Positions 1 through 64,000 of a DNA stretch of 64,000 nt are shown in pieces (position 1 is the first letter of the stretch; each line of letters opens with the position of its first letter). Under the pieces are notes generated by a model. That model was not told where the DNA came from. It did no database searches and saw only the letters and a list, made by a program, of their open reading frames with translations. This stretch comes from Mobula hypostoma (Eukaryota), in NCBI RefSeq assembly GCF_963921235.1, contig NC_086097.1:3782001-3846000 (forward strand). The letters are read 5' to 3'. A program made the translations under genes and the position numbers.

Positions 1-214
1 TTTCAATTACGTCGTGACTATTTGCTATTTCAAAAGCATAGTATTAATGCATGTGGTTGTTGGTGAAGAGAATATTCACAGTAAACATCGCTTGCTTTTA
101 TTTCCCCCAGCAATCATCATTATAGTATCTATTCAGATTCAAAGTAAAAGAGCAACAACTTAAAGATTCAATATTGTTTAACATCATTTCCCGTACACAA
201 GTGTAAAAGGAATG

Positions 215-757
215 AGTCATAGATGTGAACAGCACTGAATCAGACCATTTGGCCCTTCCAGTCCTGCCGAACCATTTGATCTGTTTACTCCCATTGACAT
301 GCACCTGAACCATAGCCCTCCAAACCCCGGCCATCCAAACCTCTCTTGTATGCTGAATTTGTGCTCGCATGCACCACTTACACTGGCAGCTCGTTCCACA
401 CTCTCAGCACCCGCTGACTGAAGAAGTTTCCCCTTATGTTCCCTATAGCCTTTCTACCTCTCGCCCTTAACCCATGACCTCTACTTGTTGTCCCAAACAA
501 CCTCAGTGGAAAAAGCCTACTTGCATTTACCCTATCTATATCCCTCTTAATGTTTTATACCTTGAACAAATTTTCTCTCAATCTTCTACATTCCAAGTCG
601 TGACCTATTCAATCTTTTCCTGTAACTCAGGTCCTCCAGACCTGGCAACATCTTTGTAAATTTTCTCTGTACTCTTTCAACCTTGTTTACATCTTTCCTG
701 TAGATGGGTGACCAGAACTGTACACAATACTCCAAATTAAGCCTCACCAACATCTTC
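215..757 (-). mobile_element. CR1 LINE 3' fragment
   Basis: ORF 586..771 has LEYCVQFWSP..RKD...ERVQRKFTKMLPG, the CR1 ORF2 C-terminal motif. The 3' UTR and tail lie towards 215. Confidence 0.85.
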
Positions 758-1165
758 TGATCACAATACAATTAATTTCAACATGAAATTTGATAGAGGG
801 AAAGCAAAGTCTGATGTAGCAGTATTTCAGTGGAGTAAGGGAAATTACAGTGGTATGAGAGAGGAGTTGGCCAAAGTAAATTGGAAGGAGATGCTGGCAG
901 GGATGTCAGCAGAGCAGCAATGGTGTGAGTTTCTGGGAAAAATGAGGAAGGTGCAGAACACATATATTCCAAAAATGAAGAAATATTCAAATGGTAAAAT
1001 AGTACAACCATGGTGACAAGGGAAGACAAACCTACTGTAAAAGCAAAAGAAAAATTAGTGGGAAGATTGAGGATTGGGAAGTTTTTAAAAACCTACAGAG
1101 AGCAACTAAAATCATTAGGAGGGAAAAGATGAAATATGAAATAGCAAATAATATCAAAGTAGATA

Positions 1166-1517
1166 GAAAGCATAGAAAACCTACAGCATAATACAGGCCC
1201 TTCGGCCCACAAAGTTGTGTCGAACATGTCCCTACCTTAGAAATTACTAGGGTTACCCACAGCCCTCTATTTTTCTAAGCTCCATGTACCTATCCAAAAG
1301 TCTCTTAAAAGACCCTATCGTATCCACCTCCACCACCATTGCCAGCAGCCCATTCCACGCACTCACCACACTCTGTGTAAAAAACTTACCCCTGACATCT
1401 CCTCTGTACCTACTCCCAAGCACCTTAAACCTGTGCCCTCTTGTGGCAGCCATTTCAGCCCTGGGAAAAAGCCTCTGACTATCCACATGATCAATGCCTC
1501 TCATCACTTTATACACT
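1166..1517 (-). mobile_element. CR1 3' end fragment nested antisense in a CR1
   Basis: ORF 1253..1516 (TRGHRFKV...FFTQSVVSAWNGL), with a ctatg-type tail at the low end. Confidence 0.85.
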
Positions 1518-2658
1518 GTAAAAGTTTTTTCCAGTATGTAAAAAATAAAAGTGAAATGAGTGTGGATATAGGACCGCTAGAAAATGAGGCAGAAGAAATA
1601 ATGATGGGGACAAGGAGATGGCAGATAAACTAAATGAGTATTTTGTATCAGTCTTCACAGTGGAAGACACTAGTAGTGTGTCAGATGTTGTAGTGTGTGA
1701 AGGTAGAGAAGTAGGTGAAGTTACTATTACAAGGGAGAAGGTGCTCAAAAGCTGAAAGACCTAAAGGTACATCAGTCACCCGGACCAGATGAACTGCATC
1801 TTAGGGTTCTGAAAGAGATAGCATTAGAGATAGGGGTGGCACTGGAAATGATCTTTCCAAAATCTTTGGACTCTGCCATGGTGCCAGAGGACTGGAAAAT
1901 GGCAAATGTCACTCCACTCTTTAAGAAAGGTGGAAGACAGCAGAAAAGAAACTATCGACCAGTTAGCCTGACCTCAGTGGTTGGGAAGATGTTAGAGTCA
2001 ATTGTTAAGGATGAGGTGATGGAGTACTTGGTGACACAGGACAAGATAGTACAAAGTCAGCATGGTTTCCTTCAGGGAAAATCCTGCCTGATGAACCTGT
2101 TGGAATCATTTGCGAAGATTACAAGTAGGATAGATAAAGGGGATGTAGTGGATGTTGTATATTTAGACTTTCAGAAGGCCTTCGACAAGGTGCAACACAT
2201 GAGACTGCTTACCAAGTTAAGAGCCCATGGTATTACAGGAAAGTTACTGGCATGGTTGGAGCATTGGCTGATTGGTAAGAGGCAGCAAGTGGGAATAAAA
2301 TCATCCTTTTCCGGTTGGCTGCCAGTGACTAATGGTGTTCCACAGGGGTCAGTGTTGGGACCACTTCTTTTTATGCCGTATAGATGATGGAATAGATGGT
2401 TTTGTTACCAAGTTTGTAGATGATACAAAGACTGGTGGAGGAGCAGGTAGTGTTGAGGAAACAGGTAAGATGCAGAAGGACTTGGACAGATTAGGAGAAT
2501 GGGCAAGAAAGTGGCAAATGAAATACAATGTTGGAAAATGCATGGTCATGCACTTTGGTAGTAGAGAAAAATGTGCAAACTATTTTCTAATCAGGGAGAA
2601 AATCCTAAATCTGAGATGCAAAGCGACTTGGGAGTCCTTGTGCAGAACACCCTGAAAG

Positions 2659-4972
2659 TATATACAAAAGTACATTCCAGTCAAAAGTAAGGACATTAAG
2701 CGTGGGGAGTGCCAGCCTTGGATAATTAAGGAAATAAAAGATAGTATCAAATTAAAAGCTCATGTGTACAAAGTCGCAAAGAGTAGTTGGAGACTGGAGG
2801 ATTGGAAAAACTTTAAAAAGCAACAGAGAACAACTAAACAAGAAATAAGGAAAGGAAAGATAGAGTATGAAAGTAAATTAGCACAAAATATAAAAACAGA
2901 TAGCAAAAGTTTTTATAAATATATAAAGCAGAAGAGGGTGGCTAAAGTCAACGTAAGTCCCTTGGAAAACAAGAAAGGGAAATTGATATTGGATGATAAG
3001 GAAATGGCTGGGGCATTGAACGACTATTTTGTGTCGGTCTTCACGGTGGAGGACACATCTAATATGCCAAAGAAGGATGTTATGGACGAAATGGGACGTG
3101 AGGATCTCGATAAAATCACTGTCACTAAAGAGATAGTGATGAGCAGGGCCTGAGGGTACATAAGTCCCCTGGTCCTGATGGGATGCACCCCAGGGTGCTG
3201 AAGGAATTGGCAAAGGTTATAGTAGACACATTGGTAATCATTTATCAAAACTCTCCAGACTCTGGGCAGGTCCCAGCAGATTGGAAGACAGCAAATGTCA
3301 TGCCACTTTTTAAAAAATGATGTAGGGAAAAGATGGGCAACTACAGGCCAGTTAGTTTAACATCTGTAGTCGGAAAAATGCTCAAAGCTGTTATTAAGGA
3401 AGAAATATTGAAACATTTAGAAAGGAGTGGTTCCATTAGACAGATGCAGCATGGATTCAGAAAGGGCAGGTCCTGTTCTTTGAAGACATAATGAGTGCAG
3501 TGGATAGAGGGGAACAGGTGGATGTCATATACTTGGATTTCCAGAATGCGTTCGATAAGGTACTGCACAAGAGACTTATACATAAGATACGGATGCATGG
3601 AGTCAGAGGAGGTGTATTGCCAAGGATAGTGGATTGGTTAACCAACAGAAGGCAAAGAGTTGGTATAAATGGGTGTTTCTCCGGTTGGCAGTCAGTGGTG
3701 AGTGGGGTGTCGCAGGGGTTGGTGCTGGGCCCGCAGCTGTTTACCATTTACATTGATGATTTGGAAGAGGGGACTGAGTGTAGTGTGGCAAAATTTGCTG
3801 ATGACATTAAACTGAGTGGAAAAGCAAATTGTACAGGGGATATAAAAGGAATTCTGCAGATGCTGGAAATTCAAGCAACACACATAAAAGTTGCTGGTGA
3901 ACACAGCAGGACAGGCAGGATCTCTAGGAAGAAGTGCAGTCGATGTTTCAGGCCGAGACCCTTCAGCAGGACTAGATGTTTCAGGACGAAGGATCTCGGC
4001 CTGAAACATCAACTGCACCTCTTCCTAGAGATGCTGCCTGGCCTGCTGCATTCACCAGCAACTTTTATGTGTGTTGCTTGTACAGGGTATATTGAGAGTC
4101 TACAGGGGGATATAGATAGGTTAAGTGAGTGGGCCAAGGTCTGGCAGATGGAATACAATACTGGTAAATGTGAGATCATCCACTTTGGAAGGAATAATAG
4201 AAGAGCAGATTATTATTTAAATGGTGAAAGATTGCAGCATGCTGTTGTGCAGAGGAACTTGGGAGTGCTTGTTCATGAATCGCAAAAAGTTGGCTTGCAG
4301 GTGCGACAGGTTATTAAGAAGGCAGGTGGAATGTTGGCTGTCATTGCTAGAGGGACTGAATTCAAGAGCAGGGAGGTCATGCTGCAACTATACAGGGTAC
4401 TAGTGAGGCCACACCTGGAGTACTATGTGCATTTCTGGTCTTCATACTTGAGGAAGGATATACTGGCTTTGGAGGCAGGGCAGAGTTCACCAGGTTGATT
4501 CCAGAGATGGAAGGGTCACATGATCGTTCAATGAGGAGAGTCACCTGGGACTATACTCTCTGGAGTTCAGAAAAATGAGAGGAGATCTTATAGACACATA
4601 CAAAATTTTGAAAGGGATAGATAAGATAGAATTAGGAAAGTTGTTTCATTTGGTAGGTGAGACTAGAACTAGGGGACATTGTCTCAAGATTCAGGGGAGA
4701 AGATTTAGGACGGAGATGAGAAGAAACTGTTCTTCCCAGAGAATGGTGAATCTGTGGAATTCTCTGCCCAGGGAAGCAGTTGAGGCTTCTTCACTAAATA
4801 TATTTAAGAAACAGTTAGATAGGTTTTTACATAGTAGGGAAACTAAGGGTTATGGGGAAAAGGCAGGTAGATGGAGCTGAGTTTATGGACAGATCAGCCA
4901 TGATCTTATTGAATGGCGGGGCAGGCTCGATGGGCTGGATGGCCTACTCCTGCTCCTATTTCTTATGTTCTT
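2659..4972 (+). mobile_element. 5'-truncated CR1 LINE nested in a CR1
   Basis: ORFs 2764..3153, 3491..4498 (YLDFQNAFDKV, KFADD) and 4575..4880. Ends in the tail cctatttcttatgttctt. Confidence 0.9.
3844..4077. mobile_element. Penelope-type short inverted pLTR insertion with degenerate hammerheads
   Basis: Two inverted copies of the gatgctgcctggcctgctg..caccagcaac motif. Flanked by ttgtacaggggatat (3829-3843) and ttgtacagggtatat (4078-4092). Confidence 0.75.
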
Positions 4973-5812
4973 AACTTGCAGGTTGAGTCGGTGGTGAGGA
5001 AGGCAATTGCAATATTTGCATTCATTTCAAGAGGTCTAGAATACAAGAGCAGGGATGAGATGCTGAGGCTTTATAAGGCAATGATGAGGCCTCACTTTGA
5101 GTACTGTGCTCCTCATCTAAGAAAAGATGTGCTGGCAGTGGAGAGGGTTCAGATGAGTTCACAAGGATATTTTCAGGAATGAAATATTTATCATATGAGG
5201 AACATTTGATGGCTCTGGGTTTGTACTCACTGGAACTGAGAAGAATGAGGGGGGATCTCATTGAAACTGTTTGAATGTTGAAAGGCCTAGACAGTGTAGA
5301 TGTGGAAAGGATGTTTCCCATGGTGGGAGAGTCGAGGACAAGAGGGCACAGCCTCAGGGTAGAGGGGTGACCATCTGTCTTTAGCCAGAGGGTAGTGAAT
5401 TTAGAACATAGAACACAGAACATAGAATAGTACAGCACAGTACAGGCCCTTCGGCCCACAATGTTGTGCCGACCCTCAAACCCTGCTTCCCATATAAGCC
5501 CCCACCTTAAATTCCTCCAATTTGTGGAATTTATTACCACAGGCAGCTGTGGAGGCCAGGTAATTGGGTGTGCTTGATAGGTTCTTGATTGGCCATGGCT
5601 ACAGGGAGAAAGCTGGGGAGTGGGGTTGAGGACGGGAGAAAAGGATCAGTCAGGACTGAATGGCAGAGCAGACTCAATGGGTCAAATGTGTGAAATGATG
5701 CACCTTGTGAGAGCTAATAAGGCTAGGACACACACGATGAATTATTGACCTCCAGGGAATAGTGAGAAACAGAGAAAGTTTGGTATACGTGTCCAAAGAT
5801 TCCAGAAGATTA

Positions 5813-6139
5813 TGTCAGGCCTGCACAGGCAGGCACCTCCCAGATTCCACACAGCTAACAGGAGTTGCCTGACACTTTGTTCCTGACTCATCACCTGTAC
5901 CCTATTTCAACCTAGATCTCAGCCACAATCCCTGTTTACCCATCGAACCATCCAGCCTCAACCAGTTGTTCCTAGCCTTCAGTTACCTATTAGTTTGTTA
6001 TTTTTAGTGTCTGTTCTCTCTTGTTTTGGGGCCCCTTATGGCTTGTTATTTTTGCTGTTTATGATTAAAGTTATCAATTACCACAAAATCATCTCCATTG
6101 CTCTACATTTGGATCAAGCCTTCTCTGCATTGCCTGACA
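5813..6139 (+). mobile_element. Short solo LTR
   Basis: TGTCAGGC...GCCTGACA termini, flanks gatta/tatta, ATTAAA signal. Homologous to 14645-14984. Confidence 0.7.
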
Positions 6140-6221
6140 TATTATAAATAGATGGTTAACAAGGCACATGGGATACATGCCTTCATTAGCTAGCACATAG
6201 AATATAAAGACAGGATGATAT

Positions 6222-6510
6222 GATCGTTCATTTATTATGTGCCATGACATATGACATGGGCGATCATGGTCTTCCTATGGCAAATTTTTCAACAGAAGTC
6301 CATTCCTGTTGCCTCCTTCTGGGCACTGTCTTTGCAAGACAGGTGACCCCAGCTATTATCAATACTTCTCAGAGATAGTCTGCCCGGTATCAGTGGTGAC
6401 TTAGCCAGAACTTGTAATATACACCAGCTGCTCATATGACCATCCACTGTTACTCACCTGCTCCCACGACTTCATGTGACCCTGATCCAGGGGGTGGATG
6501 AGGGAGGGTG
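6222..6510 (-). mobile_element. RTE/BovB-tail-like non-autonomous retroelement (SINE-like)
   Basis: Same family as 19790-20115, 39462-39855 and 52435-52800. Confidence 0.6.
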
Positions 6511-7179
6511 CAAATATCATGAAATTTGTTGTTTTGTGGCAGTAGTTCATTGCAATACATAATATTAACAACTATAATTTACTAAAAGAAATATATATAT
6601 ATATAATATTAAATTAAGTAAGTAGCGCAAAAGAGAGCAAAAAAATAGAGAGGTAGTGTTCATGGGTTCATTGTCGATCGTCCATTCAGAAATCTGATGG
6701 CAGAGGGGGAGAAGCTGTGGCTGAAATGTTGAGTGTGTGTCTTCAGGCTCCTGTACCTCATCCCTGATTGCAGAAATGAGAAGAGAGCGTGTCCTGGGTG
6801 ATTGAAGTCCTTAATGATGGTTGCCTGGATTGATGCAGGCCATCACAACCCCAACACAATTAGCACAACCCCATTGTCTTAATGATTGGCTGCTGGATAT
6901 GCAAATGATCCATAGTCACCATTTTGTAAGCCATATCTCTTAGGCTGTTACTTTAATTCACTGCTTGCCATTTACAATAAGAGCTGAAGACTGGTTGCTG
7001 CTTGAATTAATTCTCAGAACTCCAGAATACTCCTTAATAAGAAGATCAACAACAAGAATGGAAGTAGTTTTGTTTTCTCCTACTGGTTGATGACAAAATC
7101 CTCAGCATCATCTTTCATTTCACTATTTGGCAATTGTCCACAACTGATTGCTAAGCATTTTGCAACTATAAATAAACAT

Positions 7180-7640
7180 ACGACCATAAGACATGGGAGC
7201 AGAAATGGCCAGTCGGCCCAACGAGTCCGATCCACGAATCCAACATGGCTAACTTTTTATCCCTTTTATTCTCCTGCCTTTTCCCCATAACCTTTGATGC
7301 CCTGACTAATCAAGAACTTAGGAGACCTGTTTTAAACATACCCAATGACAACTCTGGCAATGAATTCCACAGATTCACCACACTCTGGCTAAAGAAATTC
7401 ATCCTCATCTCTGTTCTAAAAGGACATCTCTCTATTTAGACTTCTCCGCTATAGAAAATATCCTCTCCACATCCTCTCTACCAAGGCCTTTAAATACTTG
7501 ATGGGTTTTGATGCGATCACCACTCATTCTTCTAAACTCCAGTGATTTCAGGCCCAAAGCCATTAAACACGCTTCATAAGTTAACCCTTTCATTACTGGA
7601 ATCATTCTCGCAAACCTCCTCTGGACCCTCTCCAATGTCA
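7180..7640 (-). mobile_element. CR1 3' fragment
   Basis: LERVQRRFARMIP..KGLTYE...EFRRMSGD in ORF 7432..8001, with a tcttatggt tail. Confidence 0.85.
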
Positions 7641-10010
7641 GTCCAGGTGCCAGGGTCGGGGATGTCTCGGATCGGGTCCATGGCATTCTACAGGAGGAGG
7701 GTGAGCAGCCAGAAGCCTTTGCACACATGGACACCAATAACATAGTTAGCAAAGGTGAGGAGGTCCTGAAGAAAAGTCTTAGGGAGCTCAGCAGAAAGCT
7801 GTAAAACAGGACCACTAAGGTAGAACTCTTAGGATTGCTGCCTGTGCCACACACCAGTGAGGGTAAGAATAATATTATCAGGCAGGTGGTGCGTGGCTGA
7901 TGAACTGGTGCAGGGAGCAGGGGTTCAAATTTATGGATCACTGGGATCTCTTCCCGAATGGTACGATCTATACAAGAGGGGTGGGTTACATCTGAACCCA
8001 AGAAGGGCCGATATCCTTGCAGGCAGCTTTGTTAGAGCAGGGAGGGTTTAGACTCATTTGACAGGGGGATGGGAACTGGAGTGATAGTACTGAGAATGAG
8101 GTAGTTGGTTCACAAACAAAGGCAGTGTGAGTGAGACAGCTAGCAAGAAGAGGCTGTTGATTAGGAAAATTGCAGTCAACAGGAGGAGTTGCAATGAAAA
8201 AGGAGGACAAAATTGAAAAGGGTGACCACAGGACTGAAAGTGCTATGTTTGAATGCATGAAGTATATGGAGTAAGGTGAACTTGTAACACAGTTGCAGAT
8301 TGACATGTGTGATAAAGTAGGCATCACTGAATCATGGCTGAGAGATTATAGCTGGGCACTTAACATGCGAGGTAAAAAATGAAATCAAATCATTAGAAAG
8401 AAGAGACACAAGATCAGAAGATGTTGAATCATTTAAGCACCTGCAAAGGTTATAAGACCCTCATGGGAGTTAGTTGTATACAGACCCACAAACAGTGGTA
8501 AAAATGTGGCCTACAAATTACAATGGGAGATAGAAAATGCATGTAAAAGAGCAGTGTTAGAATAGTCATGATGAATTTCAATGTGCAGGTAGATTGGGAA
8601 AATCAGGTTGGTGCTGCATCCCAAGAGGAGGAATTTCTAGAATGTCTACGAGATGGCTTTTTAGAGCAGTTCATGGTGGAGCCCACTAAGGGATCGGCTA
8701 ATCTGGATTCGGTGTTGTCCAATGAATTGGAATTGATTAGAGAGCTTAAGGCAAAGGAACCCTTAGGGAAGGTGATCATAATGTGATAGAATTCACCCTG
8801 CAGTTTGAGAAGGAGAAACTAAAGTCAGATTTATCAGTCTTACAGTGGAGAGAAGGGAATTACAGAGGTATGAGAAAGTAGCTGCCAAAATTGCTTGGAA
8901 AAGAACACTGGCAGGGATAACAGAGCAGCGATGGCTGGAATTTCTGGGAACAATTCAGAAGGTGCAGGATATATACACCCCAAAAAGGAAGAAGTATTCT
9001 AAAGGCAGGATGGCACGTGTGGCTGACAAGGGAGGTCAAAGCCAACATAAAAGCCAAAGAAAGAGCATATAATAGAGCAAATATTAGTGGGAAGTTAGAA
9101 AATTGGAAAGCTTTTAAAAGCCAAAAGAATGCAATCAAAAAGATCATAAAGACGGAAAAGATGGAATACAAAAGTAAGCTAGCCAATAATATTAAAAAGG
9201 AATCCAAAGGTTTCTTCTGAATTGCAAAGTGTAAAAACAAGATGAGAATAGATATCGAGTTGCTGGAAAACGATGCTGGAGGGGTAGTAATTGGGGACGG
9301 TGGGGGACAGTATAAAAGCAAGGATGTAATGATGAGGCTTTATAAGGCACTGGTGAGGCCTCACCAGGAGGAGCAGTTCTGGGCCCCTTATCTAAAAAAG
9401 TATTTGCTGACATTGAAGAGGGTGCATTGGAAGTTCACAAGAATGAACCTGGGGTTGAAAGGCTTGTCAAATGAGGAACATTTGACGGATCTGGGTCTTT
9501 ACTCATTGAAATTCAGAAGAATGAGGGGTGACCTAATTAAAACCTATTGCATGTTGAATGGCCTCAATAGAGCGGATGCGGAGAGGATGTTCCCTGTGGT
9601 GGGAGAAACTATGACCTGAGGACATGGCCTCAGAATAGAGGGGCATCGTTTTGGAACGTAAATGAAGAGGAACCTCTTTAGCCAGAGAATGGTGAATCTG
9701 TGGAATTCTTTGCCACAGGCAGCTATGGAGGCCAAGTCTTCATGTATATTTAAGGCAGAGGTTGATAGACTCTTGATTTGTCAGGGCATGAAGAGATTTG
9801 GGGAAAAGGCAGGAGATTGGGGCTGAGAGGAAGATTGGATCAGCCATGATGAAGTGGTGGAGCAGACTCGATGTAATTCATTCACTGGGGTCTTTCTTCA
9901 GAGGCTAAGAATTTCAGGTTTATGTTGCATACATTCTCTGATATAAGTGGAACAATTGAGCCTCTGAAATGGCCCAATTCTGCTCCTGTATCTTTTGGCC
10001 TATGGTCTTG
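7641..10010 (+). mobile_element. Decayed CR1 (ORF1 esterase region, endonuclease, RT deleted, 3' end)
   Basis: WYDLYKRGGLHLN (ORF1), FNVQVDWENQ..FLEQFMVEPT (endonuclease), and an abrupt join at about 9305 to YKSKDVMMRLYKALVRPH. Confidence 0.85.
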
Positions 10011-10459
10011 TCTTCTAGTCCTCTCAAAATGAATACTAATATTGCATTTGCCTTCCTTACCACCGAATCAACCTGCAGAGAATACTACACAAGGACTCTC
10101 AAGTCCTTCAGCACCTCCTATTTTTTGTATTGTTTCTCCCTGTTTAGAAAATAGTCTGTGCCTTCATTCCTTCTACCAAACTGCATGACCAGACATTTTG
10201 CGACAGTCTATTCCATCTGTCACGTCTTTGCCCATTTCCAAACAGCCTAGGAATTCCTGTAGCTCTATCAGAGACAGGCAAGGTGCAGGGAGTCTGGAAG
10301 ATTACAAATATTGCAGCGCTGTGAGATAGGGGAGAACTAACCCAGTGAAATATAGCACCAGAAAACTTAACATACAACTCTTCCCCAGCTGAAAATAGTG
10401 CATCTCCGTGGGTCATTTGCCAGTGCTGAACATGTAATCTTGCCCCAAGTTTCGAGATG

Positions 10460-11800
10460 TAAATGGTTCCTGCCTCATGCAACAGGATCGCGGGTAAACA
10501 AAACTGACGAAGTGAAAACATTGTCTCGCCGCGGAGAGTTTACAGTGAAATGTCTCCTGAAACACGAGAACATGGTGACCACGGAGAGTTTACAGGAAAA
10601 AGTTCACTGGCCGTTTAACATACCGGTGTTTCTGGTTGAACTCCGAAGTCTCCATTAAACCAAAACAAAATGTTTCGATGTACTGTATATTTTAGGTGGA
10701 ATATGTGATCATCTCCCACCGGGCTATCCCGTGACCGGTTTGGCTTTCCAGAAGGATTCTGAAAACAGAAGCTGACGGAAGCCTACAGCTGTGCAGTCTG
10801 ACTCTAACCCCCTGTGACACCACCATGTAAACACCGCAACGCATCCAGCGCGCTGCGGCTCCTGGAAATGACTTTGCCGAGACAGAACAAACTTTCCCCG
10901 CTCGGTTCAGAGATTATCCTTCATTTTAAACCGCAAGTCACCAAAAATTCGAGAGAAAACCTGCGTGCATTATCTTTTCTCTAAGCCCTTTAACCAAAAC
11001 CAGCATGAGGGGGCATGAGTCCCCCGTCCTGGCTACTCTGTATTGGCTTCCTGTATCTTTCAGAATTGATTTTAAAGTTATTTTTCTTGTTTTAAAAACT
11101 CTCAATAGTCTGGGTCTGGAGTACATCTCAGAATCACTTTCGCTTTATAATCCTGCTAGAGCTCTCAAGTCTTCTCCTGCTGGTCTCTTAATTTTAAACA
11201 ATCTCCTTCAAAAGAAAATTGGCAGATCAGCTTCTTTGAACTGCGCTCTTAAACTGTGGTATTCAACTACGAGGGTTGTAGGCTCAGTTAACACTTTTAA
11301 ACGTCAGCCAGAACCTGTTTGTTTAACCTTGTTTTTAACTGACATCTTTTTGTCTTTTATTTTCTTTTTTTTCTCATTTTCATGTTTGCAATTCATCCCA
11401 TTGTAAGACACTTTGAACTACATCGTCTGTCTGAAAATACTTTATAAATAAGTTATTATTATTATTTTAGTGCCTATGGTTAAAACCGAAATCTTGTTTT
11501 TTTTTCGTTATCGTTACAATTCCACATTACCGTATCAAACGAACGCGGTAGGCGCTGCGTAAAGTTTGCAGAGATTTTAACCCGGTTCGAATGGTGACAT
11601 TACCGGCTGTCAGGGTCGCGGCGCAGTCACAACCACTTGTCTCTTGGTTCCCGCAGCGCAACGGCGGTTGGGAGCCTTTTCCCGAGTTGACGAGGTAGTG
11701 CTGCCTTGCCCGCTGTCTCTTCACTCTGTCCTCTGTGTAAGGTTAGAGAGGGGGTAAAAAGCTGTTCTATTTTTGTACAAGTGCGTGACCAACCATGAAA
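10460..11800. promoter_or_regulatory. CpG-rich unique region split by an L2 fragment; candidate promoter or enhancer
   Basis: CpG-dense non-repeat stretches at about 10460-10980 and 11480-11800. No protein recognised. Confidence 0.35.
10985..11468 (+). mobile_element. L2 LINE 3' fragment
   Basis: ORF 11005..11406 has HESPVLATLYWLPVSFRIDFK, the L2 C-terminal motif. Ends with aataaag and an (att)n tail. Confidence 0.85.
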
Positions 11801-11869
11801 AGTGAAATATGTTGGTACACCAGCCAACTGGAGCGCAATGAGAGGTATATTTAACCATCGGAAGAGCGG

Positions 11870-12315
11870 CAGCAGCCTACTTGCCATCAAGGACATATAT
11901 ATAGATAGGGCCAGTAGCATCATGAAGGGTCCCACCCACCCTGCTCATGGACTGTTTGTCCCACTCCCATCAGGGAGGAGGCTACGTAGCATCCACACCA
12001 GGACCACCAGACTCAAAAACAGTTCCTTTCCCCAAGCAGTAAGACTGATCAACACCTCCGCCCACTAACCCACCCCTCCACACCCACAACCACGAAGACT
12101 TTATCATTTCTTGTCTGTCACCGACTGTGCATAGTGTCATGCAATCAAATCAATCTATTTATATAAGCTATCTAATGTATGAATATTTATGGTTTTTTAA
12201 AATTATTGTGTTCCTTGTGTTTGTTTTTGTGCTGCATCGAATCCAGAGTAACAATTATTTTTTCCCCTTTACAGTTGTGAACTGGTCATGACATTAAACA
12301 GTCCTGAGTTTTGAA
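11870..12315 (+). mobile_element. Rex1/Babar-type LINE 3' fragment
   Basis: IMKGPTHPAHGLFVPLPSGRRLRSIHTRTTRLKNSSFPQAVRLIN. A similar copy lies at 46250-46700 (-). Confidence 0.75.
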
Positions 12316-12459
12316 TCATGAGTCCTCGCTAGGACTAGCTTGTCTATGTCTAGCCCGGCCACTGACTGAGTGGGATTTCTCTGCTCTGCTTTAGCTATCT
12401 AACCTCAAAATAGGTTCTCATTGCGATGGATTTGGTCATGATTCTTGCACTCGTTTTGA

Positions 12460-12815
12460 ATAAGGGTGTCAAATTTGCAATTCTCCTGCCCTATGGAGAG
12501 GACCCGACTATGCCTGTATCCTGATTTCTTTAAGTTACGCTGGACGTGAGGACCTGAGTTATAGGGAGGGATGACAAAGCGTGGTGAATCTGTGGAATTC
12601 CTTGCCACAGGCAGCTGTGGAGGCCAAGTTTTTATGTATATTTAAAGTAGATGTTGAGAGATTCTTGATTGGTCAGGACGTAAAAGGATACGGGGTGAAG
12701 GCAGGAGATCGGGGCTGAGAGGAAAATGGCTTCAGCCATGATGAAATGGCAGAGCAGGCTCGATGGGCCAAATGGCCTAATTCTGCTCCTATATCTTATG
12801 GTCTTTTAGTCTTAT
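12460..12815 (+). mobile_element. CR1 3' fragment
   Basis: Contains gtggtgaatctgtggaattc and the cctatatcttatggtct tail. Confidence 0.75.
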
Positions 12816-14644
12816 GCATAATTAATGAAAGTCTTCCATATTATTTTTAGAAGGTTCTTATGTTCCGCATCAACTCCCTGCTATCTTAGACAATGTCCTC
12901 TCTGGTGTATCACTATGCCTGAAGGCTCAAGGTCAGAATCAGAATTAGAATAATCCAAATTAGGTTCAATATCACTGATATATGTTGTGAAATTTGTTGT
13001 TTTGTGCCAGCAGTACATTATAATGCATATTAATAAAATAAAACTATGAGAAATATACTGTATTTAGAAAAAAATTAAGAAATAGTGCAAAAAAAGAGCA
13101 AAATATAGTGTGGTAGTGTCCATGGGCTCATTGTCCGTTCAGAAATCTGAAGGTGATGGAGAAGAAGCTGTTCCTGAAACATTGAGTGTGTGGTTTTGGT
13201 CTCCTTGCTGGTAGCATTGAGAAGAGGTTTTTTCCTGGGTGAGGGGGGTCCTTATTGATGGATGTTGCCATTGTGATTTTTCCTGAGTAGGCCAATCAGG
13301 ACTTTGCCAATGCTGATGGTATGACAAATTGCCCCAGTGACACCAGGCTGGAATGGAAAAGATAGAAGCATTCCAAGTTCGAATTCCCATTGTCTGATAT
13401 TTAACCAGATGGAATTTTCCGGTAAGATGATGTGTTTGGTCACAGCAGCCTCTCTGGGTCCAACAAAGAGTGCAATTATGTGCTTTAAACACTTTTCTTG
13501 TGATTGGACATTGGAAATACAAAATACTGCAAGTCTGTGAGACTGACAGTGGGGAAGCTGTGCGGTCTTGGTTGTTGCAAGGACTAGGCCTCGTGTTGCA
13601 GCGTCGCCTCTTACAGCTACCAGGGGAGGAAGTGCCGGAGGGGGTGTGGGAGAGAACAGAAGATGTCAGGTGTGCTGGGATCCATAGCAACACACACAAA
13701 CTGCTGGAGGTACTCAGCAGGTCAGGCTGTGTTCATGGAAATGAATTAACAGTCAACACTGCAGGCCAATACCCTTCATAAGAGAAGTGCATGGATGGTA
13801 GGGGTATGGAGGGCTACGGTCCCAGTGAAGGAGTAGGCAGTTTAAATGGTTCAGCATGGACTAAATGGGCCAAAGGACCTGTTTCTGTCCTGTACTTTTC
13901 TATGACTCTATCAGGGCCTAATTGGAATCTGTACTAGTTTGGGGCCTGGCCCCTGCAGGCTGTCTCTCCCATCAGTGCTGTGTTCGTTCCCTGGAAGAGA
14001 AGCAGATTTGCCTTCTCCTGTGACTGACCAAACATGAGGCAAACTAATTTGCCTTCATCTGCTAAACCAATGCAAGATGAGGAACTGTTGTGTGCTTGTT
14101 TTTGCAGAAACATGGCTCCAGGACAACATCTCATGCATCGTCAGTCTACAAGCTATGACACTCAGGGACCTGTGTTAATATGATTTTGTGTGACTGTAGG
14201 TGCTAATGTAACTGTATATTCTGTGTGTGACTTTATGTACTGTGTGTGACTGTATGTACCCATGTGTGACTATATGTATTGTGTCTGACTGTATGTACTG
14301 TGTTTTGCACGTGGGCCTGGGAAGAACATTGTTTTGTTTAGCTGTAAACATGTGTATAGTTAAACGGCAATTAAACTTGATCTTGAACTTGTCTAAGGTT
14401 TCTATTGACTTCGCTAACAAAACAATTTATTAGCCTCATCTGCATACACACTGGGTTTTGATCTCCAGTTGGAGCCAATCCTGGATGTTTAACTACCTGC
14501 ATCATATGACCATCCACCTTCCAGTAATCCTTCCTTCCTAGTCAAGAGACCTTTCCATCCCTCAATATGCAATATCTAAAATGTCTAATCAAATTAAAGT
14601 GTTTCAGAATATGTTAATTGTCTTTTCTTCTGGCAGGAGATTGG

Positions 14645-14984
14645 TGTCAGGCCTTTTCCTGGTGACACCTCTCACCGGGCACATGCAGGCATCTCCCAGC
14701 CTCCACCCAGCTAATAGGATTCACTTGCCACTCGTTCCAGACTCATCACCTGCAACCTATTTAAACCCGGTTCTCATTCACAGTTCTTGCTGACATTGAA
14801 GCAGCCGGCCTCAGCCATTTGCTCCTAGCTTTCCCTCTCCCTGTTGTGTTTAGTTTCTGTTCTCTCTTGTTTTGTGGCCCCTCATGGCTTGTTATTTTGC
14901 CATCTATTACTAAAGCTATCACTTGCCGCTGAATTTTCTCCACTGCTCTGCTTTTGGGTCAAGCCTCCTCTGCATTTCCTGACA
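14645..14984 (+). mobile_element. Short solo LTR
   Basis: TGTCAGG...CCTGACA termini, flanks attgg/attgt, TATTTAAA box. Homologous to 5813-6139. Confidence 0.75.
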
Positions 14985-15439
14985 ATTGTTTATAAAATAT
15001 AATGGACCTAGTACATTCCTGGGAAGTTTGTGCTATGTATGTGAAGAACACTGCTTGTAACTCAGCTGCACATCTCCATGGAGATGACCATTTGTCACCA
15101 CCATCCTACATCATAGCACTTGGCCAGCATCATTGCGGTATTCTGCCTTGCCAAGGCAATCAGATGGCAACCAGACACCTCATTAGTTGGTTCATTCAAC
15201 AGTCAGGTTATTTTTCTCCTGGAGAGCTTGTCATACTGATAAGGAAATTCTTGGCATAGGTAATCAAAGGCAGATATGAATACCTGTTGAGGAGGGGTAG
15301 GGACTGATCGCCCAACTTCCAGTCCTTTGCCACCATCTAGGCCATGCCATCTTCCTGCAGGTATAATCAGACAGGAAGCCTGAAGGTCCACAGCCCCAGG
15401 TTCAGGAACAGTTACTTCCCCTCAACCATTCAGTCCGTA

Positions 15440-16915
15440 TGAACATAAGACATAGGAGAAGACAAGCCATTCAGCCCGTCAAGTCTGCTCCACCATTCCA
15501 TCAGGGCTGATCCCGGATACAGCTCAACACCATACACCTGCCTTCTCGCCATATCCTTTGAACATAAGAACATAAGAAATAGGAGCAGGAGTAGGCCACC
15601 TGGCCTGTCGAGCCTGCTCTGCCATTCAATAAAATCATGGCTGATCTGACTATGGACTCATCTCCACCTACCTGCCTTTTCCCTATAACCCTGAATTCTT
15701 GAGGCTATATCCCCTAGTTCTAGTCTCACCTACCAGTGGAAACAACTTTCCTGCCTCTATCTTATCTATCCCTTTCATAATTATATATATTTCTGTAAGA
15801 TCTCCTCTCATTCTTCTGAATTCCAGTGAGTACAGTCCCAGGCAATTCAATTTCTCCTTATAGTCTAATCCCTTCATCTCTGGAATCAACCTAGAGAACC
15901 CCTGTGGCACACCACTCACCACCGTCTGCCAACCAGAGAAACACCCATGTATCCCAACTCTCGGCTTTCTACAAGTCAGCCAATCCCCTATCCATGCTAA
16001 CACATCACCCCCAACTCTATGCATCCTTATCTTATTGATGTCTTATATGTTGCACCTTATCAAGTGACTTCTGGAAATCCAAGTAAGTAATGTCCATCTG
16101 TTCCCCTCTATCCACTGCACTCATTATATCCTCAAAGAACTCCAGTACATTTGTGTCAAACAGGACCTGCCCTTGCTGAATCCATGCTGCGTCTGCCTGA
16201 TGGATCCATTTCTTTCCAGATGCCCCATTACTTCTTTAATGATAGCTTCAAGCATTTTCCCAACTACAGATGTTAAACTAACTGGCCTATTGTTACCCTC
16301 TGTATGCCTACATCCATTTTTGAACAGTGGCGTGACATTCGCTGTCTTCCAATCCACAGGGACCTGCCCGTGTTCCAGAGAATTTTGTAAATCGTCACCA
16401 AAGTCTCTACGATAACTTCTGCTATTTCTTTCAGTACCCTGGGATGCATTCTTTGATGCCCTGACCAATCAGGAGACTATCAACTTCCACTTTAAATATA
16501 CTCACGGACTTGGCTTCCACCACATTCTGTGGCAGAGCATTCCACATGATCCACCACTCAATGGCTAAAAAAAATCCTCCTTACTTCTGTTCCAGAAGGT
16601 CACCCCTCAATTTTGAGGCTATGCCCTCCAGTTCTGGATACCCCCACCACAGGAAACACCCTCTCCACATCCACCCTATCTAGTCTTTTCAACATTCAGT
16701 AGGTTTCAATGAGATCCTCACCACCACCACCACCACATTCTTCTAATTTCCACTGAGTACAGTCCCAAAGTTGCTAAACACTCCTTATATATTAGCTGCT
16801 TAATTCCTGGAATTATCCTCGAGAACTTCCTCGACTCTCTCCAATGACAACACATCCTTTCTGAGTAAGGGGCCCAAAACTGTTGACAATACTCCAAGTG
16901 CAGCCTGACTAGTGT
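15440..16915 (-). mobile_element. Two nested CR1 fragments (15562-16450 inside 15440-16915)
   Basis: ORFs 15683..16024, 16124..16468 and 16718..16921. Duplication ctttga at 15556-15561 and 16451-16456. Confidence 0.85.
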
Positions 16916-16917
16916 CT

Positions 16918-18365
16918 GCATGACTGAGAAGCTGGTACAGGAGACAGGACTTCAGTTTCTTGGATCACTGGGATCTCTTCCAAGGGAGGTACGACCTGTA
17001 CAAAAGGGATGGGTTGCACCTGAACCCGAGGGGGACACAATATTCACGCGGGCAGGTTTATGAGAGCTGTTGAGAAGGGTTTAAACTAATTTGGCAGGGG
17101 TGGGAGCCAGAATGAAGGGACTACGGATAAGGCAGATGGTAAAATCAAAGATAGCGTGCAGTCAGGCTGTCAGAAAGTGCAGGCAGATGATAGGACAAAA
17201 TAGCAGCACTAAAGTGAATTAGCGATGCAGAACCAAAAAGGGTAGCACATATAGTACTCAAAGTGTTATATCTCAATGCATGGAGTATAAGAAATAAGGT
17301 GGATGATCTTGTTGCACTATTACAGATTGTCAGGTATGATGTTGTAACAAACATTGAAGGATGGTTGTAGTTGGGAACTGAATGTCCAAGGTTTCATGTT
17401 ATATCGGAGGGATAGGAAGGTAGGCAGTGGCTCTGCTGCTAAAGAATCATATCAAATCAGTAAAAAGATGTGACATAGGATCGGAAGATGTTGAATCCTT
17501 GTGAGTTGAGTTAAGAAACTTCAAGGGTAAAAGGACCCTGATGGAAGTTATATACAGCCCTCCTAGCAATATCTGAGATGTGGACAACAGATTACAGTCG
17601 GAAATAGAAAAGACGAGTCAAAAGGGCAATGTTATGGTAGTCAAGGGAGATTTCAACATGCAAGTCGATTGGGAAAATCAGGTTGGTAATGGATCTCAAG
17701 AGAGTGAGTTTGGTGAATGCCAAAGAGATAGCTTTTTAGAGCAGTTTGTCATTGAGCCTACTAGGGGATCAGCTATACTGGATTGGATATTATGTAATGA
17801 ACCAGAGGCCATTAGAGAGCTTAAGGTAAAAGCACCATTAGGAACCAGTGATCACAAAATGATTGCGTTCAACTTGAAATTTAATAGGGAGAAAATTAAG
17901 TCTGATATAGCAGTATTTCAGTGGAGTAAAGGAAATTACAGGGGTATGAGAGAGAAGTTGGCCAAAGTAAATTGGAAGGAGCTGCTGGCAGGGATGTCGG
18001 CAGAGCAGCAATGGAGTGAGGTGTGGGATAGATGTATTCCAAAAACAAAGAAATACTCAAAATAGTACAAGTATGGCTAGCAAGGGAAGTCAAAGCTAAT
18101 ATAAAAACAGTAGAGAGCGCATAAAACAAAGCAAAAATGAGTGGGAAGATAAAGGTTTGGAAAGCTTTTATAAACCAACAGAGAGCAACTAAAAGAATCA
18201 TTAGAAGCAAAAATATGAAAGCAAGCTAGCAAACAATATCAAAGTGGATGGTAAAAGCTTTATCAAGTATGTAAAAAATAAAAGAGATTTGAGATTGGAT
18301 ATAGGACCGCTAGAAAATGAGGGTGACAATGAGATGGCAGATGAACTAAATTAATATTTTGCATC
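16918..18365 (+). mobile_element. CR1 fragment (end of ORF1, endonuclease, tether)
   Basis: ORF 17580..18065 has GDFN...EPTRGSAILD...LGTSDH. Confidence 0.9.
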
Positions 18366-19535
18366 AACCTTTGTCCCTCATTACTACCTCATTAGCATCA
18401 TTTTCCAGTGGTCTAATATCAACTCTCACTTCCCTTTTACTCTTTATATTTCTGAAAACAATTTTGGTATCTTGCTGTATATCATTGGCTAGTTTGCCCT
18501 CATATTTCAACTCTCCTTTCTTATAGATTTTTAGTTGCCTTTTGTTGGATTTTAAAAGCTTCCCAATCATTCAACTTCCCATTCACTTTTGCTACCTTAT
18601 ATGCCCTTTCTTTGGCTTTTATGCAGTCCTTAACTTCCCTTGCCAACCATGGTTGCCTACCCCTGCCATTTGAGAACTTCTTCTGTAGGATATAAGGTAT
18701 CTATCCTGCGCCTTGTGAACTATTCCCAGAAACTTCAGCCACCTCTGCTCTGCTGTCATCTCCACCAGTATCCTCCTCCAAACCACCTGGGCAAGCTCTT
18801 CTCTCAAGCCTCTGTAATTCCCTTTATTCCATTGTGATACTGATACATGTGATTTATGCTTCTCCCCTTCAAACTGCATTAAGAATTCAATCATATTATG
18901 ATCACTGCCTCCTCAGGGTTCCTTTACATTAAGCTCCCCAATAAGATCTGGGTTACTAACAACATCCAGTCTAAGATAGCCTTTCCCTGAGTAGGCTTAA
19001 GCACAAACTGCTCTAAAAAGCCATCTCACAGGCATTCAACAAATTCCCTCTCTTGTGATCGGACACCAACCTGATTTTCTCAATCCCCTTGCATATTGAA
19101 GTCCCTCATTACAATTGTGACTTTACCCTTATTACCTTTTCCAGCTCCCTTTGCAATCACAATGCCACATCTTGGCTACCATTTGGAGACCAATATATGA
19201 TTCCCATAATGGTTTTTTCACCCTTGCAGTTTCTTAACTCCACCCACAAAGATTCAACATTCTCCGACCCTATGTCAGCTCTTACTAAAGATGTAATTCT
19301 ATATCTTACCAACAGAGCCACACCACCGCCTGCGCTTTCCTGCCTGCCCTTTTGATACAAAGTCTATCCTTAGATGTTAAGCTCCCAACTATGGCCTTCT
19401 TTCAGCCACGACTCAGTGATTCCCAGAACATCATACTGACCAGTCTCTAATTGCGCCTCGAGTTCGTCCACCCTTATTCCAAATGCTGCGTGCATTTAAA
19501 TACAGACCTTCAGTCCTGCATTCTTTGCCCTTTTG
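18366..19535 (-). mobile_element. CR1 fragment (endonuclease, tether), inverted relative to the preceding one
   Basis: ORFs 19157..19360 (GGGVALL..VESLWVELRN), 18619..18894 and 18364..18570. Confidence 0.9.
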
Positions 19536-20269
19536 TATTGAAGCAACCCATACAGGCCTAATCACTACGTCAGCACAGCCGCAGTGTGAACATTTGGATC
19601 ACTTTGCAATACAATGGATTCTTTTGTGAGTCTGATTGTATTTTTCTTATGAAAATTGTGTATAATTTATGTTGAATTCACGTTTTTGCAGTGATTGCTG
19701 GCCGTGTGATACGTTGTGGCTGTGATGCTGCTGTGAGTAAGTTTTTCACCGCACCTGTGTGATGACAATAAATCTGTGCATCATCGTTATCATGAGGTGA
19801 TCATGGTCTCATGACCATTTTTGTTCTTGGCAAATTTCTCTGCGGAAGTGGTTTGCCATTGCCTTCTTCTGGGCAGTAACTTTAGCAGACGGGTGACTCC
19901 AGCCATTATCAATACTCGTCAGACATTATCTGCCTACCATCAGTGGCTGCGTAACCAGGACTTGTGACATGTACCAGCTACTCATACCCACCTGCTCCCA
20001 CAGCTTCACATGACCCTGACTGGTGGGGGGGTGCTAAGCAGGTGCTACACCTTGCCCCGCGGAGGGAAGGAGCACCTTCCACCTCCTTTGGTGAAGACGT
20101 ATCTCCACCCCGTCCACTGTGCAGTTGACAAAAGCAGTGCAGAGAACAATAAACTTGACTTTGACTTTGCCTGCCCCGTGTGGGAATGAAGAATGAGAGT
20201 TCAAGGGCCAAATTATTTCACTGCAAATTTCTATTTGCTTCATATGGCATAGGGAAGGGGTATCGAATC

Positions 20270-20712
20270 AGGGTATGAGGAGCATCTGATGGCTCTCGGC
20301 CTGTACTCACTGAAGTTTAGAAGAATAAGGCAGATCTCATTGAAACATATTGAGTATTGAAAGGCCAAGATAGAGTGGATGTGGAGAGGACGTGGAGAGT
20401 GGGGGAGTCTCACCAGTGCACACAGCCTCAGAATGCAGGGACGCCCACTTAGAATGGAGACGAGGAGGCATTACTTTAGCCAGAGGATGGTGAATCTGTG
20501 GAATTCATGGTCACAGATGGCTGTGGAGGCCAAGTCATTGGGTATATTGAAAGTCGAGGTTAATAGGTTCTTGATCAGTCAGGACATCAAAGGTTATGGG
20601 GACTCGGCAGGGTAATTGAGGTTGAGAGGGATAATAAATCAGTCGTGATCGAATGGCGGCACAGACTAGACGGGCCGAATAGCCTCATTTTCCTCCCATG
20701 TCTTATGGCTAT
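20270..20712 (+). mobile_element. CR1 3' fragment
   Basis: ORF 20379..20615 has FSQRMVNLWNS. Ends in a tcttatgg tail. Confidence 0.85.
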
Positions 20713-20719
20713 GCTCGGA

Positions 20720-21540
20720 ATGCTATGCCAGCTTCAGGTCGGTTTGTTTGCGGGTGTCGGGGGTTCTGGAGGGCAGGAGAGGATTTAACTATCCAGAGAG
20801 AAAGGACTGGACCCGTCGTGTGAGCATATCGAGTTCAGAGATAATTCTGCGCTGCTCTCCACTCTTTCGGAGTTCCCATGGTGATCGTGAAATGTTTATC
20901 CTCGCACCGTCACATGATGCAGGTCCGATTGCATTACCCGGACGGTTTCTCTGGCTCCGGGCTCCCGGAACACTTCCAAAACAACATGCACGGCCCGCCG
21001 TGGACTGCTTAATACCCCAGCTCAGTTTATTAAATCAAAGATAGCACTGGAAAAGTAGAACCACAACTCGGAGATCTTTCTTCTTTTCCCAGCAACGTTG
21101 TGTTGAAAGTGCGCTATTGTTCATCGATGTGAGGGATGGACGCCGATGCCACCGCTCTCGCCTGTCTGGCAGAAATCCGCCGCCAACCGCTTCACATCAA
21201 AAATACCGTGAAAAATATCTTTGTCACTCAGCTGGGAGAACGAAGGTAAAAATCCCTTGCTCCTACCACCCGAGATTCGGAACTTGGGCGCTGCCTTATT
21301 TGCAGACGGCTGTAGGGATTTGTTTAAAGTTGCTGTCGGTGAGAAGTTTGTCGCCAGGAGTGGTTAATAATCCTGTCAATCAACACCCGTTACGACCCTG
21401 TCCCAACTGACTGTCCCAAGATAGTGCAAGTAAATTGGAAACGATTACCCGAGACTTGCTATATTTTTCTGGAAAAGAATGCACTGTCTTTATTGATGTA
21501 AACAACTGCATCTGGCAGTAAATGTTTCTTGAACACAGGG
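20720..21540 (+). promoter_or_regulatory. CpG-rich unique region around the first coding exon (candidate promoter/5' UTR)
   Basis: Many intact CpGs in otherwise CpG-depleted DNA and no recognisable repeat. X-box-like GTTCCCATGGTGAT at 20872-20885. Acceptor-like ttcttttcccag ends at 21092. Confidence 0.45.
21136..21245 (+). CDS. CCDC197: Coding exon 1 of a DUF4200 coiled-coil gene (CCDC197/CCDC42-homolog type): MDADATALACLAEIRRQPLHIKNTVKNIFVTQLGER+AG
   Basis: ATG at 21136 in strong context (gggATGg) with an in-frame TGA just upstream. Donor AAG|GTAAAA at 21245/21246, phase 2. Lies in unique CpG-rich DNA. KNIFVTQLGER resembles the N-terminal NVFVTQL motif I recall from fish CCDC197/CCDC42-homolog proteins. 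The symbol is from recall, and CCDC42 and CFAP73 are paralogous alternatives. Confidence 0.8.
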
Positions 21541-22395
21541 GACTGTGCAGATCAACACACACACAAAATGCTGGAGGAACTCAGCAGGCCAGGCAGCCTC
21601 AGTGGAAATGAATAAACAGTCAACATTTCCAGCCAAGATCCTTCATCAAGACTGGAAGTGAATGTTGGGCCATAGAACATGGAGGCCGTTCAGCCCATCG
21701 AGTCTGCTGCTCTATTCCATCATGGCTCTCAACCCCAATCCCCTCCCTTGTCCCCGTAACCTCTGACGCCCTGTCTAATCAAAAACCTATCAACCTCTGC
21801 CTTAAATACACCCAATGACTTGGCCTCCACAGCCAATCATGGCAATGAATTCACAGATTCTCCATCCTCTCATCTCTGTTCTAAATGGCCATCCTTCTAT
21901 TCTGAGGCTGTATCCTCTGCCCCCCCCCCTTCTTTACAGTCCTGATGAAGGGCCTGCCCAAAATTTATTCATTTCCATAGATGCTGCCTGACTGGCATAG
22001 TTCCTCCAGCACTTAGTGTGTTGGCCATTGTGGTTTCCCTGTTAATTGATTGTGAGGTGTATATAATTCGGTTTGAATCTTTACTGTGGCTGATCCTGCT
22101 GTGTTGGTGAATAATGTATATCAGAGTTTGACCTGTGTGGTGGCAATATATTCAACAGCAGTTCAGCAAAGAGCCTCTCTGATCTGCTGCTTGTGTTACT
22201 GTAAAGTTAACCTGGGAAATTGAGTTTCTGCTCCAGGGACAGCAGAAGATTACTCCAGATCTCAGTTTGAAAGAATTATAGAACACGACAGGGTTATATC
22301 ATAGAAGGAGTTCATTATTTGTGGGAGCTGTGACAATGACTACCTCATTATTTTTCCTTTTTTTGCTCTCTGTTGCAACTACCTAATTATACATA

Positions 22396-22499
22396 CAGTA
22401 CTGTGCAAAAGTTTTTAGGTGTATGTCTGTGCGTATGTGTGTGTATGTATATATATATACACACACTGCTAGGGTGCCTATGACTTTTGGCTGGTACTG
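22396..22499. mobile_element. Tc1/mariner-type MITE with a (TG/TA/CA)n core
   Basis: TA|CAGTACTGTGCAAAAGT ... ACTTTTGGCTGGTACTG|TA imperfect TIRs. Confidence 0.6.
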
Positions 22500-22830
22500 T
22501 ACATAATTTTATGTATTGTACTGTACTGCTGACACAATAAAACAAATTTCGTGACATATGTGAGTGATGATAAACCTGATTCAGATATGGGTCTCTATTG
22601 GAGACTAGAGAGTGGAAAGGGAGCAGGGAATCGTGGTTGGGAAAAGGAGAAGAGAGAGGGGAGGGAGTGGGAAGCACCAGAGAGACATTCTGTAATGATC
22701 AATAAACCAATTGTTTGGAATTAAATGACCTTGCCTGGTGTCATAGGGCTGGGTGTGTCTGCACCTGCACCACCCCTCCCTCCCTCCCCCCCTCCCCCCC
22801 AACCTTGACTTTTGACCAGTACTGTATTTA

Positions 22831-24480
22831 CAGTGCCTATAAAAAGTATTCAGCACCCTTGGAAGTTTTCATGTTTTATTGTTTTGCAACATTGAGTCAC
22901 AGTGGATTTAATTTGGCTTTTTTTTGACACTGATCAACAGAAAAAGACTCCCATGTTAAAGTGAAAACAGATCTCTACAAAGTGATCTAAATGAATTACA
23001 AATATAAAACACAAGATAAATGATTGCATAAGTATTCACGCCCTCACTTAATATGACACACTAAATCATTACTGGTGCAGCCAATTGGTTTTAGAAGTCA
23101 AATAATTAGTTAAGTGGAGATCACCATGCAGTCAAGGTGTTTCAATTGATTGTTGTAAAGATACACCTGTATCTGGAAGGTCCAACTGCTGGTGAGTCAG
23201 TATCCTGGCAAAAACTACACCATGAAGACAAAAAAACACTCCGAGCAACTCTGCAAAAAGGTTACTGAAAAGCACAAGTCAGGAGATGGATACAAGAAAA
23301 TTTCTAAGTCACTGAAAATCCCTTGGAGTATAGTTAATTTAATCATCAAGAACTGGAAAGAATATGGCACAGCTGTAAATCTGACTGGAGCAGTCTGTCC
23401 TCAAAAACGGAGTGACTGTGCAAGGAGGGGACTAGTGAGGGAGGTCAGCATGACAACTCTGGAGGAGTTACAAGCTTCAATGGCTGAGATGGGGGACACT
23501 GTGCAGACAATGACTGATGGACTGATGCCCGGGTGCTTCACCAGTCACAGCTTTGTAGCAGAGTGGCAAAGAGAAAGGCACTAGTTGGAAAAAAACTCAC
23601 ATGAGATCTCAGCTAGAGTTTGCCAGAAGGCATGTGGGAGACTCTGAAGTCAGAGAAAGAAGGTTGTATGGTCTGATGAAACCAAAATTGAGCTTTTTGA
23701 CCATCAGACTAAATGAAATGTTTGGTGTAAACCAAACCCGGTGTATCATTCAAACACACTATCTCTACCATGAAGCTTGGTGGTGGCTGCATCATGCTGT
23801 GGGGATGCTTCACTGCAGCAGGCCCCGGAAGGCTTCTGAAGGTAGAGGGTGAAATGAATGAGGCAAAATACAGGGAAATTCTGCAGGAAAACCTGATGCA
23901 GTTTGCAAAAGATCTGCAACTTGGGAGATTTGTTTTCCAGCAAGACAATGACCCCAAGCATAAAGCCAAAGCTACACAGAAGTGGCTTAAAAACAAGGAA
24001 GTTAATGCCCTGGGGTGGCCAAGTCAGAGTCCAGACCTCAATCCAATTTGGAATTTGTGGCTGGTCTTGAAAAGCTGACGATTCTCATGCAATCTGACAG
24101 GGCTTGAGCAGTTTTGTAAAGAAGAATGGTGGGGGGGGGGGTACGAAATTGCAATGTCCTGATGTGCAATGTGTCTGCTAAATACTGACTTGAAGGGGGT
24201 GAGTAATTATACAATTATTTTGTGTTTAATAATTGTAATACATTTAGACCAATCTGTAGAGATCTGTTTTCACTTTGACATGAAAGAGTCTTTTCTGTTG
24301 ATCAGTGTCAAAAAAGCCATATTAAATCACAAACAGGAGTCCTGCCGAAGGGTTTTGGCCCGAAACATTGACCCTACTCTTTTTGTAGATGCTGCCTGGC
24401 CTGTGCTGTTATTCGATTCAGTGTTGTACAGCAACATGAAAACTTTCAAAGGGAGAGGTGAATACTTTTTATAGGCATTA
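22831..24480 (+). mobile_element. Tc1 DNA transposon with a disrupted transposase (ATG at about 23222)
   Basis: TA|CAGTGCCTATAAAAAGTATTCA ... TGAATACTTTTTATAGGCATTA|TA. Motifs GYKKISKSL, WSDETK, GGGCIMLWGCF, FQQDNDPKH and WPSQSPDLNPI are spread over several frames. Confidence 0.95.
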
Positions 24481-24849
24481 TATATTTTTATAATTTATAG
24501 TTTTTTTTATCATGTATTGCATTGTACTGCTGCCACCAAACAACACATTTTACAGCCTATGTCAGTGATATTAATTCTGATTCTGACCATAAAACTGATC
24601 CAAAACAAAATCTATTGCACTGTTGTATTGTACTCTATAGCTCTGTTTTCTTCATCTCCAAATATTTGTCCTCTGTATTTTGAAAGATGTTTTCTCCTTG
24701 TGCATTTCCCTGGGGTGAAGCACTTTGTGCTTCTGATATACTCCTTACAGTCTGTTTCTTGTATTATGGGATGGGGTCATTGTTGGGAAGGTCAGCATTT
24801 ACGGCCTATCAGAAAGGCACTTGAGAAAGTTTAATCTAAATATTTTACA

Positions 24850-25190
24850 GTCATAGAACACTTCGCATAGAAACAGGCCTTTCAGCCCATCTAGTCCCTG
24901 CTGAACTGTTAACCTACCTACTCCCATTGATGTGCACCTGGACCATAGCCCTCCATACCCTTCCCATCCATGTACCCATCCAAATTTCTCTTAAATGTTG
25001 AAATTGAACCTGTATCCACCACTTGTGCTGGCAGCTCGTTCCACACTCTCACCACCCTCTGAGTGACAAAGTTTCCCCTTGTGTTTCCCATAACCATTTT
25101 ACCTTTCACCCTTAATCCATGACCTCTAATTCTAGTCTCACCCAATCTCAGTAGAAAAGGCCTGTTTGCATTTACCCTATCTATACGCCT
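24850..25190 (-). mobile_element. CR1 3' fragment
   Basis: ORF 24918..25193 has RGHGLRV..FVTQRVVRVWNELP. Confidence 0.85.
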
Positions 25191-25439
25191 CATCTTTCTT
25201 TGAAGATACTCACAAAGTGCGGAGGAAAAGCAACTCCAGGATTTTGGTTGAGTGCTGATGAAAGAAAGGTGATATATTTCAAAGTCACTAATGGTCTTTC
25301 TGTGCTCTCACTGATCTGCCCTTCAATGGGACTGGGAGAGGTGAAGTTTGTGAGGGTCTGCCTTAGTAGTATGGAGAGTAGAGCAAATGCTTCCATTGAG
25401 TGGTGCATAGTATAGGCATTGCTGGACAAAATTAATGTT

Positions 25440-25920
25440 AGACCATAAGGCCATTCAGCCCATTGAGTTTGATCCACCATTTGGTCATGGCTAATTTATT
25501 ATGCTTCTCAACCCATTCTCCTGCCTTCTGCCTGTAACCTTTGATGCCCTGACTAATCAAGAACCTATCCCCATCTGTGAAAAATATACACAATGATTTG
25601 GCCTCCACAGCTGTCTGATGCTACAGATTCACCACCCACTGGCTAAAGAAATTCCTTCTCACCTCTGTTCCACAGCAACATCTCTCTATTCTAAGATTGT
25701 GCCGTCTGGCCCTGGACTCCGTCACTATAGGAAACATCAGTCTTTCACTGTTCAATAGCTTTCAATGAGATTCCCGCTCATTCTTCTAAACTCCCACGAG
25801 TGCAGGCCCAGCACCACCAAATGATCCTCATAACTTCCTCCTTTAATTACTGGGATCATCCTTATGAATCTTGTCTGGACCCTCTCCAACGCCAGCAAAT
25901 CTTTTCTTAGATTCGGGGCC
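25440..25920 (-). mobile_element. CR1 3' fragment
   Basis: ORF 25752..25952 has LRKDLLALERVQTRF. Confidence 0.85.
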
Positions 25921-27390
25921 TCTGCTGAGGAAGGCAAATGTAATGTTAGCATTTATTTGAAGAGGACAAGAATATAAAAGCAAGAATGTAATGTTGAAAC
26001 TTTATAAAACACCGGTGAGGTCTCGTGGAGTATTGTGAGAAAGTTTGGGCCTCTTAGAAATGATGTGGTGAAACTGGAGAGGGTTCAAAGGAGGTTCATG
26101 AAAATGATTCCTGATTGAATGGCTTGTCATATAAAGAGCATCTGATAGCTCTGGGCCTGTATTCACTGGGATTCAGAAGAATGAGGGGTGGCCTATTGAA
26201 ACCTATCGAATAGTGAAAGGCCTTGATAGAGTGTATGTGGAGAGGATGTTTCTTATGGTGGAAGAGCCTAAGACCATAAGATATAGGAGCAGAAATAGGC
26301 CATTTGGTCCATCGAGTCTGCTCTGCTATTCAATCATGGGCTGATCCAATTCTTCCACTCCCCTGCCTTTTCCCCATATCCTTCGATACTCTGGCTAATC
26401 AAGAACCTATCTACCTCTGCCTGAAATACACCCAATAACTTGGCCTCCACAGCTGTTCATGGCAACAAATTTCACAGATTTACCACCCTCTGACTAAAGT
26501 AATTTCTCCGTATCTCAGTTCTAAATGGCTGTCCTTCAATCCTGAAGTTGTGCCCTCTTGTCCTAAACTTCCCTACCATGGGAAATAACTTTGCCATATC
26601 TCATCTGTTCAGGTCTTTTAACATTGGGATGTTTCTGTGAGATCCCCCCTCATTCTCCTGAACTCCAGGGAGTACAGCCCAAGAGCTGCCAGATGTTCCT
26701 CACACGGTAACCCTTTCATTCCTGAAATCATTCTTGTGAATCTTCTCTGAACCCTCTCCAATGTCAGTATATCCTTTCTAAAATACGGAGCCCAAAAGTT
26801 CACACAATACTCCATCTGTGGTCTCACGAGTGCCTTATAGAGCCTCAACATCACATCCCGGCTCTTATATTCTACACCCCTAGAAATGAAAGTCATATGA
26901 GGAATGTCGGTGCATTCGCCTTCTTCACCACTGACTCAAGCTGGCGGTTAACCTTCAGGGTATCCTGCACAAGGATCCCAAGTCCCTTCACATCTCTGCA
27001 TTTTGAATTCTCTCCCCACCTAAATAATAGTCTGCCCATTTATTTCTTCCACCAAAGTGCATGACCATACACTTTCCAACATTGTATTTCATTTGCCACT
27101 TCTTTGCCCATTCCCCTAAACTATCCAAGTCTCTCTGCAGGCTCTCTATTTCCACAGCACTACCTGCTTCTCCACCTATCTTTGTATCATCGGCAAATTT
27201 AGCCACAAATCCATTAATCCCATAGTCCAAATTATTAGCATACATTGTAAAAAACAGCGGACTCAACACTGACCTCTGTGGAACTCCACTGATAACCGGC
27301 AGCCAGCCAGAATAGGATCCCTTTATTCCCACTCTTCGTTTTCTGCTGACTAGCCAATGCTCCACCCACACTAGTAACTCCCCTGTAATG

Positions 27391-30300
27391 ATGTGGGTAG
27401 GAAGAAGGAGGAGGTCCTGCAAAGAGAGTTTAGGGAGTTTGGTGCAAAATTGAAAGACAGGACCTCCAGGTTTGCAATCTCAGGATTGCTACCCATGCCA
27501 CATGCTAGTGAGGCTAGAAATGGGAAGATAATGAAGCTAAATACGTGGCTAAGGAGTTGGTGCAGGAGGGAAGGCTTCATGTTTCTGGACAATTGGGCCT
27601 TGTTCCAGGGAAGGTGGGACCTATTCCGACAGGATGGGTTGCACCTGAACTGGAGGGGGACTAACATCCTTGCGGGAAGGTTTGCTAGTGCTGCTCCGGG
27701 GGGGTTTAAACTAGATTTGCAGGGGGAGGGGAACCAGAGTGTTAGAGCAGATAGTGAGGTGGAGGGGGATCAAGGTCATGCGAGAACTGCAAGTACAGTG
27801 CGTGGAGTAAAGCCAGATCTAACATACAGAGAGGCTTTGAGGAGAGAGAAGCAGAATAAACGGTGTAAAGACAGTAAGGTAGAAGGGCTGAAATGTGTGT
27901 ACCTCAATGCAAGAATCATCAGGAACAAAGGTGATGAACTGAGAGCTTGGATACATACATGGAATTATGATGTCGTGGCCATTACAGAGACTTGGCTGGC
28001 ACCAGGGCAGGAATGGATTCTCAGTGCTTTAAAAGGGATAGCGAGGGGGGGAAGGGGAGAAGGGGAGGAAGGGTGGCATTACTGGTCAGGGATACTATTA
28101 CAGCTACAGAAAGGGTGGGTTGTGTAGCAGGATCCTCTTTTGAGTCAGTATGGGTGGAAGTCAGGAATAGGAAGGGAGCAGTTACTCTATTGGGAGTATT
28201 CTATAGGCCTCCTGGTAGCAGTAGAGATACCCAGGAGCAGATTGGGAGGCAGATTTTGGAAAGGTACAAAAATAACAGGGTTGTTATCATGGGTGACTTT
28301 AACTTCCCTAATATTGATTGGTACCTGATTAGTTCAAATGGTTTAGATGGGGCAGAGCAGGTTAAGTGTGTCCAGGATGGATTCCTGTCACAGTATGTTG
28401 ACAGGCTGACTAGGGGGAATGCCATACTAGATCTAGTATTAGGTAACGAACCGGGTCAGGTCACAGATCTCTCAGTGGGTGAGCATCTGGGGGACAGTGA
28501 CCACCGCTCCCTGGCCTTCAACCTTTGTTGAAAAAAGGTAGTAAGGATAGTCCGGGTAATTATAGACCAGTGAGCCTTACGTCTGTGGTGGGAAAGCGGT
28601 TGGAAAAGATTCTTAGAGATAGGATCTGTGGGAATTTAGAGAATCATGGTCTGATCAGGGACAGTCAGCATGGCTTTGTGAAGGGCACATCATGTCTAAC
28701 AAGCCTGGTAGAGTTCTTTGAGGAGGTGACCAGGCATATAGATGAGAGTAGTGCAGTGGATGTGATCTACATGGATTTTAGTAAGGCATTTGACAAGGTT
28801 CCACACGGTAGGCTTATTCAGAAAGTCAGAAGGCATGGGATCCAGGAAAGTTTGGCCAGGTGGATTCAGAATTGGCTTGCCTGCAGAAGGCAGAGGGTCG
28901 TGGTAGAGGGAGTACATTTAGATTGGAGGATTGTGACTAGTGGTGTCCCACAAGGATCAGTTCTGGGACCTCTACTTTTCGTGATTTTTATTAGCGACCT
29001 GGATGTGGGGGTAGAAGGGTGGGTTGGCAAGTTTGCAGACAACACAAAGGTTGGTGGTATTGTGGGTAGTGTAGAGGATTGTCGAAGATTGCAGAGAGAC
29101 ATAGATAGGATGCAGAAGTGGGCTGAGAAGTGGCAGATGGAGTTCAACCCGGAGGAGTGTGAGGTGGTACACTTTGGAAGGACAAACTCCAAGGCAGAGT
29201 ACAAAGTAAATGGTAGGATACTTGGTAGGGTGGAGGAGCAAAGGGATCTCATGGTACATGTCCACAGATCCCTGAAAGTTGCCTCACAGGTGAATAGGGT
29301 AGTTAAGAAAGCTTATGGGGTGTTAGCTTTCATAAGTCGAGGGATAGAGTTTAAGAGTTGCGACGTAATGATGCAGCTCCCTAAAACTGTTAGGCCACAC
29401 TTGGAGTACTGTGTCCAGTTCTGATTGCCTCACTATAAGAAGGGTGTAGAAGCATTGGAAAGGGTACAGATCCTGACCGGTTTAGCGAGCAGAGCGGCAG
29501 ACACCCCTGCTGAGATCTGGAGGAAAATGCACAGAGGATGCAGAGGGGCATCAAAAAGGCGAGGAGTGAGGACTGGGTCGAGACAGCAGAGACTTATGGA
29601 GAAGAGGAGTTCGGTGGGTAATAAAATGGACAAGTTCACGGCACTAGCCAGGCGTCAGAGAACATTTCGGGAGTGCAGTGTTATGTGTTTCACTGGAACG
29701 GGGCTGCACGAGGACATACCCGATCAAAACTTTTCCATGGACAGCTTCCAGACTGTTCGGGCTGACCGGAAGTGCACTGAGAGCGGTAAGCGTAAAGGAG
29801 TTGGGTGCTTACTGTTCTGGTAAACAACGGATGGTGCAATCCGGGTCATATTACGATCGGGGAATGTGTTTGCAGACCGGATATTGAACTTTTTCCTGAT
29901 GGACCCCGGTCATATTCCACCGAGATACAATACTGGGCATCACGGGAGGTCGTTCCTGCCTGTGGCCATCGAACTTTGCAGCTCCTCCCGTGGAGGGTCA
30001 GACACCCTGAGCCAATAGGCGGGTCCTGGACTTATTTCCATCTGGTATAGTTTGCATTTTGTTGTTTGTTTGTTTGTGGTTTTTTGTATTGCTATATTTA
30101 TGCTCTATTCTTGGTTGGTGCGGCTGTAATGAAACCCAATTTCCCTCGGGATCAATAAAGTACATCTATCTATCTACCTACCAGAATGCTGCCTGGTTTA
30201 GAGAGTATGCATTATGATCAGAGATTAAGGGAGCTAGGGCTTTACTGTCTGGAGAGAAGGAAGATGAGAGGAGATATGATAGAGGTATACAAGATAATAG

Positions 30301-30618
30301 GAATAGATAGAGTGGATAGCCAGCCCCTTTTCCCCAGGGCGCTACTGCTCAATACAAGAGGACATGGCTTTAAGGTAAGGGATGGGAAGTTCAAGGGGGA
30401 TATTAGAGGAAGGTTTTTTACTCAGAGAGTGGTTGGTGCGTGAAATGCACTGCCTGCGTCAGTGGTGGAGACAGATACACTAGTGAAATTTAAGAGACTA
30501 CTAGACAGGTATATGGAGGAATTTAAGGTGGGGGTTTATATGGGAGACAGGGTTTAAGGGTCAGCAGAACATTGTGGGTCGAAGGGCCTGTACTGTGGTG
30601 TATTGTTCTATGTTCTAT
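27391..30618 (+). mobile_element. CR1 LINE of a second subfamily, internally deleted between endonuclease and RT
   Basis: ORFs 27393..28127 (DGLHLN, YLNAR), 27992..28531 (GDFN, SDH), 28525..29424 (RT) and 30186..30443. Tail (ttctatg)n. Confidence 0.92.
29470..30179 (+). mobile_element. Internally deleted Rex1/Babar-type LINE
   Basis: NKMDKFTALARRQRTFRECSVMCFTGTGLHEDIPD (endonuclease N-terminus) is joined to a 3' UTR with aataaag and a (tatc)n tail. Confidence 0.75.
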
Positions 30619-31361
30619 TCCATGGGCTCTTATCTTGCTGAGCAGCCTCATGTGCGGCACCTTGTCAAAGGCCTTCTGAAAATCCAAGTACACCACATCT
30701 ACTGCATCTCCTTTGTCTACCCTGCTTGTAATTTCCTCAAAAAATTGCAGTAGGTTAGTCAAGCAGGATTTTGTTTCAGGAAATCATGCTATCTTTGGCC
30801 TATCTTGTCAGGTGCCTCCAGGTACTCTGTAATCTCATCCCTAACAATCGATTCCAACAACTTCCCAACCGCTGATGTTAGGCTAATAGGTCTATAGTTT
30901 CCTTTCTGCTGCCTCCCACCCTTCTTAAATAGCGGAGTTACATTGGCAATAATGCAGTCATCTGTTACAATGCCAGAATCTATCGATTCTTGAAAGATCA
31001 TTGTTAATGCCTCTGTAATCTCTCCAGCTACTTCCTTCAGAACCCGAGGATGCATTCCATCAGGTCCAGGACATTTATCCACCCTCAGACCATTAAGATT
31101 CCTGAGCACCTTCTCAGTCATAATTTTCACTGCACAAACTTCACTTCCCTGACACTCTTGAATGTCCAGTATTCTGCAGATGTCTTCCACAGTGAAGACT
31201 GATGTAAAATACGTATTCAATTCCTCTGTCATCTCTGCGTCTCTCATTACAATATCTCCAGCATCATTTTATATTGGTCCTATATCTACCCTCAACTCCC
31301 TTTTACCTTTTATATACTTAAAAAAGCTTTTAGTATCTTCTTTGATATTAGTTGTCAGCTT

Positions 31362-31592
31362 GGCTCCATCCCTCCCCCTCCTGTCTTCTGCTATCATTTC
31401 GGATCTCCCCCTCCCCCTCCCACTTTCAAATCTCTTACTAGCTCTTCTTTCAGTTAGTCCTGACGAAGGGTCTCGGCCCGAAACGTCGACTGTACCTCTT
31501 CCTAGAGATGCTGCCTGGCCTGCTGCGTTCACCAGCAACTTTGATGTGTGTTGCTTGAAATTCCAGCATCTGCAGATTTCCTTGTGTTTGCG
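31362..31592 (+). mobile_element. Penelope-type pLTR insertion with an intact hammerhead
   Basis: Interrupts a CR1 (gtcagctt|...|cctttcataattc). Has a pyrimidine-rich leader, the hammerhead and the conserved downstream motif. Confidence 0.8.
31456..31491 (+). ncRNA. Minimal type-I hammerhead ribozyme motif
   Basis: Stem I AGTC/GACT, core CTGACGA and GAAA, stem II GGG/CCC after an extra A, palindromic stem III ACGT. Predicted cleavage after GUC at 31487. Activity is untested. Confidence 0.75.
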
Positions 31593-32052
31593 TCCTTTCA
31601 TAATTCATCTTTTCTTTCTTAATGACCTTCTTAGTTTCCTTCTGTAAGTTTTTAAAAGCTTCCTAATCCTCTACCTTTCCACTAGCTCTGGCTTCCTTGT
31701 ATGCCTTCTCTTTTGCTTTTACTTTGGCTCTGATTTTACTTGTCAGCCACAGTAGTATCCTCCTTCCATTCGAAAATTTCTTATTTCGAGTACAGGTTTC
31801 CCCTGCTATCTGAAGGTAGGTCGTTCCTATGAAACGGTTCGTAAGCCGGACTGTCGTAAAGTGAATAAGCAATTACCGTTTACTAGTACGGGAAAAATTT
31901 TTGAGCGTTCCCAGACCCAAAAAATAACCTGCAAAATCATGCCAAATAACTCAAAACCTAAAATAACACTAACATATAGTAAAAGCAGTAATGATTTGAT
32001 AAATACACAGCCTATATAAAGTAGAAATACTTTTCTGCAGCACTGTCTAGCG

Positions 32053-32821
32053 CAGCGGTCCCCAACCACCGAGCCATGGACCGGTACCGGGCTGCAACGC
32101 ATGGGCTACCGGGCCGCGAGGGAACGATATGAGTCAGCTGCACCTTTCCTCATTACCTGTCACGCACTGTTGAACTTGAACATAGGGTTGCCAACTGTCC
32201 CATATTTGCCGGGACATCCCGTATATTGAGCTAAATTGGTTTGTCCCATACTGGACTGCCCTTTTCCCGTATTTCCCCCGCTAAGGTAGAGCGTTCCTGT
32301 GAAACCATTCATGCCGAAATGGCGTAAAGCAAAGAAGCAATTACCATTAATTTATATGGGAAAAATTTTTGAGCGTTCCCAGACCCAAAAAATAACCTAC
32401 CAAATCATACCAACTAACACATAAAACCTAAAATAACAGTAACATATAGTAAAAGCAGGAATGATATGATAAATACACAGCCTATATAAAGTAGAAATAA
32501 TGTATGTACAGTGTAGTTGGGAAGACTAAGCCAAAACCGATTTGTGGAGAAAAAAGTCGGCATGCACGCGCGTGCACACACAGGTGCCTGTGCAAGGCTT
32601 CATGGTCATGGTAGTCTTTCTTGGGGTAAACACTGTCCCATATTTGACTGCTAGTTTTGTCCCTTATTTGGGAGTGAGAAAGTTGGCAACCCTAACTGTA
32701 AAAGACATGTTGAGGTGAGTTTAACCCTACTTGAACACCCCCCCCCCACCGGTCAGCCCGTCCGCAAGAATATTGTCACTATTATACCGGTCCGCAGTGC
32801 AAGAAAGGTTGTGGACCCCTG
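32053..32821. mobile_element. hAT-Charlie-type MITE
   Basis: TIRs CAGCGGTCCCCAACC / GGTTGTGGACCCCTG, with a perfect 8 bp TSD GTCTAGCG (32045-32052, 32822-32829). Confidence 0.9.
32183..32729. mobile_element. hAT (Blackjack-like) MITE nested in the Charlie MITE
   Basis: Starts TAGGGTTGCCAAC, has GTTGGCAACCCTA at 32682-32694 and AACCCTA at 32723-32729. The 8 bp TSD is CTTGAACA (32175-32182, 32730-32737). Confidence 0.8.
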
Positions 32822-33121
32822 GTCTAGCGCAGCGAAAATCTCACAGAAGCGCTCTCAGCAGAAACACTCTCTCCAGTAACCTTTAAGCTATGAAGCTGCC
32901 AAATCATACCAAATAACAAATAAAAATACACAGCCTATATAAAGTAGAAATAATGTATGTACAGTGTAGTATCACTTACCGGAATTGGGAAGACTCTAAT
33001 AAATTGCAGTTTCGTCACAGTTAAACACTTGCTTATACGAGTAAGCACCTGACGCAATCGGCAATCGCCTCTGATCTGGGCCGACATTTACGTGCCGGGC
33101 AACACCTAATTAATGAGCTTG

Positions 33122-33157
33122 AGTCCTGACGAAGGGTCTCGGCCTGAAACGTCGACT
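33122..33157 (+). ncRNA. Minimal type-I hammerhead ribozyme motif
   Basis: AGTC-CTGACGA-AGG(gtctcgg)CCT-GAAAC-GTC-GACT. Predicted cleavage after 33153. Confidence 0.75.
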
Positions 33158-33220
33158 GCGCCTCTTCCTATAGAAGCTGCCTGGCCTGCTGCGTTCACCA
33201 GCAACTTTGATGTATGTTGT
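33122..33220 (+). mobile_element. 99 bp Penelope-type mini-insertion that starts with a hammerhead
   Basis: Perfect 15 bp duplication TAATTAATGAGCTTG at 33107-33121 and 33221-33235. Confidence 0.85.
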
Positions 33221-33809
33221 TAATTAATGAGCTTGTTTATTTTGGCTTTTTTTCTTAAAGATGTGCTGGGTGCGTTCCGACTACTGCTGCATTCTTCACG
33301 GCAATGTGTCAGTCCGCGGCCCGGAGGTTGGGGACTGCTGCTTAAACCATGAAGCTGCCCTCGCCTCAGAAACCGATCAAACCACCCATGACTACCTTTA
33401 AATTCCACTTTCGCAACACTTCATCACCATCATCCAGTGCTTTCTGTTTCAGCTCATTAAAAAGACTGACTGATTTCTCCTTAAGTATAAGATAACTTAA
33501 CGGAACACCACGCTTTGTACACCCATCAATCCATTCCAGCAATAGACTTTCCATTTTATCCATTATTGAATGCCGACTAAGAGAGACCACTTTGCTACGA
33601 GCAGAGCCAACAGTAACATTGGCAGCTTTCAAAATTCTTTCTCTCTGCGTATAAATAGTGCGAATGGTAGACTCAGGCAAGTTCAACGTGCGGACAATGT
33701 CCTTACTTCGTTCACCACGATCGAAACGCTTAATTATGTCTAGTTTTACACTAAGTGTAACACCCTTATGAGCTCTTTTAGGCTTTTCCGATACCTTAGA
33801 ACTCATCTT

Positions 33810-34487
33810 TTTTTAGATTATGAGAACACTCAGTCCTCTTTTATTGTCATTTAGAAATGCATACATGCATTAAGAAATGGTACAATGTTTCTCCGGAGTG
33901 ATATCACAGAAAACAGGACAGACCAAAGACTAACACTGACAGAACCACATAATTATAACATATAGTTACAGCAGTGCAAAGCAATACCATAATTTGATGA
34001 AGAACAGTCCATAGGCACAGTAAAAAAAAGTCTCAAAGTCCCCGAGTCCCCGATAGCAGGCGGCAAAAGGGAGAAACTCCCTGCCGTAAGCCTCCAGGCA
34101 CCGTCAACTTGCCGATACCTTGGAAACAGCTGACCACAGCCGACCCTGAGTCCATCCGTCTGAAAACTCCGAGCTTCCGAGCAGTCTCTCCGATGCAGCC
34201 TCCCGAGCGCCATCCTCTGCCGAGCACCTTCGACCTCTCCCCGGCCGTTGAAACACGCAAAGCTGAGGATTTCGAGGCCTTCAGCTCCAGAGATTCCGGT
34301 AACCACACAGTAGCAGAGGTAGCAAAGCAGACATTTCAGAAGTTTTCCAGATGTTCCGCTATGCACTCACATCTGTCTCCATCAAATCAGGATTGTGCAC
34401 GGTCCCCTACTTGACAAATAACAGATATTCATCACCAAAGTGGCCGCGTGCACTGTCGTTGCTCCGCCATCTTCTCCCCCCTCCCCC
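33810..34487 (-). mobile_element. Short non-autonomous retroelement (head plus tail) inserted just upstream of the Tigger ATG
   Basis: The minus strand starts ggggagaagatggcgg and ends aataaaagagg...aatctaaaaaaa. TCTT is present on both sides. Confidence 0.65.
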
Positions 34488-37235
34488 TCTTGCTAACGGA
34501 TGCACAAAATAAATCGAGATAAAGCACGTGTTTAAGCAATGCTGGCTAGAATGCAGTTCAGGGGGAGGAGCTTGGCTGTTCGGGTGCACACTGCCTTTTT
34601 TCGTAACAGTGAAAACATCTTCTGTTAGTGAAGACAGGTAACTAATGTAGGTCTTTCGTAACAGCAAGGTATCGTAAAGCGAACGTTCGGAAAATGGGGG
34701 GGCAACCTGTATATCTGTCTTGCATTTCCCTCATTTTTGCAGAAACTCCAGCCATTGCTGCTCTGCTGTCCTACCTGTTAGTGTCCCTTTCCAGTCAACT
34801 TTGGCCAGTTCCCTTCTCATGCCACTGTAATTTCATTTATTTCACTGAAATACCAATACATTGGAATTTAGTTTCTCCTTCTCAAATTTCAAAGTGAACT
34901 CGATCATATTATGATCATTGTTCCCCAAGGGTACCTTAACTTTAAGCTCTCTTATCACCTCCAGATCATTGCACAACACCCAATCCAGCATAGCCGATCC
35001 CCTGGTGGGCTCAACAACAAGCTGTTCTAAAAAGCCATCCCTTAGACATTCTACAAATTCACTCTCTTGAGGTTCAGTACTGGCCTAGTTTTCCCAATCC
35101 ACTTTCATGTTAAAATCCCCAACGATTATCATGATATTACCCTTCTGACACGCCTTTTTATCTCCTGTTGTAATTTGTAATCCACATCCCAGCTGCTGTT
35201 TGGAGGCCTGTATACAACTGTCATTCGGGTCCTTTTACCCTTGTCATTTCTGAACTCAATCCATAGAGACTCTACACGTTCCGTTCCTATGTCATCCCTT
35301 TCTAAGGATTTAATATTATTTCTTATACACAGGACTACACCACCCCCTCTGCCTACTACCCTATCTTTCCAATACACCGTATATCACTGGACGTTCATCT
35401 CCCAATGGCAGCCATCCTTTAGCCAAGTTTTAGAGATGGCCAGAACGTCATACTTGCCAATCTGAGACTGAATTTCAAGATTGTCCATTTTATTTCTTAT
35501 GCTGCGTGCATTCAAATATAACACTTCTGGTCCAGTATTTGTTGCTTTCTGTTTTAACTGCACCACACCTCTATTGCCCTGTAACTCATGCTACTGGCTG
35601 TGATTATGCCTCATCTCCTGCCTGTCCTTTCTATCATCTCTGTTGCACACTATCTTTGATTTATTTCTGTTTTCCCCTTCCTCAGCCCTATCACTCTGGT
35701 TCCCATTCCCCTGCCAAATTAGTTTAAACCCTCTCTAACAGCCCTATTAAACCTACCTGCTAGGATATTGGACCCCTTTGAGTTCAGGAGTAATCTATCC
35801 TTTTTGTACAGGTCATACCTCCCCCAGAAGATGCCATAATTAACCAGGAACCCAAAGCCCTTCCCCCTACACCAGTCTCTCAGCCAAGCAGTAATATGCC
35901 TGATTATGTTATTCTTGCACTCATTAGCACGTGGCACAGGCAGCAATCCCGAGATTACTATCCTGGAGGTCCTTCTTTTCTCTCTTCAGGACCTCCTCCC
36001 TTTTTCTACCTATGTCATTGGTACCAGCATGCACCAAGACTTCTGGCTGTTCACCCCTCTCCCTTCAGAATATTTTGCATCCGATCCAAGACATCCTGTA
36101 CCCTGGCACCTGGGAGGCAACATACCATGCGGGTATCTCTATCAGGTTGACAGAACCTCCTGTTTGTTCCCCTCACTATGGAATTCCCTGTGACTACCGG
36201 ATTCCTCACCTTCTTCTCTCCCTTCTGCATCATGGAACCAGGCTCAGTGCCAGAGACCCGATCACTGTGGTCATCCTCTGTCAGGTCACCCCCCCTCAAC
36301 ACAGCATCCAAAACGAGGTAACGATTACTGAGGGGGATGGCCATATGGGTCCTCTCTACTATCTAAGCTCTTCCCATCCCTTCCCTGACCATCGTCCACT
36401 TATCTAACTCCTACAGCCTCGGGGTGACTAACTCCTTGTAGCTCCTATCACTTTCCCTGATAAACTGTAGGTCATCAAGCCGCAGCTCCAGATCCCTAAC
36501 ACTGTCTCTCAGGAGCTGCATCTTGGTGCACCTGGTGCAGATGTGGCCATCTGGGAGACTGGAAGATTCCCGGGATTCCCACATTTGACACCCAGAGCAA
36601 AGTACTAACCCTACAGACATGCTCTTTATTCCTCTTTTTAAAAAAAATGCAAAGAAAAAAAAAATGAAGTCCACCTACCCACTTAGCTCGCTGAAGCCCA
36701 AATGAGCCAAAATCCAACTAATCTGCCTCAGATCACTCCATCGATAACTGCTCTGCTAGACAGTGTCTCCCTTTTATGCCTGACTTTCCCTGCTATCTAA
36801 TTCACGATTAGTGTTCCGGTTATAGCCAACGGACTATGGGCAAACGCTCTCAAAGCTCCCTTTTTAAATAACCTCCACTGATCTGCAAGATATCCCACTT
36901 GGTAAAGCTCTGTTGACGTGTGGAAAACAGAGGGCAAGACCAGAGGACCCAGCCTCAGAATAGATGGGTGTCCTTTTACAATGGAGATGAGGAATTTCTT
37001 TAGCTAAAGAGTTGTGAAGCTGTGAAATTCTTTGCCACAGGCAGCTGTGGAAGCCAAGTCTTTATGTATATTTAAAGCAGAGGTTGATAGATTTTTGATT
37101 GGTCAGGACATGAAAGGACTCGGGGTGAAGGCAGGAGATTGGGGCTGAGAGGAAAATTGGATTGGCCATGATGAAATAGCAGAGCAGATCAATGGGCCAA
37201 ATGGCCTAATTCTGCTCCTATATCTTATGGTCTTG

Positions 37236-37605
37236 TGCTCTAAAACTGTTCACAATACTTAATATGTGGCCTGATTAATGCCTTATAAGATCTGATTACA
37301 TTCTTGCTTTTATATTCTAGTCCTCTTGAAATGTATGATGACATTAAATTTGCCCTGCTACTGGCTCAATCTGTAAGAATCCTGCAGTCGGCCTCCGAAG
37401 TCTCTTTGCAACTCTGATTTCTGAGTTTGCTTCCCATTTAGAAAATATTCTGTGCTGTTATTCCTGTGCATAACCAAACAGTTTTCTGCACTGTATTCCA
37501 TCTGCCACTCCTTTGCCCATTCCTCCAATCTGCCCCAGTCCTTACAGACTCCGTGCTTTCTCAACACTATCTTCCCCTCCACCAATCTTTGTATCATCCA
37601 CAAGC
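37236..37605 (-). mobile_element. CR1 fragment
   Basis: RLEEWAKEWQMEY in ORF 37358..37636. Confidence 0.8.
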
Positions 37606-37859
37606 TCAAATGAAGGTTCACGGTGATTCCTGCCAATCATGTGGCTGTTTTGTTATAGATTGGGTGTCAAAGTTTCTGGACAGTGTGACTGGGGTGCATT
37701 CATGTGTGGATTTCAGAATATTCTAGGACGCTGCTGGCATGTGCCTTGTAGATGTTTAACAATGAGATGGTGTTAACTTGATAAGTGACTCTCCAAGAGG
37801 GCATAACTTATATTTAAGATAATTTCTAATCCTTAAATCATTTTAAAATTCCCTATTGT

Positions 37860-38154
37860 GGGTGCCATGGTAGCGTAGTGGTTAGCACGACATTACTAAA
37901 ATTCAGGATGTTGGAAGTTTGGAGTTCAATTTCAGTGTCCAACGTAAGGAATCTTTGTACATCCTCCCTGTGGAATGCTTTCTCTGGTGCTCTGGTTTCC
38001 TCCCACAGTCCAAAAATGCATCGGGTAGGTTAATTGGTCATTGTAAGTTGGCCCATAATTAGGTTAGGGTTAAATCCAAGTTGTTGGGACGGTGTGGCTC
38101 GAAGCATCTGCTCCACACCGTGTCTCTAAATAAATAAATAAATAAATAAATAAT
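37860..38154 (+). mobile_element. tRNA-derived SINE (V-SINE-like)
   Basis: A-box-like tagcgtagtgg, B-box-like gagttcaatt, core ggtttcctcccacagtccaaa and an (aaat)n tail. Related copies at about 40104-41710 (split), 42880-43172 and 57555-57842 (-). Confidence 0.75.
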
Positions 38155-38604
38155 TCACCTCTGTGCAGAATAATAGAATAGGCATGAGTAGCCTATCCAT
38201 TGTGTTAAACCTTGCTGAATAATGTGATGCATAAGACCATAGGGATTGAAACATCAAGTCCTAGTAGCTCTACTACTATACTGTACTGTGCAGTTGGCCT
38301 TTAAACTCCATCCACGTGTGCCCAAAAACATCTGTTCCCAGTTAACTCTCCTGAGTTCCTGTCTGATACTTTTGTAGTCAATCCTGCTCTCATTTGCTAC
38401 TCTCCAGCAAGGTTTGTGCTTGTTCTTGTCTATAGCTATCTTGAGACTTAAGGAGTTATAGAACACAGAACAGTAAAATTTACAGCACGTTACAGGCCCT
38501 TTGGCCCACAATGTTGTGCCGAGCATGTAATCTACTCTAGAGACTGCCTAGAATTTCCCTGACGCATAGCCCTCTGTTTTTCTAGATTTGTGATCGTAGT
38601 TCCC

Positions 38605-39260
38605 TAAATTCAAAGTTCAAAGTAAACTTATTAGCAAAGTACGTATATGTCACCATCTACAGCCTGAGATTCATTTTCCTGCGGGCATACTCAGCAAATC
38701 TATAGAATAGTAACTGTAACAGGATCGATGAAAGATCAACCAGAGTGCAGAAGACAACAAACTATGTAAGTTCAATTTTAAATAAATAGTAATAAATAAC
38801 AAGAACATGAAATAACAAGATAAAGAGCCCTTAAGGTGAGATCACTGGTTGTGGGAAGATCTCAGTGGATGCACAAGTGAGTGTAGTTATCCCCTTTGTT
38901 CAGGAGCCTGATGGTCGAGGGATAGCAAGTGTTCTCGAATCTGGTGGCATGAGTCCTGAGGCTTTTGTACCCTCTTCCTGATGGCAGCAGCATTCCTGAT
39001 GAAGGATGCTGCTTTCCTAGGACAGCATTTCATGTAGATGTGTTCAATGTTTGGGAGGGCTTTACCTGTGATGTACTGGGCCGAATCCACTACCTTTTGT
39101 AGGATTTTCCATTCAAGACAGGCACTGGTGTTTCCATACCAGACTGTGGTGCAGCCAGTCACTACACAGCTATAGAAGTTTGTTGAAATTTTTAGATGTC
39201 ATATCGAATACCTGCAGATTCCTAAGGAAGTTGAGGTATTGCCGTGCATTCTTTACACTG
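38605..39260 (-). mobile_element. Rex1/Babar-type LINE 3' fragment
   Basis: TGCTTVWYGN...LQKVVDSAQYITG in ORF 38887..39162, with a (ttgaac)n tail. Confidence 0.75.
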
Positions 39261-39461
39261 AATATTCTCTCACTGAAAGTTCAGTCATCTGGCCAGGCTC
39301 ATCTCCCAACACAGGTCTGTTCCTCTCGTTGTATTATCTACATGCTAGTTTATAAAACCCTTCAGAATACACCTAACAAACCTTCCCCCATCTGAATCTC
39401 TTGTCTTGCACAAAGGAGGTTCCAGTGTTTGTTAGGGAAATGTGATGTAGTCACAGGTGGC

Positions 39462-39855
39462 AAGGTGGAGATACATCTCTACCAATGGATGTGTAAGGCG
39501 CCTTTTACCTCCGCTAACCTGCAGGTTACTCTTGGGCAAGGTGTGGCACATGCTTAGCTCCCTCCCCACGCTCCCCACCCCCCAATCAGGGTCACGTGAG
39601 GCCATGGGAGCAGATAGTGGATGATCGTATGAGCGGCTGGTGCATATCACAAGTCCTGGTTATGTGGCCATGGACGCCAGGCAGACAAATCTCTGAAGAG
39701 TATTGATAATGGCTGGGGTCACCCATCTTGTGAAGACACTGCCCAGAAGAAGGAAATGGCAAACCACTTCAGTAGAAAAAATTTGCAAAGCGCACTCATG
39801 GTCATGGAAAGACCCTGACTGTCTACGTCATACAACACAGCACATACCAATGAAG
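39462..39855 (+). mobile_element. RTE/BovB-tail-like non-autonomous retroelement (most complete copy)
   Basis: The 3' part gaaggaaatggcaaaccacttcagtagaaaaatttgc resembles RTE-BovB termini. There are three other copies in the window. Confidence 0.6.
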
Positions 39856-40732
39856 AGTGTAGTTAGTATTGTATACAGACAAATTGCTACCACCTATGCA
39901 CATCAAACTTCTACTGATATCAGTAAACAATAATCTACTTCACTGAAGCCATTTAAATATTGGCCAAGACATGAAGAAGAACACCTCTGCGTCTTGGATA
40001 ATGATTTAGGAATTCTGCAATTCGGCAGAAGAAATCTTTTTTGCAGCCCTAAAGAAACCTTACAGCCTGAGTTGCAATGGCATCACGCTGCTCGGCTACC
40101 TTGGGGCGCCACGGTAGTGCAGTGGTTGGCACGATGTCACGAGTGTCAGAGTTCAAAGTTCAATGCCAGCATCCTGTGTAAGGAGTCTGTACGTCCCCCC
40201 TGTGGAATGTGTGAATGTCGTCTGGGTGCTCCAGTTTCCTCCACAGTCATAGAGTCAGAAAGAAGAACAGCACAGAAACAGGTCCTTTGGCCCATCTAGT
40301 CCGTTCCAAAGCCATTTAAACTGCCTACCCCCAATGACCTGCACCAGGACCATACCATATCTATGACCTATCCAAACTTTTCTTAAACGTTGAAATCGAG
40401 CTTGCATGCACCATTTGTGCTGGCGGCACATTCTACATTCCCACGACCCTCTGAGTGACTAAGTTTCCCCTCGTGTTCCCCTTAAGCTTCTTACCTCTCA
40501 CCCTTAACCCATGACCTCTGAGGTCCCACGCAACCTCAGGGGAAAAAAGCCTACTTGCATTTACCCCGTATATACCCTCATAATTTTGTATACCTCTATC
40601 AAATCTCCTCTGTCTTGTATGTTCTAAGGAATACAGTTCTAACCTATTCAATCTTTCCTTAATAACTCATGCCCTCCAGACCCGGCACCATCCTTTGGAC
40701 TTTAATTATAAATTAAACCCACTGGTTAGTAG

Positions 40733-41591
40733 TGTTACGTACCCCGTAACTGGGTTGCCAAACCAGCAGAAATGGATCACTCAGTTGGAGTCTGGAGTAC
40801 TAGAACTAAGAAAGTTTTATTAAAGAAACAAGCAACACAGTAATCGAAAGGATAATAAATGCAACAATTCAACAATGATAACCACACATGTGCACAGAAT
40901 TAAGATAACAGCATCAATCAAGCTCTATCGTTGTCTAGGGGTAAATGACCAAATTTCAAAATGACTCAAAGTTCAGTCCAGTTCAGTTCGCAGTAATCGT
41001 TGTCATGGCGATGGACAACGTGGGGGAAGAGAGACAGATAGAACAGGAACAACTGATCATTCAGAACACTGCTTCACTCACAGACCGGCGAGATTGCTCA
41101 CAAGCAACTTTTTTGGGTGGGTCCTTGGTGATGTCACCTGAGGTCACCGACTGTGACCCCTCCTCCAGATGCGGTCGATCCTCTGCAGTGAACCCGGCAC
41201 CCAGGCAAGGGCGGACACACACCGGGTTCCCGCTGATCGTACCTTTCCACCCCGGGCGTTGTCTGGTACTTCTCACCCACTCGTGAGAGGCGCACCGCTT
41301 CCAGGGTCTCGTTACCTCGGGTGGCGTGTGTGTTGTCTTAGCGAACCTGTCCCTTTTTATCCCCCTGCTGGGGTATCGCCTGTCCATCACTTCAAACAGT
41401 TCAGGGTTCAAAGGGGGAGCCGCTCCAGACAGCTCTCTCTCTCCCACGTCCCTTCATTACACATCTCCAGACGCTGCTCCATTGTTCCTTATCTCTCCTT
41501 CCCCTGAGGGCAGGTGGCAGACCAACTGCTGATGTCACTGATGCTAACCCAGGCCAGCAAACATCTTAATTTTATGTGTATTCTCGTAACA
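40733..41591 (-). mobile_element. Solo LTR (859 bp), inserted in a tRNA-SINE
   Basis: TGTTACG...CGTAACA termini, perfect 4 bp TSD GTAG (40729-40732, 41592-41595), and AATAAA on the minus strand near 40815. Confidence 0.9.
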
Positions 41592-41894
41592 GTAGACTAA
41601 TTGGTGATGGTGAAATGTCCTGTCATTGGGCTAGGGTTAATCGGGGGTTGCTGGCAGTGCAACTCGAAGGGCCAGAAGGGTATGTTCCATGCTGTATCTC
41701 TAAATAGTTGATCATTGCAAATTGCCCTGTGATGAGGGCAGGGTTAAATCCGGGTTGTTGGAGGTTGCTTGGGGGCACGGCTGGAAGGGCACGAATGGCT
41801 TATTCTGTGCTATATCACTAAACAAATAATTATTCAAATTAAAAGTGATTATTTATTCAGATTGAACTAATTAAGAATGATCATGGATAATCAC

Positions 41895-42820
41895 GTTTCA
41901 TGTAGGTATGCTCGATGGTGGGGAGGGGTTTTCTCATAATGGACTGAGCTGTGTCCACTGCTTTTTGCAGGATATTCCATTCAAGGGCATTGGTGTTTCC
42001 ATGCTAGGCTGTGATGCAGCCAGTCAGAATACTCTCCACTGCACGTCGATAGAAGTTTGTCAGAGTTTTAGATGACATGCTGAATCTCTGCGAACTCCTG
42101 AGGAAGTGGGGGTGTTGCCGTGCTGTCTTCATAATTACACTTGCATGCTGGGTCCAGGCAGGCCTCTGAAATGATAACTCCAAGGAACTTAAAGTTGTTG
42201 ACCCTCTCCACCTCTGATCCTTCAATGTGGACTGACTCATGGACCTCTGGTTTCCTTCTCCTGGTTTATAATCAGCTCCTGGCTCTTGCCGACATTGTGT
42301 GAGAGGTGGTCGTTATGATGCCACTCAGCCAGATTTTCAATCTCCCTCTATGTGCTGATTTGTCACCACCTTTGATTCAGTCTACGACAATGGTGTCATC
42401 AGCAAACTTGAATATGGCGGTGGAGCTGTGCTTAGCATCACAGTGATAAGTGTAAAGCAAGTAGAGCAGGGGGCTAAGCTCACAGCTTTGTGGTGCACCC
42501 ATACTGATAGAGATTGTGGAGATGTTGTTGCCAGTCTGAACTGACTGGAGTCTGCAAGTGAGGAAATCCAGGATCCAATTGCACAAGGAGGTATTGAGGC
42601 CAAAGTCTTGAAGCTTATTGATTGGTTTTGTGGGGATGATAGTATTGAATATCGAGCTGTAATTGATAAAGAGCATCCTGATGTATGCATTTTTGCTGTC
42701 CAAATGTTCCAGTGTTGAGTAAAGAGCCAATAAGATGGCATCTGCTATGGACCTATTGCTCTGGAAAGCAATTGGAGCCTACATCGCTTCTCAGGCAGGA
42801 CGATGTGTTTCATCACCAAC
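41895..42820 (-). mobile_element. Rex1/Babar LINE RT fragment
   Basis: ORF 42377..42730 has [44 protein letters not shown] 42004..42240 has NFYRRAVESILTGCITA. Confidence 0.85.
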
Positions 42821-43284
42821 GTGATATAACCTGATGATCCCAGCTGATATACAAATCAAATCCTTCTTACTCATCTCGATAGTGTAGCAGTTAGCACATC
42901 GCTATTACAGCTTGAAGCATTCCGGAGTTTGGAGTTCAATTCTGGTGCAGTCTGGAAGGAGTTTATACGTTCTCACCATGACTTTGTGGGTTTCCTTGGG
43001 GTGCTCTGGTTTCCACCCACAGTCCAAAGATGTACCAGTTAGTAGGTTACTTGGTCAATGTAAATTTGTCCTGTGATTAGGCCAGAATTCAATTGTTGGG
43101 TTGCTGGGCAGTGTGGCTTGTTGAGCTGGATGGGCCTATTCTGCAATGTATCTCGAAATTAATTAATTAATAAAAAGGAAACTGGTAAATTGTATGACAG
43201 GCAACTAACTCTAAGCTTTCCACAGGTAATGTGTTAATACCGTCACCTATTCTTTAATGTCTTTACTCAACTTCTTTCTTTCAG

Positions 43285-43327
43285 AGATGAAAATGAAAAG
43301 GTTAATTATATTCCAATAATCAAAGAG
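43285..43327 (+). CDS. CCDC197: Coding exon 2 (43 nt): (R)DENEKVNYIPIIKE
   Basis: Acceptor cttctttctttcag| and perfect donor GAG|GTAAGT. The first base completes AGA from exon 1, and the exon ends in phase 0, matching exon 3. Confidence 0.85.
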
Positions 43328-43361
43328 GTAAGTTTTTTAAAAATTTCCCTTCACGTTATTC

Positions 43362-45503
43362 TTTTTTCTTTTTTAATCTTTTTATTAGTTTTCAAGTTCA
43401 TAAACATAATAACAACAGTGATATAAAGAGATTGGAATTACATTATTGATAATAGACATATACAAGAGGAACTACAAGTAGTACAAGTGTAATGAACTTC
43501 CAAACTCTGGATATAATTAATTATGAAGAGAAAGAAATAAAAAGAAAACATATCACAAAGAAACCCCCCCCCAAAAAAAACAAAAAAAAACAAACAGAAC
43601 AAAACAGGGCTGAACCAATATATTAGATTGAATACATTCATTAATGTCATCAACTCCACTCCTCTATTCATATATTCTAAGTTAATAAAAAGGATTCAGA
43701 AAAGGTCAAACTGCATCATATGAAAATGTTGAATAAGTGGCTTCCAAGTCTGTTCAAATTTAACCAAAGGATCAAAAATGACACTTCTGATTTTTTTCTA
43801 AATTTAAACATGATATAGTTTGAGAAAACCATTGAAATGTAGTAGGAGGATTGGTCTCTTTCCAATTCAATAAAATGGATCTTCTGGCCATTAATGTAGC
43901 AAATGCAATCATCTGACAGGCTGAAGAGGATAAAGAGCTATGTTCCATCATTGGCAAACCAAAAATTGCCGTAATAGGATGGGGTTGTAAATCGAAACAC
44001 AAAACTGTTGAAATGATATCAAAGGTATCTTTCCAAAATTTTGCCAAGAGAGGGCAGGACCAGAACATATGAGTCAAAGAGGCCACCTCAGAGTGACATC
44101 TGTCACAAATAGGATTTATATGGGAGTAAAAATGGGCTAGTTTATCTTTAGACATGTTGGCCCTATGCACTACCTTAAATTATATCAGCGTATGTTTAGC
44201 ACATATAGAGGAAGAGCTAACTAACTGAAAAATTTTCTCCCATTTCTCTATAAGTAGGTGAAGTTGAAGTTCCCTTTCCCATTCATTTTTAATTTTATCG
44301 GATATACCTGGCTGTATTTTCATAATTATATCATAAATAGTTGTTATTAATCCCTTCTGATAAGGATTTAAGCCTAAAACTTTTTCCATGGTATCAGTTG
44401 GGTATGAAATTGGAAATGTAGACAGCATCGTATTTAAAAAGTTTCTTATTTGTAAATATCTAAAAAAATGGGATCTGGGCAAGTTATATTTATTAGACAA
44501 CTGTTTAAAAGACATGAAACAGTCACGGAAACATGTTATACCCTTCATTTTCCATATCAAAAAGGCTTGATCCATAACAGAGGGTTGGAAAAAAAATTAG
44601 ATATAATAGGGCTTGATAATATAAATTTGTTCAAACCAAAAAATTTACGAAATTGGAACCATATTCATATTGTGTGTTTAATTATTGGATTAACCATTTG
44701 TTTATTCAATTTAGAAAACACAAAGGGCAGTGAAGATCCTAAAATAGAAACTAATGAAAACCCTTGTACAGAGTAACTTTCGAGGTTTACCCATTGTGGA
44801 CTTGGAATTATATCCCAATCTTGTGTCCAAAATATTAAATATCGAATACTAATTGCCCAATAATAGAATCTTAAATTCGGCAATGCTAAACCACCATCTT
44901 TCTTGGACTTCTGTAGATATTTTTTACCTAACCTAGGATTTTTATTCTGCCATATATAAGAGGAAATTTTAGAATCAATAGTATCAAAAAAAGATTTAGG
45001 AATAAAAATTGGTACCGCTTGAAATAGATATAAAAATTTAGATAGAATAATCATTTTAATAGCATTGATTCAGTCAATCAGTGATAGAGACATGGGGACC
45101 ATTTAGTAAGCAATAGTTTAACCTGACTAATTAACGGTAAAAAAATTGAGCTTGAGTAAGTCCTTATGTCTCTTAGCAATTTTAACCCCCAAATAAGTAA
45201 AATAGTCAGTAATCAATCTAAAAGGTGAACATCTATAAATGGGAGCCTGCATATTTAATGGAAAAAATTCACTCTTGCTAAGATTCAATTTATAATCAGA
45301 AAAACTACTAAACTGAGCAAGCAAAGATAATACTGCCAGAATGGATTTCTGAGGGTTAGAAATATATAATAGTAAATCATCTGCATATAGTGATAATTTA
45401 TGTATCTCATTCCCACGGGTAATACCAAATATATTATGAGAGTGACGAATAGCAATAGCTAACGGTTCCAGGGCAACATCGAATAATAATGGACTAAGTG
45501 GGC
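43362..45503 (-). mobile_element. 5'-truncated L1-clade LINE (RT C-terminal half, cysteine-rich domain, 3' UTR, A tail)
   Basis: CPLSPLLF..LEPLA...LYADD, GGLALPNLRFYYWA and CDRC.....LTHMFWSCP. AATAAA and an A-rich tail lie at about 43362-43387. Confidence 0.92.
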
Positions 45504-46741
45504 ACGGAATTTTCCTTCTCCTAGATGAGCTGCCAACCATGGCTGACGAGCCCCATCTGTCCAAAGTGACTGGTTTTAAGGCCTCCTGTCTTGTCAGTAG
45601 AAAGGGCTTTGCCAGGCTTAGTAGCTAAACCACACGTGAAGGCGGGAGGTGGACTTGGCTGTCAGAGGCTACTTGAGAAGCTTGCCACAGGGAATATTTA
45701 ATAGGTAATGGGAGTTTATCCCCACTACGCCCCCCCGGCCATGACAACCTTAAGGAAGTAGCACTTACCCTTACCATTAATCTATGGGACAGGTATGCGG
45801 TTAACACCAATGATACTGTGAATTTCACCATTAGTATTCACCATGGGTTTAGTCTCTGGGATTCACACAGCTCCAGTGATGACATGTAGACATAATATAA
45901 GCAAAATATTCCAGATCCAAGAAATCTGAAATAAAAACTAATAAATGGAGGTAAAACAGGGAGCTTGAATAAGGATTCAGGGAGCCACAAAACAAAACAA
46001 AACAAAACAAAGAAACCAAATAGAACAATAAAATAATACTTAGCAGGCCGGGCAGCATCTGTGAAGACAAGCAGGAATAATACTTCAGGTCAATGGACTT
46101 AAATAGCAACTGGGAATATGCAGACATAAGACATGACACAGATGGGGAGAGAGAGGGATGGAGAGAATTGAGCGAGGTCCAATATGGCGTGAGAGGCACA
46201 AAAGATTGAAATTAAAAGGAAATACTCAGTAGGCAGGCAGTAAATATGAGAAACAGCTTATATACATCGATTGTATGTCCATAAAGTGACACTAGGCACA
46301 GGAGGGTCTGTACATAAGGTGACTATGATGGGAAATGATAAAGTAGTGTTGGTTGGTGAAGGTGCTGATTCGACTTACTGCTTGGGGAAAGTAACTATTT
46401 TTGCGTCTGGTGGTCCTGGTGTGGACGCTATGCAGCCTCCTCCCTGATGGGAGTGGGACAAGCAGTCCATGAGCAGGGTGGGTGGAATCCTTCATGATGG
46501 TACTGGGCCTTTTACTGCACTTTTCAGTAGATTTCACCTTGATGGTGGGTAGGTTGGTGTTGGTGATGCATCGGCAGTTTTGATTACATGTTTATAGAGC
46601 GTTCCTGCCTGCCACAGTGCAGATTCCGTCCCGTGTTGTCATGATGCTCTCTACTGTGGAAGGACATGAGTATTGATGGCATAGTTCAGCTCTACTCAGC
46701 CGTGGCAGTGTCCTAACTGCTCAATGTTGCAACCGTTTCAG

Positions 46742-46918
46742 CCTGCTGGAGAGATCCTCGTGAATGACTGCAGAACACATCAGAGCACTTTAGTGCTGAA
46801 GAAAGAGGTGGAAGTTGATGAAGTTAATGCTGAACTCGCAGCTAAACGGGACGAGTTCCACCAACGTATGGAAGCCATTAGCCAGCGGAGGGCAGAATTT
46901 GAAAGAAAAGAGCAGGCG
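46742..46918 (+). CDS. CCDC197: Coding exon 3 (177 nt): PAGEILVNDCRTHQSTLVLKKEVEVDEVNAELAAKRDEFHQRMEAISQRRAEFERKEQA
   Basis: Branch-like CTAAC at about 46713, acceptor tttcag|, donor GCG|GTAAGG, phase 0-0. Lies inside ORF 46724..46966. Coiled-coil DUF4200-like pattern (LKKE.E...L..KR.EF..RME...QRR.E). Confidence 0.9.
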
Positions 46919-47046
46919 GTAAGGAAAAAAAATGGAATGATGATTTATGCTAATTTATACATCTAAAGAAAGCCTTCCCCACCATTGAGCACGTCTACAC
47001 GAAGCATTGTCTCAGGAAAGCATCATCCATCATTAGGAACCCACAC

Positions 47047-49462
47047 CATTCATTCTTCTAAATTCCAGTGAGTATAGGTCCAAGGCTGCCAAATGCTCCT
47101 CATATGTTAACCATTTCATTCCTGGAATCATTCTCGTGAACTTCTCTCAACTCTCTCCAATGACAGCACATCCTTTATGAGATGTGGGTCCCAAAACTCT
47201 TGACAATACACCAAGTGCGGCCTGACCAGTGTCTTATAAAAACAGCATTATCTCCTTGCTTTTATATTCTGTTCCCCTTGAAATAAATGCTAACATTGCA
47301 TTTGCCTTCTTTACCACAGACTCAACCTGTGAATTAATTTTCTGGGAATCTTGCACGAGGACTCCTAAGCCCCTTTGCACCTCTGATGTTTGAATCTTCC
47401 CCCCATTTAGATAATAGTTCGCACTATTGTTCCTTTTAGCAAAAATGCATTATCATTAATTTCCCAATACTGTATTCCATCTGCCACCTTTTTGCCCATT
47501 CTTCCAATTTGTCGAAGTCCTGCTGCAATTGCATTGCTTCCTCAGCACTACCTACCCCTCCACCTATTTTCATATCATCTACAAACTTTGCTACAAGCCG
47601 TCAATTCCATAATCTAAATCATTGACAAACAATGTGAAAAGTAGCGGTCCCAATACTGACCCCTGTGGAGCACCACTAGTCACTGGCAGCCAACCAGAAA
47701 AGGCCCATTTTATTCCCACTCACTGCCTCCTGCCTGTCAGCCATTCCTCTATCCATGCCAGTATCTTTCTTGTAACGCCACAGGATTTTATCTTGTTAAG
47801 TAGCCTTATGTGTGGCACCTTATCAAATGCCTTCTGAAAATTCAAGTAAATGACATCCACTGCCTCTCCTTTGTCCACCCTGCTTGTTACTTCCTTGAAG
47901 AACTCTAACAGATTTGTCAGGCAAAATTTTCCTTTACAAGAACCATGTTGACTTTAACTTATTTTACCATTAATCTCCAAGTACCGTGAAACCTCATCCT
48001 TAATAATAGACTCCAACACTTTCCCAACCACTGAGGTTAGGCTAATTTCTTTTGCTTTCTTCCCTTCTTAAAGATTGGAGTGACATTTGCAATCTTCCAG
48101 TCCTCCAGGACCGTGCCAGAATCCAGTGATTTTTGAAAGATCATGACCAATGCATCTGTTATCTCTTCAGCAACCTCTCTCAGGACTCTGCGATGTAGTC
48201 CAATTGGTGCAGGAGACTTATCCACCTTAAGACCTTTCAGTTTGCCTGGCACCTTTTTCTTGGTAATAACATTGGCACTCACTCCTGCTACCTGACACAC
48301 ACGGACCTCTGGCACACTGCTTTCACAGTGTCTTCCACAGTGAGGACTGATGCAAAGTACCCATTAAGTTCATCTGCCATCTCTTTGTCCCCCATTACTA
48401 CTCCACCAGCATTATTTTCCAGTGGTCCAATATCAACTTTAAACTCCCTTTTATTCTTTATACAACTGAAAGAACTTCAGGTATCCTGCCTTGTATTATT
48501 TGCCAGTCTGCCCTCATATTTCATCTTTTTAGTTGCCTTTTGTTGGATTTTAAAAGCTTCCCAATCATTTAACTTCCCACTCACTTTTGCTACCTTGTAT
48601 GCCCTTTCCTTAGCTTTTATGCAGTCCTTAACTTCCTTTGTCAACCACAGTTGCCTACCCCTGCCATTTGAGAACTTCTTCCTCTATGGAACTTATCTAT
48701 CCTGTGACTTGTGAACTATTCCTAGAGACTCCAGCCATCTCTGCTCCACCTTCATCCCCACCAGTGTCCTCCTCCAATCCACCTGGGCAAGCCTCTGTAA
48801 TTTCCTTTCTTCCATTGTGATACTGATACATGTGGTTTATGCTTCTCCCTCTCAAGCTGCAGTAAGAATTCAATCATAGTATGATCACTGCCTCCTCAGG
48901 GTTCCTTTACATTAAGCTCCCTAATAAGATCTGGGTTATTACATAACACCCAATTTAAGATGGTTTTCCTTAAGTACGCTCAAGTACACGCTGTTCTTAA
49001 AAAGTCATTTTGTAGGCATTGAACAAATTCCCTCTTTTGCAATCTGACATTAATCTTATTTTCCCAATCCCCTTGCATATTGAAGTCCCCCTTTACAATT
49101 GTGTTATTACCCTAATTACAAGCTTTTTCCAGCTCCCTTTGCAATCTCAACCACACATCTTGGCTTCTATTTGGAGGCCTATATATGTTTCCCATAATGG
49201 TTTTTTAATCCTCTCTGAATTCACCCACAAAGATTCAACATTCTCTCACCCTATGTCACCTCTTACTCAAGATGTAATTCCAACAGGGTCACACCGCCTA
49301 TGCCTTCCTGCCTGTCCTTTCAATACGAAGTATATCCTTTGATGTTAAGCTCTCAGCTATGGTCGCCTTTCAGCCACAGCTCAGGGATGCCCACAATGTC
49401 ATACCGACCAATCTCTAATTGTGCCAACTTTGTCCACTTTATTCCAAATACTACGCACATTT
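47047..49462 (-). mobile_element. Decayed CR1 (endonuclease to C-terminus)
   Basis: ORF 48037..48315 has LKGLKVDKSPAPIGLH..EDWKIANVTPIFKKG. Nucleotide similarity to the other CR1 copies. Confidence 0.9.
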
Positions 49463-50086
49463 ATGGATTTATTCATTAAGCCCGTAACAAAATGAATCTT
49501 GGGGTTGTTTACGGCGACAGATATATACTTTCGTAATCAATTTTCTTTGAACTTTAAACCTCAAATTTGTCAAGTATGCAGAAGCCTCTTCACCCCAGTA
49601 AGTTTGGTTTGAACCTGAAGCACTGTAACTTAACAATGGGAGTTTCCAAACTTTTTTTGCCATGGACCAATACCATTAAGTAAGGGGTCTGTTGACTTCA
49701 GGCTAGGAACCCCTGTCTTAGGTTGATGGTATTTTAATTATTTGATACACGTTTTCTAGTTTCATTGTCAGAGTGAACAGTAAATAAGCATGGCTATGTT
49801 TAATCTTGCTCAACACACGCAAGTTGCTGGAGGAACTCAGCGGATCAGGCAGCACCTATGGAGAGGAATAAACATTTGAGCTGCGTCCTTCCATCAGACT
49901 CGTGCCAAAATGTCAACTGTTTATTCATTTGCATGGATGCTGCCTGACCTGGATTTCATGTACCTGCAGAATCTTGTGTTTTAATTTTGCAGTGAACCTG
50001 CATCTCTTGTGTATTTTTGTTCTGCTTCCCATTTTAACAAAACAAATAATGCCAATGGTTTTGTACTCTTTATATTTTGTCCACAG

Positions 50087-50244
50087 AATAAGGAAAGAGC
50101 CCTGAGGTTTGATAAGTTTATCAAGGATAATGAGATTAAAAGATGCCGTGCCATTAAAAAGCACCAGCTGGAAGTGAAGGAGAATGAGATGAACCAAAGG
50201 GAGCTGCAAGACCTGACCCAGCAGTTAGAAGAGATTAAATCCAG
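50087..50244 (+). CDS. CCDC197: Coding exon 4 (158 nt): NKERALRFDKFIKDNEIKRCRAIKKHQLEVKENEMNQRELQDLTQQLEEIKS+AG; the gene continues downstream
   Basis: Acceptor tattttgtccacag|, donor CAG|GTAGAA, phase 0-2. Lies inside ORF 50009..50248. The FDKFIKDNE.KR.RA.KK motif is typical of the CCDC42/CFAP73/CFAP100 (DUF4200) family. Confidence 0.9.
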
Positions 50245-51582
50245 GTAGAACAGAGCTGCCTTGCTCTTTAGAACGTATTATAAACACGTACAACAGCCTA
50301 TATACAGAGTGTGTGTGTGTGTGTGTGTATGTAATTTATAGTTTTTATTATGTATTGGCAATGATCTGCTGAGGCAAAACAACAAATTTGACAATGTATG
50401 CCAGTGATATCAAACCTGATTGTGAACTGTTCCTTGGTTTAGCACAGGGCTGTATTCCTGGAAAAAGATAATTGAACAGTATTTTGGAAATTGAAAAACC
50501 CAAGCATTTCTTACATTGCTGCATGCACAGTGGTCACGGTTAGTTATAATGAAAAATAGTTCCATAAATTAAAGACAAATACCCCACCAAAGAGTCAATG
50601 GCATTACAACATACTGAAATCTCATAAATACAGGATCTAAGGAAGGGTCTCAGTACAAAATGGTGACTGTTTATTCCTCTCCATAGACGCTGTCTGACCT
50701 GCTGAGTTCCTCCAGCATCTTGTATGTGTTGCTCTGAATTTCCAATATCTGCAGACTTTCTCTTGTGTTTGTGCTTTGAAAATTTTTGGATACAATTGAT
50801 GAGTCCCATCCCTGGGAGAGTCTTTCCGGTGGTCCCCAGGTGTAGCCCATCTTCAAAGATCCTTCCTCTTCCAGGGATGAGGCCATTGGAGCTTCTCTTG
50901 GCATCTCATCTGAGTTCCTTCCACTAAGACAATCCCCATTAATATTGGAAAAGTTAGTATCACCAACTTGTTTTTATGCTCTACTGCAATTAGCCTTTTT
51001 ATCTGTTCTTCTAGTACTTATCTGCTATAAATCCAGGACCTGAAGAAGGGTCTCAGCCCAAAATGTCAACTGCTTATTCTTTTCTATTGATGCTGCCTCA
51101 CTTGCTGAGTTCCTCTAGCATTTTGTATGTGTTACTCTGCGGAATCTCTTGTGCTTGTATATCTTTATTATTTTGTTGATGAACACTTTTTCTGCTTCTT
51201 AAGCCCATCACCCCTACTGGGACGGAGGTTTCTGACTGCAGCTTGACAGAGACCTCTGTCCTGGGCCAGTCTTTCCAGTAGTCCCCAGGTGTAGCCCATC
51301 TTCAAAGATCCTTCCTGTCCCAGGGATGAGGCCATTGGAGCTTCTCTTGGCATTTCTGTAGCTCTGGGTTATTACAGGATGGGGTCGCTAGCCCATGCCC
51401 ATCCCTCCTCCTCTTGCAGCCAGAGCTGGGACCATCTATGGCCAAGTTTGTAGTAATGGGTTGGGTTTCCACAATGATTTTACTCTGTCTTCTGGTTACA
51501 GTTTTGGACGACAAGCCGACATTCTTATGGAGACATTCTCAGTAGAGTCTCACAAACCAAAAGTACATCACGTTTTATACCC

Positions 51583-52420
51583 TTAAGATCAATGGTTCAA
51601 GAGGTGATTCAATACAGTTTCAATAGTTACAATGACATCATTTACCTCAATAATTTGCATTGACAACATTTCCTTTGAGTTGCATGTCTACAGTGGGAGA
51701 CACCCCTGAATGTTCAAATACCTTGTCTGCGACAAACTAATTGAGAACTTCCCTGACCTTGCATAATGTTCACTATATTACAATAGGTGAAGTTCCTGAA
51801 AACCAGAGATGATGCAGAGTAATTCAAACACCACATTGTATTATCATTTGGTTGATGCATTTCCAATCTGTCTGTGGGCCAGTCTGTTACTGCAATTTAC
51901 AGCTTGCCATTTTCAAAAAGAACTGAAGACTAGCTGTGGCTTGAATTAATTCTCAGAACTCCAGAATATGCCCTAACAAGAAGCTGAACCACAACAATAG
52001 AAGTAGTTTGTTTTCTCTAGCTGGCCAGTGATGAAATCATTGGCATCATCTTTCACTGCACTATTTGGCAAAGGTCCACGACTGATTGCTAAGCATTTTA
52101 CAACTAAAAATAAACATGGGCAACAGAAGAATATACAGTGCTGAGAAATCCTATTTCAGTGACATAATGAATGTCACTGAAGTAAGGTCAATGTATTTTG
52201 ATATGTTGATATCAAAACACATTGTACAATCTGTGACTTCAGTGGTTGCCACTGGAGGTTAGAGTAATTGTTTTGCTTGAATGTGGAATTCCTGGCTGTT
52301 AATACAGTTGTTTTCATCCTCAAAACATTGATGTCTTAAAGCATTTTGCTTCAATAAATTAGTCCCTTAATGCATCCAATTTTGTTTTGAATGCAGTAGG
52401 ACCACAAGAGACCACAGTGC
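51583..52420. repeat. Unclassified old interspersed repeat (partial second copy at about 6870-7178)
   Basis: The shared block tgaagact..cttgaattaattctcagaactccagaata...actgattgctaagcatttt..aataaacat is at about 51900-52120 and 6960-7178. Confidence 0.6.
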
Positions 52421-53366
52421 TCTCTTTTTGCACTCGTTCGTTCATTATGTGCCATGTCGTAGGATGGGCTGATCACGGTTTTTGACCATGAATGCGCCTG
52501 GCAAATTTTTCTACAGAAGTGATTTGTCATGCCGCCTTCTGGGCAGTATCTTTACAAGACAAGTGACCCAAACCATTATCAATACTCTTCAGAGATTGTC
52601 TGCCTGGCGTCAGTGGTTGCAAAACCAGGACTTGTGATATGCACCAGCTGCTCGTACAACCATCCACCACCTGCTCCCATGGCTTCACTTGACCCTGATC
52701 GGAGGGGGGGTGTGGGGGGTGTGCTACAACTTGCCCAAGGGTGATCTACAGGCTTGTGGAGGAAAGGAGCACCTTATACCTCCTTTGGTAGAGACATATG
52801 TAGTTTTGCTCTACATATACCTAAAATGTTGCATGTGTGTCTTCCGGCTCCTGCTGGTAGCAATGAGAAGAAGGCACGTCCTGGGTGATGGGAGTTCTTC
52901 ATGGGGCATCACATTTTGAAAATGCCCCTTGTGGCAGCAATGAGCACACTGTTTCACAGCTACCATATAATTCTGGACACTTTAATGACCAGTTTTCTGA
53001 ATTGCATGCCATAATTCAATTCTTTATTTTCAACATTGGCCCCCATTTTGGATCTTTTACAAGTCTTTCTCATTATGCTAACACATGACATTCTCCACAC
53101 TGTTTCCAAGGCAAGAGAGACTTCCTCTTGGCTCATAAGCACCACATTCATGATTAGACTGATCAAACTAGCAAGCTGCTTCCTCAGCTTTATTTTACCA
53201 TCTCAGCCTCTAAATGACATTGGTTGCGTATAAAGTGAGAGTTGTGCAGGGGTTTGGTTTGCATGTTATACGCAACCTGTCAGTCACCTTACGTACAGAT
53301 GCTCCTGTGCCTAGTGTCACTTTATGGACATATAATCAACCAATGTATAGACGCTATCTTATGCAT

Positions 53367-56300
53367 AGTGGGAAGCATTTGGTCCATGATGACAGACGAG
53401 AAGATCTTGTTGATCTGAACTGCTGGTTTTATTGCGACAAGCACAATAACAGACAGGGCACTATCGCTTGGTGACAGTCGACTCAGTCGCATTCAGATGG
53501 GGGAGGTGATGATCACACACCCTGGTGACAGTCAGGGTGACCCACAAACACACATGTGAATAACTGTATCACCCAAGCTAAAATGTAACAATAGATGAAC
53601 TGGAACATCCCACCATAATCCCATGAATGCATTTTAAAACAAGAACAATGAATACTGCTGTCAACCAGGAATGCTGGGTCGAGCTGTCAACCATGAACCC
53701 ACCCCCCCGCCCCCGGGTGCCATACTGCCCCCACCTGAGGGGTCAGCCACCGAACCCAGCAACACCAGAGTTCACAACAAAGTCCAAGATTCCTGGTGGT
53801 GATCGATGCTGCTACTAGGGTCACTGGGGGGGGGGGGGAGGAGGGGGAAGGTGGGGATGGTGCCTGGAGCCCCGCCCCAGGGGAGGCTCTGTTTGGTGAG
53901 GGAAGAGGCAGGGCACTGGGCATGTCACTTCCTTCCTTCAGCTGACACAGTGCCAGGCGACCCTGGTGCAGTGCAGTACAGCTGCCTTCCACTGCCGGGG
54001 CAACTGCACCCGAATACCACATCAAAGATGTGGTTGAGCACTCCTCCCGGCCCTTTGAGTGGCTTACAACCAGGGGGATAATCCTTTCTTCTGGGACCCA
54101 TACTTGCCCCCCCGCCCAGTAAAATCCTGTCCCCATCTGCAGACATCATAAGACCATTTTGACGGCCGGCCGCCAGCTGGGCTTTGGTTCTGCTGAGCCA
54201 CGTCATGAACAGCCCGCAGGTGCCCCCTGAGGTGCTGCAGGTTTACCGACCTGGCCTCCCCAGGAACCTCCGGCTCGGGATGGGGTCAAACACCAGATCC
54301 ACTGGCGTGCCAGCTCTGCCCGAACACGAGCACAGCTGGTGTACACCTGGTGCTCTCCTGAACAGCTGCCCAGTATGCCCACAAAACTGGTCACACTGGT
54401 ACTGGCTGACGAAGATGTCATGCTGCGTAGCCAGGGTGTGGTTGAAACACTCCACCGGCCTCACCTTGCAGGTGAAGGGGGTGGTCCGTGTTGTGATCAT
54501 TCCCAGCTGCCTGCAGACCTGACCAAACACCTCTGCCTCAAAGTTGCACCCCTGGTCACTGTGGGGTCCCTCGGGGGCACTGAGACAGCAGAAGGACTCC
54601 AGCACATTTCTCTCAACATGGTGGTGCTCCGGTCTGGGACCGGGTACACCTCTGGCCACTTTGTGACGCGATCCAAGCCCACGAGAACATAGTGGTTCCG
54701 GGTGTCAGTACAGGGGAGGGGGCCCAGGATGTCCATCACTACGTGCTCCACTGGGACCCCCATAGACTGGCCACCCAGCCCCTGCTGGGACAAGCAAGCA
54801 TTGTAGCATGCATGGACATCTGCACATGCTGCCTGAACCCAGGTCAATAGAAGTACTCGCACAGCTTGCCCAATGTCTTTGCCACCCCAAATCGGCCAGC
54901 CCCCACTAACCCCTGCACTGACGCCAGCACCATGGCGTAGAGCCCCTTGAGAGCCACCAGCCGCAGGAGACATCTGTCACTGTTGGAAATCTGCCACCAC
55001 TGGAACAGGAACCCGTTACGCTCCTCCAGTGTTCCCACTGAGAGTGTAGGGCTCCGGACCCTGGATCCAGCGGGGGAGACCTCCCCGCACCCTGGCCCCT
55101 ATCCCACGCTCAGCCATCCCCTCACCCGGACCAGCACGGGATCACGGGATCACTGCACAGCCGCTGGTCCCCTGCTCTCCCGGACCAGCACGGGATCACG
55201 GGATCACTGCTGAATGCGCAGCCGCTGGTCAGTGGTGGAAACGCCAACCTCGCTGCTGGTATCACCACTGCCGCCCACCCCCAGTTCCGCGTGCTGCACT
55301 GCAGCAGGTCACTGTGAGGCCGGTGGTGGGTGTTGCTGACCCACTGGGTCTATTTCCTGGAGCTGCCCTGCCAGAGAGCCAAAGTAGAGTGTTGCCCCCG
55401 ACACATCCACACGGGCCCCCTCAGCAGGACAGCAGGTCCAGTCCAGGCCAACGATGCCGATCCGCCAGAAGTTGGCTGTCCACACCCCGTGCTCCACTTT
55501 GTTGTCCCCCACTGCGATGCACAGCCTCCTCTTTCCTCTCATCGCTGCACCGTCATCGGTGACCAGCTGGACCACCGTCGTCGTCCACCCAGGCAGGGAT
55601 GGTGGTCCGTATTCAGGAGGACACCTGGTGGACTACGGTGATTGTCCACCAACACACGGCGTCTGATGCTCTCCACCACGCAGTCCACGTGCAAGCCTTG
55701 CTCTTCGCCCTAACGGCCCACCCGAAGAGGCAGCAACAAAAGGATTCTGCTGGAAGTCTCAGCGTTGCTCCCCACTTGCTGTTTCCCCGTGGCTGCGCTG
55801 TGGCGTGGTGCTGGTGCGGGGCAGTTCCGGGCCACCTGGACTGCCTCATCACACCGGTAGCAGCGATCGCGCCGTGGCATATAGTGGTGCTGGTCGGACC
55901 TGTCTCACGGGCTCCTCCTCTGCCTCAGTGACACAAGCCCGGGCTTGTCGTGAGCGGGTGACGCTGGAACACTTTGGGGGGCTAAAATTGCTTCTACCCT
56001 CTCCGCCTCTGCCCGTGCCTCGGCCAGTGATGCTCGTGATGTTGGGAGAACATGCTGCCGAACGCGCTCTGGCGTCAGCGCCTTTACAAAGGTGTGGAAG
56101 GCGAGCTCTTCCTGGGCCGCGGGAGGGATCTGGAGTAGCCATGCTGAGCAGAGTGGTGGAGATCTGCTGTAAACACCCCAGGCTTTCTCCCACATGGTGC
56201 TGTCTGCTGCCCAGTCCTTCCCTCATTGCTTCCGCCAATGGCCCCTCCTCAAAACGCCGCTCCAGCCCCACTACGAGGACCCTGTGGTTACGCTGCTCAT

Positions 56301-57010
56301 CCAGCATGAGGTCGAGGAGGACCCGCAGGTCATCACCCTCTGGCGCCAGGGCAAAGGGCGCTGCTGTCTCAGTGGGGCTTCACCCGTTGTGCCATGTGGC
56401 AAGTTTGACTTGCACCAGGTGAGGCTCCAGGCAGCCAGCACTATTGTATCTGGGGAGCTTCAGGGTGGACCGTGTTGTATGAATTACTGAGGCCAACTGG
56501 TCTTCCTCGCGCTCTGACAGCATCAATGGTGCCTGCCATGCCACGTATCCTCCCACGGCTGTGTCACAGGGACCACGAGGGAGGGAGGTGATGCACTCTT
56601 GGGTTGGGCTCCTGGGTACGCCTGCCCCATCGGGGTTCCCTGGCAAGGCACGATGCTCGAGTCTCAGGTTCTCCATCTTCGGGATCCTGGCCTGGGGATG
56701 CCGGGGAGGCATACTGCTCGTTTCCTTGACCTATTCCCTGGGTTGTAAGGCGCTCCGTCCAACATCGTAGCTCTTCAATCTCGCCGTCAATTTCAAATCC
56801 CACTCGTGACACCAGTGTGGCAAGCATTTGGTCCATAATGACAGAAAAGAGAAGCTCGTTTATCAAAACAGCCGGTTTTATTGCTAAAAGCACGAAATCA
56901 GACAGTGCCTTTGCTCAGTGAGAACCCACTCAGACAGGGGAGGTGGTTATTATCACTCCGGTTACAGTCAGTCTGACCCACCAGCACACAACCCACCCCC
57001 CGGACTCCAG
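53367..57010 (-). mobile_element. Degenerate Gypsy LTR retrotransposon lacking RT/RNase H
   Basis: LTR-like repeats at 53367-54102 and 56816-~57000. PBS TGGTGTCACGAGTGGGAT (56814-56797, tRNA-Leu-like) and PPT at about 54103-54117. Gag knuckle CYRCDEAVQVARNC (55862-55821). Integrase MDILGPLP..YVLV..D..TKWPE and HSDQG.NFE..F. Confidence 0.9.
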
Positions 57011-58269
57011 AGTGTCACTGTTTATTTTTATTGTGATTTTTATTATTGTCTTCTTTATCTTATTGTGATTGTGTGGCATTGAATTTGAAGTCACAATTAT
57101 TTCATACACTTGTATACTGGAAATGCCATGAAGCAATCTTGAATGTTGAATCTTGAAAACCACCATAGTGCTGGAAAGTATACATTGGCTTCTTAATAAA
57201 TGGAATAAAACTCAGAACCCTCTTGTTTCAACAGTGATGTACTTTGTTTTCATGTAGGACAATGAGGAAACTGTATAATGTGGTGACCAGACTGGCATGT
57301 GATGAATGTGAGGGTCAGTACTATTTATAGCAATGAAAGGAATGGAAGCCAGGATCGAGTGCTGGTGTTAAGTTTAAGATGACCTCTGGCCACCCTTACT
57401 TTATAAAATAACATAGTGTTTCTCCTCTTTATGAGCCATTTATTCATACGACCATAAGACCGTGTGACATTGGAGCAGAATTGGACCATTCAGACCATCG
57501 AGTCTGCTCCCCATTCTATCACAGCTGATTTATTATCATAAGTTGTAGGATAGATTTATTTATTTAGAGATACAGTTTGGAACAAGCCCCTCAGGCCCAA
57601 CGAGCTATGCCGCCTAGCAACCCACCTATTTAACCCTCGCCTAATCACAGGATAATTTACAATGACCAATTAATCTACTATCCAGTACACCTTTGATGTG
57701 TGAGAGGAAACTGCAGCTCCTGGAGAAAACCCCCACATTCCGCAGGGAGGACATGCGGACTCCATACAGAGGATGTGAGGATTCAACTCCAAACTCCGCT
57801 GCCCTGAGCTGTAATAGCATCTCGCTAACTGCTACACTACCTGGTAATCAGGCCATTTTCCTGTTGTTATAAGTGCATAAATCCTTTTCCAGAAGCATTT
57901 ACCCATTATGAAGTGAAACAATTACATCAAATGCAAAGCAATATCAGGAGTAGTGGAAGAATTGAAATTGGAATTGGTTTATTGACGTGTGCTGAGATAC
58001 AGTGAAAAGCTTGCCTGGCAGACTGTTCATTCAGATCAGATCATTACACGGTGCACTGAGGTAGTGCAAGGTAAAACAGTAACAGAATGCAGAATGAAGT
58101 GTAACGGCTACAGAGAAAGGGCAGTTCGTGCAGACAATAAGGTGCAAGGTTGTCACGAGGCAGATTGTAAGGTCAGAAGTCTATCTCATTATACCAGGGC
58201 TGAGAGTTGGGTTGGTCGATTAGTCACTCTTGGAGGCCAAAAGTTTGTCAGACCTGTAAGTAAATTTAA

Positions 58270-58870
58270 AAGAACAGAGAAGAGTACAGCACATGAACAG
58301 GCCCTTCAGCCCACAGTGTTGTGCCGAACCAATTAAATTAGTAATCAGATGACTAACCAAACTAATCTCTTCTGCCTACACAAAGTCCACACCCTTCCAT
58401 TTCCCTCACATTCCTGTGCCTATCTAAGTGTCTCTTTAAAGTCCCTAATGTATCTGCCTCTTTCACTACCCCAGGCAGCACATTCCAGACACCCACCACT
58501 TTCTGCATTAAAAAAAACAAAGAAACAAACAAGTAAACTTGCTCCTCACATCTGCTTTGAAATGACCCCTTCTCACTTTAAAAGCATGTCCTCTGGTATG
58601 AGACATTTCAACCCTGGGGAAAAGATACTCCCTGTCTACTCTGTCTATGGCTCTCATAATCCTGTAAACCTCCATCAGATCTCCCCACAGCCTCCGGCAC
58701 TCCAGAGAAAAGAACCCAAGTCTGCCCAACCTTGCATTGTAGCACATTCCCTCTAATCCAGGCAGCATCCTGGTAAACCTCTCCACAGCCTTGACACCCT
58801 TCCGATAATGGGGCAATCAGAAGTGCATGTAATACTCCAGGTGCGGCCTAACTAGAGTTTTATAACCTTT
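58270..58870 (-). mobile_element. CR1 3' fragment
   Basis: ORF 58508..58816 has RFTRMLPGLEG...TRGHAFKV. Confidence 0.85.
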
Positions 58871-59787
58871 AGTAATTTGTAATTTTTAGAAAGATAGAAC
58901 TTTGATTTAAGAGGGCAGATTGACTGTAACAGAGATATTGAGAGGATGTGTAGGAGCAGTCATCTTGCATAAGGAGTACCTGGACAAGCATTTAAATTGC
59001 CAGTGTGTGGTAGGCTCCGATCGTGTGCTGGACAATCATAGCACGGTGTTCTTTGATAATCCATGGCAGAGATTTCTTTGCAATCCAGCTCTTTTTTTTG
59101 TTTTTGCTTACTCAAGAGATACAGTCTCCTTTCTTTGGAAGTTTTCCAAAGTTTCACAACCAGTCGGTGAAAATATCAAAAGTTCAAATTTATTATCAAA
59201 GTATACTGTACACAACGGAGAGATTTGTCTTCTTGCAGGCAGCTACAGAACACAAGAACACAATGGAACCCATGAAAAACCTCACACTACAAAAACACAA
59301 ACATTGAATGTGGAAAAGAGGTCAAATCACACAAATAATAAAAAAGTAAACAAATACGTACATGAAATAAGAGTTACAGGGTCCCTGAAAGGGGGTCTAT
59401 AGCTGCAGAGTCAGTTCAGCACTGAGGTGAGTGAAGCCAGTCAGGACAGTAACTGCCCCCGAACCTGGTGGTGTGGGACCCGCGATGCCTGCATCTCCCA
59501 CCTAGCGAAAAGAGAGGGAGACGGTTTAAAGTAGGCAGACTGGACAGACTCAGGAGGGGGATCTTGGCTGGCACGGAGAAGAAAACCAGTTCATTTTCCG
59601 TTCTGCTTTAATCCACTTCAAAGCTATTAACGAGCGTGGAATAATAGAGCTGAGGATAGGTTCATTTTCCACTCTCTGCGTCACGACCTCGGGTCGTTGG
59701 CGGTGTATTCTGAGGGCTTTGAGCTTTTTGCTGTTCTCTGCGTTTTATTAATTGTAATTATCTATATTGACGTGCTTTGGGTTTTTC

Positions 59788-61058
59788 ATATAAGACCATA
59801 AGACATGGTAGCCGAAATAGGCCATTTGGCCCATTGAGTCTGTTCCACCACTCAATCATGACTGATCTTTTTTCCCTCTTCCTCAACCCCATTTCCTGGT
59901 CTTCCCCCTGTAACCTTTGATGCCATGTCCAATCAAGAATCTATCAATCTATATCCAATCAAGAACCTATACAAGGATGTTGCCTGGATTGGAGGGTGTA
60001 CCTTATGAGAATAGACTGAGTGTACTTGGCCTCTTCTCCTTGAAGGGTCAGAGGATGAGAGGTGACCTGATAGAGGTGTATAAGATGATTGATCAAAGTT
60101 GCTGGTGAACGCAGCAGGCCAGGCAGCACCTCTAGGAAGAGGTGCAGTCGACGTTTCAGGCCGAGACCCTTCGTCAGGAGTGAAACGTCGACTGCACCTC
60201 TTCCTAGAGATGCTGCCTGGCCTGCTGCGTTCACCAGCAACTTTGATGTGTGTTGCTTGAATTTCCAGCATCTGCAGAATTCCTGTTGTTTGTGTTGTTT
60301 GTTAAGATGATTGATTGTGAGATAGCCAGAGGCTTTTTCCCCGGGGCTGAAGTGGCTAACACAAGGAGTTTTAAGGTGCTTGGAAGTAGGTAACTAGGGG
60401 GATATCAGGGGTAAGTTTTCCACACAGAGAGTGGCAGGTGTGTGGAATGCGCTGCCGGTAGTGGTGGTGGAACGGATACAAGAGTCTTTTAGGAGCCTCT
60501 TAGATAGGTACATGGAGCTTAGTAAAATAGGGGGCTATGTGCTGGGGAAATTCTAGGCAGTCTCTAGTGTATGGTTGACACAGTATTGTGGGCCAAAAGG
60601 CCTGGAATGTACTGTAAATTTCTAGTTCTATAATTTCTGCCTTAAATACACACAATGACCTGGCCTCCACAGCTGCACCTGGCAACAAATTCCACAAATT
60701 CACCACCCTGTGGCTAAAGAAATTTCTCCGCATCGCTGGTTTGAATGGATGCACCTCTCTCCTGAGGCTGTGTCCTATTGTCCTAGACTCCTCCATCGTG
60801 GGAAACATCATTTCCACATCCACTCTGTCTAGGCCTTTCAACATTCAAAAGGTTTCAGTGAGATCCCCCCCCCCCCCCAATCCTTCTAAATTCCAGTAAG
60901 TACAGACCCAGAGTCATCAAACGTTCCTCATATGATAACCCTTTCATTCCTGAAATCATCCTTGTGAACCTCCTCTGGACCCTCTCCAATGCCGGCATAT
61001 CTCTTCTAAGATGAGGAGCCCAAAACTGTGCGTGATACTCAAGGTGAGGCCTCACCAG
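59788..61058 (-). mobile_element. CR1 3' portion with a nested + strand CR1 fragment (about 59971-60630)
   Basis: ORFs 60855..61061 and 60500..60844 (-), and 59917..60108 (+). Confidence 0.85.
60094..60302. mobile_element. Palindromic Penelope-type mini-insertion with a hammerhead core on the minus strand (60146-60179)
   Basis: Arms at about 60092-60158 and 60181-60247 are near-perfect inverted repeats. 13 bp duplication TAAGATGATTGAT at 60081-60093 and 60303-60315. Confidence 0.85.
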
Positions 61059-64000
61059 CATAGGCGGCCTTAGCTATGTTTCACCCGTTTGAACTGAAAC
61101 GGGCCCCGCCCACCCAGGGGCCCCCGACTGACAAGCAAAAATTTAATGCACAGCTCCCAGATGCCACAATATTCTCCTGCTATTGCCAGCCGAACCACCA
61201 GTGGGCACTCACTGACTGACATCTAAGAAAATGCATTAAAATATTTGCTTCACTTGTAAACATTGCTCCTAGCAAAGAAGGCTACTGTTCAATGAGAGGA
61301 AAATGAAACGCTCCTATCCTAGTGGTGCTGAAAAATGGAAAATATTAGACAACAAAACAAAACGTCTGAATAGTCTCCCAAAAGTTACATCTTTCTTTGG
61401 TCCAGCGTCTGTAAAAGGCCCGCCGACTGCAGTTGCTGCTGCACCATCATCACAGCATGGGGCTGCAGTGCCAAGTGACAGTGTAAGCGGTACAGGAGAT
61501 GTTGATAACCAGAGCAATGAAAATGAGAAGAACAATTCTACTCAAACAGATGGTGATAATGATGACCAAACTTTGTTTGATGAACAAGCACCACAGCATG
61601 ATGACAGTCCTACAACTGAGACAGGTGAGGGAGATGTCGCCACCAGCACACCAGACAGAGAGAAAGCCCCACTAACATTCACAGAGACTGATCCGGCACG
61701 TTGGCCAACGCATATTACCAGTGACCAATGGATCGACATTGTTAGGAGAGGTCCCGTTCAGTTAGAGGACATTAACTTTCCGCAGAGCCAATCATGCCAT
61801 CGTTTTACCATGGATAGATATATTATGAAGATGAAAAATGGAGAAACCATTTGTAGGTCATGGTTAGTGTACTCTGAATCATCTGATTCAATCTTTTGTT
61901 TCTGCTGTACCCTATTTGGCAAATGGAATCATAGTCTTACTTGCGGAGGTTTCAGAGTGTGGGAGCGACTCACTCTCACACTCCAGGATCATGAGGAGTC
62001 AAATGCGCACTGTGCCAACATGGATAGCTGGTGCGAGCTGGAAACGCGCTAAAGAACGCACAGTGCCATTGACAGCACGTACCAAGAAATACAAATGCTG
62101 GAAAAAAAACACTTCAATGATGTCATGAAGAGTTTCATTGCCATAATCTGTCACCTTGTAGAACGAAACCTTGCTTTCCGAGGCCACAATTCCACCCTAC
62201 ATGAACCAAATAATGGGAACTTTCTAGGTCTGGTGGAGCTGCTTGCCGAGTTCGACCCAGTGGTGAGCGAACATGTCAGATGAGCAGAGAAAAAAGAGAT
62301 TGCTGACCACTACATGGGGAAAACCATACGAAATGAGTTCATCACACTTATTGGAGACAAGACACTGGAAACGATAACAGAGAGAGTAATACAATCACGT
62401 TACTACTCGGTGATAATGGACTGCACCACTGACGCTGCACACATAGAGCAGCTCTCTGTGACACTGCGCATTGTCACATGCCAAGTAAATGTCGGAGCCA
62501 CTGTTAGTGAGCATTTTGTCGGTTTCCTACCAGTGCTTGACACAACAGGTGCAGGCCTAACCAACATTTTCTTAACGCATATGGAGAAGCTAGGATTAGA
62601 TATCTCAAAATGCAGGGGCAGGCATATGATAACAGGAGCAATATGCAGGGGCAAAATAGCCAGGTGCAGAAGGGGGAGCTAGATATTAACAAACAAGCAC
62701 TGTTCATGCCATGCACCAGCCACAGCCTAAATCTAGTCATTGTCGACGCTGCAAAATCAGCAGTGGAGTCTATGAGCTTCTTTGGGGTGCTGCAACGTCT
62801 ATACACACTGTTCAGCTCATCGACATAGAGATGGGAGCTTTTCAAGGAGAACGTGCCACAGATGACCCTCAAGGCCATATCCAACACGCGATGGGAGTGC
62901 CGCGTGGAAAGTGTGAAAGTTCTGCGCTACCAGCTTCCCGATGTTGGCAATGCGCTCCTGTCACTGATTGAACATGCCACACAGAAAGGTGACAGTGAAA
63001 CCACATCTGCAGCCAGAGGCCTAGAACAGGAGATCATGTCATGGAAATTCCTGCTGACTGTTATCATCTGGTACAATGTTTTACATGAGGTGAATCGTGT
63101 CAGCTAGCTACTCCAGAGCCCACAAGTGGGAATCAATGTGCTACAGCGCGAGGTGGAATATGTTCTGAAATTTCTCAAGGAATACAGAGAGAACGGCCTT
63201 TCATCCACCCAAACAGATGCCAGAGACGTAGCTGAAGAGATAGGAATGCTAATGGTCTTTCCTACTGCACGAATCAGAAAACCAAAACGCCAGTTTCACT
63301 ACGAGTCCCAAAGTGCAGATCATTCCCTGACAGTGGTACCCGAGGAATGGTACAAGAAAGAAGTTTTCCTTCCACTAGTGGACTCTGCCATCACAGGCAT
63401 TAATGAGCGCTTCAAGCTGATGGAGTCATTTTACAATCTGTTTGGCTTCATTTATGGAAGAGAGGAGATGAAAAAAGCCACCCAAAGTCGCACACTGAAA
63501 GACAGCTGCGTAAACATGGAGAGGACACTTGGTGATGTGGAAGCTGAGGACCTTTTGCGCGAGGTGTCGGCTGCTGTCAGTGCCGTGCCTGCAAAAGAAA
63601 CCACTGGCCTGCAGATTCTGAGCTACATTTACAGCAACAATCTGGTTGAACTGCATCCTAACTTCACCTTTGCTCTAAGACTCATGCTGACAGTGCTTGT
63701 GACTGTGGCGAGTGGAGAGAGAAGATTTTCGAGGCTAAAGCTCATCAAAACGCATCTGAGGACGACCATGCTCCAGGAGCGTCTGTCAGCTCTTGCTCAG
63801 ATATCAATTGAGTGTGAAATAACAAGATCGCTGGACAAAGATGAGCTCATTAAAGCATTCTCAGCCAGCACTCAAGCACAGGAGGGTGGTGAAGTTCTAG
63901 TGGTAAGTCTTTTAACACATTTTTAGCAGAAATAAAGTTTATAATTAAAATAATAAAATAAACCACGTATTTCACTCAAAATGTGTATAGGCAATTAGGC
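61059..64000 (+). mobile_element. hAT DNA transposon (Tip100/ZMYM1-like), right end outside the window
   Basis: Abruptly interrupts a CR1 after ctcaccag and begins CATAGGCGGCCTTAG with a GC-rich subterminal region. The transposase follows. Confidence 0.88.
61303..63926 (+). pseudogene. hAT transposase pseudogene (about 870 codons; TTF-type zinc finger, DUF4371-like region, C-terminal dimerisation domain)
   Basis: Motifs RSWLVYS..FCFCC, NLAFRGH..GNFLGLVELLAEFD, MDCTTD, GQAYDN, CTSHSLN, TRW and SGERRFSRLKLIKTHLRTTMLQERLSALA. In-frame stops at 62050, 62281, 62826 and 63105, plus one frameshift near 62615. Confidence 0.92.

Follow-up and report, generated by a model that had tools for sequence, protein, structure and literature searches.

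The window analysed here, a 64,000-nt stretch of the Mobula hypostoma genome (contig NC_086097.1), contains a family of short repeats built around a motif of the minimal type-I hammerhead kind. Fifteen arms of this repeat are found at 12 sites (with arms E1 and E2 counted separately), which substantiates the original prediction of about ten copies of one motif across the window. A 31-nt pattern allowing up to two mismatches matches four times, at 3939–3969 (minus strand), 31460–31490 (plus), 33126–33156 (plus) and 60147–60177 (minus); none of 100 shuffles gives four matches, and the best shuffle gives none. The loose pattern CTGANGA-N10-25-GAAA is by itself at chance level, with seven matches against 4.05 expected and at least seven in 10 of 100 shuffles. 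When 14 arms are turned into a sequence-only model, it recovers these 14, by construction, together with one weak remnant that had previously been missed (arm K, 46035–46095, minus strand, within a model match at 46021–46095; E 6e-5, roughly calibrated). Scans with ribozyme or tail patterns gave no match in viral, metagenome and prokaryote genome collections, and none would be expected for a vertebrate repeat. Diagnostic columns separate a young from an old subtype of arms, in agreement with the predicted old and young waves.

Four insertions are young. Copy A, the longest, had been placed at 31456 and actually extends over about 31359–31593 on the plus strand, as delimited by CR1 empty-site alignments, joints skipping 31352/31360–31593 and depth steps. 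It lies in a CR1 remnant, consists of a C/T-rich upstream segment of about 96 nt, the hammerhead and a tail to +138, and shows no target duplication. Copy B (33122–33220, plus strand) measures 99 nt, starts at helix I, carries a complete hammerhead (33122–33157) and has a short 3′ end (+99). It is flanked by a perfect 15-bp target duplication (33107–33121/33221–33235). Insertion C (60094–60302) lies in a CR1 3′ end and consists of two arms joined head to head, a minus arm at 60094–60179 (+2 to +88, helix I incomplete) and a long-tailed plus arm at 60181–60302 (+23 to +145), between perfect 13-bp duplications (60081–60093/60303–60315). Insertion D (3844–4077), originally listed among the decayed copies, is no old relic. 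It is of the young subtype, lies in a CR1 reverse transcriptase (RT) frame and comprises a minus arm at 3844–3974 (to +130) and a plus arm at 3985–4077 (to +99), again head to head and both with damaged cores, within a 15-bp target duplication with one mismatch (3829–3843/4078–4092). Target duplications thus accompany three of the four young insertions, while none of 1000 random end pairs gives 13 exact positions. The young copies had been described as sitting inside CR1 and Tigger elements and postdating them. This holds for the three (A, C and D) within CR1-type LINE remnants, which were inserted after CR1; copy B lies about 130–150 bp away from a transposase remnant (CENP-B_N, weak HTH_Tnp_Tc5), and its Tigger host is putative.

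The old-subtype arms were recognised by diagnostic columns and model search, except where stated. Arm I (13677–13790, minus strand) has a decayed core; the copy originally drawn to 13990 stops near 13790, and the remainder is a different repeat. Arm E1 (21545–21660, minus) is directed away from E2 (21920–22030, plus), which has lost an internal segment and includes about 20 nt of upstream sequence rich in pyrimidines; the spacer of about 260 bp is LINE 3′-end sequence. Insertion J (49812–49985) is two-armed, head to head, and has an exon of a DUF4200 gene on either side. Arms H (50630–50775, plus, with a long tail) and G (51030–51160, plus; model search) are 400 bp apart on one strand, have dead cores and hold only 113 + 97 bp in common. 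Since their upstream letters are alike and a 97-bp repeat follows each, they are perhaps a local duplicate. Apart from these, a short, decayed arm F (24337–24403, plus; model search) is located where a Tc1-type element has its terminal inverted repeat. No convincing target duplications were found at the old arms.

The complete minimal type-I hammerhead of copy A (31456–31491, plus strand), identified by sequence and pattern match and numbered after Cervera and de la Pena (2014; PMC4209133), comprises helix I AGUC/GACU, the CUGACGA box, a bulged A (A31467), helix II GGGU/GCCC, GAAA and the palindrome ACGU, with a predicted cut after 31487 (+33 in element numbering). In copies A and B, every one of the 11 core positions scored is in register, as are two helices and the palindrome, and helix I closes the motif. 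The core CUGANGA ... GAAA ... UH is also in register in the minus arm of C and is damaged in all remaining arms. Of the three cores predicted to be intact, those at 31456 and 33122 are complete, but that at 60146–60179 (minus) begins 2 nt within helix I, so that its 5′ strand reads ACUC rather than AGUC; two of the 15 arms thus carry a complete motif. The predicted 3-bp stem II is seen in copy A as three Watson-Crick pairs plus a U-G pair behind the bulged A, but its first pair (G31468–C31479 in copy A) is G-U in B and C, and the C-to-T change giving G-U holds 38–49% of the depth in two DNA runs. The predicted self-complementary helix III is present as ACGU in A, B and C; both arms of D have ACAU.

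The original prediction of a minimal hammerhead of the kind carried by Penelope pseudo-LTRs is thus supported by core, helix I, bulge and palindrome in copies A and B. As described for metazoan Penelope-like elements (PMC4209133), the copies share the type-I core, a 4-bp helix I, a bulged base between positions 9 and 10.1 and a palindromic 15.2/16.2; helix II has 4 bp here as opposed to 7–8 bp in the Schistosoma examples given there. The same source describes mostly single dispersed motifs and opposite-strand pairs 100–700 bp apart, as here, and such single and paired hammerheads were already read in 2014 as truncated Penelope-like elements. Shark, Callorhinchus and Leucoraja have no entry in the supplement files of that study that were searched. 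The words Penelope, PLE and ribozyme are likewise absent from two ray and shark genome preprints, whose supplements may list Penelope content.

The predicted folding stands as a motif in the sequence of copies A and B but not as the energy-model minimum. The monomer minimum pairs the core GACG with CGUC, thereby burying the catalytic core, and its energy (−11.9 kcal/mol, z −0.96) is equalled by 33 of 200 shuffles. For the dimer, the double-hammerhead form reaches −14.7 kcal/mol versus −32.1 kcal/mol for the best two-strand fold, in a model that ignores tertiary contacts and protein. Cleavage as a dimer has been described by Lunse et al. (as cited in PMC6765202). A search with Rfam covariance models, which had been suggested as a check, returned no hammerhead family among nine matches up to E 5. 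The microRNA and snoRNA matches are hairpin-driven and fall under the gathering score; mir-789 at 3921–4031 is the inverted repeat of insertion D. Among the arms of the window, core positions are no better conserved than the tail, an outcome that counts against the original prediction. Equal conservation of core and tail is exactly what neutral decay after insertion predicts. Among the 40 of 64 variants listed, those inside the ribozyme fall on CpG positions (31464, 31479 and 31485).

In copy A, family sequence precedes the ribozyme over 96 nt and is continued in contigs of public runs, where one common sequence extends upstream of 31359 in 167 (X1), 183 (X4) and 22 (X11) contigs with an agreement of 0.78–0.83. 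The ratio of upstream to core depth is 0.35 and 0.36 in two DNA runs. The corresponding value of 0.12 in X11, as opposed to 0.35 in the DNA runs, carries no evidential weight, since X11 consists of contigs, is RNA only by guess, and contigs show neither RNA ends nor levels. Contigs aligned to a 481-bp stretch of element and CR1 flanks number 146,351 and 119,510, and element depth exceeds CR1 flank depth by factors of 36 and 67, although summed depth is not copy number and X1 may be the source of the window itself. The family is highly amplified and its abundance is very high. It looks far above the 4,000–9,000 copies of coelacanth and Xenopus (PMC4209133), with the value here being depth-based rather than a true copy number.

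The ends of the arms are not uniform. The 3′ ends are of two kinds, near (about +90 to +100) and far (about +130 to +145), and in C and D one arm is longer than the other, by 57 and 31 nt. Young 5′ ends lie at −96, −1, 0, +2, +6 and +23, and about 10 of 14 arms, as read by eye from the alignment, start roughly between −8 and +6 of helix I. This cluster is tighter than random truncation suggests. Loose-end piles of contigs at 31456–31458 include 272 (X1) and 182 (X4) contigs ending at 31457/31458, whose upstream sequence is long and of low agreement (0.32–0.36); some loose ends at 31456 represent the old subtype's own pyrimidine-rich upstream sequence and not genomic flank. A pyrimidine tract and an AG directly precede helix I. 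A 5′ end set by cleavage was considered and is rejected because the predicted cut site (+33) is not the start of any of the 14 aligned arms.

As predicted, no Penelope RT or GIY-YIG coding sequence is seen in the window: among its 371 non-LINE stop-to-stop ORFs of at least 45 aa, the 300 longest contain no GIY-YIG or other Penelope-type domain. Protein searches for an autonomous partner returned host-gene models only, and no RT or GIY-YIG family is listed for any of them. All 23 protein matches to two element frames come from Mobula, Hemitrygon or Hypanus. The antisense strand of the element matches an in-frame stretch of 20 predicted ray proteins, with the SGT1 (XP_072119601.1) and CRPPA (XP_062898371.1) models as examples, corresponding to a stop-free stretch of 138 nt that follows an AG (31443–31580, minus strand). 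This candidate exonised part suggests, at the level of gene models, an Alu-like exonisation; the odds that the cassette is truly spliced into several host mRNAs are considered about even. A 46-aa length gap between the proteins P0008 and P0031 is not due to cassette skipping; the alignment shows an N-terminal difference with the cassette in both.

Taken together, the arms are best explained as 5′-truncated 3′ ends (a pseudo-LTR with a minimal hammerhead and an optional tail) that belong to a single, highly amplified Penelope-like family in a myliobatiform-type ray and were deposited in at least two waves (probability roughly 0.78). Family membership is suggested by anatomy and motif. Truncation of a longer element is indicated by copy A and by the common loose-end sequence before 31359, and inverted copies with an optional tail on one arm are seen in C and D, with J inverted too. 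The insertion anatomy of EN+ Penelope-like elements, as described by Craig et al. (2021; PMC8557442) and Arkhipova et al. (2013; PMC3846280), likewise includes heavy 5′ truncation, short target duplications, microhomology junctions without duplication, solo pLTRs and an inverted 5′-truncated copy with a 30- to 40-bp tail; in the rotifer examples, an inverted pLTR with a 31-bp tail is accompanied by duplications of 8–10 bp. In contrast, both arms are here cut down to about 90–130 nt, the duplications measure 13–15 bp and the window holds no coding frame. Against this explanation, the element end is nowhere seen joined to an RT/GIY-YIG frame in the window, the collection scans or the protein searches, the 5′ ends cluster more tightly at helix I than random truncation suggests, the hammerhead is not the fold preferred by the energy model as either monomer or dimer, and Rfam gives no match.

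By analogy with the literature, an autonomous copy elsewhere would make an RT/GIY-YIG protein that binds the element RNA at the tail and nicks both target strands 13–15 nt apart, and reverse transcription would then be primed at the near or the far site. The insertions do show 3′ ends of just these two kinds, along with duplications of 13–15 bp. Synthesis would mostly be cut short, in many cases where it reaches the 5′ edge of the ribozyme hairpin, and priming by both nicked strands could yield two arms joined head to head, as at three of the 12 sites (C, D and J). The Poseidon element PAc of Anolis matches these arms in its two internal priming sites and the extension of both strands (Frangieh et al., 2024; PMC11167929). 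According to the same study, the PAc ribozyme is inactive without protein and dispensable for insertion in vitro, and its ORF starts within the ribozyme, whereas no conserved frame starts there in the present family. The ribozyme would work only as an ACGU/ACGU dimer, probably needing the element's protein, and is most likely inert in the isolated or opposite-strand copies of the window, where the core decays after insertion no slower than the tail. Most likely, cleavage did not set the ends of these copies.

The clustering of 5′ ends at helix I keeps alive the original idea of a mini-element. In this view, the arms could be a discrete non-autonomous unit of 100–140 nt whose defined 5′ end at helix I reflects a transcription start or a splice acceptor, and which is transcribed and then copied in trans as a separate lineage. 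Alternatively, they could be a short product of defined extent, made when priming on the full transcript takes place at its 5′ pseudo-LTR. The contig ends at 31457/31458 and the pyrimidine tract with AG fit this alternative, as do the Drosophila Penelope intron that ends at helix I (PMC4209133) and the putatively non-autonomous Penelope-like families recorded in Chlamydomonas (PMC8557442). It is nevertheless distinctly improbable, as family sequence continues upstream in copy A and in about one third of the depth, 3′ ends and arm arrangement vary, ARAGORN finds no tRNA gene in the window and thus no tRNA-like head, and part of the loose ends belongs to the old subtype. The prediction of discrete mini retroelements is therefore not supported; a defined short unit, taken separately, is considered unlikely. 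Improbable as well is a combined view, in which the Penelope ribozyme end in myliobatiform rays would be an Alu-like short unit whose 5′ end is set at helix I (by a transcription start or a splice acceptor instead of the cut site), which Penelope RT has amplified very widely and which is already present as an antisense, frame-preserving 138-nt cassette exon in mRNAs of many unrelated genes.

An incidental or vestigial hammerhead match in the 3′ end of another retroelement, LINE or SINE, would agree with the missing Rfam match, a fold no better than shuffles, the unexceptional core conservation and the lack of linked Penelope coding sequence. It is very improbable given the 11 of 11 core positions in register with two helices and the palindrome in A and B, and given inverted arms, an optional tail and no simple-repeat tail, which are Penelope traits. 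Least credible are monomers of a non-LTR retrozyme, whose tandem units cleave themselves, form circles and return to the genome through Penelope RT: such pLTR-derived, non-coding elements with type-I hammerheads are known in one sampled chondrichthyan and G and H share a strand, but the definition of a retrozyme calls for tandem units that each contain a full ribozyme (Li et al., 2026; 10.64898/2026.07.22.740005), and the window has no tandem array or two consecutive units of this kind, no arm that starts or ends at the cut site, inverted rather than head-to-tail pairs, and only dead cores and limited common sequence in G and H.

The truncated Penelope-like ends favoured here look like broken-off pieces with an already described motif and are therefore ordinary in kind; as a new ray example of a class described in 2014, they change little. 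Their practical value lies in sample size: in a young and very abundant family with clean target duplications, priming sites, 5′ ends and inversion junctions can be counted across the whole genome. The model of two-site, two-strand priming, so far based on in vitro work with a single lizard element, could in this way be tested in a living lineage, and the counts could also reveal whether mobility depends on the ribozyme. Should splicing of the antisense cassette prove real, Penelope ends would supply rays with new exons in the way that Alu does in primates.

The claimed motif is real, with four near-exact matches in the window and such a result in none of 100 shuffled sequences. BLAST, alignment and profile searches identify 15 arms (intact or decayed copies of the repeat) at 12 sites, which together occupy about 2.6% of the window; all but one of the 15 had served as input of the profile and are thus recovered by construction. 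A young subtype comprises six arms (A, B and two each of C and D) with pairwise differences of 1–9 of 66 letters, while most of the eight aligned older arms carry other diagnostic letters. No arm other than A (31456–31491) and B (33122–33157) has a complete minimal hammerhead; the minus arm of C begins 2 nt inside helix I. Both arms of D (3844–4077) have lost the ACGU palindrome and one core base; they have in common a palindrome-breaking change and a non-CpG tail change. These shared changes hint that element RNA was still being copied after its stem III had been disabled.

Target duplications flank B (15 bp), C (13 bp) and D (15 bp, one mismatch), and none of 1000 random end pairs match over at least 13 positions. 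A has no target duplication and shares a short word with its CR1 host at the junction. Its extent of approximately 31359–31593, delimited by the CR1 copies of the window and by contigs skipping 31352/31360–31593, places 96 nt of A upstream of the ribozyme. C, D and the older copy J are head-to-head arm pairs. Counted from the start of helix I, the short and long arms end at +88 and +145 in C and at +99 and +130 in D, and the single arms of A and B have their 3' ends at +138 and +99. The D junction (3975–3984) holds a 10-nt re-copied element piece whose minus-strand end is the predicted cut-site position, and which may be a plain template switch.

Three studies describe Penelope-like insertions as strongly truncated at the 5' side, with an inverted 5' copy and with a tail of 30–40 bp at one end (PMC8557442; PMC3846280; PMC8969392), an anatomy which is that of the arms in the window. 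According to a further study (PMC11167929), two internal priming sites account for the tail, and both target strands are extended. In the mechanism we propose, an autonomous element elsewhere would nick both target strands 13–15 nt apart and priming would occur at the near or far site, with synthesis mostly ending early; priming from both strands would yield the two-armed insertions. The enzyme, the template and a dimer ribozyme are putative parts of this scheme. The assignment to the minimal hammerhead/Penelope class, made on anatomy and motif, is judged right; searches for a reverse transcriptase/GIY-YIG frame joined to this end found none, and a Penelope-type domain is absent from the 300 scanned of 371 non-LINE ORFs of at least 45 aa in the window.

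The reading of these copies as mini retroelements is not established, and ordinary truncation is likelier. Contigs running past 31359 with one shared sequence number 167, 183 and 22 in three runs (agreement 0.78–0.83) and the depth of the upstream segment in the two DNA runs is about 0.35 times that of the core, which implies that the family is longer than every copy in the window. About 10 of 14 aligned arms begin between roughly −8 and +6 relative to helix I (by eye) and loose contig ends are heaped at 31456–31458, which would suit either an RNA whose 5' end is defined or a short unit that has been re-mobilised; part of these loose ends, however, is the old subtype's own upstream sequence. 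Also in keeping with a defined end, a pyrimidine tract and AG lie immediately 5' of helix I (31440–31457, +), the Drosophila Penelope intron end likewise precedes helix I, and the match in two gene models (P0001 and P0002) begins at about this point; the tract and AG may thus act as a splice acceptor. None of the aligned arms has its 5' end at the predicted cut site. Overall, we consider a defined end or short unit improbable. The window contains no retrozyme array of the kind defined in 10.64898/2026.07.22.740005.

The family is also very abundant: more than 100,000 contigs per DNA run align to a 481-bp stretch (A plus CR1 flanks) and element depth is 36–67 times that of the CR1 flanks in two DNA runs, neither figure being a copy number. 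One run (X1) is possibly from the window's own source, another (X4) from a different organism and study.

A and B resemble the published minimal hammerhead in core register, 4-bp helix I, bulged base after A9 and palindromic 15.2/16.2 (PMC4209133). An Rfam search of the window gave no hammerhead family match. Furthermore, the energy model lends no support to folding as a hammerhead: the monomer minimum (−11.9 kcal/mol; helices I and II alone, −7.9) buries the core by pairing GACG with CGUC and is not better than shuffles, and the double-hammerhead form reaches −14.7, compared with −32.1 for the most stable structure of two strands. The model takes no account of tertiary contacts, and hammerhead activity is thus compatible with these values. 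They agree with the low activity reported in PMC4209133 and with the protein-assisted, dispensable ribozyme described in PMC11167929. By rough counts including junction letters of truncated arms and leaving out the weak remnant K (46035–46095, −), conserved letters amount to 57/60 in the core and 363/384 in the tail of young arms, and to 65/79 and 404/496 in old arms. Core positions hence vary as much as the tail, as expected of neutral decay after insertion.

The surroundings are repeat-rich vertebrate DNA, with LINE and transposase frames used as seeds, together with their matches, covering about 46% of the window. Nested pogo/Tigger-type transposon remnants (31750–33812) enclose a 235-bp inverted duplicate and a CENP-B_N frame (33369–33812, −). 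A broken hAT-type transposase (DUF4371, Dimer_Tnp_hAT) occupies 61273–63926 (+), and a LINE other than the CR1 copies has left broken RT and zf-RVT frames at 43772–45624 (−). One inverted terminal repeat of a Tc1/Sleeping Beauty-type transposon (22900–24330) houses the decayed arm F. A GC-rich stretch (54000–57000, up to 61%) with a weak integrase match (E 0.005) is perhaps an LTR-element remnant. A DUF4200 coiled-coil gene has two exons in the window (about 46800–46950 and 50087–50245, +), and the old copy J is situated between them. Two older arms, H and G (50624–51356), match at 81% over 113 bp, with a 97-bp repeat (93%) behind each one; they may stem from an old duplication at this locus. 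At 21545–22030, an outward-facing old pair encloses about 260 bp from a LINE 3' end and may form, with that cargo, a single composite insertion; a search for a target duplication around it found none.

This kind of repeat has been in print since 2014, and the observation in the original prediction is largely right. A literature search, with Repbase, Dfam, subscription journals and preprint supplements outside its coverage, gave no publication that deals with this family of rays' repeats. It likewise found none joining Penelope-like, exonization and hammerhead, looser criteria giving general exonisation papers only. All 23 proteins matching two translated element frames are from Mobula, Hemitrygon or Hypanus, which makes a myliobatiform ray the most probable host. 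On the antisense strand of A, an AG is followed by 138 nt free of stop codons (31580–31443, −). This stretch matches an in-frame segment, at most about 46 aa long, of 20 RefSeq proteins (P0005–P0024), computed gene models of about 19 unrelated ray genes. Ten of the 20 matches start at, or at most three residues from, one common glutamate, and most stop near query residue 52. Among 12 full-length isoforms aligned in three clusters, the segment is present in 4/4 SGT1 and 3/3 arylacetamide deacetylase-like RefSeq isoforms, and the two of five CRPPA isoforms without it also miss neighbouring sequence. Judged from gene models, the antisense stretch is a possible case of Alu-like exonisation in ray genes.
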